From positions 103,788,001 through 103,852,000 of the forward strand of contig NC_043003.1 of assembly GCF_006345805.1 (NCBI RefSeq): DNA of 64,000 nt, read 5' to 3'. Made by a program: the position numbers and the translations under genes. The number at the start of each line of letters is the position of its first letter. The first letter of the stretch is position 1. The DNA comes from Octopus sinensis (taxonomy: Eukaryota). The notes below the pieces were generated by a model that was not told the origin of the DNA, did not search any database, and saw nothing but the letters and a program-made list of their open reading frames with translations. Of the stretch, positions 1 to 64,000 are shown piece after piece.

Positions 1-782
1 GAAAGAAAGATGAACAATGCTTGCATGTGGTAGGCTTGAACCTGTGAACCCAGCATTTAAACAACAGCAACCTAACAACATATACCCATATTTGTTCTGT
101 ATTATCTTCTTTTTCTTGCATCTATTTTGGTCATTTTGTATTTTGTTTTTTCTTCTTTTCTCTTTACTTTTCTTTCATCTGTTTTCTTTTTTATTTTCCT
201 CTTCTGACCTCCACCTCCTTCACTGGGGATGGTCATTATGTTGATCACAGGCAATGGAGATTCACCAATATGGAACCTAATATCACCACTCTTTGCATAC
301 ACACACACACACACACACATTTACACTCTGAATTACCAGAGAAGAAAGGGTAGGCCTACCCTTCAACCTAATGTTAACATTACCCTCTCCCTCCCAACCC
401 TGAAAACTTCACATTGATGTTTGCTGTGCCCTCTTCCATTCCAACACTTATCTTAGGTTCATATGTAATTTTCTATAAATATGTTAAAATTTAATATTGA
501 TACTGACAAATTCACTGCCACCATCTTCAACCAAAATCATCATCACCATCCCTTTCAAACCAAAATAACTACCACCCCCTCCTCCTCTTCCTCCTTTTTC
601 AAACTTTTTTCCTTTGTTTTCTTTTGCTCTTGATTTCCAAGATTATAAGAAAATCCTATTTCCTAATGAATAAAAATAAAATCCTGTTTTATTATCACCT
701 GTTTACTATTTTTTGTGTTATTTTTAACTACCAGTCTGTTTGTATGTAAGCAATTGCCTGTGTGTGTATATATATATTTTGT

Positions 783-1963
783 TTAGCATGTAGCTAACTC
801 CACCAAAAGTATCAAAGTAACTATAGATTACCCCACCAGGCACCCTAACAACAGACTCCCTGTCCTTGATACTGTGAATGACAGAGTGCAACTCCTCCAC
901 ACCCATTACATGAAACCTATAGCTTCTAAATACTGGTAGCAGGCCTAGTTAGGATAATGCACAATATGTCCCCACTATGCAAAGCCTATGAAACAAAAAA
1001 AAGCATGTACAGAACTTCATGCACCACATGCAATTCTCTGGATATGATCAGAAAGATAGGGTCCGGGCATACAGAGGTGCTTGAAAGAAGTTAGTATTAT
1101 AAATAATGAAACCAATGGTACCTGGCCTAGAGATAAGAGTAAAGACTGGAATAGGACATAAAGAGTTTGTGACAAAGCAAACGGGGAGAACACATGATAT
1201 AAATCGACAAATATCAAGGAGTGATGTTTGTAGAGGCCACAGCCCATGGAGAACTAGCCCATAGATTTAGGAAAGCTCTGAAGGAGGCTAATCTCAATAT
1301 TAAGATCATTGAAAAGCCAGGGAGCTCCATCAGATCACAACTATGTAGGATGTACCCCTTTGAGAATACCACATGCACCAATGATAACTGCATAGTATAT
1401 AAGATTAACCCTGGCATTAACTGTAGAATTAGAAATGTAGTCTACAGCATAAGGTGCATAGAGGGTGCTTGTAAAGACAAGAATGTAATATACATAGGTG
1501 AAACATCTAGAAGCATTGCAGAGAGACTAAATGACCATCTGAGACAATATGATGACAAAAAAACAATCCTCCATGCTCTACCAACACGGAGGCACACTTG
1601 GTTCAACTTGACATCCACATTTTATCCAGGCTCCTGAAGGACCCAACACTCAGACAAATACAAGAGTACATCCGCATTAATGAAACATCCCCAGTACTAA
1701 ATAGGAAATACACATAGGTGTCATATCCACAGTTTATATAAACACAAGCACATGGATATGCAGAATACATACAATCAAACGTGCATACATATATACAAAC
1801 ACATACATGTGTATGCACACAAACAAAAGAAGAATAGTCAACAACCATTGAAAAGGTTGCAAGATGCAATGAAAATTTTAGTAAAGTAAATGAGTGGAAA
1901 TCAGACCGGTGAATGTGTTAAATTAATAAGGCACTAAAAGAGAATGACTCTCCCCAGACACAA
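783..1963 (+). mobile_element. Penelope-like retroelement, 5'-truncated and degenerate (RT C-terminus + GIY-YIG endonuclease + 3' end)
   Basis: KVTIDYP..PNNRLPVL, HYMKP, Cys-rich linker, VYSIRC...VIYIGETSRSIAERLNDH (GIY-YIG). Frameshifted; ends in (TA)n. Confidence 0.85.
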
Positions 1964-2033
1964 TATATATATATATATGTTTATAAAAAAGAAGTTTGAA
2001 AATGCCACTATATAAGATAAATTTTAATTTTCT

Positions 2034-2090
2034 TAGAAATTTTACATGTTTCGGTTCTTCTTTAAAAAAAAGAACCTTATCAAAAATATT
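2034..2090 (-). ncRNA. Type I hammerhead ribozyme fold, U3-A8 variant
   Basis: AUUU / UUGAUAA / GGUUCU..AGAACC / GAAA-C-AU-G-UA / AAAU. Confidence 0.7.
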
Positions 2091-2163
2091 TTAAAAAGTT
2101 AAGTGTAATAAAAAAGTTCATAATTGTTTCTTACTGGTCTCAACAGAATCCACGTGGTGGTTT

Positions 2164-2217
2164 AATATTTTTGATAAGGTTCGTTTTTTCAAGAAGAACC
2201 GAAACATGTAAGATTTC
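2164..2217 (+). ncRNA. Type I hammerhead ribozyme fold, U3-A8 variant (inverted twin)
   Basis: Core TTGATAA 2171-2177, stem II GGTTC/GAACC, GAAA 2201-2204, cleavage triplet GUA ending 2210, stem I ATTT/AGAT. Confidence 0.7.
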
Positions 2218-2379
2218 TAAGAAAATTAAAATTTATCTTATATAGTGGCATTTTCAAACTTCTTTTTTATAAATATACACCAACTCGTATACCACCTACA
2301 CTTATTATAATATATATATATATATGTGGAAAAAAAAAGTCAAGATAGAAAATGCTAAAATAATTTTATAAGAAACATT

Positions 2380-2417
2380 TCAGTACCAGTTTCAGTCATT
2401 GAGACTTTTTCAACTAA
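2380..2417 (-). ncRNA. Type I hammerhead ribozyme fold, U3-A8 variant, different family
   Basis: UUAG / UUGAAAA / AGUC-UCAAU-GACU / GAAA-C-UG-G-UA / CUGA. Confidence 0.55.
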
Positions 2418-2810
2418 GTATGGAGAACAATAAAATTTTGGAAAAATTAAAAGAAAAGTTTTTTTAAAAGAATATTTGCATAGTGTTCAAATACAAGTGG
2501 CATTTTCCTTGTTTCTGCTTGTCTCTGTCTCTCTTGTATACTGGTCGATGAATTAGAAAAGAACAGGAGTTACAGAATCAGTTTCTTAAGTCTGGTCCTG
2601 CTATATAAATGTACTCAAACCCGAGTGCTCATACAGCATCTTATACTTTCATCAGAGCGATTTAACTATATATGTGTGCATGTATGTACACACACACAGA
2701 ATATATAAGGAGTATTCATCAACTGACTTTGTACTATGAGTGCTCTGTTTAGTTTACCACTAAAACTCTGGTTTGAACAGCAACTGAACATGAGCTCTTC
2801 AGACTGCCTA

Positions 2811-2839
2811 TCAGAAATCACTACAGGTGTTTTTTTTTT
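2811..2839 (-). CDS. Probable terminal coding segment (EKKNTCSDF*)
   Basis: Long polypyrimidine acceptor ...tatctacctgctcacag; phase 1 gives a short basic tail and TGA at 2813-2811. Confidence 0.45.
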
Positions 2840-3040
2840 CTGTGAGCAGGTAGATACAGATAAAAGAGAAAATGAAAAAGCAAGCTCTTTGGTATCATTT
2901 GTAAAAAGCACCATCCGATTGTGGTTGATGCCAGCCTCCTCTGGCTTCTGTACTGGTGGCACATAAAAAAAGCACCCACTACACTCTCGGAGTGGTTGGC
3001 GTTAGGAAGGGCATCCAGCTGTAGAAACACTGCCAGATCA

Positions 3041-4541
3041 GATTGGTGCATGTAGAGACTGAGAAGAAGGTAATGGAGAGCATCCAGCAAATAGCTAACT
3101 CCATCCACCAAAGTATCAAGGTAACTATAGATTACCCCACTAAGAACCCTAACAATAGACTCCCTGTACTTCATACTGAACTTTGGTTAGAGACTGTGAA
3201 CAACAGAGTGCTCCTCTACTCCTATTATATGAAACCCGTAACTTCAAAATATGTTGTTCACAAGAACTCACCTTTCTCACACAACATGAAAAGTAACATA
3301 CTAATAGCAGACCTAGTTAGAATAATGAACGATGTGTCCCCACAATGCGAACCCTATGAAATGAAGAAACATATACAGAACTTCATACACTGCATGCAGT
3401 TCTCTGGATATGATCAGAAAGATAGGGTTCGTGTATACCGGGGGGCTAGAAACAAATTAGATAACATTATACGTAATGATACCAGTTGTACCTGCCCTAG
3501 ATATAGAAACAAAGAATGGAATAGAATACAAAGAACTTGTGACAAAGCAAACAGCGCGAACATGAGGTATAAAACCGACCAATATCAAGGAGTGATGTTT
3601 GTAGAGGTCACAGCCCATGGAGAACTAGCCTGTAGATTTAGAAAAGCTCTGAAGGAGACCAAACTTAACATTAAGATTATTGAAAAGCCAGGGAACTCCA
3701 TCAGATCACAAGTATGTAGGATGTACCCCTTTAAGAATACCGTATGCACCAATGATAACTGCATGGTATGTAGGATTAGCCCTGGTATTAACTGTAGAAC
3801 ACGAAATGTAGATAGGTATATAGTCTATATACCTATCCGTCTGTATACTGATCTGTTTATTTACATATCTATATGCTTACATAGAGAAAAAAGTGCATAC
3901 TCACACGCTCACACCCACATACATACCTTTATCTACCTAACAGTCCACTACCTAATCTACCTAACAGTCCACTAACTAGTTAGTGGACTGTTAGGTAGAT
4001 AAATGTATGTATGTGGGTGTGAGTATGCACTTTTTATTTCTCTATGTAAGCATATAGATATGTAAATAAAGAGATCAATATACAGACAGATAGGTATATA
4101 GACTATATGAACAGACACATATGGAGACACGGATCCACACATATAAAGATGCACATCCATGCATACAAACATGGTACATAGTTACATAACACACACACAC
4201 ATACATCGAAAATACACAAACACGGACAGGCAAGCACATAAATATACAGGATACGTACATACAGATGCACACACACACATATATACATACATACACATGC
4301 AAAAACACACACACATACATACGTACATGCATGAATGTATAGGCACACACACACACACACACGCGTACAAACTAACAAAATGCAGTGTAAATAACGGACA
4401 GAGTCAGAACTATCGAAAAGGTTGCAAGGCGCAATGAAAAGTTTAGGAAATTAAAAATAAGGAAAAAAAGTGGAAATTTTACCGGTGAGTGTGTTAAATA
4501 ATAAGGCACAAAAAGAAAATGACTCTCCCCAGACACAACAG
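3041..4541 (+). mobile_element. Second copy of the same Penelope-like family, GIY-YIG region replaced by simple repeats
   Basis: 310-aa ORF 3043-3975 collinear with copy 1. Shares the 3' end gactctccccagacacaa followed by (TA)n. Confidence 0.85.
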
Positions 4542-4617
4542 TATATATATATATATATATAGTTCAGGTAAAACTGTAACTAATGATGTGATGTAATAGG
4601 TGCTCAAATTGACTTAC

Positions 4618-4685
4618 CAGTTAAAACACTAACTTCAACTGCGATGAAGACAAAAAGTGCTGTTGTAGCTACTAGCAATGAATGG
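4618..4685 (-). CDS. Probable transmembrane-helix exon (HSLLVATTALFVFIAVEVSVLT)
   Basis: Strong donor ACTG|GTAAGT. Acceptor cacttatag is weak. 68 nt, phase 2 to 1, fits both neighbours; about 20 mostly hydrophobic residues. Confidence 0.5.
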
Positions 4686-4840
4686 CTATAAGTGGCTTAT
4701 CATTGAGCAGGTACATAAGCAGTAAAAAGGCATACCTTAATCTGCATACCTTATTTCTTATGGTACACTCTAACAAAACAACTTAGCAATTACGTTTAAA
4801 TATATAAATTCCATGCTTTTTCTGTATGTATATATAAAAG

Positions 4841-5168
4841 GGTCAACAGTAAAGATCCCCTTTGGCGATGAATGACCATGGGATTGCACTTAGTTCCCTG
4901 CCGAGGCACAAGTCCGGGCAGGTTGTTTATGGAAGACCAGCAGTCGCTCATGCATACCAGCCTCCCTTCTCCATGCCATTGATGTTATCCAAGGGAAAGG
5001 CAAAGGGGCCAATACAGCTTGGCACCAGTGACATTGCAATTCATTTCTACACTTGAGTGAACTGGAGCAATGTGAGGAGATAAAGTGTCTTGCTCAAGAA
5101 AACAACCCACAGCCTGGTCCGGGAGTTGAACTAACTACTTCATGATTTTGAGTCTAATGGTCTAAGCG
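4841..5168 (-). mobile_element. SINE family D (tRNA head + ttgagcaagacacttta core); second copy 40665-40930
   Basis: Two homologous copies in the window. Confidence 0.65.
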
Positions 5169-5169
5169 C

Positions 5170-5418
5170 CCTCACATGTGTGTGTATATGTGTGTCACCG
5201 TGTCTTGACATCTTATGATAGTTGTAAAAGAATGACATTCATTTCCACTGGAAAAACATTCAGCAAAAATATGTCTGTCTTTGGGGAAATATTACCTTGC
5301 TTGGAAGCAGCTGAGGGTTGGCAACAGGAAGGGCATCCAACAGTAGAAGATCTGCCTCAACAAATTTTGTCTGACCCCTGTAAGCATGGAAAAGGGGACT
5401 TTAAACGATGATGATGAA
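5170..5418 (+). mobile_element. SINE fragment ending in an RTE-type tail (aggaagggcatcc..aaacgatgatgatg)
   Basis: 3' end resembles the RTE LINE tail seen at 44130-44305. Confidence 0.55.
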
Positions 5419-5692
5419 GAATGATGAACATAAATACATGCAAATATATTTGTAGTTTTTGAGAATATTTTTATTTTGTATTTTTAAGAATATTTTTTCT
5501 ATTTTTTCTCTTTTCTTGATTAAAATTTTATAAATCTTATATTTTCGCAAACAAAATAAATTTTGATGGAAAAAATAATAAAGAAAAGAAAATAGTGGTG
5601 ACAAATTTCAAAGTTTATCAGATATTCTGGAAAAGAACACAAAAATTATGTTCTCTACTCTCTCTCTCTCCTGCTAAAGTCATTTTACTGAC

Positions 5693-5930
5693 ATTTGAAG
5701 TTCTTTGCCATTTGTCATGGCATTCAAAGCAGAGTCACAAAGCGAGACTTTCTTGCTGTACTGTTTTAGCTTATCCTGAAGCTGTGCCTCCTGTTGCGTT
5801 AGTTCTGTGTTCCGTTGTTCTAGAAGAGTATAGTCTGCTTGTACCTGACTGACTTCGGAAAGTAACTCTTCTAGTCGGTCTTTTTTCCTCTGTTGCTTCT
5901 GCCGCACTTCTTGCAATAAACTAGACACAG
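5693..5930 (-). CDS. Coiled-coil exon (VSSLLQEVRQKQQRKKDRLEELLSEVSQVQADYTLLEQRNTELTQQEAQLQDKLKQYSKKVSLCDSALNAMTNGKELQ)
   Basis: Heptad-like Leu/Gln/Glu/Lys pattern. Acceptor gtcttacttttttag, donor AAT|GTCAGT; 238 nt, phase 1 to 2. Read-through gives a stop at 5680. Confidence 0.8.
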
Positions 5931-5961
5931 CTAAAAAAGTAAGACAAATATTACATTAGTA

Positions 5962-6002
<41 letters not shown>

Positions 6003-6294
6003 TTTATATTTTGGCACAAGGCCAGCAATTTCAGGGGAAGGGATAAGTTGATTGCAGTGACCCCAGTGTTCGACCAGGACTTATTTTACCAACCCCAATA
6101 GGATGAAAGACAAAGTCAACCCTGGTGGCATTTGAACTAAGAACATAAAGACAGATGAAATGTTGCTGAGCATTTGGCCCAGCTTGTTAATGATCCTGCT
6201 ACCTTAAGAACAACACAAGAGCAGCAGCAGCAGCAGCAGGGAGGCGCAATGGCCCAGTGGTTAGGGCATGCTGTATGTTTCATACAATTTCATG

Positions 6295-6845
6295 GACCAG
6301 AAATACTGAATGGATCCTTATGATATTTGGAACTTAGATTCAATGCATAAGGACAGGGAATAATGTAGTATGTTTGGTTTGAATTTGAGGTGGCTTAAAG
6401 GGGGCAGAACCCCCCCATGAAAATTCATAAATTTCCAATGTTGATGAAATTTCAACCATAGGTAATTGACACATCAAGAAGTATTCCCAAAGTTTCCACT
6501 TTTCATGAGGATTTTAAGACCCCTGATGGGGTCTTAACTACCAAATTTTAGTCATTTTTTTATGATCCAAAACTAGGTCAAAAGTACTGAATGGATCTTT
6601 ATGAAATTTGGAAATTATATTCTATGCATAAGGAGAGATGTAATGCAGTATATGTTTGAAAGTGAAGGGGAACAAATGAGGTCACAACCCCCATGAAAAT
6701 TCATATATTCTTGCTGTTCATGAGATTTTAACCATAGATATTAGACACAAATGAAGTAATATCCCCCAAATTTTAACTTCTTAGGAGTCAGTAAGAACCC
6801 TTAATGGTGGCTTAACCCCCACAATTTAGTCATTTTTATTCCTAA
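6295..6845. repeat. Diverged tandem duplication of a unit of about 280 bp; related sequence 7570-7830
   Basis: tactgaatggatc..atg..atttggaa..tgcataagg..ccccatgaaaattcat occurs twice. Confidence 0.6.
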
Positions 6846-8535
6846 GCCAAGATGAATACAATTGCAGTCGTTAAAACTGTAGGGTCACCCAAGCATAAAA
6901 GATGAGCGTTATTTGTAATTCAATGGTACAACAGTGTAAGAGTTTGCTTTGAGATATACTTAGATTGTGATTTCTGCAATGTGGTGCAGAAATTGTCAAG
7001 TAAAGGAGATACATCTTTGCCTCCACTGATTCAGTTGCGAAGTGTTATTTTGAGTAAAGTTATTTGTTGCACACCTCTTTTGAGTCTTTTTATTATCACT
7101 GGGTCAGAGATAACCTCCAGATGGTAACATTGATTTCAAGGCCTTTCCAGATAAGTGATTGGTCATTCAAAGAGATTTATAGATTGCAAATTTATTCTGT
7201 TCAGTTACCTATTGGCATAGTGATCATTGGCAAACTCCAGACGTGACACTTTCATTTCCCCTTAGCCCTCATGTCACACAGTTGTTAATGTTTATTTGAG
7301 CTGGGTCATGTCCTTCCAATTGCTACAGATCCGTAATGCATTTTATGGTTGTGCCGGTCACCTATATGGCGAGGAATCCTACATTGGGGAATGGTAACGA
7401 CTAGGGTAGGGTAACTGACTGCTTATTGTGATCATTTGTCTTTTGGTTTCCTGTAGCTTTACTCTCTTTTACAAACCCAGTGAACATTCATATATTTCCG
7501 ATTTCAAAGAAATTTGAACAATAGACATAAGACACAAGTTAAAAAAGATTCTCAACAATTAAACTTCTCTGGTTGACTTTAAGACCCCATCACTAATAGA
7601 GGTCTTAACTCCCACATTTTAGAGCTCCATGTGCTCCATTTTTCAGGAGCAATAACCTTTGAATAAGTTCCATAAGATTTGAATTTTGGAATCTGGGCAT
7701 AAAGATGAGTAGTATGGGATAAATGTGTCATCATTAGAATTTTCGTTAGGGTGTGTAAAGAGGGAAAGAACCTTCATTAAAATTCTTAATATCCAATTTT
7801 GATGAAATTTGAATGATAGGTATTCCAGTTCATTAGAGAGAATATAAAAGAAAAGTCTAATTCTTCAGTTCCATGTGACACAGGCAATGCTGGGTATCTC
7901 TGCGAGTTTAATTCTAAAAATATGATGGGATTTTTCCTAAACTTCAAATGGCTATGAGGGGTCTAGTAAAGCAGGAATCAAAGGGATCCATTGGTAAGCA
8001 TGGTTGAGAAACACTGATGTAAGGAAGGACATCCAACTCTGGAAGCAATTCCAAAGCTGACAGTCCTCTGGGTTTGCCAGCATGGAAGTTAGATCTTACA
8101 AATGATGATGATCATCATCATGAAGACCACTAATCTAATATTCCTTCCATCACATGCATACTCACAGCTTGCATGCACACACCACTACTCATACCACCTA
8201 TATATACACACATGCCTGCACACACACACACTCCACTCAGCTTCTCGAGTGAACTCTCCTTACTGCTACCAGGCACACTACTATCTACCTGTCATGTCTA
8301 CAGACATGCCTGCACATGAGCCTGCACGGACACACTATGTCAAACACATACATGCAAACACTGTTAATCTCACCAGTCAAGCACTCTCTCACATACAAAC
8401 ACACTGTCCATACATCCTATACAAACATATATAAATACATATACATGGACACACAAATATATATACATATATATAATAAAAATGAGGGTAATAAATTAAA
8501 ATAATTTATTACCAGCCGTTAAATAAATATATAAT

Positions 8536-8588
<53 letters not shown>

Positions 8589-8813
8589 ATATATATAAAT
8601 GTACATTCAGTTCTAATATACTCTAATATCTCACGTGCTTAATATGTATATGCTATCAAAATATATTTATGTTTCATTTCATAATGATAAAGCATTTTGC
8701 TGACAATTTCCTTTATCAATACCTACTGCTGCCTGCTCTAATTATTTACTGATAACATATATATATATAACATATACACACATATACATAATATATAAAA
8801 CAGTTACCCTTAC

Positions 8814-8954
8814 ATTTTAGCTCACTACTCATGCTGTCCAGAGCCAATGCATGTTGATCTCTGTCGTTTCGCATTACATCAAGGAAGGTCTGTCGCGTAC
8901 TGTTATCACAGATTTTGAAGTATTCAGCAATAGAATCAATTTCACCATCAGTAG
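8814..8954 (-). CDS. Internal exon (TDGEIDSIAEYFKICDNSTRQTFLDVMRNDRDQHALALDSMSSELK)
   Basis: Acceptor ctttatatttacag, donor AAT|GTAAGG; 141 nt, phase 1 to 1, open frame. Confidence 0.8.
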
Positions 8955-9281
8955 CTGTAAATATAAAGGGTTATGTCATTAATCCTTCCCCCAACTTAAA
9001 AAGCGCAAAAGACCACCCCCACCTCCTTCCAGTTGGATACCTTTTATTTATATAACTATTTGTGAAACTTTAAAAAAAATGTGTAAATGTAAATGCCTCT
9101 TCCATCCTCTCATCCATTCTGCCCATTTTGATACTTTGCTCCCTATCAAAGCCACAAACAAAGCTTTGGTCAGACTGAGGCTACAGTAGAAGACACTTGC
9201 TCAAGATGCCATGCAGTGGGACTGAACCTAGAATCATGTGGTTGGGAAGCAGACTTCTTACCACACAGCCACACCTGTGTT

Positions 9282-9322
<41 letters not shown>

Positions 9323-10185
9323 GTATATATGTGTGTAAAGTGATAGAAAGGCTATAATGAAATTGCCACAAGACATGGAATATCCAGCCATTCAGGCAGT
9401 GCCAGTTTCTCAAGCATTGCAGACTGTTCTGGCCACATCAATTTCACTGTGTTTTTTCTGTCACCTTTTCCAAATAATACAGGTCTTGAATACAGGACAA
9501 CCTCCAACCTCCTTGGACTCTCTCTCTCTCTCTCTTTCTAAATATATATACAGATATATTATTATTATGGTGGTGGTGGTGGTGATGATGATGATTATAT
9601 GCCCTCATGCAATACCAGGCACTGGCTCTCATGGTTTCTGACCTTAACTGATTGTATTATCATATACATGTTTTGTCATGGCATAACAGATGGCTTACAG
9701 CAAATATTCTGCTCAGTATCACAGATTTGCTTGTCAGTTGCTTGATCTTGTCCCTTGGTGGCTGACGATATGTGCATCTCTAATCATGAGCAGAAGTAAT
9801 GGGGGAGCATCATATCCATATGTTGAGACAAATTCCTTGGGGTTTGACTAATACCCCTCAGGAAACATGGGTGTTTCATTCAACATCCTTAAACAACCCT
9901 TATTCAGGGACTTTTTGAGTGGAATAAGCTACTTAACCTGAAGAAAATTCTAACTGGGCCCCACCTGCAAAGTCATGTTCTGTTAATCTTGATATGAGAT
10001 CACCATGTTGCGTACATATGGTTGTGATGTAATGCACCTGGTTATATCCTTATCAGACGGGTAGTCATGATGGATATATTGGACTTCCTATATTTGTACC
10101 CCAGTGTCACTTTGATGTCATGTGCTGCTCTTCTACTCCTCCTCCTCAACAATAATAACAGCAACAACAACAGCAGCAGCAGCAG

Positions 10186-10556
10186 TGGAGGCACAATGGC
10201 CCAGTGGTTAGGGCAGTGGACTCGCGGTCGGAGGATCATGGTTTCGATTCCCAGACCGGGCGTTGTCTGTGTGTTTATTGAGCGAAAACACCTAAAGCTC
10301 CACGAGGCTCCGGTAGGGGGGGGGGCAACCCCTATTGTACTCTTTTGCTCCATCTTTCTCTCACTCTTTCTTCCTATTTCTTGTCCCCGACTTCCTACGC
10401 AACCACCGAGCCTGGATGCGTATTCATCCATCCGTCGATGCTCTCGGTGTCGGGGGTTAACCTGCTTTCTCTTCTGCGGGTCTTACGAATAGCAAAGGAC
10501 CACGTTTCGGACTTCTCCGATCTTGCGAGCTCTGGGACGAAGACCGTTCGCTCAAC
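10186..10556 (+). mobile_element. tRNA-derived SINE family C, inserted in (CAG/CAA)n
   Basis: ggaggcacaatggcccagtggttagggcagtggactcgcgg..ggtttcgattccc head. Truncated head also at 6240-6268. Confidence 0.8.
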
Positions 10557-10774
10557 AGCAACAGCAGTAACAACAATCCTTTCTATTATAGGTACAAGGC
10601 TTGATATTTGGGGGTAGGGGACTAGTTGATTACTTGACCTCAATGTTTCAGTAGTACTTGATTTATTGACCTTGAAAGGCAAAGTCGACCTCAGCAGAAT
10701 TTGAACAAAATATTGCTAAGCATTTCACCTGGCATGCTAACAATTCTGCCAGCTCACAGCCTTATTATTGAAAA

Positions 10775-11512
10775 ATGGGAAGAGAGCTTTATTATAGCAG
10801 TTTAAGATGAAGTGTTAAAAACAAACACCTTGAGAAAACATGTGTTTGGGGAGACAGTGTCAGCAAAATATAGAATGTGTGGCATTTGGGGTGGAGCAAT
10901 GGCACAAGTTGTAGCCGAGTGTCCCAAGTTGGCTCATGAAGAATATAAGAAATGGAAGCAGAACCAGGTTGTGGAAGTGTTGCACTGGAAACTGAGTCTG
11001 AAACGGGGATTTGAAGCCGAAAGAACTTGGGATGATAAACGGGTTGAAAGAGTGCATGAGATAAATACTCAATTCCATGGAATTTTCTTATTCAAACAGA
11101 CAAGAAGTCAGATAATAATAAACCTAAATATAACAATAATAGACAAAGAAAAGCAAAGTTGCATACTAATTCATCCATCATGTCCATTTGATTCCAGGAT
11201 TGTAAAGGTAGATGAAAAACTTAAAATTTGAAATTGTGAGAATTTGGAATATGAATCCAGTAAATGTTGGCGCATTAGGAACTGTAAGTAATGCTGTAGA
11301 GAAATGGCTGAGTGAGAATGAAATGGAATGCCCTCTTGAACTTCTACAGAAAGTTTGTTTCTTAGGAACAGGAAAGATTATCAGAAGGATTTGAACACTC
11401 GAAAGATTATTGAAAGCTTGTGGATATCCAAAGTTACAAGTAGTAACCTGCTACACACATAAATTCTACCAGGAATAAGACAAAACCTGAGTCAAATTGA
11501 ATAATAATAATT
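10775..11512 (+). mobile_element. R4/Dong-like non-LTR retrotransposon 3' fragment (zinc knuckle + restriction-like endonuclease)
   Basis: YRMCG...VVAECPKLAHEEY, NKP(D)ITIIDK, VGALGTVS, LLQKVCFLGTGKIIRR; frameshifted; ends in a (TAA)n run. Confidence 0.75.
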
Positions 11513-12192
11513 CAAATAACGAATAAATTCTTTATTCTTTTTATTCTTTTACTTGTTTCAGTCATTTGACTGCGGCCATGCTGGAGCACCGCCTTTAGTC
11601 GAGCAAATCGACCCCGGGACTTATTGTTTGTAAGCCCAGTACTTATTATATTGGTCTCTTTTGCCGAACCGCTAAGTGACGGGGACGTAAACACACCAGC
11701 ATCGGTTGTCAAGCAATGCTAGGGGGACAAACACAGACACACAAACACACACATATATATATATACATATATACGACAGGCTTCTTTCAGTTTCCGTCTG
11801 CCAAATCCACTCACAAGGCATTGGTCGGCCCGGGGCTATAGTAGAAGACACTTGCCCAAGATGCCACGCAGTGGGACTGAACTCGCAACCATGTGGTTGG
11901 TTAGCAAGCTACTTACCACACAGCCACTCCTGCAAGTTTTTCCTTCACATCTCTGCTCACAAATTTTGCTAACACCTTGTAATTTTTCCGTTTTGTATTG
12001 TTAATAAAGTTCTCACAATGTAATATTGAACCCCTTATCAATTTAATTGGCCCATATTACAATAGGGATTTTCATAATATCTGGCTGGCAAGACCTAGTT
12101 TCTCCTTCAATCCAACCCAGAAAGGAAAATGAGTTTGATATCCCTGATGTAAAGAAATAACAAGGAAGAGAGCCAAGAAACTTTCAGCTTAC

Positions 12193-12305
12193 ATTTGGTG
12201 ATGCTGTTCGTTTTTATAGAGTTGCTGGAACTGTGGGAAATTGTGTTGGAGATTTCTAGGTCTGGCAGAAGATTGGCGTGAATGTTTTTCTCATTGTCAC
12301 CATTC
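12193..12305 (-). CDS. Internal exon (NGDNEKNIHANLLPDLEISNTISHSSSNSIKTNSITK)
   Basis: Acceptor ctctcttgacattccag, donor AAT|GTAAGC; 113 nt, phase 2 to 1. The other two frames hit stops. Confidence 0.75.
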
Positions 12306-12399
12306 CTGGAATGTCAAGAGAGAGGCAAATAGCAAAGATTTACATTCACACACAGACATATAATACATAAAAGGAAGGTCAAGGTTCTATGGGCAGACC

Positions 12400-13090
12400 T
12401 GTGGAGACTGGAATCTTTCTGTATCTCCTTCTTGCAGTGGGTGGTGTATAACACACTTCCGACCTGCACAGATGGAGTTTGAAGGAGAACCAGCCGTGCA
12501 GACTATGTAGAGAAAGGAAGCAATCAAATCAAGGAGGTAAAGGTGTATATCTACTTAGGGCCTGCAATGAATATACACTGAGATACGGATGCTGAAATCT
12601 CAAAGAGAATAAGAGTAGGATGGAAAGCATTTAACTCAATAATGGATGTACTCTAAACAAAGCTAGACAATGCCAAACATGCCAGACTCTTCAGTAGCAC
12701 TGTCCTACCTGAGCTCTTATATGCAAGTGAAGTGTAGGCTAATACAAAGAGGGTAGAACACTGATTGGCTACAACACAAAGGGCCATGGAAAGATCTGTG
12801 CTCAGAATATCAGTAACAGAGCACATTTGAAACAAAAGAATTCAAGGATTGGCCAGAACGAATGATGTGATCACAGAGTACCATATCGCAAGATTCATAA
12901 ACAATGGGTGGACCTTTGCAGTTACTGAGTGGTATCCAAGAGATTGGAAAAGGCCATTTGCAAAACCTCTATGGCAATGGGATGACAATTTAGTTAAGTA
13001 ATTTTGGTAAAGATGGAAAAGAACAGTGCAATCAAGACAGAACTGGAAGTGCTCTGTGACCAGTGGCATACAACAACATCAGATGGTCTG
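12400..13090 (+). mobile_element. Degenerate RTE-clade LINE ORF2 C-terminal fragment
   Basis: IKEVKVYIYLG...EISKRIRVGWKAF...LFSSTVLPELLYASE...TTQRAMER, with stops. Confidence 0.7.
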
Positions 13091-14480
13091 GTCAGTACTG
13101 TGATATATATTTCATGTTTTGCTAAGAAGCAATGCATGGCACCAGAATTTTCAACTCAAGTCAAATACAAGAAACTACTCCAAATCCTTGTTAGAATCAA
13201 GACAGGTTAATTTCTGCTGGCATCAAGTTGTATAAATTGTAACATTGAAATCAAACCAAATAATATTTTGAAAATATTTAATGTTTCAGATCTGTATAAT
13301 TCCTATTATTTATTATAATACAGATCTGAAACATATATATTAAATGCTTTCAAAATATTGGTTTCAAATTTTGGCACAAGGCCAGTAATTTCAGGGGAGA
13401 GGTAAGTCAATTGCATTGATCCCAGTGTCCAACTGGTACTTAGTTTATCAACCCCAAACGAATTTAAGGCAAAGCTGCTAAGCATTTCGCCCGGCACAGT
13501 AACGATTCTGCCAGCTCATCGCTTTCAGAAATGCTTTCAAAATATCTGGTTTGACTTCCTTATTACAATTTATACATGTGTGTGTGTGCCATTGGCATCA
13601 TCATCATCAACATCAAAGGATTATGTCATGCATCAATGCTTGCTTTGGCATGATTTCTATGGCTGGATACCCTTCCTAATGTCAACCACTTTACAGAGTG
13701 TAATAGGTGGTGCTTTCTGTCATGGCACCAACCTAGAAATTATTGTCTCATAACTTGCAAGGTTAAGGCCTTGATATAGTCTTTATAACTATGGGAGAAC
13801 AGAAGAGAGAGTGGGTGATGATCCTAAGCAGAGGATTGAGGGAATGAAAAGAGGGCAGGCTGGGGTGGGGGGCATATGGCAGACAACAGGGAGAGGGAAG
13901 GGGTTTGTTGCATACATACACTTACATCTATCCATGTGTGCACGCATGTGCATGTGTGTGTATTTTGCAAGATTCTTGATGTGAAAGGATAAGGATACGC
14001 ACTAATGGAAAAGAGAATGGACTCAACAAAACAGGATGAGATATGTGGGATGGAGAGTCCCTGAAGAGGTCACAGGATGTGTGATGAAAGATTTCAGACA
14101 AAGGATACTAAAATAATAATAAAGTTGAAGAGAAGAATGAGTATAAAGTGCATGTGGTTATTTGGCAAAAAAAAAAAAAAAATCATCCCTAAATATAAAA
14201 AAATAATAAAAACGTATATAATTGTTATTCTACCAATTATATAAGTTTTTATTATTTTTTTGCAATTTACTTAATCATTGGTATTTTATTGTTATTTTAA
14301 TTTTAGTATTTCTATTATATGTAATTTTCTAGATGGTGAAATTTAATTGTTCATTTTGAATTGATAAAAGGTGGGTTTTTTTCTAATTTTTTATATATAT
14401 ATATTATATTCTGTGAAATTTGATTTAGTATTTCTAAATTGAATTTTTTTCCAGTAAGTTAGGATTAATATTCCCTCAAA

Positions 14481-14528
<48 letters not shown>

Positions 14529-14624
14529 AAAGTAAACACATAAATGTGAAACAAGGTGGAAAAAAGAGTGCTCAAATACCAGAGGTAGAGTAATATGCTT
14601 TATTTGAAAGCAGCAGAAATTTAA

Positions 14625-14673
14625 CAAAAGCTGTTACTCGGAGTTTCACGTTCCCGTTCATCAGACAGTTTTG
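14625..14673 (-). ncRNA. Canonical-core type I hammerhead ribozyme
   Basis: CUGU / CUGAUGA / ACG-GGAA-CGU / GAAA-CU-CCG-AG-UA / ACAG; stem I extended by CAAAA/UUUUG. Confidence 0.8.
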
Positions 14674-14689
14674 TTATGAACATACTGGA

Positions 14690-14738
14690 CAAAACTGTCC
14701 GACGAACAGGAACGAGAAACTCCGAGTAACAGCTTTTG
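14690..14738 (+). ncRNA. Damaged hammerhead copy (inverted twin of 14625-14673)
   Basis: Core CCGACGA and disrupted stem II ACAGGAACGA; stems I and III intact. Confidence 0.55.
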
Positions 14739-14947
14739 TTAAATTTCTGCTACTTTTAAATAAAGTATATATACATATATTTATAAACACACGCACACAC
14801 ACACACATATGCACAATATTCAGAAACCTGACCGCTTGCAAACTTTCTCTCCTCATGTCACTTGCATACGTACAGACACTAAACACTCATAAAACACTCA
14901 GCTACAGGAAGATAATACAGGAAAGATAAGTTGATGGCCATTCTTAC

Positions 14948-15052
14948 CTGGTGTGGCAATTTTCATTATTTACTGCAAACTGTGAAGGGTGCAGGAGTTC
15001 AATCTGGGCAGCAATGATATCTTTTGATTCTATCATATCACAATCATCTATA
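14948..15052 (-). CDS. Internal exon (IDDCDMIESKDIIAAQIELLHPSQFAVNNENCHT)
   Basis: Acceptor ttgtcttcccag, donor CAG|GTAAGA; 105 nt, phase 2 to 2, open frame. Confidence 0.75.
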
Positions 15053-16713
15053 CTGGGAAGACAAATCAACATCATCATCATCACCTTTATTTATATTAGT
15101 ATCATCATCATCATCATCATCATCAGTAGTAGTAGTAGGCATGGTTGTGTGATTAAAAAGCTTGCTTCTCAGCCATGTGGTCTCAGCTGCAGTCTCACTG
15201 CACGACACCTTAGGTAAGCATCTACTAATATAGCCCTAGGCCAACCAAATCCTTGTGAGTGAAACTAGTGGATGAAAACTGAAAGAAACATGTTGTTTTA
15301 CATATGTATAGGTGCAGGAATGGCTGTGTGGTAAGTAGCTTACTTACCAATCACATGGTTCTGGGTTCGGTCCCACTGCGTGGCACCTTGGGCAAGTGTC
15401 TTCTACTATAGCCTGACCAAAGCCTTGCGAGTAGATTTGGTAGATGGAAACTGAAAGAAGCTCATCGTATGTGTGTGTGTGTGTGTGTGTTTGTCCGCCC
15501 AACATCACTTGACAACTGATGCTGGTGTGTTTATGTCCCTGTAACTTAAAAGTTCAGCAAAAGAGACCGATAGTACTAGGCTTACAAAGAGTAAGTCCTA
15601 GGGTTGGTTTGCTTGACTAAAGGCAGTACTCCAGCATGGCCACAGTCAAATGACTGAAACAAGTGAAAGAGTAAAAGAATATATAAATGAAGCTTGTCAT
15701 TTTGTATTTACATACGCATGCATATATTTCATTATTAATGCTGGAGGCAGATAAATTAGTTCAAAATTTGCGATCAGTGTATACACTTCGAGTGTGTATA
15801 CTATTGAAAGCCTTCTAAGCTGCAGTATCCATCTCAAGAAAGTATCTTATAGATGGATAGTGTTAAAAACTGAAAGACAGCAGCAGCTGCAAGTCACCCA
15901 GCATTGTTGGTGAAATTGCAAGATCTAGATTTCGCTTGTTATCTTCATCGGTAGCAGATGTCCACGTCACTTCATGTCAAGCAAAGCAATACTGGTTGGT
16001 AGCTGATGTATATATCTTTACTACCCACAGGGGGCTAAACATAGAGGGGACAAACAAGGACAGACAAAGGGATTAAGTCGATTACATCGACCCCAGTGCG
16101 TAAACTGGTACATCCCGAAAGGATGAAAGGCAAAGTCAACCTCGGCGGAATTTGAACTCGGAACGTAGCAGCAGACGAAATACGGCTACACATTTTGCCT
16201 GGCGTGCTAACGTTTCTGCCAGCTCGCTGCCTTTTGCTAGCTGATATAGTTAAACAGCAATTGAAAGGTCACTGATTTTGCATTTAGCCAAAATTTAAAA
16301 CGATATCATTATCAATAATATTAATACGCTAACTTTTTGTTTTTGTATGTACCTGTTGTGTGCGTCACACTTCAAAGAAGTAGCAAAGTGAGAGAGAGGA
16401 GGACAGAGAGCAAGTAACTGAGAGAGAGAGAGAGAGAGAGAGTGAGAGAGAAAGTGAAAGAGACAGTGAGTGGTGACGGCGTTCGTTTTGTGCTTTTAAA
16501 TGTTTATCATATTGCAAGAAAAGTAGATACATAGACACATTGTCAAATCAAAAGCGGGAGAGAAGAGGGACACAAAGGAAGTGAAAGAGAAAGCGAGAGA
16601 GAGAGAGAGAGAGAGACAGTAGATGCATAAATCCAAAGAAAAGTTCATACATTGATATATATACACAGCAAATATTGGATGGAGGAAACAAGATAGAAAG
16701 AGAAAGAATGGTC

Positions 16714-16796
<83 letters not shown>

Positions 16797-16829
16797 CTAG
16801 AGAAAAATGTGAAACCATTTACTAATTAC

Positions 16830-16882
16830 CTTATCACACCACTGTCCTGTGTTCGATCTGTTTCTCCAAGTTCTTCTCCGGG
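16830..16882 (-). CDS. Internal exon (PGEELGETDRTQDSGVI)
   Basis: Acceptor ttttgttttgtctgcag, donor AG|GTAATT; 53 nt, phase 0 to 2, fits both neighbours. Confidence 0.7.
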
Positions 16883-17519
16883 CTGCAGACAAAACAAAAT
16901 AATAATCATTCTTCCTAGTAAAGGCATAAGGCCTGAAACTTGGGTGGGAGGGACTAGTCAATTACATTGACCCCCAGTATTTGACTGGTACTTATTTCAT
17001 CAACCCTAAAAGGATGGAAGACAAAAATCAACCTTGGCAGAATTTGAACAGGGAATGTAAAAGAAATGTTGCTGAACATTTTGTCTGATTTGGTTATGGT
17101 TCTGCTAGTTCACCGCCTTAATAATGATAATAAGCCTTTCTACTATAAACACAAGGCCTGAAATTTGAGGGTAAGAATTGGGAACAGTCAATTCCATTGA
17201 CTCCAGTGCTCAACTGGTACACATTTTATTGACTCTGAAAGAATTAAAAGCAAAACTGACCTTGGTGGAATTTGAATTCAGAATTTTGGATTCAGAATTT
17301 TGAGGGTGGGGATGAGTCAATTAGATCGACCCCAGTGTGTAACTGGTACTCAATTCATTGACCCCCGAAAGGATGAAAGGAACTCACAACATAGCAATGG
17401 CTGAAATATTGTCCAGCATGTTAACGATTCTGCCAGCTTGATGATTAATAATAATAATAATTAATTCGTTTTATTGGCCACAAGGGCTGACAAAAATCAT
17501 TTATAACATAAAGGGACAA

Positions 17520-17772
17520 CTGTGCCGGTGGCACGTAAAAAGCACCAACCGATCGTGGCCGTTGCCAGCCTCCTCTGGCACCTGTGCCGGTGGCATGTAA
17601 AAAGCACCTACTACACTCATGGAGTGGTTGGCGTTAGGAAGGGCATCCAGCTGTAGAAACACTGCCAGATCAGACTGGAGCCTGGTGCAGCCACCTGGCT
17701 TCCCAGACCCCGGTCAAACCGTCCAACCCATGCTAGAACGGAAAACGGACATTAAACGATGATGATGATGAT
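17520..17772 (+). mobile_element. RTE-LINE 3'UTR-derived short repeat. Other copies near 2935-3045, 53010-53172, 58180-58442, 60815-61010, 63640-63902 (+) and 20699-21200, 31770-32420, 41690-42000, 42530-43150 (-)
   Basis: Shared ggagtggttggcgttaggaagggcatccagctgtagaaac...catgctagcatggaaagcggacgttaaac(gat)n. Confidence 0.85.
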
Positions 17773-18585
17773 GAAAATCCTTTCTTGTTTTGGCACGAGG
17801 CCAGCAATTCTTGAGGAGTGTAGAAGTCAACTATATGAAGCTCAATTCTCAAACGGTACTTATTTTATTGACTACAAAAGGATGAAGGGCAAAGTCAACT
17901 TCACTGGCATTTGAAATCTGAACATAAAGCCGGAAGAAATGCTGCTAAGCATTTGTCTCGTGCAGTAATAATTCTGCTAATTCACTGTGTTAATAATAAT
18001 AATAATAATCCTTTCTTATTTTGGCACAAGGCCAGCAATTTTGAGGAGAGGGGGGAGTCAATTACATCAATCCCAGTGCTCAACTGGTGCTTATTTTGTT
18101 GGCATCAAAAGGATAAAAAGCAAAGTGGACTTCAAAAAGCAAAGGCAGACGAAATGCCACTCAGCATTTTGTCCGACAGGCTAATCGTTCTGCCAGCTTA
18201 CCACCTTAATAATAATAATAATAATAATAATCCTTTCTTATTTTGGCACAAGGCCAGCAATTTTGAGGAGAGGGGGGAGTCAATTACATCAATCCCAGTG
18301 CTCAACTGGTGCTTATTTTGTTGGCATCAAAAGGATAAAAAGCAAAGTGGACTTCAAAAAGCAAAGGCAGACGAAATGCCACTCAGCATTTTGTCCGACA
18401 GGCTAATCGTTCTGCCAGCTTACCACCTTAATAATAATAATAATAATAATCCTTTCTACTATAGGCACAAGGCCTGAAATTTGGGGCAGGGGGATAGTCG
18501 ATTACATCTTCCCCCAGTACTCAACTGGTACTTCATTTATTGATCCTAAAAGGATGAAAAGCAAAGTCGACCTTGGTAGAATTTG

Positions 18586-18740
18586 AACTTAGAATCTGAA
18601 GATGGATTAAATGGATTAACTTAGAATCTGAAGATGGATTAAATGGATTAACTTAGAATCTGAAGATGGATTAAATGGATTAACTTAGAATCTGAAGATG
18701 GATTAAATGGATTAACTTAGAATCTGAAGATGGATTAAAT
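18586..18740. repeat. Perfect 32-bp tandem repeat, about 4.8 copies
   Basis: aacttagaatctgaagatggattaaatggatt at 18586, 18618, 18650, 18682, 18714. Confidence 0.9.
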
Positions 18741-19046
18741 GCCGCCATGTATTTTGCCTGGCATACGAACAATTCTGCCAGATTGCTGCCTTAAATTAAT
18801 AATAATAATAATAATGGTTTCAAATTTTGCCACAAGGGCAGCAATTTTGGGGCAGGAGATAAGTTGATTACGTCAACCCCAGTATTCAATCGGTGCCTAT
18901 TTTAATCAATCCTGAAAATGAAAGGCAAAGTTGACCTCGGCAGAATTTGAACTCAGAACGTAGGGAGAGGCAAAGTACTGCTAAACACTTCGTCCGATGA
19001 TTCTGCCTGCTTGCTACCTTATTAATAACAATAATAACAACATTAC

Positions 19047-19459
19047 CTTTTGATGGAACTGGTGAATGCTAGTTCTGTCTGAACTGTTCAATAGGTTTAT
19101 ATTTTCTGTTATCAAAGAATTCGATACACTAATTGAGGAATTTGGTAGAATGTAAATGTCTTTAGTCACATCTGCTGACTGTAATGGAGTTTTACCAAGG
19201 GTTGGTTTGGGTTGAATTGATGAATGAGGGTGTGGTGAGAGTTGCTGCCGTTGCTCATGGTCTTCTTCTTCTTGAGAAAGGTTGCGGAACTCCGTGGAGC
19301 TGACATTATTTATGTTCAGGTCATCCACGACAGTTGGAAGGCTTGTGTAAGGTGTCATGGAGTCAGGATTGAAATTATCCATTTGCTGGAAGTCTCCATC
19401 ATCATCCTCATTTGACACCGAGTTATATCTTGAGGACTGATTCTTCATTTCATCTGACA
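19047..19459 (-). CDS. Internal exon of the BED/coiled-coil gene; acidic, Ser/Asn-rich low-complexity segment (SDEMKNQSSRYNSVSNEDDDGDF...HQFHQK)
   Basis: 413-nt stop-free frame between polypyrimidine acceptor ttttttccag and donor AAG|GTAATG; phase 1 to 0. Confidence 0.75.
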
Positions 19460-20324
19460 CTGGAAAAAACGAAAAAAAAAACTGAAATGACAATACACCA
19501 CATTCACTGTAGACCTTAACTTCCCACAAGACACTTAAGAAAAAAATACACCACATTCACTGTAGACCTTAACTTCCCACAAGACACTTATTAAGAAAAA
19601 AAAAACCCCAACAAAGACAACTTTTACATGGTTGCTTCACCTGTGAGAAACAGCACCCAAATCATCCTCAAAATACACAACCATCTAATGGGGTGAAAGA
19701 CTAAGTAAACACCAACAACTTAGAAGTAAAAAAAAATGTTAGTCAATGCTGCAAATTATTTTGTTCATAGGTTCCATTAATCCATAAAACTAACGCTGGC
19801 TATTTTGGGAAACAACCTTCAACATGTATAACATGTAATCAATTCCTTAGTTTGTGCAGTGATCGTGCTTTTGCACAGTGGTAAATGCCACTACCCTCCA
19901 CTATTGTTGCTGAAAGAGCTAAAGTAGGTTTTACTTATAGAATGGCTCAAAATTACCCCCAAAACTGTTCAGAACACCTGTACAAGTTAATTTCTTGACA
20001 TACTAAAGGCATGATTGATGTTAAAGATGGATTAGTAATAAAACTTCCATTTAACAAGATGTTTCCATTATTTTATTCAACACCCACCCACCTACCTAAA
20101 CCTACCTACTTTAAGGTTATCATGAAAAGCCTGGGTGGAGGCCCAACCTTCCAAGTTCTTTGACAAGGCTCAGAAAAACTGAAGGATTGCTGAATGAATC
20201 TGAGAGGGGAATATGTTGAATAAATAATAATTAACTGATTCCACTGGATTTTCTTTTACCCAAAGCCAGGAGTTTTTCAGCACCCTCTTATCTCTCTCTC
20301 TCTGTCTATATATATATATAAAAA

Positions 20325-20475
20325 CAAAACTGTCTGATGAACAGGAACATGAAACTCTGAGTAACAGTTTTTGTGATATATTTGCTGCGTTTTAATAGAC
20401 CGTATTATTCTACCTCTGGTATTTGAGTACTATTTTTTCCACCTTGTTTCACATTTATGTACTTACTCTGGTATG
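20325..20475 (+). mobile_element. Short hammerhead-headed PLE-type element, same family as 14526-14673
   Basis: CTGT-CTGATGA-ACAGGAACAT-GAAA-CTCTGAGTA-ACAG, followed by the same ...tacctctggtatttgagtac...ttccaccttgtttcacatttatg tail; flanked by TA repeats. Confidence 0.7.
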
Positions 20476-22601
20476 TATATCTATATATATTGGAAGATAC
20501 AAATAAGATGATCATTTATTTTCAAATGCTGAGATAGTGTTTAAAAACAAATTATCCTCTTATATGTATCTTACAATATACATTTCAACACTTAAAAAAA
20601 ATATATATATTAGTTTGTTTATATTCATATACACATTATATATATACATACACACATACATATATATGAGGCCTTAAAAGCATATCATCTATGTTTATAC
20701 ATCATCATCATCATTCAACGTCCGCTTTCCATGCTAGCATGGGTTGGACGGTTTGACTGTGGGCTGGCAAACCAAATGGCTGCACCAGGCTCCAGTCTTG
20801 ATCTGGCAGAGTTTCTACAGCTGGATGCCCTTCCTAACGCCAACCACTCCAAGAGTGTAGTGGGTGCTTTTACGTGCCACCAGCACGAGGGCCAGTCAGG
20901 AGGTACTGGCAACGATCTCGCTCGAATCTTTTTACACATGCCACCAGCACAGGTGCCAGTAAGGCGATGTTGGTAATGATCCCACTCAAATGGTGCCCTT
21001 TTTCATGCCACCTGCACGGAAGCCAGTTAGCCGCTCTGGCAACAATCATGCTTGGATGGTGCCCTTAGCACCCTACTAGCACGGGGCGCAAGTACCAGTA
21101 AGGCGAAGCTGGTAACAATCACACTCGAATGGTGCCTTTTATGTGCCACTGGCACGGAAGCTGGTTAGCTGTTCTGTCAACGATCACGCTCGTATGGTGC
21201 TCATGCCTGTCATCAAATTTTACTTTGATTTTGATTTCGCATCTGTACTCAATTTGTCCTTGAATCTTTTCCTTACATCTTCCAAACACCCACACCTCCT
21301 TCACTCTTCTGAGTATGCCACTATTCACTCAGCTGCTGTAATTCTCTACCACTCACCATCCATGGAACCACTTCCTTTTCTCATGCATTCTCAGTATTAT
21401 CACTCCATTTTACCCTCCATTCACCCCAGCTGATCATCTTCCACTATTTCCACCCTTATGTACTTCTAATTGCATCCTGGCACTGTGCATCTTTCTTGCA
21501 CCACAACCCCACACACTTCACATCATGTGCTGCCACCTATCATCTCCCCAATCCACTCCTACTTCCTCCACCTTCTCCTGCAATTCACAACTGATCATGT
21601 CTCCACCCGTGTTCACCACTCACTGCCTTTTCCCTCTATTTCCATCCCTGTTCGTCTGTCACCCTCCTCTCACACTTACTTCGCCATCCAAACCTCTTCT
21701 CTTGATAAGCACTGACATCTTCACCACCAATCTTGCCAACTGGGATAACCCTAACCCTAACCCCTACAGCAGGACACCAGTTCCTGTCTCTGTCATATTT
21801 TAACCTGGCATAAAAGTCCACTGCCCTCGGTACTATCTCTACCTCGTTTGAGGGAGCATGTCTTGCAAATTACTTGCTAACCTCATGATGCTAATACCAT
21901 TAAAAAAAAAAAAAGATTCAGTACATTCTGTAAAGTATTGGGAGATTATAAAAAATAAATTGCAAAGTAAATATAAACAAAAGTTATAGTGATCTTGTTT
22001 AGGAATCTAGTAGAGATTAAATGTGAAAGATGGTTGTCCCTTTAACATATACGTTGTTTTCAGAAATCATTAAAAAACATTAAATGCTCTGAATTGACCC
22101 AAGCAAGCGAGCGAGCGAGTTTGGTTTTTGAGTGGATGAGTGAGAGAGAGAGAGAGAGAGTGAGAGAGAGAGAGAGAAAGAGAGAGAGAGAATTAAACTT
22201 CAGTTCATAAATATTTTATTGCCATCAAACAAATCTTTTAAAGAGCTGTTTGTTAATCTCATCATTGAATGTACATTATATATAAATACATACAAAAGAT
22301 TTTCATATATACACCCACAAGCGCATGAAAGTAATCTGGAAATACCTGTACACTAACAAAGGTGGCACCTGAAATTAAACTCCCAGGCAGAGCTCAAACA
22401 GCTCAAGATTAAAGTTTGAACTGCCCTTTGGGTGTTCACTAAGCCTTTTCACTGATTGTATGTATATATAAATACATATATCATACATTTATGCAGTGCT
22501 CCAGCATGATCGCAGGATAATGACTGAAAAATAAAAGAATATATACATACTTTCACACACATACTTATAAACACATATAAACACACATTTATATATATAT
22601 C

Positions 22602-22631
<30 letters not shown>

Positions 22632-22633
<2 letters not shown>

Positions 22634-22775
22634 CTAGCAATACACCCCAGCGTTGCCCGGGTGTTATGACCTACAGCCACATTGTATTATCTGTTCCTTT
22701 CTTATGAACAGAATCGGCACATGAGGAGTATGAAGCAAACAACTCTTCTTTATGAACTTGTTTTTTGGTTATTCT
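22632..22775 (+). mobile_element. Helitron-like non-autonomous element 5' end; related longer copy 24860-25330 with sub-repeats at 24600-24810 and 26000-26240
   Basis: actagcaatacacccc..cgttgcccgggtgttatgacc start shared by two copies; superfamily call from recalled 5' motif. Confidence 0.45.
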
Positions 22776-22939
22776 CTGATGGACAATGCTGCAGTTTCCG
22801 TCTACCAAATTCAGTCACATACCTGTGGTTGGCCTAGGGCTATAGTAGAAAACACTTGCCCAAACTACATGCAGAGGGACTGAACATGGAACCATGTGGT
22901 TGGGAAGCAAACTTCTCAACCACACAGTCAGTATTGCAC

Positions 22940-22977
<38 letters not shown>

Positions 22978-23983
22978 ATTTGTTGTTAAATCGAGTATTG
23001 TGTCCCAGTATGTCTCAAGGTTAGCAGTTCATCAAGCAGAGATCTATAAAATAAATACCAAATTGAAATACGTACTGAGGCCAGTATGATCAATTGAATT
23101 TTTGAAGGTGATACCCCATCATGGCGACAGCTGAAAGACTAAACCCAGTAAAATACTTAATGGCTTCAAATTTAAAGTAATGCATTACTAACCACAAGAT
23201 AATGAGTTCAAAACTTTGTGCTGGACTTCCACTCTATACAATAACACTATATGTACATTGCAGTCTATTTGACTTCCAACAATTAATAATTGTAATTTGA
23301 AGTTGAATGGTTAGCAATAAGAAAGATGTCCAGATTTCTTTAAAAATTATTGTGCAAAATATTTTGAGAAAAAGTACTTTTTTCACCACAAAATACACAC
23401 ACACACACAGGTGTATCTGTGGTAAGTTGGGCTACTACAAATAGCAGCCAAATCCCTCTTAAAACACACCCTTTCATTAAAAGACATAGATTTACAGTAT
23501 TTCAGGGTGAAAAAAAAATAAACAAAACAAAACTATGTGATGGGTCTGCTACATCAGAGGCAACTCTGGGCTAAACAAAACACAAACAAACATATTTCAC
23601 ATTAAAAGATTATCTACTATGTATAGGTATAGGAGTAGCTGTGTGGTAAGTAGCTTGCTTACCAACCACATGGCTCTGGGTTCAGTCCTACTGCGTGGCA
23701 CCTTGGGCAAGTGTCTTCTACTATAGCTTCAGGCCGACCAAAGCCTTGTGAGTGGATTTGGTAGACGTCCCCGTAACTTAGCAGTTCAGCAAAAGAGACC
23801 GATAGAATAAGTACTAGGCTTACAAAGAATAGATCCTGGGGTCGATTTGCTCGACTAAAGGCAGTGCTCCAGCATGGCCACAGTCACATGACTGAAACAA
23901 GTAAAAGAGTACTAAATAATACTAATAAAGTTGAAGGTATATCTTCAAAGTTTCATTCCCTGGTAAAACTCCCTGCATTTTAA

Positions 23984-24579
23984 CCCTTTTGTTACTATAT
24001 TTCTAAGTAAAACAGACTCCTTATGAGTTTCAATTAAATTCTAAAATCATCACGAATTTAGACTGGTTTCATTAAACAGCTATTTTACTTATTGATATAT
24101 CGTGATTTTTGGAACACAAGTGAAGAAAAGGCTCTTAATCAATTCTATTGCATAACTTTTGTCTCTAAGTGACTTTAATTACAAGTAAATATATGTAAAC
24201 CACAAGCTATCTTTTTTCTCAGTTTGTTTCCATAATGATTGCTTTAAACAAAATTACAAGCTTACATTTGATTGATTTCTCCATATCTTCTGTTGAAAAG
24301 CTCAAAATTCAGAACCATTGCTTTATCAAGCAGTGATTCTGAAATTGTTATCCACTTTAAAAGTTGGAAAAAAAAAAAATCGCTGAAGAGAAAATGTGGA
24401 AAAAAATCTCCCAAACTTTGCACAGCTCAGATATCACATCAAGCAATATCAGATACTGTAACTCGACTAATCATGTGTTTTTACGAATGTACTAATGAGA
24501 TTTGTGCTGAAATTCACATTTAAATATCAGCCGGCTTCAGCTAGGTTGGTTGTTTTCGCCCAGGTTGGGAATGAAAAGG
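23984..24579. mobile_element. piggyBac-type non-autonomous element
   Basis: TTAA-CCCTTTTG ... GAAAAGG-TTAA. Confidence 0.65.
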
Positions 24580-26499
24580 TTAAACATTTTCTAATTATGC
24601 ACAAAGCTAAAGACCCTTAGCTAAAGACCTCAAAATTGTGCAACCCAACCACATTTTCGAGGTTATTTTTGTTGTAAAAAAGATTTGTGCAAAAAATATA
24701 CTTTATTTGATAGCTGAAAGATTACTGAATCTTTTGATACCTCAATACAACAAAATCGGAAACTCAGTTTTCAAATCTATGAGGTACAGCCACACACACA
24801 AACTGTTTTATATATTAAGATATATATATATATAATATCACATACATACATTTATATTACACTAGCAATGCACCCTGACATTGGCTGGGTGTTATGACCT
24901 ACAGTCATACTGTATTATTTGTTCCTTTCTTATGGGGAGAATTGGCACACAAAGAGTGTTATGCAAACAACTCTTCTTTATAAACATATTTTTCGGTTAT
25001 TTTCTGATGAACAAAGCTGAAATTTTTCACATCAAAAATGTATACATCGGCAGCTTAGATTAGAAGGAAATCCTAACATTGCCCCCAAATGACCTCAAAA
25101 TTATGTAACCCAGTCTGGTTTTGGTACTAATTTTTGAAGTAAAATAGGGATGTTGTGCAAAAAACTTCACACTGGTAGCTAAAAGATTGCTCAATCTTTT
25201 GATATCTCATACAGTAATATTGGCAACTCAGTTTCATGGCTACAGATTGGGTAACGCAGAAGCTGAAATAGTTCTTACCCACCCCATAATATTTGTTGAT
25301 TACTGTGGACAACACTCTTATACATAAGCTTCCCCAATCAAAAGGCCATGTTCAAAAGTATTATGGTTTTCTGCAAGCATATTTGGTATCAGTTTATATC
25401 AATATTGAAGCCAACAGAATAAAAGAGGAACTTTTCAGGCTGTATGTATATGTACATATATAAGGATATGAATAAACAGGGTTAGTGATGTGGGTAGTTT
25501 GGCATAAATGTATAGGAACGCTGTGCTTCTTGAAAATAGTCGAAAGGTTTTGGTCATTGCCTCATGTCTTTACCACACTTGAATGAATATAGGCTCTTAC
25601 TGTGCTTAATCCTTGGGGAAATTTTATTGAATTTAAACCCGAGAATGCTCCTTTGGCATTCCTGAGTCGTTTGCTACCAAGAAAATCAACATGGACAAAT
25701 TGTTTTTGGTAGTAATGCCAGAAACATAGTTTATGAGTCAATTTTCAGTTGAAAAATAGGGCTTTGTGCAAAGAAATGGTATCATAATATTTCTAAGACA
25801 TTGTTTAATCATGGAATACTGAAGACATTCACATTGGCAGTTTAGTTGTGGAACAAAGGCCATTATTGATGGAAAATGTGCCAATGATTGTGCCCCAAAA
25901 GCATGTTTTTTGGTCATTTTCCTTTGACAAGTAGGGCTTAGTGCATCACAAATGCACTCACAACACTCCTTGTACATTGTTGCATTTTTTGACACAAAAT
26001 ACATTAAAAGTGGCAATGTAGATTAGAAGCAAATCCAAATATTGCCTGAAAATGACCTCAAACTTGTGCAACCTGACATCATTTGTAGTAAAAAAAAAGG
26101 TGTTGTGCAAAAAACGTACTTTATTTGGTAGCTGAAAGATTGCTGAATCTTTTGACACCTCATACATCAAAAATTGGCAACTCAGTTTTTGAATCCACAC
26201 ACACAAACTCTGTTTTATAGATAACATGTACCAGATTTTTCTCAAAGTCACAGCTGCCTACAACCAGACTAAAAATATTCTAATTCTTCACTGCATGATT
26301 TGTCACACAAGACACATACTTATTTTTAATTCATTAAATGTGTTGTGATTCCTTCATTTCAAGAAGTGACATTTGAAAAAAACTAATAAAAAAAAACATT
26401 TTGTAACCTTGTATAATCATTTTGTTAAAACCCACTTTGGCTCACTTCCCAAAAAGATTGCCAAATCCTATGATAATCTGGAAAATACAATTTTTTTTT

Positions 26500-27140
26500 T
26501 CCTTTTGAGAGAGATGAGTTGACAGATCTTACCAATAAAATCTGTGCAGCTTTTGTAAAAACTGTGAATGAGAATAAATTCTTCAAGAGAACTGTTTATG
26601 TTGCAAAGAATTGCTTGAGTGAATCAAAGGAACAGATATATTTAATATTTTGTCTTCATGTCTGGAAACCAGAGGCCTTCCCTAGAAGAACTGCATTGGC
26701 ATCTATATTGATGGTTCTTCATCAGTTACTGGTTCTGTAAAAGATTTCATTTTTGTTGTAAAACAAGAAAATGCAAATACTGACTTCTATTCTTCACAAA
26801 GAAGTGCTAATTTCAAACCCCTAGCAAGATGAGTCGCAAAACACTTTTGATGATGGTGGAAAAATAATCAACACCACTAAACAAAGATTAGTTCATTTCG
26901 GAAATGTTTAAAAGTTATGTTAAAGTTCACACACAGAGTACATAAAAATCTCTTGTTGCACAAAGAAATCAAAGAGACAGTGGAATACTTCTAAATAGGA
27001 TTTTTGAAGTGGAAGATGAATTACAGGAATGGTTAAAAGAAAACAGCCCAGAGTTTATCAAGATGGAAAAGGGTTTCAAAAACTAGCCTACATAACAGAT
27101 ATTTTTCATCACTTGAATCAGCTGAACAAGTCTGAAGGAT
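26500..27140 (+). mobile_element. Degenerate hAT (Charlie/Buster-like) transposase fragment
   Basis: IDGSSSVTGSVK..VKQEN, LHKEVLISK, LNRIFEVEDELQ, QKLAYITDIFHHLNQLNKS; many frameshifts. Confidence 0.75.
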
Positions 27141-29389
27141 ACCAACTCCATCAAAGGGACTGGATCAGACCAGCTTTCAACCTGTATCAAGATATTGGCA
27201 TTGTCTCCTCACTCTTGACTTAAAAAAAAAAGAGAGAAAAGTCTGGGGATTTAGCTCAGGGTATCAGTCTAAAAAGCAGGTAACATTTCTTGACAGTTAA
27301 ATGTACTGAGGTAATGTAGAATAAAATGTTCAGCATTGAGAAAATGATTGCAATAGATCTGAACTCAAGAAAGTAAAATGAGTCCAACCCATTCATTGCT
27401 AGTGTCACACTGAAGCATTGACAAGCTGAAATAAAAGTGCTGGTCTTCAGATCGCATTGATAATGTGTTGAGACTTTCTACAGTAAATACATTGCATTTC
27501 TAATCAAGAAACAGAACATTATCTCCAATTGACCGAATGAAATAAACATTCTAGCTTCTTTTGTGATTAGCAATAGGAAAGGTGGCATCCAGCAATAAAA
27601 AAGTTGGTTCAAATGAAACTCCAAACTTTACATCACTAAAATTACCAGGGAGAAATGTATATCAGATAGAAAAAAAAACAAAACAAGCAAGAACTCCACA
27701 TGTATAACTCCACATGTATAGATGATGAATTTAAGGCAGTGCGCAATGAATGAAGTATTATGCTAAAATACAACAAAATATCTCCACTGGGTTTGAACCC
27801 CCAATTCGCAAACTCTGATACATCAATCTATTGGGTTTATAATATTATTCTCTCAGAAATATAGACATAAAGAATATAGATATAAAACTATTAGCCTTAT
27901 TTAGTTGATTCTGTTTCAAAGAGATTTGGCCATACCCTCACTTCAAACAGAATATTACTGGATCAGCTAATAGAGTCTATAGAAAGTAGTCAAAGGGATT
28001 TTTGATGCCGCTCAGTCCCATGCTATTTTTGGAATCCACAAATGTGAAACCAGACAATTATAAATCCTGGCAAATATATATAATAATCAACATACCAAGG
28101 ACCTATGTTTCTCTTGGAAGCTGGCAAAAATATTCTACCCCTTAACTACTAATCCACTACAAAAATCAGAGGAGGCCCACAATGGAGAATTACTCCCACA
28201 TCTAGGATGGAGCTAAGCATACATAAATCCCAGACTCCACCCAAAGAAATGCCACTCAACTGATTGGCATGAAGTCTTTTGCCAATACATTCCAACTCCT
28301 GGTTCAGAAATGTGATGTCTCCTCTCTCTCTCTCTCACTCTGTCTAAAAGCTATTTCAGAAGCATCTGCCCCATGGAGATGGCTTATCACATATCACTTC
28401 CACTCAAGCTATTCTAACTCATTCATTATCTTCTCTTCTCCTTCTCACCCATATGCTACCCTTCCCCACACCCATCAGATACAATACCAATTAATACATT
28501 CAATTCTTCCATGTCAGAATTCTGGCCCTCTGGAATCCATTCTCCACATACGTCTGTCAGTCTGTCTGTCTGTATCTCTCTTTAGGACTGCATTGATTTT
28601 ACCCATCTTGCAGAACCAGAAGAGTATGGGCTTAACCCCCTTCCTCTAGACCAAAGGTTCTCAACCCATTTTGGCCAAAGGCCCCCTTTTGATCCTTGGA
28701 TGCCACAAATGGCATCCCTTAGAAAATATTTATATTTTTCAATATACTATTTATTTTGATATCAGCAGATAATGATTGAAAAAAAAAACGAAATAATGAA
28801 TTGAAAGTTTGGTAATTGTATTTATTTCCACCATGTGACACTTATGAGATCAAAGTATTGTCTATCGAAAGAATGCCAATGAAATCATTTCAAACCTTTC
28901 TGATTTTCCTTATCAAAACAGCTAGAACTTGTACAACAATCTGACATATAAGTTATTGACACCTGGGAAGAGGATTTTTATGTTCAAGAAAGAGAGTGTA
29001 TTTGATAGTAATTGTTGAAATACATATGTATTTCATATGAGTAGCAAATTGTGGAGGATGGTATTCACAGTACTTGGATCTAGTTAGTTTGAGTCACAAA
29101 ATCAGCTCACTTTTAAAATGACGTAAAAAATATGAAAATTTGTCATATTAAATATTCATTTCTTAATCAGGATCTGGTTTGTTTCCTTCACAAAATCTGC
29201 ATTTTTTAAAAGGAAGTAAAAAATCTGAAAACTGGTTATCTTGATGCAGTTTTCCATGCTTATTCCTGTGAAGCCATGAACTTCTGGAGAAAAATTTGGT
29301 TTTAAAATACGGACAGTCCATATTTTAGTGTCCAATGAAGGAAAGGTAAGCATAAGTGGGCTGGTTACACCCCTGGCATAGGCCACAAG

Positions 29390-29732
29390 GTTATGGTCTC
29401 ACTTGGATTGCCGGGTCTTCTCAAGCACAGTATATTTCCAAAAGTCTCGGTCACTAGTCATTGCCTTGGTGAGGCCTAATGTTTGAAGGTCATGCTTCAC
29501 CACTTCATCGCAGGTCTTCCTGGGTCTACCTCTTCCACAGGTTCCCTCAACCGCTAGGGTGTGGCACTTTTTCACACAGCTATTCTCATCCATTCTCGCC
29601 ACATGACCATACCAGCGCAGTTGTCTCTCTTGCACATCACATGATGCTTCTTAGGTCCAACTTTTCTCTCAAAGTACTTACACTCTGTCAAGTATGCACA
29701 CTGACATTACACATCCATCGGATCATACTGGC
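29390..29732 (-). mobile_element. RTE LINE fragment, same family as 43190
   Basis: QERQLRWYGHVARMDENSCVKKCHTLAVEGTCGRGRPRKT. Confidence 0.8.
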
Positions 29733-31988
29733 TTCATATATATATATATATATATATACAAGTAAATGCCCACCCTGTCCATTGGGCAGTTTGTATAGGT
29801 GAAGAGAGTTAACTTGGATGGTGTTAAGTTGTGGAGATGTTTGGTGATCATATGGGGTTGTTACTATTGGTTAGGGTGAATGCAATCTTTTGATGAAAGA
29901 AGCATTTGTTATCTTACTTATTTGGTAGTGCTCTGTGAACTTGTCAAACGGACTACTAAAAGTTAAGGGTGTTTCAATGACATAACTCAAGCAATTTAGA
30001 AGCAGTAAAATTATTGTTTAGAAGTGACTGAATTGTGATTAAAAAAAAACAAACTTATCTAATAATGTTGATCTGTTCAGCTTGTTTACTGAAAGAATAC
30101 TGAACATTGGTCGATTAATTTTATGCAGCTGTAAAATCTTATGGAGAATGTATTACAAAGAATCTGACAATTCTGCCTGTTATGCAGTTTGAATGAGAGC
30201 CCCAAAATTTTATGCGTTTTAATAGCAATCAGTTTTTTCTCTTTTTTGCTTAATTAAAATGGTTGCCTTTTCCTCGTAGTTTTTCATGCCAGCTGTAAAA
30301 GTGAAGAAGGTTAACTAGTATGGTGTTAAAGTAGTGGAGATGTTTGGTGATTGTATGTGGTGGTTACTTTTGACTGTTTCTTCTCAATAAGGATAATTGA
30401 TTGATAACGAATCTTAACACAATATATATAGTGGAATCGACGTAGTGGTAAGGACAACGGGATACGTAACAGTAGTTTTTAATAAAAATAAAAATAGAAG
30501 TTTTAATCATCTGATGGAAAGGCAAACATTACAAAAATAGTGATTCTCACTTTGAAACTGACAATTTAAAAAATCTTTTTAGATTATGGAATGCCTAGCT
30601 CTCTCATGTATCCATGTTTAAAATTTCAGCACGATTGGATGAATAACACTCAAGTTATAAGCGCACAAACAGACAGACAGAATGGGATTTATATATTATA
30701 TATATATATGTATATATGCATACACACATACATTTCGTAGACTACGACTTCAGAAAAAGTATTTTTAGGATAAAATACACACAATATAAATGTTAACATA
30801 TTAATTCATATAGTACCAACTAGTAAGTATATATTTAATAACGAACCATGTAATCCACACTCTTGAAAATGTATTCCTGTAAAATGTTGGGGTGGGGGTG
30901 AAATTTCTGTGGGTTCCACCCCCACCTCAACCCCTGTTTTCTGGACAAAACAAGTGATTTTGTAGCATATTAAGAGGCTACCGTAATTCATTGAATGTAA
31001 AAATAAAAAGAAACAAGCATTTTCCAATGATTCCGGGAAGGGGAATGGTGAAATTTTCGAGGACCCTCCCACCCATTTTCCGTATTAAAAAAAGTGCTTT
31101 GAGGTATATTAGGAGGTCACCACAATTCCTTCAATGCCCCCCAAAACAAATTTCTAACGATTCCGGGATGGTGGGGGACTGCCCCCCCCTTTTTACTGAA
31201 CAAAAATAAGGGGTTTGCAGCACATTAGGGGGTCAGGGTACTTGATTCAATGCAAAAAATCCGAGGTTTTTCTTTTTCCTTAGTGAAATACATGCAGGTG
31301 TACTTCCCAAAATTTACCATTATTTTCTATGTAAGCCCTTCGAAGTTACTTTAACAACTTTATCATTCAAATTTAAATAAATGTTATTAAAAAACTTAAA
31401 TATTTAAAAAAAAAAAAAAGAAAACTGAAAATAAAATACTAACAGGTTATTAAACAAATTATTTTGTAAGTGACTTTATCAAATTTGTTCCGCTTACTCT
31501 GGAAACCTAAATCAATTTTCATATTTTCCCGAGTTTTAGTTTAGTTAATTATCCTGCCGATGTATGTCCCTAAAACCAAAGTTCACCATTAATTGACGCT
31601 ACTTTAGTTAAAGATTACGATCCAATGCATTATGTCCATATGATGTGAGGATGTGTGTGGCATGACGGAGATTTAGTGCTTATTTGAGACAGGTTGAACA
31701 ACCACTTGTGTATGTAGAAGGTGGGTGGCTTAGAAAGATGCAGGCTTGCAGAATATTGTGTACATTAAATCATCATCATCATCGTTTAACGTCCATTTTC
31801 CGCACTAGCACGAGTTGGACGGTTTGACCGGGGTCTGGGAAGCCAGGGGCTGCACCAGGCTCCAGTCTGATCTGGCAGTGTTTCTACAGCTGGATGCCCT
31901 TCCTAATGCCAACCACTCCTCGAGTGTAGTGGGTGCTTTTTATGTGCCAGGGTAGTCTGGCAGCGGCCACGATTGGTTGGTGCTTTTA

Positions 31989-32400
31989 ACGTGCCACCGG
32001 CACGGAAGCCAGTCAAGGCGGTGCTGGCATCGGCCATATTCGGATGGTGCTTTTTACGTGCCACCGGCACAGAAGCCAGTTGAGGCGACGCTGGCATCGG
32101 CCACGTTCGGATGGTGCTTTTTACGTGCCACCGGCACGGAAGCCAGTCAAGGCGGTGCTGGCATCGGCCATATTCGGATGGTGCTTTTTACGTGCCACCG
32201 GCACAGGAGCCAGTTGAGGCGACGCTGGCATCGGCCACGTTCGGATGGTGCTTTTTACGTGCCACCGGCACAGAAGCCAGTTGAGGCGGCACTGGCATCG
32301 GCCATGTTCGTATGGTGCTTTTTACGTGCCACCGGCACAGAAGCCAGTTGAGGCGGCACTGGCATCGGCCACGTTCAGATGGTGCTTTTTACGTGCCACC
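31989..32400. repeat. 67-bp tandem array, 6 units, within an RTE 3'UTR copy
   Basis: acgtgccacc recurs at 31989, 32056, 32123, 32190, 32257, 32324, 32391. Confidence 0.9.
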
Positions 32401-32688
32401 GGAACAGGTATCACAACTACTATTTCCATTGATATTTATTTCGAGATACGTTGGTTAATATATAGTTTAAGACCTGGTCACGAAAACTATATTAACCTTC
32501 ACTCTCGCTGCGTGGCACCTATACTATAACCTCAGGTCCACCAAAACCTTGAAAGTAGATTTGGTAAACGGAAACTGAAAGAACACTGTGTGTGTGTATG
32601 TATATATATACATATATATAAAAGAATTTTTTGCGTAATGAGATAAAATCCAAGGCTGTGTAGATATTAGAGCATTTATAGATAGAAT

Positions 32689-32739
32689 GTCTTACAGCTG
32701 TTTCCAGGATATTTATTAATTATATCCTTCATCGGAGAC
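32689..32739 (-). ncRNA. Hammerhead-like fold (variant core)
   Basis: GUCU / CCGAUGA / AGGAUAU..AUAUCCU / G-GAAA-CAGCUG-UA / AGAC. U4C change and one extra G. Confidence 0.5.
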
Positions 32740-33261
32740 GGTGTGGTGTGTGTGTTTCTCCCCTATCACTGCTTGACAACCGGTGTTGGTATGTTTACAC
32801 CCCTGCAACTTAGTGGTTCAGCAAAAGGAACCGATTGAATAAGCAGTAGGCTTAAAAAATAAGTCTTGGAGTCGATTTGTTCAACTAAAACTTTTCAAGG
32901 CGGTCATCATCATCATTGTTCGACCGTGGTCAAGACAATGGAATTTACCATGCTATGCCAGACTTCACGGTCCATCATAGCATTACGGAGGTCCTGTTGC
33001 TGGATGCCTGTATCCCTGGAGATTACATCAGGTTAGGAGAGTATACACCCTCTGGTATTGCGAGTAGATGGCTTCCAGAGGAGAAGAGGAGAGGTGCTCC
33101 AGCATGGTCGCAGTCAAATGACAAAAATATATATATATATATATCATTTGTAGAAATACATAAATCTGGAGGAGAAGCAGCACACTCTAAGATGTAGAGC
33201 AATTGCTGGCCAACCATGTCTGGCAATTATGAGACGAAGAGATTCCATGCTTGATTGCATT

Positions 33262-33563
33262 TGTTTGTTCCTTCTCAAGCCATGCCTGGCTCATAAGGGC
33301 TGGTTTCCCGGTTTCTTTGGTGTATAGGTTCCCCACCTGGATGGGACGCCGGTCCATCACAGGTGAGCTGCAAGATGCAGGAGGAAAGAGTGAGAGAAAG
33401 TTGTGGTGAAAGAGTCAGCAGAGGTTTGCCATTACCTTCTGCCGGAGCTGTGTGGAGCTTAGGTGTTTCGCTCATAAACACACACATCGCCCGGTCTGAG
33501 ATTCGAACCTGCGATCCCTCGACCGCGAGTCCACTGCTCTAACTACTAGGCCATGTGCCTCCA
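33262..33563 (-). mobile_element. tRNA-derived SINE with the family-C head but a different 3' half
   Basis: ggaggcacatggcctagtagttagagcagtggactcgcggtc..gaaacacctaagctccac, then gatggaccggcgtcccatccagg. Confidence 0.75.
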
Positions 33564-33565
33564 CC

Positions 33566-33975
33566 TTGATTTCATGGAAAATACTCGAGAACCCAGGCCC
33601 CTACATCAACAGGACAAAACAGTGCAAGTTATGCATTGCTGAATGCATGAGGATCCTTAAAGATTTGCTTGTGCCATGGGTCATCCTGAATTCCAGGATG
33701 GAGATTTTTGAACCATGTCTGCATTTTAGAAAATTCCGAAGGAAGACAATTGTTTTCTTCCGTGGTGCTTTGGTGACCACAAGATGGCAGCACGGTCGAT
33801 GATCGATGAACAAAGGCAAAGGGAGATAATTACCTGGAGTTTTATCCTTAAAAACGATGCGTTTCCCCCACCATATTTTAAAGAGGTCTCAGGCCAGCAG
33901 TGTTTGGGCCCTGTAAAGCTAAGCCCCTTATGAGCTAGAAACCTAGGGTAACCCCATAAACTGGCCTACCCCACT
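33566..33975 (+). mobile_element. Penelope-like element C-terminal fragment and 3' region
   Basis: ISWKILENPGPY...CKLCIAE..IL...ILNSRMEIFEPCLHFRKF resembles the PLE GIY-YIG C-terminal motif; ends at TA/TG repeats. Confidence 0.6.
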
Positions 33976-34410
33976 ATGATATATATGTGTGTGTGTGTAT
34001 TTCTCCCCTATCACTGCTTGACAACCAGTGTTGGTATGTTTACACCCCTGAAACTTAGCGGTTCAGCAAAAGAAACCGATTGAATAAGCACTAGGCTTAA
34101 AAAATAAGTCCTGGGGTCGATTTATTCGACTAAAACTTTTCAAGGCGGTGCTCCAGCATGGTTGCAGTCAAATGACTGGAACATGTAAAAGAATAAAAGA
34201 AAATATATATATATCTTGTCAATGCATCAGATATCCTAAAAAGAAGCACACTCTGAAGCATGGAGCAGTAATGCATTTATCGGTAGTTAAGTCTACGTCT
34301 GGTCACAGAGTAAGAAATGGTTTCACATCCACAAAGAGCTTAGCCCCCATGGATGGCTCCACAGACTCTAAAACTGAAGACCTGGAAGGCAGGAATCTGT
34401 GACGGATATA

Positions 34411-34990
34411 TACAATGTGTCCATAAAGTCATTATGGCATTTCAAAACTATTGATGTAACTTGAAACACTGCACATTTCAAACACATGTTGAATATGAAA
34501 CCAACCAATAAACTTTACTCACGTTTCTTCAGAACTTTGTGAACAGTGCTCTTCTTAGGGCCTACTTGCTTAGCGTAGACATGCACTGGTTTCTTTGAAT
34601 TCCGTAGGTAGACGTCCCTTATAGCCTCAATAGACTCGTCACTCATCGGTAGTCTGCTGGAAGGTTTTGCAACCAGCAAGCTGCCAGTTTCCTTAAACTG
34701 GCGATTCCAACGGCGAATGCTGTTTTGATGTGGTGGCTCATCATTAAACACGTGACTGTATTCATGACAAACACATGTCATGGATTCAAATTTCACAAGC
34801 CGAAGAACGCATTGAACTTTCCTTTACACTGTACACATCTTGACAGATGAATCGGCTTGACTTGCTGTCATTTGTACCCGCATTTTCTTCACTATCCGAC
34901 TGGAGTATCAATTAGGTGTATGTAGGGCAACAGATGGAAGCCACACTGAACTGCGCTAAACTGTACGCAAACTTTATTAGCTGGTCTCAT
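34411..34990 (-). mobile_element. Tc1/mariner fragment (transposase N-terminal HTH)
   Basis: PPHQNSIRRWNRQFKETGSL...STVHKVLKKR; TIR-like tacaatgtgtccataaagtc. Confidence 0.7.
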
Positions 34991-36892
34991 TTAATAGGTA
35001 TATGAAATGTGTAGTGTTGGAAGTTACATCAATAAATAATTTTAAAATCCCACCAATCAGAAGAGAGAAGGTAGTGCCCATGACCCGTTACAAGACCTCC
35101 GAGACAGGTGGGAATGAGGAAGGTATCCTCAAACCGGTACGTTACAACAGGATGGATTTTGCTAAAAACATCCAAGGTGTTAGGTGGTGGTGTTAAGCCG
35201 GGCGACACAGTATGTCTACCACCTTTGTAGACTATGATGGAGTTTGAAATCAGAACACAAACAACAAGAACAATTATCAGATAGACAGCCTATTTTTTAG
35301 TCGACCCCGAAAGGATGAAAGACAAAACTGACCTAATAGACATGAGTCCATAAATTTAAAAATAGAAAATCGATTATCCTTCCCCCTACACACATACCCA
35401 GTATTTGACTGGTACCTGGAAGGATGAAAGGTGCAGTCCATCACGGCGAAATTCGAAAAACGTAAGGAGCAGCACCTGAATTCCGCTCCAAACATTTTGC
35501 AGTGCCCTGCTCCAAACGTTAGTAAGGTTTCTGTGTATGAACATGCACAAGGCGAACAACGGTTGAAAAGAGAAAACTTTACAAGGGAAGCATGAAGAAG
35601 AAATGTCTTTCGGACATAAGGGGAGAGGGCATTATTTGATATTATCGATCCCAGTATTTGACCCCGAAAGGATAATAGGTAAAGTTGACCTCGGCGGAAT
35701 TTGAACTCAGCACGTAGAGCCGGAAGAAGTGCTGTTAAGCATTTTGTATGATACACCAACCATTCGGCCAATCTAACGCCTTTTACTTTCCATTACAGGC
35801 TCAAGATCTGAAATTCTGGTGGAAGGAATTAGTTGATTGCATCGATCCGACTGCGAAAGCCTTTAATAATAATAATCCTTTCGTATCTGGCATAAGGCCA
35901 GCAATTTTAAGGAAAGTGGATTAATCAGTTACATCGAGTCCAATGCTTGACTGATACTTTATTTCCTCGATTCCGGAGACATGAAAGGTAACAACAGCAG
36001 GGTTTGAACTCTGAAGGTAAGAGCCGGCAGAAACACCGCAAAGTATTCTGATTTTTGCCAATGTACTGCTATTTCTTCTGACACTTTACGTTCTGAGTTC
36101 GACTTTGCCTTTCATCTTTCGAGATCGATAAAATAAGTTCCAGTTGAGCTCCGGGGTCGATGTAATTGACTAACCCACCACCACCACCACCACCAAATTT
36201 CAGGCCCTGTATCTATGCTAGAAAAGATTATTATTATGACAGACCGTTGACAGAGTGTTGGCAGAATCCTTAGCGAGCTGGATGAAATGCTTAGCGGTAT
36301 TTCATCCGTTGCTACGTTCTGAGTTCAAATTCCGCCGAGATCGACTTTGCCTTTCATCCTCTCAGGGTCAATTAAATTAGGTACCAGAGAAACATTGGAG
36401 TCGATTACATCGACTAGCCTCTTCACCCCCAAAATTTCAGGCCTTGTGTCTATTGTAGAAAAGATTATGACAGAACGAGTAACAATTGGGCATTTTAAAT
36501 GTGGCAGTGTAAGGTAGTTGAAGGCATAATCCCAATTTTGGTATTACTAGATCTATCACACTAAATTGAAGGGGTTAGGACGATCTTTATAGAAGTTTCC
36601 TTGACGAAGAGACGTCTCAATGACTAGTTTGGTTCAGATGACCAGCAGAAGAATCGTTAAGGCTGCTGGTGATAATAATGATACCGATGCTGAATTGTTA
36701 ATCAAAACAGAAATAAGAGAGGATCACCTTTGTCGGAAGTGTTGTATAAATTCACAGACAAAACCATCAATGTAAAGTAATACTGCATGAATAGAGGGGA
36801 AGAAAATTATTATGAGTCCTAGGAAGTGAGGAAAGACCTATTTTCAAGTAGCAATAGACAGAAGGAAAACTTACTTTCACACCAAATCTTAC

Positions 36893-37031
36893 GGTGCCAT
36901 ACCCTTAGGTGACTCCTGAGGTTCGTGTTAGAGCGATGGTATCGAACATTCCTGCCACATATCTTACAAAAGGCATCCTGAGCACTGACAGCCGTGAAAT
37001 AATTCCAAACTATGCATGTTTTCCGTCGCAT
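36893..37031 (-). CDS. First coding exon of a BED zinc-finger / coiled-coil gene (MRRKTCIVWNYFTAVSAQDAFCKICGRNVRYHRSNTNLRSHLRVWH)
   Basis: BED-finger pattern: VWNYF, CxxC, TNLRSHLRVWH (H-x4-H). ATG in gaaaaATG context. Acceptor ttcattttcgtttcag ends at 37078. Donor C|GTAAGA after 46 codons + 1 nt (phase 1). Confidence 0.75.
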
Positions 37032-37144
37032 TTTTCACTGTTTACTCAAAATCGCAAAACAAAGAAAACTCGGAATGCTGAAACGAAAATGAAAGTATTC
37101 CGATATTTGTGTGTGCGTGTGTTTGTTTGTGTATCTCTCTCTCT

Positions 37145-37151
37145 CTCTCCC

Positions 37152-37233
<82 letters not shown>

Positions 37234-37262
37234 ATATGTGTGTATATGTATATATCTATGTG

Positions 37263-37295
<33 letters not shown>

Positions 37296-37344
37296 GTGTA
37301 TGTATATATCTATATGTATGTGTGTATATATATATATTATATAT

Positions 37345-37379
<35 letters not shown>

Positions 37380-37380
37380 T
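37145..37380. repeat. Long compound (TA)n/(TATG)n microsatellite
   Basis: Direct reading. Other microsatellites include (GA)n 16716-16790 and (TA)n 14487-14525 and 45058-45097. Confidence 0.95.
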
Positions 37381-37938
37381 AGAAGAAATGAGGTACTCAG
37401 AAAATCGGATGGCTTTATATTTACAGATATTTATTTGTATATTACATTTTTTATACATCATATAACTTAGATCATCATGTATTAGCGCTTTCTCCCATTC
37501 TAGTGGGGTTTTCAAATCAAACTAAGTTCCTGTGTGAAAAGTTTTGACCATTTTATAGTGGTATATAAATGGTGTGAAGTATTTTGGGTTATACAAATGA
37601 TTATTTCTGTTTAGGTAAAATATAACAAAATCTATTGTTGTTATTTAGAGTGTCGGAAACATGCTTTGCGGTAGTTATTCAGGCCCTTTATGTTCTGAGT
37701 TCAAATCGCACTTGGGTCAACTTTGCCTCTCGCCTTTTTGTTGTCGTTAAATTGCAGAACCAGCCAAGTACTAGAGCCAATGTAATCGACAAACCGTTTT
37801 CCCCCAAAATTGGTATCATAGTTCCTAAAGAAGACCCCATTATCATTTCTTATACATACAATATATATGTGTATATATATATATATATAATATATATATA
37901 TATACAACAATATTAAGGAATGGCCTTGATAAGCCATT

Positions 37939-38086
37939 CGACCCACTTGAAAGAGCAGCTAAACTCAAACCGCTAAATAGTTGTAATTCAGAAAAGCAAA
38001 GGAAAATAATGTTTTTATTTTCCTTTGCTTTTCTGAATTACAACAAATTCAGCGGTTTGAGTTTAGCTGCTCTTTCGAGTGGGTCG
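37939..38086. repeat. Hairpin-forming inverted repeat: arms of about 71 bp, 5-bp loop
   Basis: cgacccac..ggaaaataa / ttattttcc..gtgggtcg. Confidence 0.85.
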
Positions 38087-38955
38087 GTTGACTATTTTTT
38101 CTTTCTCACTGGATCGCTGGTGGCGAAAAATGTCTCTTGAATTTTTTGCTACCCTGATATTGATTAATATATATATATTATGGTTATTTGTTTTGCGCAT
38201 TTTATCTAAGTTTTTTTATTGTCTTCATATATTGTGTAACTCCTGTCTCCTGTTTCCGTGGAGCTGATATTTGTACATCCCCGTCATATCCTTGGTAACA
38301 CGTTGCTGCTCATAAATAAACGAACTCTTGTTTATCAAAAAAAGAATGCGATTTATTATGTTATTAAATACATGTAACATAGGACTTGAATTAAAGTTAC
38401 TTCTAAAATAGAAATTGTGTTTGACGAATAACGAAATGCTGCAACTTCATTCCTATTGTTTCCGTGCTTTTAGTTGTTTCCACATCATATGCCTATCTAT
38501 GTTTTCACTATGGAAATATTTCCTTTTCATTCAATTTTCCAACTGCTTAAAAGACATAACTATTTTTAAGACTAGAAAATAAACATTAAAAACTGAAAGT
38601 GAATTTTTGAAATATAGCTGCTATACTGGATCAGTTGAGATTAAGTAGGCTTTGATCACGAAGGAGAAAAATAAAATCGATAATAAACTCTTAGTGATTT
38701 AAAAAAAAAATTATATTTTAAATATAAGCGTAATATATCTTTATACTTTCCACTATTATTTAAATTTCGTTATTTTTTCTTTTTTTTTTTTGTCCAGATG
38801 TTTAAAGATATATATGTGTGTGTGTGTGCGTGTGTGTGTTAAAGTTGGCTAATGTGATTTGTGACTCCAGTAGTGCGAGGTAGGTTCTGTGTGAGGGAAA
38901 GAAACACCTGGGGGAGAAAAAAAAAAAACAGGTCATTGCTACTACAGGTTAGAAA

Positions 38956-38992
38956 ATGTCCACGATGTCTGAACCACTTACATTAGAGAAAG
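38956..38992 (+). CDS. LIN7: Probable first coding exon of lin-7 homolog (MSTMSEPLTLEK + G)
   Basis: Peptide resembles recalled Lin-7/Veli N-termini (MAALGEPVRLERD, MADNAEPLTLSRD). gaaaATG context; donor AAG|GTATTT after 12 codons + 1 nt. Only 12 aa visible and exon 2 not found in the window. Confidence 0.6.
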
Positions 38993-41900
38993 GTATTTTC
39001 ATTTCAGTTTTATATATTTATAATATGTATACATATATTTTCTGTACATCAACCGTACGCATTTAGTACACCTCTATTTCTCGTATTCTAATTCTCTAAC
39101 ATATATTTATCAGGTTTATTTATTTACTTCTAAACTCAACTTTTAAGCAATTATGACACCTTTACCCAGGACGTCGTCTCTTCTCTATCGAATCACCGAT
39201 AATTTTTTCATACCGATTCTTCTATTATTGTATTTTATTTACTAAACTCTAACACATTTTCATTGATGTTTATGCGGCCTACTTGCATTCATAATAATAC
39301 ATATAATACACAACACATAATCCGAAATATTAACATGTGTATATATAAATGATATATATATATACATATATATATATTTATATATATACATACACACGCA
39401 AATCCATTTTACATGTGTTATATGTATTTGTATACTCATACACGTATCATTGAATGAATATATTTGACAATTTAGTTTCTGATGTTCTGGGGGGAAAAAA
39501 AAAGTAAATGAGATGGTCACGACAGGGACGCTTTCCACTACAGATCGGTTCTCTCAGGAGCTAAACAACAACTAAGTCTATTTCTAACAAATGTAGAATG
39601 GCTTCTGTGTGGTCGCATGATTTGCTAGAACTAACAGTTGAATCTCCCCATCCTTCAGATCACACCCTCCTGTCTTGAAATAGGAAAGGACAATTAAATA
39701 CTGTACCTAATGTCTTATGTATACGAAATGACGAGATATATAATAAACTCAGTGAACGCGTGTATTGTTATTATTACTCACACATATCTACCTGATTTCT
39801 CTAGATAGCTTGTGTAGTGATTCTATTTTCATGTTAACATACCCATCTGCAACTTCTGCGAAGGGTTCGATTCCCGCCCTACATACACATTCAATTGCTT
39901 ACATTTTACTTTTCATGGTGACGTCCTTTTAATTGTTTCAACTAATTTTCCAGAAATAGTTTCTATGTCAGGCATGACAATTGTACAAAATGACAGGCGT
40001 TACATTCCTCTGTGTCATAAGGAGACAATTTGTCGTTATCGTTTTGTAGGTATTTAGAATTATCTGAATTGTTGGAACATCTTATCAAACTAAAATAAAA
40101 GGCAGAGTGCAAAGTTTACCTTTTGAGATTTCAAGAAATATACTTATTAATAAAACACTTGTTTCTTATATGAAAATAATAACTCTACTTTGAAAATGAA
40201 ATTCACTTTTTAAAATTCATTATGAAAAACATTTCTGATTGCACTGGTTTAATTTAGGTTTTAGAAATTAATAATTTTAAAGCCTCATGAATCTGAAAAT
40301 AATGTGATAATTAAAATAAAAAGGAAATGTTCGTTAATCATTTCAGCTCTACTTCCTGCTTAGGGTTAAACATTCCAGAATGCTTGTATTTTTCGACTAA
40401 TACATATACATATATATATATATATATTATATATATAAGCTGGCAGAATCGTTAGCACGCTGGGCAAAATGCTTAGCAGCATTTCATCCATCTTCATGTC
40501 CTAAATTCATCCGTGTTCACCATCTGTGGTCGACTTTGCCTTTCATCCTTTTGGAGTTGATAAAACAAGTACCAGTTGAGTACTGGAGTCGATCTAATCC
40601 ACTCAACTACTCTCTCTAAATTGTTGACCTTGTGCCCGAATTTGAAACATTTAAGGTAAAGACGCCCTTCAGTCATAAATGACCATGAGATTGCACCTCA
40701 AAGGTTCCCCTCCAAGGCACAAGTCTGGGCAAGGTTGTTTATGGAAGCCCAGCAGTCGCCCATACATACCAGCCTTTCCACGCCACCAATGTTATCCAAA
40801 GGAAAGGCAACGGCTCATAGAGCTCGGCACCAATGACATCGCAACTTATTACTACAGCTCAGTGAACTGAAAGAATGTGAAATAAAGTGTCTTGCTAAAG
40901 TCTAGGAATTGAACTCACAACCTCTGAGCCATGTGCCAAAATTTGAAACAATTATTATCATTAATGTGGAGAGCTGGCAACAGTTTTTGCACGTTGAGTA
41001 AAATGTTTAGGGTTATTTTTTTCCAGCTCTTATGCTAAGCTCAAATCTTGTTGAGACCAACTTTGCCTTTAGTCCCTCTGGAGTTGAGGAAGTAAAGTAC
41101 CAATCAAGTACTGGGATTGGTGGTAACGACTTACCCTGTCCTAAAATTGCTGGTCTTGTGTCACAATTTGAAACCATTATTTGAAATCAGAAATCATTAG
41201 AGGAGCAGAATCATTTGAACATTTGAAAAAAAACATACTTAGTAGTATTTGTTCTGGCTCATTGTGTTACAAGTTCAAAACCCACTGAGGTCAACTTTGT
41301 CTTTCATCTGTTCAGGTTGATAAAATAAAGCACCAGTCAAATATTGGGGTCAATGTAATCAACTAAGCCTAATTCTCCCCCTAAAATTACAGGCCTTCTG
41401 TCAAAATTTGAAGCACAAAGATAGCAGGTTGAGAGAATCGTTTGAGTATCAAAGTACTTGGTGATATTTTTTTTCTGGCATTTTACATTCTGTGTTCAAA
41501 TAATGCTGAAGTCTTTTCCTTTTCATCCTTTCGGTGTCAATCAAAAAAGTACTTAGAACATAAAAAACAAAAATGCAAAGTAAAATGAGATAGGAGTTGA
41601 AAAAGTAACAGTATTACTTGATGACTAATCTATATTTGCATTTACAAGTATGAGTTTTAAGTGTAAGATATCTTTTCACCTTCTTATCATCATCATCATC
41701 ATTTAACATCCGTTTTCCATGGGTTGGACGGTTTAACCGGGGTCTGGAAGCCATGGAGGCTGCACCAGGCTCTAGTCTGATTTGGCAGTGCTTCTACAGC
41801 TGGATGCCCTTCCTAATGCCAACCACTCCATGAGTGTAGTGGGTGTTTTTTACGTGCCACCGGCACAGGGGCCAGGGCAGGCTGGCAAACAGCCACGATC

Positions 41901-42659
41901 GGTTGGTGCTTTTACGTGTCACCGACACAGACGCCAGTCAGGCGGTGCTGGCATCTGCCACATTTAGACGGTGCTTTTTATGTGTCACCGGCATGGGTGT
42001 CTTAACTGCAATTTCCATTTGAATTTTTATTTTGATGTTGATGTACTTGACTCAATAGGTCTCCTCAAGCCCAGCAGGTCGCCCTACGATCCAAGGTAAG
42101 CACAGCAGGCCGTCCTACGAGCCATGAACTCACTTCATTTGTCGGGTCTTCGAAGTCACAACATATCTCCAGAGGTCTCGGTCTTTCTTCATAGCCTCTG
42201 TACAAAGATCATGCTTGACCACCTCGTCCCATGTCTTCCTGGGTCTACTTCTCCCCTGGATTCCTTCAACAGTTTGGGGGTGGCACTTCTTCACACATCT
42301 TAACATGTATGAGTAATTTTCTTTGATTCTATAACTGACATAATCTTTAAGGTAACATGTTAGTACTATCCTTAAGGTTGCATATATGTCTGTGTGTGTA
42401 AAATCTTTATTCTTATATATTTAGATGTGTTTATATCTCTCACATGTATATGTATTTCTCTTTGAGAGAGTGTAGTGTGATCTTGCATAAATCATATTAT
42501 TTTAATCATTAAACATTTGTTGGATGCTGGCATGAGATGGATGGTTTGACAGGAGCTGCTAAGGTTGGGAGTCACACCAGGTTCCATTGTCTGTTTTGGC
42601 ATGGCTTCTTCAGCTGGATGCCCTTCCTAACACCAACCCCCTTTACAGAGTGTAGTGGG

Positions 42660-43145
42660 TGCTTTTTACATGGCACCAGCATCAGTGCTTTTTACATGGC
42701 ACCAGCATCACTGCTTTTTACATGGCATCAGTGTCACTGCTTTTTACATGGCACAGGCACCAGTGCTTTTCATGTGGCACAAACATCAGTGCTTTTCACA
42801 TGGCATAAGCACTGGTGCTTTCCACATGACACAAGCACTGGTGCTTTTCATGTGGCACAAGCATCACTACTTTTTACATGACACCAGCACTGGTGCTTTT
42901 TACCTGACACCAGTACTGGTGCCTCTTACATGGCATTAGCATCACTGCTTTTCATGTGACCCGAGCATCACTGCTTTTTATGTGACACTAGTATCACTGC
43001 TTTTTATGTAGCACCAGTGCTTTTCATGTGGAACCAACATCAGTGCTTTTCATGTGGGACTAGCGTCACTGCTTTTTATGTGGCACCAGAACCAGAGCTT
43101 TTTATGTGACACCTGCACCAGATGCTTTTCATGTGGCACCAGCAC
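42660..43145. repeat. Degenerate minisatellite of about 20-30 bp units (cagtgcttttcatgtggcac)
   Basis: About 20 diverged units. Confidence 0.8.
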
Positions 43146-43189
43146 TGATAGGGTCATCAAAAATATATATAACAGTTTCTATCACATGC

Positions 43190-44305
43190 CTGTGGGGAAA
43201 ACTAGAAATAGTTGAGAGCTTCCATTACCTCGGTGACAAAGTCAGTAGCAGAGGTGGATGCTCTGAGAATGTAACTGCTAGAATAAGAATAGCCTGGGCA
43301 ATGTTCAGAGAGCTCCTACCTTTGCTGGTAACAAAGGGCCTCTCGTTCAGAGTAAATGGTAGACTGTATGACGCATGTGTGCGAACAGCCATGTTACACA
43401 GTAGTGAAACATGGGCTGTGACTGCTAAAGACATGCCTAAGCTTGCAAGAAGTGAAGCTAGTATGTTCTGCTGGATGTGTAATGTCAGTGTGCATACACA
43501 ACAGAGTGTAAGCGCTCTGAGAGAAAAATTGGACATAAGAAGCATCGGATGAGGTGTGCAAGAGAGACAATTGCACTGGTATGGTCATATGTTGCATATG
43601 GATGAGGCAGCTGTGTGAAAAAGTGTCACACTCTAACAGTGGAGGGAATCTGTGGAAGAGGTAGACCCAGAGAGACCTGGGATGAGGTGGTGAAGCATAA
43701 CCTTCGAACATTGGGCCTCGTGGAGGCCAACAAGCGACTGAGACCTTTGGAGATATGCTGTGCTTGAGAAGACCTGGTAAGCCAAGTGAGACCGTAACTG
43801 TAGCCTATGCCTGTATTGCATAACTGGCCTATTTAAGAGTACCCTTCAATCATTGGGCAATAAACTGTGCTTGAGAAGACCTGTTGAGTCAAGTGAAATC
43901 ATTGTACTACCTGATTGGCACCTGTGCCGGTGGAATGTAAAAAGCACCATTCGAATGTGGTCGATGCCAATCCCACCAGACTGGCGTCTGTGCTGGTGCC
44001 ACGTAAAATGCACCATACAAATGTGGTTGTTGCCATTCTCACCTGACTGGCTCCTGTGCCAGTGCTTTTAAAAAGTACCATTTGAGCATGGTTGATGCCA
44101 GTACCATCTGACAGGCCCTCATGCCAGTGGCACATAAAAAGCACCCACTACACTCTCGGATTGGTTGGCATTAGGAAGGGCACCCAGCTGTAGAAACCCT
44201 GCCTGATCAAATTAGAGCCTGGTGCAGACTTCTGGCTTGCCAGTCCTCAGTCAAACTGTCCAACATATGCCAACATGGAAAAGGACGTTAAACAATAATG
44301 ATGAT
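43190..44305 (+). mobile_element. RTE-clade LINE 3' end: ORF2 C-terminus, tandem 3'UTR units and (GAT)n-like tail
   Basis: KLEIVESFHYLGDKVSSRGGCSENVTARIRIAWAMFRELLPLL..., continuous with the aaagcacccactac..ttaggaagggcatccagc..ggacgttaaac tail. Confidence 0.85.
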
Positions 44306-44318
44306 ATATACATATATA

Positions 44319-44710
44319 GGCGCAGGAGTGGCTGTGTGGTAAGTAGCTTGTTTACCAACCACATGGTTCCGGGTTCAGTCCCACTGCGTGGCACCTTGGG
44401 CAAGTGTCTTCTACTATAGCCTCGGGCCGACCAAAGCCTTGTGAGTGGATTTGGTAGACGGAAACTGAAAGAAGCCTGTCATATATATATATATGTATGT
44501 GTATGTGTTTATGTGTCTGTGTTTGTCCCCCCAACATCACTTGACAACCGATGCTGGTGTGTTTACGTCTCCGTCACTTAGCGGTTCGGCAAAAGAGACC
44601 GATAGAATAAGTACTGGACTTACAAAAGAATAAGTCCCGGGGTCGAGTTGCTCGACTAAGGGCGGTGCTCCAGCATGGCCGCAGTCAAATGATTGAAACA
44701 AGTAAAAGAG
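44319..44710 (+). mobile_element. tRNA-derived SINE family A, near-intact copy. Other copies: 11530-11933 (-), 15311-15680, 23626-23910, 50419-50648; fragments at 9150-9276, 22780-22930, 32480-32900, 33985-34200
   Basis: ggcgcaggagtggctgtgtgg A-box, ggttcagtccc B-box, internal microsatellite, gaaacaagtaaaagag tail. Confidence 0.85.
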
Positions 44711-45049
44711 TATATCTAAGCGTTGGGTATGTTCCTAGTAGTTAACCAATGAAGCACATTCACTGCCTATGGCTACCTGGCTTCATCCATGGTAATTATG
44801 CAATTGTTGCTGGATCTACCTCAGGAATTCCTCAGTGTACATCGAGTATCTGATTAGATGCTGTATTAAATTCAAGCGAAATAGTTCATTTAACAAGATA
44901 CCCCTTGTTACATCACACTTCTGCACCAAGGGTGCATCACAACTAGTTGTATAGCTTCCCACCTGCGACGGATTGATGCAGGATGTGTTGAAACGATTGT
45001 TGTGAGCAATAAAGTTTCCCATGCATTCCATTTCCTGACTCTATCATTC

Positions 45050-45102
<53 letters not shown>

Positions 45103-45744
45103 GTTTCTATCTGTCTTCTAACAGTTTCTGCCTGTCTTTGCTGTAGAATGGTAGTAAATTTGTGGGATCCTGGTGGACAGTCCATCCCAGGGCAGCATGG
45201 AAAATAGTCATTAAATGATGATTACGTCTTATCTCAAGGCATTTTTAATAGTCATGCCATATTGACAGCTGAAACTAAAGCTACCTGTTGAGGTTTTTTT
45301 ATTTTAAATTATCACCTGTATAGGCTCTATGAGAGACACTTACCATGGTGAAAGGTGAGCAAGTTGGAGATTGTTAATTTGAAAGAAGCAGTATGTCCTT
45401 GTATATAATTAAGTTATGCCACAGATTCTTTGTGGTGGTAACAGTGTGATAGATTAGGTTTAATGACAGGAATAAAGGTTTCATTTTAACGTCCTTATTA
45501 CTGCCACCACTCAAAAGCTCAGACTTTTTCAGTTATATTTGGTGTTGACTGTTGTTGCAGTAAAGTACTATTAAATTATTCCCTCTATTTAGACATGATG
45601 TTAAAATGTAAGGACCTCTACCCACTTGGTGATGAAATAGCTAGAAACCATGACGCTATGTCATACATAAATACCTTTGGTCTTTAATTTGGTGTAGTGA
45701 ATATGTACGTATATATATATACATGTTTAATGACAGGAATAAGG

Positions 45745-45965
45745 CGGCGAGCTGGCAGAACCGTTAGTGCGCCGGGCGAAATGCTTACCGGTAATTCGTC
45801 TGTCATTACGTTCTGAATTCAAATTCCGCCGAGGTTGACTTTGCCTTTCATCCTTTCGGGGTCGATAAATAAAGTACCAGTTTCGCACTGGGGTCGATGT
45901 AATCAACTTAATCCCTTTGTCTGTCCTTGTTTGTCCCCTCTATGTTTAGCCCCTTGTGGGCAGTA
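45745..45965 (+). mobile_element. tRNA-derived SINE family B with a central domain resembling MetaSINE-type cores; more than 20 copies in the window
   Basis: ggcggcgagctggcagaa head, gactttgcctttcatcctttcggggtcgataaa..aagtaccag core. Superfamily name recalled from memory, unverified. Confidence 0.75.
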
Positions 45966-47248
45966 CAAAAAAAAAATATATATATATATATACATGTATG
46001 TATGTCTGTCATGTTTATGGAGGTGTGGCTTCAAGTCTCATAGATGTTAAATGATGATGATGTTGATGAAACATGCTCCACTGGATGTGCAGCATGTAAA
46101 AATGTGTTAAGAGAAGACTGTGTTGGTGTGGACGTGATGTATACGGATGATCACTCACAGTTGATGGAACCTGTGGAAGATGGTGAGATAGTGGTGAAAG
46201 CTGATTTTGGATTGCAAAGACTCATGACAAGAGACTGTGATGATTGGTGATTTGTTGTACTCGAGAAGACTTACCCTGCAAGTCTTCTCAGTCACAACAT
46301 TGTGAATGAGGCTTTCAAAACATAATGTATCTGCATGCTATTCATTCAACTGAACCCCTTTATCTCAAGCCATACTTATCCCTCATTCTTATCATCTACA
46401 TTTCTATCTCATTCTTTGTTTAATATTTATCTCTCACTCCTTTCCACTTGCAACCTTCACACCTCTTCACCCTAACACGTCCCTCTATCACTCTCCTTAT
46501 CTACTATATTATTCTGCTATTGTAAGAAACCTGTTTCTATATACCTTGCTATCATTGTTTTGTTGATTTTTGTGTATCCATGCTATAATCTCTTAGATAT
46601 GTTACCATGTAAATTCTGACTCCTTGAAATCACTATTTTCCTCTTTTGAGTCTCACTCCAGCTTTCCCCAAGTAAAGTGCAAAGTAAAGTGAAGTGGAAA
46701 TCTCCTATAAATTTGTTCCTGCTCTCTGTCAACATGATTTAATTATTTTGTTATCATGTTTCTGTTTAAATATACTGCTTTTGTTTCAGTTGATTTTGAA
46801 AATAACGAATAATTTATAAAAATAACTTTGCCTTTAAGTTGGTGGTTTTAAACAGGAAGTTTGTATTATAGAACCAGGGGCAATCTCGAATGAATTTGTA
46901 TCAAAATGGTTAAAGCATCCACTCTAATTCTAATCCTTCCTTTCATTTGAGAGGGCTCTTTAGTCTTGCAAGTTACAAAGCAACCCCTATAATGCTGGTG
47001 CCATGAAAAATGCACCCAGTACATTTTGTAAAGTGGTTGACATTAGGAAGAGTACCCAGTCAGAAATCAAACCAAAAATCATGCTTGCATAGAGAGCAGA
47101 TCTGAAATGATGATGATGAGGATACTATAGAATATAATTTACGAAAGTATGACTTGAAACTGCATCTGGTGGTGGGAACCTGGTTTGGTGAATTCCAGTG
47201 TTTTGAAGAGTATGAAATAACCTCTTAGCTACTAATTGTTCCTAGGTC

Positions 47249-47530
47249 TATTCCAACCATAAGTAGTAGCACTTGTCAGTCTCAACTATAGATTAAATAA
47301 CATATAACCACTTGAGCTAAGACATTTTGGAATCATGGGATGCAGTATGGTGGACGTGAACTATTTTGGCGGATGAAGTTATTCAGTGAATACTCAATAA
47401 CTTCATCTGCCAAAATAGTTCACGTCCACCATACTGCATCCCATGATTCCAAAATGTCTTAGCTCAAGTGGTTATATGTTATTTAATCTATAGTTGAGAC
47501 TGACAAGTGCTACTACTTATGGTTGGAGTA
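47249..47530. repeat. Near-perfect palindrome: 135-bp arms, 12-bp spacer
   Basis: Arms 47249-47383 and 47396-47530; two mismatches seen. Confidence 0.9.
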
Positions 47531-47810
47531 AATATCACTAGATGCTGAGTGGATAAACAGAAAACAAAGGTCAAACCAATTCCAGTTAGCAAACTACTGC
47601 TATCATCTGTAGTTACCGCATGCACAGTTGAGCTTTTTCTTTTAGCAAAAGACCAATGTGACTGAAGCCTAGGCCAGACATTCACGTGCCATTGCTTGAT
47701 GTCCGGACTGAGCAAGTTGCCTCACCTGGACACACAGAAATGGAAAGTAACACTGGAAATGAATCAAAATAAAAAAAGCAAGAAAAAGGCATGCACACTA
47801 TCAGCTATAC

Positions 47811-47983
47811 CAGGGGTCTCCAAAATGGTCAATCTCAACCCCTGGGGTGGGATCAATAAATGCCTGAAACTGTACATCTATTTCATTATTATCTATTTAT
47901 TTTTTTTGTACATGCCTGAGGGTTGATGAGAGGTCAAGGATTCCATGATGAGGTTGATGGTCTAAAAAGTTTTGGGACCCCTA
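47811..47983. mobile_element. hAT-Charlie-type MITE
   Basis: CAGGGGTCTCCAAA / TTTGGGACCCCTA termini; 8-bp TSD agctatac / atctatac (7 of 8). Confidence 0.75.
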
Positions 47984-49131
47984 ATCTATACACTACATCG
48001 TGAAATATAGGTGTTCCTTATAATTTCTGAAGCAACCTTAAATACTCATGTCATTGTCATAAACAGCTGAGCATCCTCCTGGATCTCACCTGATACTTGG
48101 GATGGAAGGCCAACCATAAAAATCTTCATTCTTAGTAAATATCACAGGTTAAAAAGATTACTGAGATACCACTAGACTGCTCCTACTTACATGTTTGTTG
48201 GGCCCTTTTATTCAGTATGTCATTATAGTAATCAACAGGCAGTAGACCGACCAGCAGATTGCTTGGGCTGGTTTCTTCAACAAATTGGCAGGAGGATATT
48301 GCATTAAATTAGGATTTAGAGAATAAAATTCATTTTCGTCCTTGGTATTTTTTTTTTATGCTTTTAGATGCTTTATGTTCATTTTTTGTCTCCGTAGAAA
48401 TTTAAGTAGCATGTCTGAAAATGAAAAAGAAAAATATATCATTTATAATATGACCTGGGTATGACTATAAATTGCATCCGTTAGTGAGGCTCTGGTACGG
48501 GAGTTCCAGTGTTTTGGGGAGTATGGAACTACCTCATAGCTACTATCGTTCCAGGTCTACTATGACCTGTTATGTCCCAACTATGGGTTAACTAGCATAT
48601 GTGATGACAATCCATCTAAACGCGGAACGCGGTGATGTAGAAATACCCTTGGTTGGTGTCAGGGCGTGCAGTAAAGCCATCTCACTGCGGCCTGTTACTC
48701 GGTACTAATCACAGAGACTCAGAGAGCAGTCCTCATATTGTACAAGCATTTATCACTGTAGTTCAATGACATACCAATGCCTGTCTGGTGACCTCATTTG
48801 TCATTCCATCTGGCAATGGAAAAGTAGCAACATGTGTAGACCAGTTGGAAGCACATAATGCGTTACAACTGTCACCTATACTTGAAAGCTCGCAGATTTG
48901 CAGTGGGACTGAATAGTCATCTGAGAGGTCAAGGATGGACAATCAGAAATGCCATTGACAACAGTGAATTACTAAGAGATGGCAATCATCAAGTATGGTG
49001 TTTTATTGCTAACAAAATATACTATACAACGGTAATTAAATCAGTTTAATAGTTTTAATAATAACAAACTCATTAAATATTATTTGCACGAATGTGGAAT
49101 TCCTGAATGTCTACAAAAATTCTAAGCTGTA

Positions 49132-50249
49132 CTAGTTTATGTTAAAAAAGTTGGGGGGGGGGGGCTAATGCTGTTTCGCACCTCTCCCTGAAAATGCATT
49201 TTTTTGAAAAACATTTTTTGGGATTTCCACATTTTAGATGTCAGAGATTATGATTTGCAAAAAAAAAATGTTTTTAACCCCCCCCCCCTCTAGTTTTGAC
49301 TTTGTTTTTTATAAAGAGATTGTACCGAATTGACGAACATAAGCGTTTTACTTGTGTTTGCCTTAAATAATTGTAAATAATAATTTAATGTAAATTAAAT
49401 TTATTTCACTTGAAATTCTATAAGTTTTCAACAGCGATTTAGCAGACATCTAGCAAGGCCAAGCTAATCCAGACTGATGAAGGGCAACTACCCTGGAACT
49501 AGTCTTTGAATGCTGGCGTTGTTGGTGCTTATCTCCCCTGTTTGAAAACTTAAGGACACAGAACGTTGTGTCACGTAGCAAACTGGAAACGGTGTTTCCT
49601 AGGGCTAAATAACAGTAACATTCTTCCCTTTCCTGGGACTGCCACATTAAGTCGGCAATAAACCATCACTTTATCGTACTGCTACTGCATAACACTCTCA
49701 GAGAGATTTAGAAATACAATATTTCTAATTTTAAATATAAACCATTTTACGAGAAACAAACATTAATGTTATGAAGTTTAATAAGGGGTTCAAACCGCCC
49801 CCCTTTAACATTTTGAGCTTTTCATCCATTTATTTATGTGTCTGTCTATCTATTTATTCCTGTCCGTTTACTTATAAAATATATTTGTCAACTAAATGTG
49901 GCGGTCCTATAGAAGACGGTGTTACTGTTGTATTTAGCCACAAGAAGACATATCTATCTATTTCTTTATATAGACATCTTATTGCTTATTGAATTTAAAA
50001 TTTTGAAAACCAGGTTTCTTGCATATTCGAAATCTTCGTCATCTTAAACATAGGTGAAAAGAATTCGCTAAAGTTCAAAATTTTCGATGTGTGTGTGTGT
50101 TGGGGTTATTTATTATTTTGCATATTCGTAATCTCCGACATCTAAAACGTAGAAATTGGAAATTTTTTTTTAAAAAAAAGCATTTTTAAATGAGAGGTGC
50201 GAAACTGCTTTAGCTCCCCCTTCCCACCACAAAAAAAACTATAAACTGG
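49132..50249. mobile_element. TA-flanked DNA element with long (about 150 bp) diverged TIRs, superfamily unassigned
   Basis: 49132-49270 is the reverse complement of about 50110-50249 (gtttcgcacctctc, ttttagatgtc.gagatta); TA on both sides. Confidence 0.6.
49471..49507 (+). ncRNA. Degenerate hammerhead-like fold
   Basis: AGA / CTGATGA / AGGG-CAACTA-CCCT / GGAA-CTAG-TC / TTT; A13G deviation. Confidence 0.35.
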
Positions 50250-50947
50250 TAATTAATTGGGTGTAATTAATCTTAGTGGCGTATTTTTTTTTTTTTGTAA
50301 ATTGGGTGACTGTAGCATATCATTTCAATGTGGTAACTTTATCGGCGGAGTTCGTATCCTTTCTACTTCTGTTGCTAAACATTGCAATTTAATAGCAATA
50401 CTATTAAATTGCAATTATAGGCGCAGGAGTGGCTAGCAACCACATGGTTCCGGGTTCATTCCCACTGCGTCTTTCGGGCCGACCGAAACCTCGTGAGTGG
50501 ATTTGGTAGACGGAAACTGAAAGAAGTGCGTCGTATATATGTATATGTGTGTGTGTGTGTTTACGTCCCCGTAACTTAGCGGAGACCGATAGAATAAGTA
50601 CGATGCTCCAGCATGGCCACAATCAAATGACTGAAACAAGTAAAAGAATACATAAATGGTGAGCTGGTAGAATAATTTTCGTCCGTCTCATGTTCTGAAC
50701 TCAAATTGAGCTGAGGTTGATCAAATAAACACCAGTTGAGGACTGTAATCAACTTAGTACTTGTAATCAAGTCGATGTAATCGACTTAGTACTTTCCCGA
50801 AATTGCTGGCCTTTGTTAATATTTCTCCTGGCCAAGGCCGAATCGTTAGCACGTCGGAAACGAAATACCTTCGTATATTTGTTCCGTTCTGAATTTAAAT
50901 CGTACAGAGATTAACTTCGCCTTTCGTCCTTATTCGATCAATAAAGT

Positions 50948-51229
50948 GGTACTACTAGCGAACAGTGGTCCCGGTGCGCGCTAGCTAGTCGTGACTAGTC
51001 GATCCTTACTTTGTGTTTTTGTGTTTTATTTACTTTGTTTAAAAAATTATTTACTTTGTGTTTTTGTGTTTTATTTACTTTGTCTAAAAAAATTATTTAC
51101 TTTGTGTAAAAAAAATTATTTTGTGTTTTATTTACTTTGCTAGGTAGTCGTTGTAGGATCGACTAGTCACGACTAGCTTGCGCGACTACGCGTGTGCGCG
51201 CACCGGGACCACTGTTCGCCTGTAGTACC
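50948..51229. mobile_element. CpG-rich fold-back MITE with 9-bp TSD (Mutator-like), inserted in a family-B SINE
   Basis: TSD CAATAAAGT at 50939-50947 and 51230-51238; TIRs begin GGTACTAC / end GTAGTACC; T-rich tandem-repeat interior. Confidence 0.85.
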
Positions 51230-53828
51230 CAATAAAGTAAAGTACCAGTCGAGTAAGGGAGTCGATATAATCGCCAATACTCCCCCCCCCCCAAATCTCG
51301 TACTTCTTGTTAAAAAACAATATTACATCTAAGGCTATTTCCGGTGCTCTGCTTTATTAGTTCCCTTTAATCGTTGTCGAGTACTTTTGAGTCATCATTA
51401 TCCATAAAATAGTAATATATTACGAAATATGCATATCCTTGTAGGTACTCGATGTAAATATTGGGGGGAAATATCCAGAAGTAGAACAAATCTAATAACT
51501 GACCATGTAAGTTGAATCTTCTTTTCTTTAACTATCAATATTAAACTAGTTATAACTATAATGGTAGTTTCTAATTACTTTAAAATAGCTTAGTGCCCGT
51601 AATATGCTTAACTAGAGTAAGTTATTGATCCACGAAGCGCTGGGATTTGCACTTACATAGCATGACTACTGAGCACGGTTTATGAAAATGTGACCATCAT
51701 GCATACATAAAATAAAAAGTTAAAATATCTTCTTGGTATATAATAGTGGCAATATCATCTGAAAAGTCATTAGTTGAGCAATTAGTCCTCTTGCATTCTG
51801 TGGGGTATCGGAGCGTTTGAGCGACATTAGACCCTAATAAACGCAACAAATTAAATGCATCTATCTGGGCTACAATCGTGACCCATCGATCTGTGCCTGG
51901 CGGCCACGATCGTGGCCCGTCGCGCTTTATATGTTAACTGGTTTACAAATTACAAAATAATATTAGCTACTGACAGATATTTTTTATCTTCTTCGCTGCA
52001 TCATTATTTTGACGAAGGTAAAGAATACGCACCCTAGGCGTTTAAGGGTTAGGGTTACGCCGAAAAAAAGGGTGGTGTGCGTATTCTTTATCTCAGCCAT
52101 TATTTTCCCTTTAATACTTAAATAGCTCAGTGGTACACAATGGATATATACACCTAATAGGCATTTTGTGACGTTCGTTCGTTATACGGCGCACAGTTGT
52201 GAAAAATTCCTTCAAATGGGACGGAAACTACTGATTTCAGAAAAGCGAATATTTTTTTAATGAAATTTTCTACAAATACCTTTCACATAGTATAGATTCC
52301 TGCACAATCTGAAAAATATTTGTGTTAAATTTCACTAATAAAATATCAAGGGGGTGTCATTCTATATTTATGTGCATGTATGTATATTATGCATACGCAC
52401 ATAAACACACACATACACAAAAATACATAACCAAGCGATTCAGCTGAAAATATTACGGTAATTGCCGAACAAATAATTTCACTTTTAATAAACTTTCTGC
52501 GGCCAAAAATAGCATAACTATACAAATAACTACTTCTCAAAAATTTTTACCCCATGCCACACTTTAATTTTACAAAAAAACAAAGTGCACCTACCATGAA
52601 CCAAGTATATATCATCATCTTTTATTTTTATTTCTGCTGAAGCTAAAAGCAAGTTTCTCTAAAATTATATTTCTGTATCATTCACTGCATTCACCTCTAT
52701 CCATCTCCTTTTGCACATTTGCAAACTTACCTACCCACTTATCCTGTCCAATCTCTTGTACTACATTTCTTTTAGTCACCCTCCTAAGACTAGGGAGTAC
52801 ACCCTGATACCTCTTCAACACCTTCTTTTATTTCAATCTTGAGTACCTATGTATCTCCTCTACAGCAAAACACCTATTCCTTGCCCTCTATCATACTTTA
52901 ACCTCTCATTATCTTGCATAAAGCTGCCTCCTTCAATGCTATATCACACTCAGTTGATGAGTCTTGTATGTTACTAGATGACTTCATTAGTGCCAGTATC
53001 TTGTAAAAAGCACCCTGTACCCTCTGTAAAGTGGTTAGTATTAGGAAGGGCATCAAGCCATAGAAACCATGCCAGACAGTGGTACTTACTATAGTCCTCT
53101 GTATTGCCAGCTGCTGTTGAACTATCCAACCTATGCCAGCATGGAAAACATGTTAAATGGTGATGATGATGATAATGATCTTTTAACATCCTTTATCTAT
53201 TCTGGCATGCATTGGATGTTTTGACAGTGGATTGAAGGACTGGACAGCCTTTCTAATGCCAACCATTTTACAACATACTGGGTACTTTTATTATGGTACC
53301 GTCACTAGTGCAGCTATCATGTAGCTTGCAAGACTAAGCTCCCCTTTGTCTGGGTAGGGCTACAGTTGAGAGGGATGTGGCCTTATCCATGAGAGCTTAA
53401 AATATGAAGAGAAAAAATCAAAACAAAACAGGATTCTTTCTTTTGAAGAAGTACATGGCTACTTGCATAGAAAAGTGAACAGGAAGTTTTAATCAAAAGT
53501 TTATTGTAAGATTTATTAATTTTTACTTGGACCCCATTCTGAAGTCCCACATTCCACCAAAATATTGCCATGCTCCACCTTGAGGAACAGGTCTTAAAAC
53601 AAATTTAAATACTTTCTCACTAGTCACCCACAGTCTACCTCTTCTGTTTGTTGTAAAACTTCAAAGCTTAGTTTGTAGAATCTTCTTGTAGTAAGGATTC
53701 TCTGGTGTTCCATAGTGAAATCATGTCAAGTGGGAGAAGGGAGTAAGGCTTTGTTAAATAGATTTAATTTTTGTAAGAATGGAGTTTCTAATTTTGTTGT
53801 ACTCCCAATTTCTGACTATTATTTGTGC

Positions 53829-53847
53829 TTGTTTATTTCCACTTCAG
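53829..53847 (+). promoter_or_regulatory. Strong 3' splice acceptor 170 nt upstream of the torsin ATG
   Basis: ttgtttatttccacttcag; no ATG seen in 53848-54017. Confidence 0.55.
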
Positions 53848-54017
53848 AGTAATTGGTGTATATCTCCTTTGAACTAGCCAAGCAGTTGCTGTGATCATTT
53901 GAAAACCATACCATTTTGGACCGTCTTGAGGAAGTAGTCCTAATTGTTTTGACTTTAAGTTTGGGAGATTTTCAGTTTCTCCCTTCATCATAAAATCTCT
54001 TGACCAGATAATCAGCA

Positions 54018-54953
54018 ATGTGGTTTGTTTCTTTCTTAATTTTCCACTTCTTATTGCAACAGGGTGTATGCATCAACCCATTGTGTTATATAATAGACTG
54101 CTGTGACCAGGACATTATTTTGGATTCACAACAGTTAAGAGACGATCTGAAAAGTATGCTTCATGGTCAACATTTAGCATGGGGGACAATTGCTAATCAT
54201 ATAATTTCCCACTTTTCACAGCAGACACCCAGGAAAGCTTTAGTACTGTCATTTCATGGAGAGACTGGGACAGGTAAAAATTATGCAAGTGAAATCATAA
54301 TTAAAAATGTGTTCCGTTATGGAATAAAAAGTGATTTTGTGCATGTTTATCATGCTGCAGTTCATTTCCCACATGAGTCCATGTCTCACATTTACATTGA
54401 AAAGTTAAAGCATGAAATTAAAAATGCTGTTTATCTCTGTCCAAGGGCTGTTTTTATTTTTGATGAGTTTCATTTAATGCCACCAAAGGTTATTGACATT
54501 CTCCAAGTCTACTTAGATTTCCATGCTGAAGTGGATGGCATCGACTTCCGTAAAGCTGTATTTATATTTATATCTAACCTTGCTTCAGAGAACATAAGAA
54601 ACTTCACTATAAGCCAATATAAGAAAGGTATTGATCGACATGATATCAAATTGCGAGACTTAGAATTCAGTATTGCACATGCTTCACTCACTCAAAAGGG
54701 TGGTTTTTATGGTAGTGATCTAATTAAAAGTCATCTTGTGACTGCCTATATTCCATTTCTACCCTTACAGCGCACACATGTAAAACAATGCATCAATGAT
54801 GAAATGAAACGACGTAATCCTCACAAGATCTACAATGAAGAATTTATCAACAAAGTATTAATCGAATTACATTTTGTAAACAGTTTTTCAGAGACTGGCT
54901 GTAAACGTGTTTTTGAAAAAGTGGCTTTTGCTCTCATTAATGACGATCTCTGA
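54018..54953 (+). CDS. TOR1A-like: Torsin-family ER AAA+ ATPase, 311 aa, CDS without introns
   Basis: Signal peptide, CYIIDCC, LHGQHLA, Walker A GETGTGKN, Walker B FIFDE, sensor-1 ISN, IPFLPL, torsin-specific GCK. Uninterrupted ORF. Exact paralog not resolved. Confidence 0.95.
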   Translation: MWFVSFLIFHFLLQQGVCINPLCYIIDCCDQDIILDSQQLRDDLKSMLHGQHLAWGTIANHIISHFSQQTPRKALVLSFHGETGTGKNYASEIIIKNVFRYGIKSDFVHVYHAAVHFPHESMSHIYIEKLKHEIKNAVYLCPRAVFIFDEFHLMPPKVIDILQVYLDFHAEVDGIDFRKAVFIFISNLASENIRNFTISQYKKGIDRHDIKLRDLEFSIAHASLTQKGGFYGSDLIKSHLVTAYIPFLPLQRTHVKQCINDEMKRRNPHKIYNEEFINKVLIELHFVNSFSETGCKRVFEKVAFALINDDL

Positions 54954-55099
54954 CCTTGATGGCTATTGCTCTAGTCTCTATTTTTACCACTGAAGACATA
55001 GAAGATTATTTTACTGTTATCCTCGGCTTGTGTTCCAAAGTAAGCATCTCTCAACTGAATTCACTTCATTGGAAAATCGATTTCACCTTTGTTATTTGT

Positions 55100-55105
55100 A
55101 TTAAA
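55100..55105 (+). terminator. Candidate torsin poly(A) signal ATTAAA
   Basis: ATTAAA about 150 nt after the stop, followed by T/GT-rich sequence. Confidence 0.4.
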
Positions 55106-55167
55106 GTACTTTTTTTTAAAAGGTGTTGTGTTTTGCATCTTCTTTGACTTTTGTTCACCTGTATATA

Positions 55168-56021
55168 CACAAGGTTTAGTCAAAAAGTATCTGACCTTTG
55201 GTGAAAAAACAAGTAATATTAAAAGAACTCACCATTTTGATTTAGTTTCCTTCGAAGTATTTGCCTTGGGAGTCTACACACTTCTGCTAGCATTCCTGCC
55301 ACTGCTGGAAACATTTCTGGAAATTACTTTTTGGGATGCTGTAGAGCTGTGCCATCAAATTTTGCGTAATGTTCTCTGTTGACTCAAATCTTCTTTCTCT
55401 GAGAGATTTTTTGAGTTTTGGGATTAACCAAAAGTCACATGGAGTAGGAGGCCCGACGAACAAGTGGTGTGTTTTGCTTGAGGAGGAACACTTAGATGAT
55501 GTGGGCAGAATGAGTGGGTGTGTTGTCATGGTGAAGTTGCCAGTTCTTTGCTGCCCACAGGTCAGCTTGTTTTCATAGATGGTCTTCATAGACTATTCCT
55601 TGAACCTTTGCAATCATTTCATCGTTTCAGCTAGTTGATGGTCTGCCACAACGTGGCTCACTGTCCACTGAGGTTTAGCCGTCTTTGAACCAGTTGCACC
55701 ACTCCTTTATTTGTGTTTTTCCCATAGCATCATCTCCAAAGACCTTCTGAATCTTCTCGATAGTCTGGGCTTGCATTTTTGGCAAAATTTGATACCCAAT
55801 GTGCTCGGTCATCTTGACTTAAAAAGAAAAGTCACACAGCACACGCTTCACGTCTGTACTCAATGTGTCACTGTGGGCAAATGTCATAACCTACAGACAC
55901 AAACATTTTTGCATATGCTCTGGTAGGACGTGGCCATCTAATACCCATGCAGATTTTGCCCGCACATTATTATTTTGTGCAAAAAAAATCAAGGTCGGAT
56001 ACTTTTTGACTACACCTCGTG
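55168..56021 (-). mobile_element. Internally deleted, degenerate mariner element with both TIRs
   Basis: TIRs cacaaggtttagtcaaaaagtatctgacc / ggtcggatactttttgactacacctcgtg; TA on the left; PCDFWLIPKLK..RRFES..FQKCFQQW. Confidence 0.85.
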
Positions 56022-59000
56022 TGTGTGTATGTATATATATAATTATTTTTTAAGGATACATTTATCTTCTGCAAGAATGTTTAAACAATTTCCAATCTTT
56101 TCTAAAGGCATAAGACCTGAAATTATGGTGGAGGATATTAGTCGATCATATCGACCCCAGTATTTTACTGGTTCTTAGTTTATCAACCTCGAAAGGATAA
56201 AAGGCAAAGTTGACCTTGGCGGAATTTAAATTCAGAACGTAAAGACGAACAAAATGTCACTAAGCATTTTGTTTGGCATGCTAACGATTCTGCCCTAATA
56301 ATAATAATAATTGTAATCCTTTTTCCTATAGGTGCAAGGCCTAAAATTTTGGTGGAGGGATTAAGTCAATTACATCAGCCTCAGTCTATAAATGGTACTT
56401 AATTCATTGACCCCAAAAGAATGAAAGGCGAAGTCAACCTCAGCAAAATTTGAACTCAGGACGTAAGGACAGAGGAAATGCTGCTAAGCATTTTACCCAG
56501 CGTGCTATCAATTCTGCCAGCTTGCCGCCCTAATAATATAAATAATAATAATAATAGTAAATTACAGCTGAGTGTGTTTGATCACACCAAGGGCAACATG
56601 ACTATACCTAGCAATGTTTTATGTCATTGTGGACTAACACGCTTGTGACTAATCCTGTTTGGTGTATTGATTAGGTTATAAGTTAACTTGTGATTCATAA
56701 CTTGATTATACATTTTATGAGGGAGATTTCTGTTGATATTGTCTCAAACTGCACAGCACACATAATTGTGAATCTTGGGCTTCTGATTTAGATAACCACA
56801 TCATTATCATCTTTCTAGCTACTCCTACCACCCTTATATATTGTGAGATAGCTATATATCTTCTCTATAGCAAGACCTCTATCACACTTTAGTGTCTCAA
56901 TTTCTAGTGGTAATCTACCTCCTCTCTACTGGACCCCTACTTTGTTGAGGGGTCTTCTTTGTCTTGTGAGTTACTTAGTGGCATCACTACTGCCAGTGTC
57001 ATATGAAAAGGATTGGTTTTTAAGCAAAGTTATCCAGCCATAGAGACCCTGCTAAAGCAGACATTGGAACTCTGCACAGTCCCCTGGTTTGTTGGTTCCT
57101 GTCAAATTATCCATGTCAACATGGAAGATGGACATTAAATGATTATGGTGAGGAAACTTTTGATGGTGCATAAATATATCTCATGTCAAAACCAAAAATT
57201 AATCTCACTCATATTTGACCATTGTAATCTGGAAAGAGTCACAGAATGAGGTTAATGTCTCCAGCCTGATATATTTAAGACATCAGGTTAGAAACATACC
57301 TTTACCTTCTTTTCACAACCAGAAATTTCCACATTTTTTCTTTCTTATTTCTAATGTTTTTATCAAATTGCGTATCTCTGAATTCTAGTGATTATCATTT
57401 AATTACTTATTGTTACCCACCAGTCTGTCTGTCCTCACTTTACTGGGTAAACATACACTTTTAATTTAATTTTTTTCTTCAGCTCTTATTAAAGGCCTCT
57501 TAAAACAATGAAAAGCTGTAATGTTCTGTATGTGTATATAAATATATTTCTCTGTATAATAGCCAGTATGTTGGCTGGTTGGTTTATTTCTTCAGTCTCA
57601 CTCTACTTTGTATAGAGAGTAAAAGAGAATTAATGTACGTGGTGGAGGATGAGTGAAAAGCCATAAGTAAAGGGATACTCTACACATACTCAGTAAGAAT
57701 CAGAGAAACTGAAGAGGAAATTAAGAACAGAGTATTTATGTGAGGTGTTCAAATTTTACAGAGATAAGTTTTTGCTGGAGTAGATTGTGATTATGTTGAC
57801 AAAATATAGAAAAATATATATTTATTTTAAATATACAAATGAAAAATTTATTTTATTTCATTTTGTTTTCAGGTAACAAATATTTTTCTTTTGAAAATTA
57901 GTATTCATTTAATTATTTTGTATAATTGCCTAAGAAATTTGATATCAATTAAATTTCATTTATTATATTTATGCTATATTTCCTGATATTACCCATAGTG
58001 GTAAAAGTATACTTCTAAAGATATATCATTCAGAATTGCGTATAAAGCTATATATATAATTTCTAGAAGAAGGTTCCTGACAGACCTTCAGTTCTTTCTC
58101 TCTTCATCTAGCAGATAGTACATTTCATACAAATTCTACATCCTGATATCTATCAGGTTTGTGGCATTTGTTACATTAGACCATGCCAGTGCCACCCTGA
58201 CTGGCTTCTGTGCCGGTGGCACGTAAAAAGCACCATCCGATCGTGGCTGTTGCCAGCCTCGCCTGGCACGTAAAAAGCACCCACTACACTCATGGAATGG
58301 TTGGCGTTAGGAAGGGCATCCAGCCGTAGAAACATTGCCAGATTAGACTGGGCCTGGTGCAGCCTTCTGGCTTCCCAGACCCCAGTTGCACCGTCCAACC
58401 CATGCTAGCATGGAAGGCGGACGCTAAACGATGATGATGATGAGACCAATACAAGTTTCTGCACAAACCATGCCCACTATAATAATATTCACTTTACAGG
58501 TTGTTCATCAAGCCAAAATACCAGCACTAATTCCGTCACACTTTCTTCTGTAGCAAAGGAGTACAAATAGAGGATGTTGCTAGAAGTCTTCAGATATAAT
58601 TCAGCATTGTGTCTAAGGTCCCATATCATCATCTAACATCTGCATTCTATGCTGGCATACATGCATGTATTTTTATAGTTGTTTTATATGGTCATGTTAC
58701 TGTTGTGTTGTTATTTTATTATGTTAAATTACATATTATTGTATGCTGTTACCATTTAAATATATATTGTTTTCATTTGTCTACTTGAACGAATGTCTAC
58801 CTTTCAATGTATTACTAAACAGCAGCAGATTGAATTGTTAGGTGTCTGTAGCTACTGACAAATAAAAAAGGAACTAGCTTGTGAAGGTATGATAAAGAGA
58901 TACTTCTACTGTTGTGTGATAGTAAAATATGGCTATTACCCTTTTAATACCAATCCACCTAAAAGCCTTCCATCAAAAGTTCATGTTAGCTTATTTTCCA

Positions 59001-59228
59001 AACACCATCTCATTAATGGCAAAGTTCTTACTAGATTCTTCGTTATTTTCAAAATCAAATTAAACAAAATTTGTGTATTTCATTAGTAATATGGTAACGA
59101 AAGAGTTAAATGTGAAAGATTGGCAAAAGCCGGAGGGAAATGGGTTGGGTTATAATCCATTAGAGGTACCATGTTAACCTGCATGAAAGGCAGACAACAG
59201 GTAAGTTAAGAGGGTGATTGGGTATTAA

Positions 59229-59447
59229 CCCTTTCGTTACCAACCCAGCTGAAACCGGCTCTGGCTCTGTAGTACAAATGTCTTGTTTTCATAAGTTTTT
59301 AATTAAAATCTTCAATCAAACCTTAGTCACAATTACTGTTCCTAACACTAGATGAATGATAACGAAGTTATTTTACTACATTCTTTGTTATATTTAAAGT
59401 AATTGAGAGAAACAGAACATCTCAAAATAAATCCAGTAAGGAAAGAG
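59229..59447. mobile_element. piggyBac-type MITE; related copies 58939-59105 and about 46740-46913
   Basis: TTAA-CCCTTTCGTTACC ... GAAAGAG-TTAA. Confidence 0.75.
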
Positions 59448-61167
59448 TTAAAGACTTCAGCTGATGGATGATGCAGGAGATAGTTGTGCTGTATTGGAAA
59501 AAAATTGTGGAAGGATCAGTTGTTCAAATGTACTTTTATACAAGAAATATTGAAAACCCGAGACAAGTGGGAATATAGTGTGAAATCGACAGACATTGAT
59601 CATAAGTTCTTTTAAAGCTTATAAATACACATGACTGACCTACTTACTTTAATGAGTGAACCCTGGTAATTCTTTTAGGTGAGCAATGCTGCAGATATTG
59701 CTGGGTTTTTTTATTCCCCTCTTCAAGCTGTGACCCCACTTCAGTCTATGTTTCTCCCTTTTCTTCATGTTCGTCTGTGTACACACACCCACATCATGTT
59801 TAGAAGCACCCTTATTCACATCTATATACAGGTGTATGCACATAAACACAAAAACCACCACTAATATTAGAACATAAGCTAACTCCATGAGGAGTGACCT
59901 TAAAAGCATTGTCCAATGAGGGATATGCTAATCTTATCTCTTAAAACAGCAGAAAAACACAAATGCTACTCTTCAAGCAAACATCACATTACAGTTCTCT
60001 TAATCATGAGTCACACTCAGCTCGAGTCCTCAAACTCACTCCAGTTGTTGGGTCTATCACTAGGTCTCTCCGTGAAAGCTTATCTTTAACATATCTAGGA
60101 TTGTAACCCACTGACTGGCTGTTTTCTTCAGGACCAGAAGATACTTTAGCTCCAAACACTTGTCAGTATTTTTATGTACTCAAGGTCCATGATAGAGCAT
60201 TGCTCTCTCCTCCAAAAAATGGTGTCATTGCTACACAGTCCCTGTCAAACCATCTAACCCATGTCAGCTGGGAAAGTGGACATTAAATGATGGTGATGAA
60301 TATCATCAAACTGTTCTAATCATTATACCCAGTCCTCAGCCCTCTAGAATTCACTCCTTGCTCATAGCTTTCTTGTAGATGTTGAGTTAACAAAGGTTCA
60401 AGAAAATTTAATGGCATCAATCTCATTGGTCTAAGGGGTTTCTGCAATGGCCATGAACATCATTACTTCCATCAGACTCCAGCAAGTAAAAAAAGAAAAT
60501 GAATGCATATGCATGTATGCTTATGAGATATGGTTTCATCTATTTTGTGTTATGTACCACACTTTACCTTTCCAATGCTGAAGTTTTGATCATTCATAAA
60601 ATTGCCCTTACTCCATGCACAGCCTGTAATTTGTAACCCTTGCCTTAACACTATTTTAAACCCATTTTATTCTCATTTTCTTCATATTTTCTCTTTACTT
60701 TAATATACTATTTTTTCAACTATAACTAGGAAATTCATGTGCACACACATTTCATCAGTTACTTTCACTGTCAAAGCAAAATAGGTAAAATCAAAGATCA
60801 TTTATTACAACATTACTGCCTGACTGGCCCTCGTGCCGGTGGCACATAAAAGCACCCACTACACTCTCTAACGGAGTGGTTGGCGTTAGGAAGGGCATCC
60901 AGCTGTAGAAACATGCCAGATCAGATTGGAGTCTGGTTCGCCAGACCTCAGTCAAATCGTCCAACCCATGCTAGCATGGAAAGTGGACATTAAACGATGA
61001 TGATGATGATTATACAGATTTATTATCAAAGCTAAATCACCCATAATAGTTCCATTTTTTTAAGGAGGTCTAGGACTGATTATCTAAATGCATCCTTTCA
61101 TTCTTCTAACTTTTGTGTGTGGAAGGTGCACAGGTACAATTAACACTAAAAATGTACAGAAAATAGA

Positions 61168-61362
61168 CTGCATCAAATGCCAAAGAGGAAAACTAAAAGT
61201 AGTCGATAGCTCCCATTACCTAGGTGGCTAAGTCAGTAGTGAGGGTGGATGCTCCAACAGCATAGCTGCTAGAATAAGCATCCACCCTTACTACTGACTT
61301 AGTCACCTAGGTAATGGGAGCTATCGACTACTTTTAGTTTTCCTCTTTGGCATTTGATGCAG
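61168..61362. repeat. Fold-back inverted duplication of an RTE fragment: 86-bp arms, 23-bp spacer
   Basis: Arms 61168-61253 and 61277-61362; two mismatches seen. Confidence 0.9.
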
Positions 61363-61424
61363 GTCATGATTTCAATTCCTGGACCTGGTGGTGCATTGTG
61401 TTCTTGACCAAAACACTTCGGCCA

Positions 61425-61990
61425 TGGGATGTGTATGTCCCATTTTGTTCCACTACCTTTTGCCATCTTTGAGGCAGCTTCATGATCCCATCCTCCCAGA
61501 ACTTGGCACCTTTCTGGGTCATGAACTGATCTAAGTGTCTTTAGTCTTCCAAAGAATTGAAGTTCTTCCCATTAAGAGAATTCTTTAGGGATCAAAGTAA
61601 AGGTGCAAGGTCAGGTGAGTTCAGTGGATGTGGTAGGACATTCCATGCAAGCTGTACCAATTTTTGCTGGGTTTGCACAGATACAGGAGATTTAGAATTG
61701 TCCTGAAGGAAGATGACACCTTTCCAATTGGCCAATTCTGGACATTTTTCATTGATTACCTCTTTTAATCAGTCTAATTTGGAACAATAATTCTATACTT
61801 TGTGAGTCATGTAGATGGAAACTATATAGAAACCTGTTGATTGGATTGTACCTGTAATTCAAAAAGGTACTGGCATGTTTCCCACATGCTGTGTAGTACA
61901 GATTCGGCCTTAGAATTTCATTAAGTGCAGGCATGTCTTTGGAATAATATTTGACTGGCCAATGGAGATTTACCATATTCATCCTCTTTT
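61425..61990 (-). mobile_element. Mariner transposase C-terminal pseudogene fragment
   Basis: PELANWKGVIFLQDN..VLPHPLNSPDLAP..SLKNSLNGKNF..GIMKLPQRWQKVVEQNG. Confidence 0.85.
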
Positions 61991-62639
61991 GTTCTAGTAT
62001 AAGAAACTATTATCTTTTCTCTCTGAAAAGGAGCAGTGAAGTAGAATAATCAGAAGAACATAGATTGAAATACCTTATGGTATTAAGATACTTTCTGAGA
62101 TTAAATGCCACTGAGATCTGCTTTACTTTTCATCCTTCCAAAGTTAATAAAATGCCAGTTAAGTACTAGGATTAATGTTCCATAATGTGGTTCATGTCAT
62201 CATCTGTTCCCTTCTCTCCAAATTTTTGGCTGGATGCTTCTGTAAGAAACTACAATTATTAAGGTAGTGGCATTCATATAGAGACTTCAAGACAACAAGA
62301 AGCTCTCCATCAATCCCATCCATACTCCTGCAGAACCTTCCACAAGTCCTATGGAATGTAGTTGTTTGCTTTTTTAAGGCCTACAAAACAAGCAGGCACC
62401 TCTTGGCTATACTCTCACAACTTCTTGAAAACTTGCTGCAGTGTGGTTGGCTGTGCTGCTTCTGGGGCAAAAACCAAACTGTTTGGTCAGCTAGATTGGA
62501 TTCAAGAATATCCTTAGCATAGACGAGGCTTAACTAGAAGATTCCCTTTACTGACGAGGCTTAACTAGAAGATTCCCCTATAATTAGAGATATTCCTCTT
62601 GTTTCCCTTTTTGAAAATTTGAATTACCATTCCTGATTG

Positions 62640-63540
62640 CCACTGCTTAGATGCTTTTCCAGAGATTCTGGCCGCCTGGCACACCCAAGTCAGCCAGTGA
62701 CTACTTTCTCTATGTAAGGCCTTTAAAATCTTAGGCTGGACTCCATCCTCTCAAGGGGCCTTGCTACATTTGAACTCTTTAATTGCTTTTGTGACCTCAG
62801 TCTCTGAGAAATTTGTCATTACTACAAGATGTGCTTCATGTAAGTCAGATGTTGTGACCAGGTTTAGATCAGTAAAGTTTTCTCTCCACCTTACAAGGCT
62901 GCATGAGGAGCCCAGCAGTCATGGAAGGGGACTTCTTATTACAAAATTGGTGGATAGTCTGCCAGAATATGTTATTTGCTGATTTAAAATGAAATTCCAG
63001 CCCAAAGTCCTCCCATGTCTTCACCTTGGATCCCTTTACCATCTGTGCTGCAATTTTCATGTCTTGTACTGCAAGCGCAAAGAGGAGAACTTATTTCCAA
63101 ACCAAGCTTTGTAAGCCTTCTTTGCTCAGATGGCATCTTCAACCTCTTGAGCGAACAAGGGGTCCTCCTGCCACCCAGCACCATACTGATTTGCTTTTCC
63201 CTGCAGTATTTAACGGTTGAAGCATAAACTGCCAAACTGAACGGTCTCCACTACCTTTCAACATCCTTAGTTTCTTCAAAGAGTTCTCTGAATTTGGATG
63301 CAATTGTATCGGCATACCTGGTCCTGACTTCTTTATCAACCAGTGCTTCCCACTTTATCCTGTTGGTCAATCTAGGCCTGCCAGTTTTGTGGGTCTTCTT
63401 GGTTTTGGGCCATCTCAGGTTGCAGACAACTAGATGGTGGTCAGTTGGCAGCTCAGCTTCTCTCTTAACATGAACATCCAGCACAGAACCAGAGAGATCA
63501 AAGATGATAACAAAATCATTTACTAGTCTGTAAATACCAT
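62640..63540 (-). mobile_element. Degenerate LINE fragment (end of AP endonuclease and linker; RTE/Expander-like)
   Basis: DFVII..DL...VLDVHVKREAELPTDHHLVV motif; downstream frame broken. Confidence 0.7.
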
Positions 63541-64000
63541 GCATATTTATGGGTGTCTTTGTGCTGGAAGAAGATGTTCATATAGAGAGCCTGTTACTAG
63601 AACAAATTTGATAAGGCCTCTATTTTTGTATTTAGGTACGTGGTCGATGCCAGCGCCACCTTGACTGGCTTCCATGCCAGTGCATGTAAAAAGCACCAAC
63701 CGATCGTGGACATTGCCAGCCTCCCCTGGCACGTAAAAAGCACCCACTACACTCATGGAGTGGTTGGCGTTAGGAAGGGCATCCAGCTGTAGAAACACTG
63801 TCGGATCAGACTGGAGCCTGGTACAGCCTCCTGGTTCCCAGACCCCAGTCGAACCGTCCAACCCATGCTAGCATGGAAAGCAGACGTTAAGCAATGATGA
63901 TGTAAGGATCACCATTCCTTCCAGTTACTCCTTTCCATGTCAGATCGTTGGTATTAATATGTGCATTCAAGTCTCCCATTAGGTTATATGGCTCTATCTG

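What the first reader, a model, noticed from the sequence alone, without database searches (positions are those of the whole stretch)
2811..37077. Spliced gene joining a BED zinc finger to a coiled coil and probable C-terminal membrane anchor
Seen: nine exons with GT-AG sites whose phases chain exactly (1,0,2,2,1,1,2,1) into 1299 nt, about 432 aa. Established: BED fingers are DNA-binding modules of hAT transposases and domesticated ZBED proteins, usually with a transposase-derived body. Inference: here the finger is an isolated exon with no transposase domain, fused to a disordered linker, coiled coil and hydrophobic tail. That suggests a membrane-tethered or nuclear-envelope DNA-binding protein, possibly lineage-specific and built by exon capture from a hAT element. 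I do not recognise this architecture.
Basis: partly seen in the sequence, partly recalled or inferred. Interest (0 to 1): 0.8.

Follow-up and report, generated by a model that had tools for sequence, protein, structure and literature searches.

The report
Octopus BED-finger coiled-coil gene, no anchor
This is a real, already annotated but unstudied octopus gene that joins a transposon-type BED zinc finger to a disordered linker and a long coiled coil; the proposed membrane anchor comes from two extra exons that no evidence supports.

Summary
The window is Octopus sinensis chromosome DNA, 100% identical to GCA_006345805.1.

**What the gene is.** The finding overlaps the RefSeq gene LOC115214149 (XP_029639081.1, 410 aa, "uncharacterized"). 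That protein threads exactly onto seven minus-strand coding exons with phases 1,0,2,2,1,1 and 1233 nt.

- I rebuilt the nine-exon, 1299-nt chain exactly.
- Exons 2-6 and every acceptor are correct.
- The exon-1 donor is 18 nt too early: 36893, where the evidence gives 36875.
- The last two exons (the TM exon 4685-4618, and 2839-2811) hang on a weak GTCAGT donor 10 nt before the real stop.

**Against the membrane anchor.**
- Orthologues in Octopus bimaculoides, O. vulgaris, Argonauta and a cuttlefish all end in the coiled-coil exon. So do three squid- or cuttlefish-like (decapodiform) transcript contigs. None has a membrane tail.
- Such open, hydrophobic extensions are common by chance here.

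**What holds up.**
- The BED exon is truly spliced to the rest and is the best conserved exon.
- There is no transposase body.
- The C-terminus is a roughly 100-residue coiled coil.
- No relatives were found outside coleoid cephalopods.

**Most likely function.** An oligomeric nuclear DNA-binding factor born by capture of a transposase exon. This is inferred, not shown.

The parts
37032..37077 (-). Probable 5'UTR part of the first coding exon. It begins just after a TTTCGTTTCAG acceptor, which implies an upstream non-coding exon.
   Evidence: The acceptor-like motif and the following bases are conserved in the Argonauta locus (65% ungapped over 60 nt; the TTTTCGTTTCAGCATTCC block is identical). 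The acceptor has 15/18 pyrimidines. Its use as a splice site is inferred.
36875..37031 (-). Coding exon 1 (157 nt, phase 1 out). It holds the start ATG and the whole BED zinc finger (aa 1-52). The donor is AAA|GTAAGT.
   Evidence: Pfam zf-BED E=2.7e-9. Exact threading of XP_029639081.1. 46-47 of 52 residues are identical to decapodiform transcripts. dN/dS about 0.09 against Argonauta. C22, C25, H41 and H46 are invariant.
19047..19459 (-). Coding exon 2 (413 nt, phase 1 in, 0 out). It encodes the acidic, Ser/Asn/Gln-rich disordered linker.
   Evidence: Threading. The acceptor has 17/18 pyrimidines. Low pLDDT and no secondary structure. An exhaustive HMMER search finds only the Argonauta cluster.
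16830..16882 (-). Coding exon 3 (53 nt). It carries the invariant motif ...DRTxDSGxIS (a DSGxxS, degron-like motif).
   Evidence: Threading. Invariant columns R200, T201, D203, S204, G205, I207, S208. The degron reading is inference.
14948..15052 (-). Coding exon 4 (105 nt). It carries the conserved DDCDxxESKxxIAAQIE short helix.
   Evidence: Threading. Invariant columns. Predicted helix 218-226.
12193..12305 (-). Coding exon 5 (113 nt). A poorly conserved stretch of the linker.
   Evidence: Threading. Only 5-10 of 37 residues are shared with Argonauta and the decapodiforms.
8814..8954 (-). Coding exon 6 (141 nt). It holds the invariant block DSIAEYFKICDNxTRQTFLDVMRNDR and the start of the long helix.
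   Evidence: Threading. 42/47 residues identical to Argonauta, dN/dS about 0.08. Helices 288-295 and 298-407 at pLDDT above 90.
5680..5930 (-). Coding exon 7, the last one (251 nt including the TGA stop at 5682-5680). It encodes the coiled coil and the invariant KKVxLCDSALNA end.
   Evidence: Threading. One unbroken heptad register over about 14 heptads. All orthologues stop here.
34523..34646 (-). Alternative first coding exon (124 nt, phase 1 out, donor AAC|GTGAGT) inside intron 1. It derives from a transposon helix-turn-helix ORF.
   Evidence: The ORF 34823-34518 hits Pfam DUF4817 (HTH), E=2.3e-5. The O. bimaculoides model XP_052825556.1 starts with this exon spliced to exon 2. The sequence and donor are intact in the window. 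It is absent from the Argonauta locus. Whether O. sinensis uses it is not shown.
4618..4685 (-). By the evidence it is NOT part of the gene; it is most likely 3'UTR or intergenic DNA.
   Evidence: Weak acceptor, 9/18 pyrimidines. It needs the GTCAGT donor at 5693. There is no significant match in the Argonauta locus (best E=0.42). The only possible homologous stretch there lacks the donor and is not hydrophobic. No orthologue has such a tail.
2811..2839 (-). It is NOT supported.
   Evidence: It depends on exon 8. There is no conservation and no annotated gene downstream of the stop in the assembly record.

Best explanation
The locus is the Octopus sinensis gene LOC115214149, with seven coding exons spread over 31.35 kb on the minus strand.

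It encodes a 410-aa soluble protein in three parts:
1. An N-terminal BED zinc finger (aa 1-52), encoded entirely by exon 1.
2. A roughly 230-aa acidic (net charge -24), Ser/Asn-rich disordered linker. It holds a few invariant short motifs: IYI, DSGxIS and ESKxxIAAQIE.
3. An invariant helix (DSIAEYFKICDN.TRQTFLDVMRNDR) that runs into a coiled coil of about 100 residues and 14 heptads. The protein then stops in exon 7.

There is no membrane anchor.

**Most likely mechanism (inferred).** The coiled coil makes a parallel dimer or higher oligomer. This pairs two or more BED fingers so they bind clustered or paired DNA motifs with high avidity. The linker motifs recruit partners or control turnover. 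That would make it a cephalopod-specific nuclear DNA-binding regulator or architectural factor.

**Most likely origin (inferred).** The DNA-binding exon of a hAT-type transposase was captured by splicing into the phase-1 acceptor at 19459. This happened before octopuses and decapodiforms split.

**Shown versus inferred.**
- Shown: the gene structure, the domain content, the conservation and the absence of the anchor.
- Inferred: DNA binding, oligomeric state, nuclear role and the origin by capture.
For: **Identity and structure**
- The window is 100% identical to CM016865.1, and XP_029639081.1 threads exactly onto seven GT-AG exons.
- Argonauta has the same seven-exon structure. It also has the same head-to-head LIN7-like neighbour.

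**BED-to-exon-2 junction**
- It is present in the RefSeq O. sinensis model, in O. bimaculoides XP_014788653.1, in O. vulgaris CAI9726265.1 and in Argonauta.
- It is also present in three uninterrupted cDNA-like Logan contigs from three sequencing runs (L001, L004, L005).

**Constraint on the BED exon**
- It is the most conserved exon: 46-47/52 residues identical across coleoids, against 31-36/138 for exon 2.
- dN/dS is about 0.09, with synonymous sites near saturation.

**Domain content**
- zf-BED is the only Pfam family found in all five full-length members. There is no hAT dimerisation domain, no BESS domain and no transposase core.

**Coiled coil**
- A single helix spans 298-407 at pLDDT above 90.
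- It keeps one constant heptad register, with L/V/M at the a and d positions.

**End of the protein**
- Every orthologue ends at the same place.
- The cuttlefish-like transcript has a stop followed by at least 220 nt of UTR.

**Precedent**
- BEAF binds DNA through an N-terminal BED finger and gains affinity through C-terminal self-association (PMC3927085).
- Transposase DNA-binding exons are often captured by alternative splicing (bioRxiv 10.1101/2020.05.07.082677).
Against: - No experiment or expression data were available for Octopus itself. The O. sinensis and Argonauta proteins are computed gene models.
- The newer O. bimaculoides RefSeq model (XP_052825556.1) replaces the BED exon with a transposon-derived first exon. 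The BED-less isoform may therefore be common in Octopus.
- AlphaFold modelled the BED region poorly, with pLDDT 36-45 from a five-sequence alignment.
- The oligomeric state was not modelled.
- The origin of the finger in a hAT element could not be tested.
- The sequencing type and source species of the Logan contigs are inferred from their uninterrupted ORFs and from their similarity to the Acanthosepion protein.
Confidence: 0.65

Rival explanations
1. One reading: an alternative 3' splice (5693 to 4685, then 4618 to 2839) adds a C-terminal transmembrane segment. This would make a tail-anchored, nuclear-envelope or ER-tethered BED DNA-binding protein.
For: The chain is open and phase-compatible, and its tail has a strong hydrophobic stretch (KD19 2.42). 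The exon-8 donor CTG|GTAAGT is good. A torsin gene, whose product acts in the ER and nuclear-envelope lumen, lies nearby at 54018-54953. That link is only suggestive.
Against: - The donor is GTCAGT, with C at +3, unlike all six real donors. The acceptor has 9/18 pyrimidines.
- No orthologue or transcript contig carries such a tail. Decapodiform mRNAs stop and continue as UTR.
- The exon is not conserved in Argonauta. The one weakly alignable stretch there has lost the donor and the hydrophobicity.
- 117 of 319 downstream acceptors would also extend the frame, 4 of them with TM-like runs. About 6% of all open stretches in this AT-rich window are TM-like.
- No gene is annotated downstream of the stop.
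Confidence: 0.04
2. In Octopus the main product lacks the BED finger. Transcription would start at the transposon-derived exon (34646-34523) or elsewhere in intron 1. The protein would then act as a coiled-coil scaffold without a BED finger, with the BED form minor or restricted to certain tissues.
For: The current O. bimaculoides RefSeq protein XP_052825556.1 (399 aa) begins with this exon spliced to exon 2. The exon, its ATG and its GTGAGT phase-1 donor are intact in the window. Exon 2 has an in-frame Met in octopods.
Against: - The BED exon is 52/52 identical between the two Octopus species, and it is the most constrained exon across coleoids.
- The alternative exon differs at 7 of 41 residues between the two species.
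- The alternative exon is absent from Argonauta.
- The exon-2 Met is not conserved in decapodiforms.
- The O. sinensis and O. vulgaris models use the BED exon.
Confidence: 0.15
3. The protein is a transposon-control factor. Its BED finger would still recognise the ends of the hAT family it came from, and the dimer would repress or tether those elements rather than regulate host genes.
For: By analogy, captured transposase DNA-binding domains often keep binding their cognate transposon ends (KRABINER; abstract read). BED domains of the Hermes hAT transposase bind transposon-end DNA (PMC10368747, listed).
Against: The fusion is old, shared by octopods and decapodiforms, and its finger is nearly invariant, so the cognate elements should have decayed long ago. 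No BED-like or hAT copy lies in the window or in the Argonauta locus. No repressor domain was detected.
Confidence: 0.1

Closest known systems
Drosophila BEAF-32 (boundary element-associated factor)
   Same: An N-terminal BED finger binds DNA, a non-conserved middle region follows, and a C-terminal self-association region lets the oligomer bind clustered motifs (PMC3927085). There is no transposase core.
   Different: No BESS domain was detected in any member. There is no sequence similarity outside the finger. The C-terminus here is a single 100-residue coiled coil. The family is restricted to cephalopods, not insects.
Vertebrate ZBED proteins (ZBED1-6, domesticated hAT transposases)
   Same: The BED finger is of the same Pfam family. 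The closest solved relative is the ZBED1 BED domain (2ct5, E=0.067; its alignment runs through the ...H-x4-FCE helix). ZBED genes are host genes built from hAT DNA-binding parts (PMC3606216).
   Different: Most ZBEDs keep the transposase-derived body and the hAT dimerisation domain. This protein has neither. Its finger is a separate first exon in a seven-exon gene.
Host-transposase fusion genes made by transposase capture (e.g. KRABINER)
   Same: A transposase DNA-binding exon is spliced onto host exons through an existing acceptor (abstract). At this locus a second transposon HTH exon uses the same acceptor in O. bimaculoides.
   Different: Those cases were described in tetrapods and are mostly fused to KRAB. 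This one is in molluscs and is fused to a linker plus coiled coil with no known effector domain. Capture is inferred here, not shown.
THAP-type factors (THAP1, THAP11): zinc finger plus coiled coil
   Same: From my own knowledge, not tested here: an N-terminal transposase-derived zinc finger, a disordered linker and a C-terminal coiled coil that dimerises.
   Different: The zinc-finger fold and its transposon source differ (THAP from P elements; BED from hAT). There is no sequence relationship.
Tail-anchored coiled-coil membrane proteins
   Same: Only the coiled coil near the C-terminus is shared.
   Different: The supported protein has no hydrophobic C-terminal segment: maximum KD19 is 0.81, reached at residue 7.

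Membership tests
zf-BED (Pfam PF02892) | Profile match above the curated gathering score | tested here: met
   37.3 bits for the window exon and 33.7 bits for P0002, against a cut-off of 20.6. All 5 full-length members match.
zf-BED (Pfam PF02892) | Cys-x2-Cys ... His-x3-5-His zinc ligands conserved | tested here: met
   C22, C25, H41 and H46 are invariant in five orthologues.
zf-BED (Pfam PF02892) | Binds DNA | not testable with these tools
   This needs EMSA, SELEX or DAP-seq.
hAT transposase / classical ZBED with transposase body | RNase-H-like catalytic core and C-terminal hAT dimerisation domain (PF05699) | tested here: not met
   There are no such Pfam hits at E<=0.1 in any of five members or at E<=1 in P0001. 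The protein is only 410 aa, and most of it is disordered or coiled coil.
BEAF-32-like insulator proteins | C-terminal BESS domain (PF02944) | tested here: not met
   BESS does not appear among the Pfam hits.
BEAF-32-like insulator proteins | C-terminal self-association giving oligomers | tested here: inconclusive
   A long helix with an unbroken heptad register predicts a coiled coil. The oligomeric state was not modelled or measured.
Tail-anchored membrane protein | A single hydrophobic transmembrane segment at the extreme C-terminus of the real product | tested here: not met
   The annotated protein has a maximum KD19 of 0.81. All orthologues end in ...LCDSALNAMTN... and then stop. The TM exon is unsupported.
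Host-transposase fusion gene (transposase capture) | The transposase-derived domain is encoded by its own exon and spliced to non-transposon host exons | tested here: met
   The BED finger is exon 1 alone. It is joined to exon 2 in gene models and in transcript contigs.
Host-transposase fusion gene (transposase capture) | The domain is demonstrably derived from a transposon family (phylogeny or flanking element relics) | not tested

The most novel reading that the evidence does not exclude
This would be a coleoid-cephalopod-specific transcription or architectural factor, created when the BED exon of a hAT transposase was captured by the phase-1 acceptor of an older linker-plus-coiled-coil gene. 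The same acceptor would now be capturing a second, younger transposon DNA-binding (HTH) exon in the genus Octopus. That would give alternative isoforms with different transposon-derived DNA-binding heads on one oligomerising body.
Probability: 0.3. Interest if true: 0.55.

Novelty: new variant of a known kind. Interest (0 to 1): 0.3.

Why it matters
Cephalopods are known for lineage-specific gene regulation, yet few cephalopod-only DNA-binding proteins have been described.

This gene is a clean example outside vertebrates of a transposase DNA-binding exon fused to a host oligomerisation module. The finger has been kept almost unchanged across the octopus-squid split.

A possible second capture at the same acceptor in Octopus would let the capture mechanism be studied in progress.

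The more striking claim, a membrane-tethered BED protein, does not hold. As it stands, this is an uncharacterised but already annotated gene of moderate interest.

Tried and rejected
- **Word-index search with the exon-2 ORF:** nothing, because of the length limits.
- **Brute-force chaining of GT-AG open segments:** hundreds of candidates per phase class, so it does not discriminate.
- **Profile search with five full-length orthologues:** only the same four cephalopod clusters came back.
- **Profile against PDB sequences:** only marginal hits, to the ZBED1 BED domain and to the USF2 leucine zipper.
- **Pfam on every exon and on all members:** only zf-BED. The coiled-coil families (Nup54, CENP-H, ATG16, DUF4200) are all far below their cut-offs, so I rejected them as generic coiled-coil noise.
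- **AlphaFold2 with the five-sequence alignment:** only the C-terminal helix is confident. I did not run the fold search, because a single long helix gives meaningless matches.
no significant hit. One weak stretch downstream of the Argonauta stop aligns at the DNA level, but it lacks the donor and the hydrophobic character.
- **Literature search:** nothing for LOC115214149 or for BED plus coiled coil in cephalopods.
- **A link between the neighbouring torsin gene and a nuclear-envelope role:** considered, then rejected for lack of any anchor.

Full report
**Source of the window**

The window is AT-rich eukaryotic DNA full of TA/CA/GA microsatellites and SINE-like dispersed repeats. Positions 1-47031 are 100% identical, without gaps, to Octopus sinensis chromosome record CM016865.1 of assembly GCA_006345805.1.

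**Checking the observation**

- The first coding exon on the minus strand starts at ATG 37031. It encodes a bona fide BED zinc finger: Pfam PF02892, E=2.7e-9, 37.3 bits against a cut-off of 20.6.
- The acceptor at 19459 is very strong, with 17/18 pyrimidines before the AG.
It translates into 432 aa ending in a hydrophobic stretch plus EKKNTCSDF.
- So the chain exists as described.

**External evidence for the gene**

A word-index search with the exon-2 ORF found nothing within its length limits, and Pfam left exon 2 open. I therefore spent the one exhaustive HMMER job on exon 2. It returned a single cluster in 1.84 billion representatives: a 395-aa Argonauta hians protein named after Octopus sinensis LOC115214149.

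Searching with that protein, and then with a five-sequence profile, found only cephalopod proteins:

| Source | Accession or id | Length | Note |
|---|---|---|---|
| O. sinensis | XP_029639081.1 | 410 aa | "uncharacterized" |
| O. bimaculoides | XP_014788653.1 / A0A0L8FM32 | 410 aa | "BED-type domain-containing protein" |
| O. bimaculoides | XP_052825556.1 | 399 aa | alternative first exon |
| O. vulgaris | two models | 208 + 197 aa | gene split in two |
| Acanthosepion pharaonis | N-truncated model | 257 aa | |
| Logan-assembled contigs | P0003, P0011 | 396 and 410 aa | transcript-like |

**The supported gene model**

XP_029639081.1 threads exactly, residue for residue, onto seven minus-strand exons:

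- 37031-36875
- 19459-19047
- 16882-16830
- 15052-14948
- 12305-12193
- 8954-8814
- 5930-5680

The phases are 1,0,2,2,1,1 and the total is 1233 nt. All six donors are GTAAG or GTAAT, and all acceptors carry 12-17 pyrimidines out of 18. Argonauta has the same seven exons with shorter introns. It also has the same head-to-head LIN7-like (L27+PDZ) neighbour.

The six codons in between (RKIWCE) are kept in every orthologue, including the transcript contigs. They align with the C-terminal helix of the ZBED1 BED domain.

The evidence against this:

- The donor is unlike the six real ones, and the exon-8 acceptor has only 9/18 pyrimidines.
- All orthologues end in exon 7, after the invariant KKVxLCDSALNA motif.
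- A cuttlefish-like transcript contig shows TGA directly after ...TNER, followed by at least 220 nt of non-coding sequence.
- The tail peptide has no significant match in the Argonauta locus, best E=0.42.
- The one weakly alignable stretch downstream of the Argonauta stop has indels, no GT donor and charged residues in place of the hydrophobic run.
- No gene is annotated downstream of the stop.
- Chance alone supplies such extensions. Of 319 downstream AG sites, 117 open at least 20 codons in the needed frame, and 4 of those contain a TM-like stretch. About 6% of all open stretches in the window (113 of 1939) are TM-like.

The membrane anchor is therefore not supported.

**Is the BED exon really part of the mRNA?**

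Three short contigs (1240, 1529 and 1506 nt) from three different sequencing runs each carry one uninterrupted ORF. That ORF runs from the BED finger to the coiled-coil end. The octopod genes have six introns, so these contigs are most simply spliced transcripts of decapodiform orthologues. Their run type and species are inferred, not stated by the tool.

- The BED exon is the best conserved exon. It is 52/52 identical between the two Octopus species and 45/52 with Argonauta. It is 46-47/52 identical with the decapodiforms, against 31-36/138 for exon 2.
- Between Octopus and Argonauta it shows 16 synonymous and 9 non-synonymous differences, giving dN/dS about 0.09. Conservation drops to background just past the 36875 donor.
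- The in-frame Met in exon 2 is not conserved in decapodiforms.

**A complication worth noting**

The newer O. bimaculoides RefSeq protein begins with a different first exon. The window holds the equivalent: ATG 34646 to 34523, followed by GTGAGT in phase 1. It lies inside a transposon-derived helix-turn-helix ORF (DUF4817 hit, E=2.3e-5) in intron 1. This exon is missing from the Argonauta locus. It differs at 7 of 41 residues between the two Octopus species, while the BED exon is identical. It is therefore young and weakly constrained. It may be a real alternative isoform or an artefact of transposon-initiated transcription.

**What the protein looks like**

- Pfam finds only zf-BED in all five full-length members. 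There is no transposase core, no hAT dimerisation domain and no BESS domain.
- AlphaFold2 with the five-sequence alignment gives low confidence for residues 1-286. It gives one continuous helix from 298 to 407 at pLDDT 90-98.
- That helix keeps a single heptad register for about 14 heptads, with Leu/Val/Met at most a and d positions. Sub-threshold hits to a leucine zipper and to coiled-coil families agree with this.
- The linker (aa 53-285) is Ser/Asn/Asp-rich with net charge -24.
- The linker contains islands that are invariant across coleoids: IYI; DRTxDSGxIS, which fits the DSGxxS phosphodegron pattern (my own knowledge, untested); DDCDxxESKxxIAAQIE; and DSIAEYFKICDNxTRQTFLDVMRNDR.

**How it most likely works**

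- *Shown:* an isolated, strongly constrained BED finger, a disordered linker with conserved short motifs, and a long C-terminal coiled coil in a soluble protein.
- *Inferred:* the coiled coil oligomerises the protein so that two or more fingers bind paired or clustered DNA motifs. The linker motifs recruit partners or regulate stability.
- *Precedent:* this is the logic described for BEAF. Its N-terminal BED finger binds CGATA, and its C-terminal self-association gives high-affinity binding to motif clusters (PMC3927085).
- *Membership:* the protein fails the BESS test, so it works like BEAF but is not a member of that family. It is not a classical ZBED either, because the transposase body is absent. 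ZBED genes are domesticated hAT transposons (PMC3606216).

**Origin**

The second transposon exon using the same acceptor in Octopus makes it more attractive. I could not test it.

**Distribution and novelty**

No relative outside coleoid cephalopods appeared in three searches:

- the exhaustive search with exon 2;
- the word-index profile search of 5.8 billion clusters, limited to candidates of 225-717 aa;
- the profile search against PDB sequences.

The conserved C-terminal domain alone was not searched exhaustively, so "cephalopod-only" is provisional. No paper mentions the gene. It is already annotated, so what is new is the characterisation, not the gene. I rate it a new variant of a known kind: a domesticated BED-finger factor with a different oligomerisation module.

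**Verdict**

- Interest is 0.3.

Noticed in passing
window 54018-54953 (+): An intronless 311-aa ORF encodes a torsin-family AAA+ protein. Pfam Torsin scores E=5.9e-41, and the Torsin-1A C-terminal domain falls just below its cut-off. No gene with exactly this product is on record. It may be a single-exon gene or retrocopy lying beyond or inside the LIN7-like gene.
   Followed up: partly
window 34518-34823 (-), exon 34523-34646: A transposon-derived helix-turn-helix ORF (DUF4817) sits in intron 1. Its ATG and its GTGAGT phase-1 donor match the alternative first exon of O. bimaculoides XP_052825556.1. It is absent from Argonauta.
   Followed up: yes
window about 38956 to beyond 47031 (+): A LIN7-like gene (L27 + PDZ, 197-aa product) lies head-to-head with the BED gene, about 1.9 kb from its ATG. 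The arrangement is conserved in Argonauta, which suggests a shared bidirectional promoter region.
   Followed up: partly
window 1221-1637 (+); repeat 1201-1440 / 3572-3811: An ORF with a GIY-YIG nuclease domain (E=1.7e-6) overlaps a 240-nt direct repeat pair at 90% identity. This may be a remnant of a Penelope-like retroelement.
   Followed up: no
window 47249-47387 / 47392-47530: A near-perfect palindrome: 139-nt arms, 98% complementary, 4 nt apart.
   Followed up: no
window 42632-43138 and 31890-32425: Two tandem arrays: a 26-nt unit in about 14 or more copies, and a 67-nt unit in about 6-8 copies. The second gives long spurious ORFs on the minus strand.
   Followed up: no
window 37032-37091 (-) and L003 9941-10000: An acceptor-like TTTTCGTTTCAG|CATTCC block lies 46 nt upstream of the start codon and is conserved between Octopus and Argonauta. 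It implies an unmapped upstream non-coding exon.
   Followed up: partly
protein names in the databases: O. bimaculoides and O. vulgaris orthologues are named "probable serine/threonine-protein kinase DDB_G0278845". No kinase domain is present, so the name is probably a low-complexity artefact. The O. vulgaris annotation also splits the gene into two models.
   Followed up: yes
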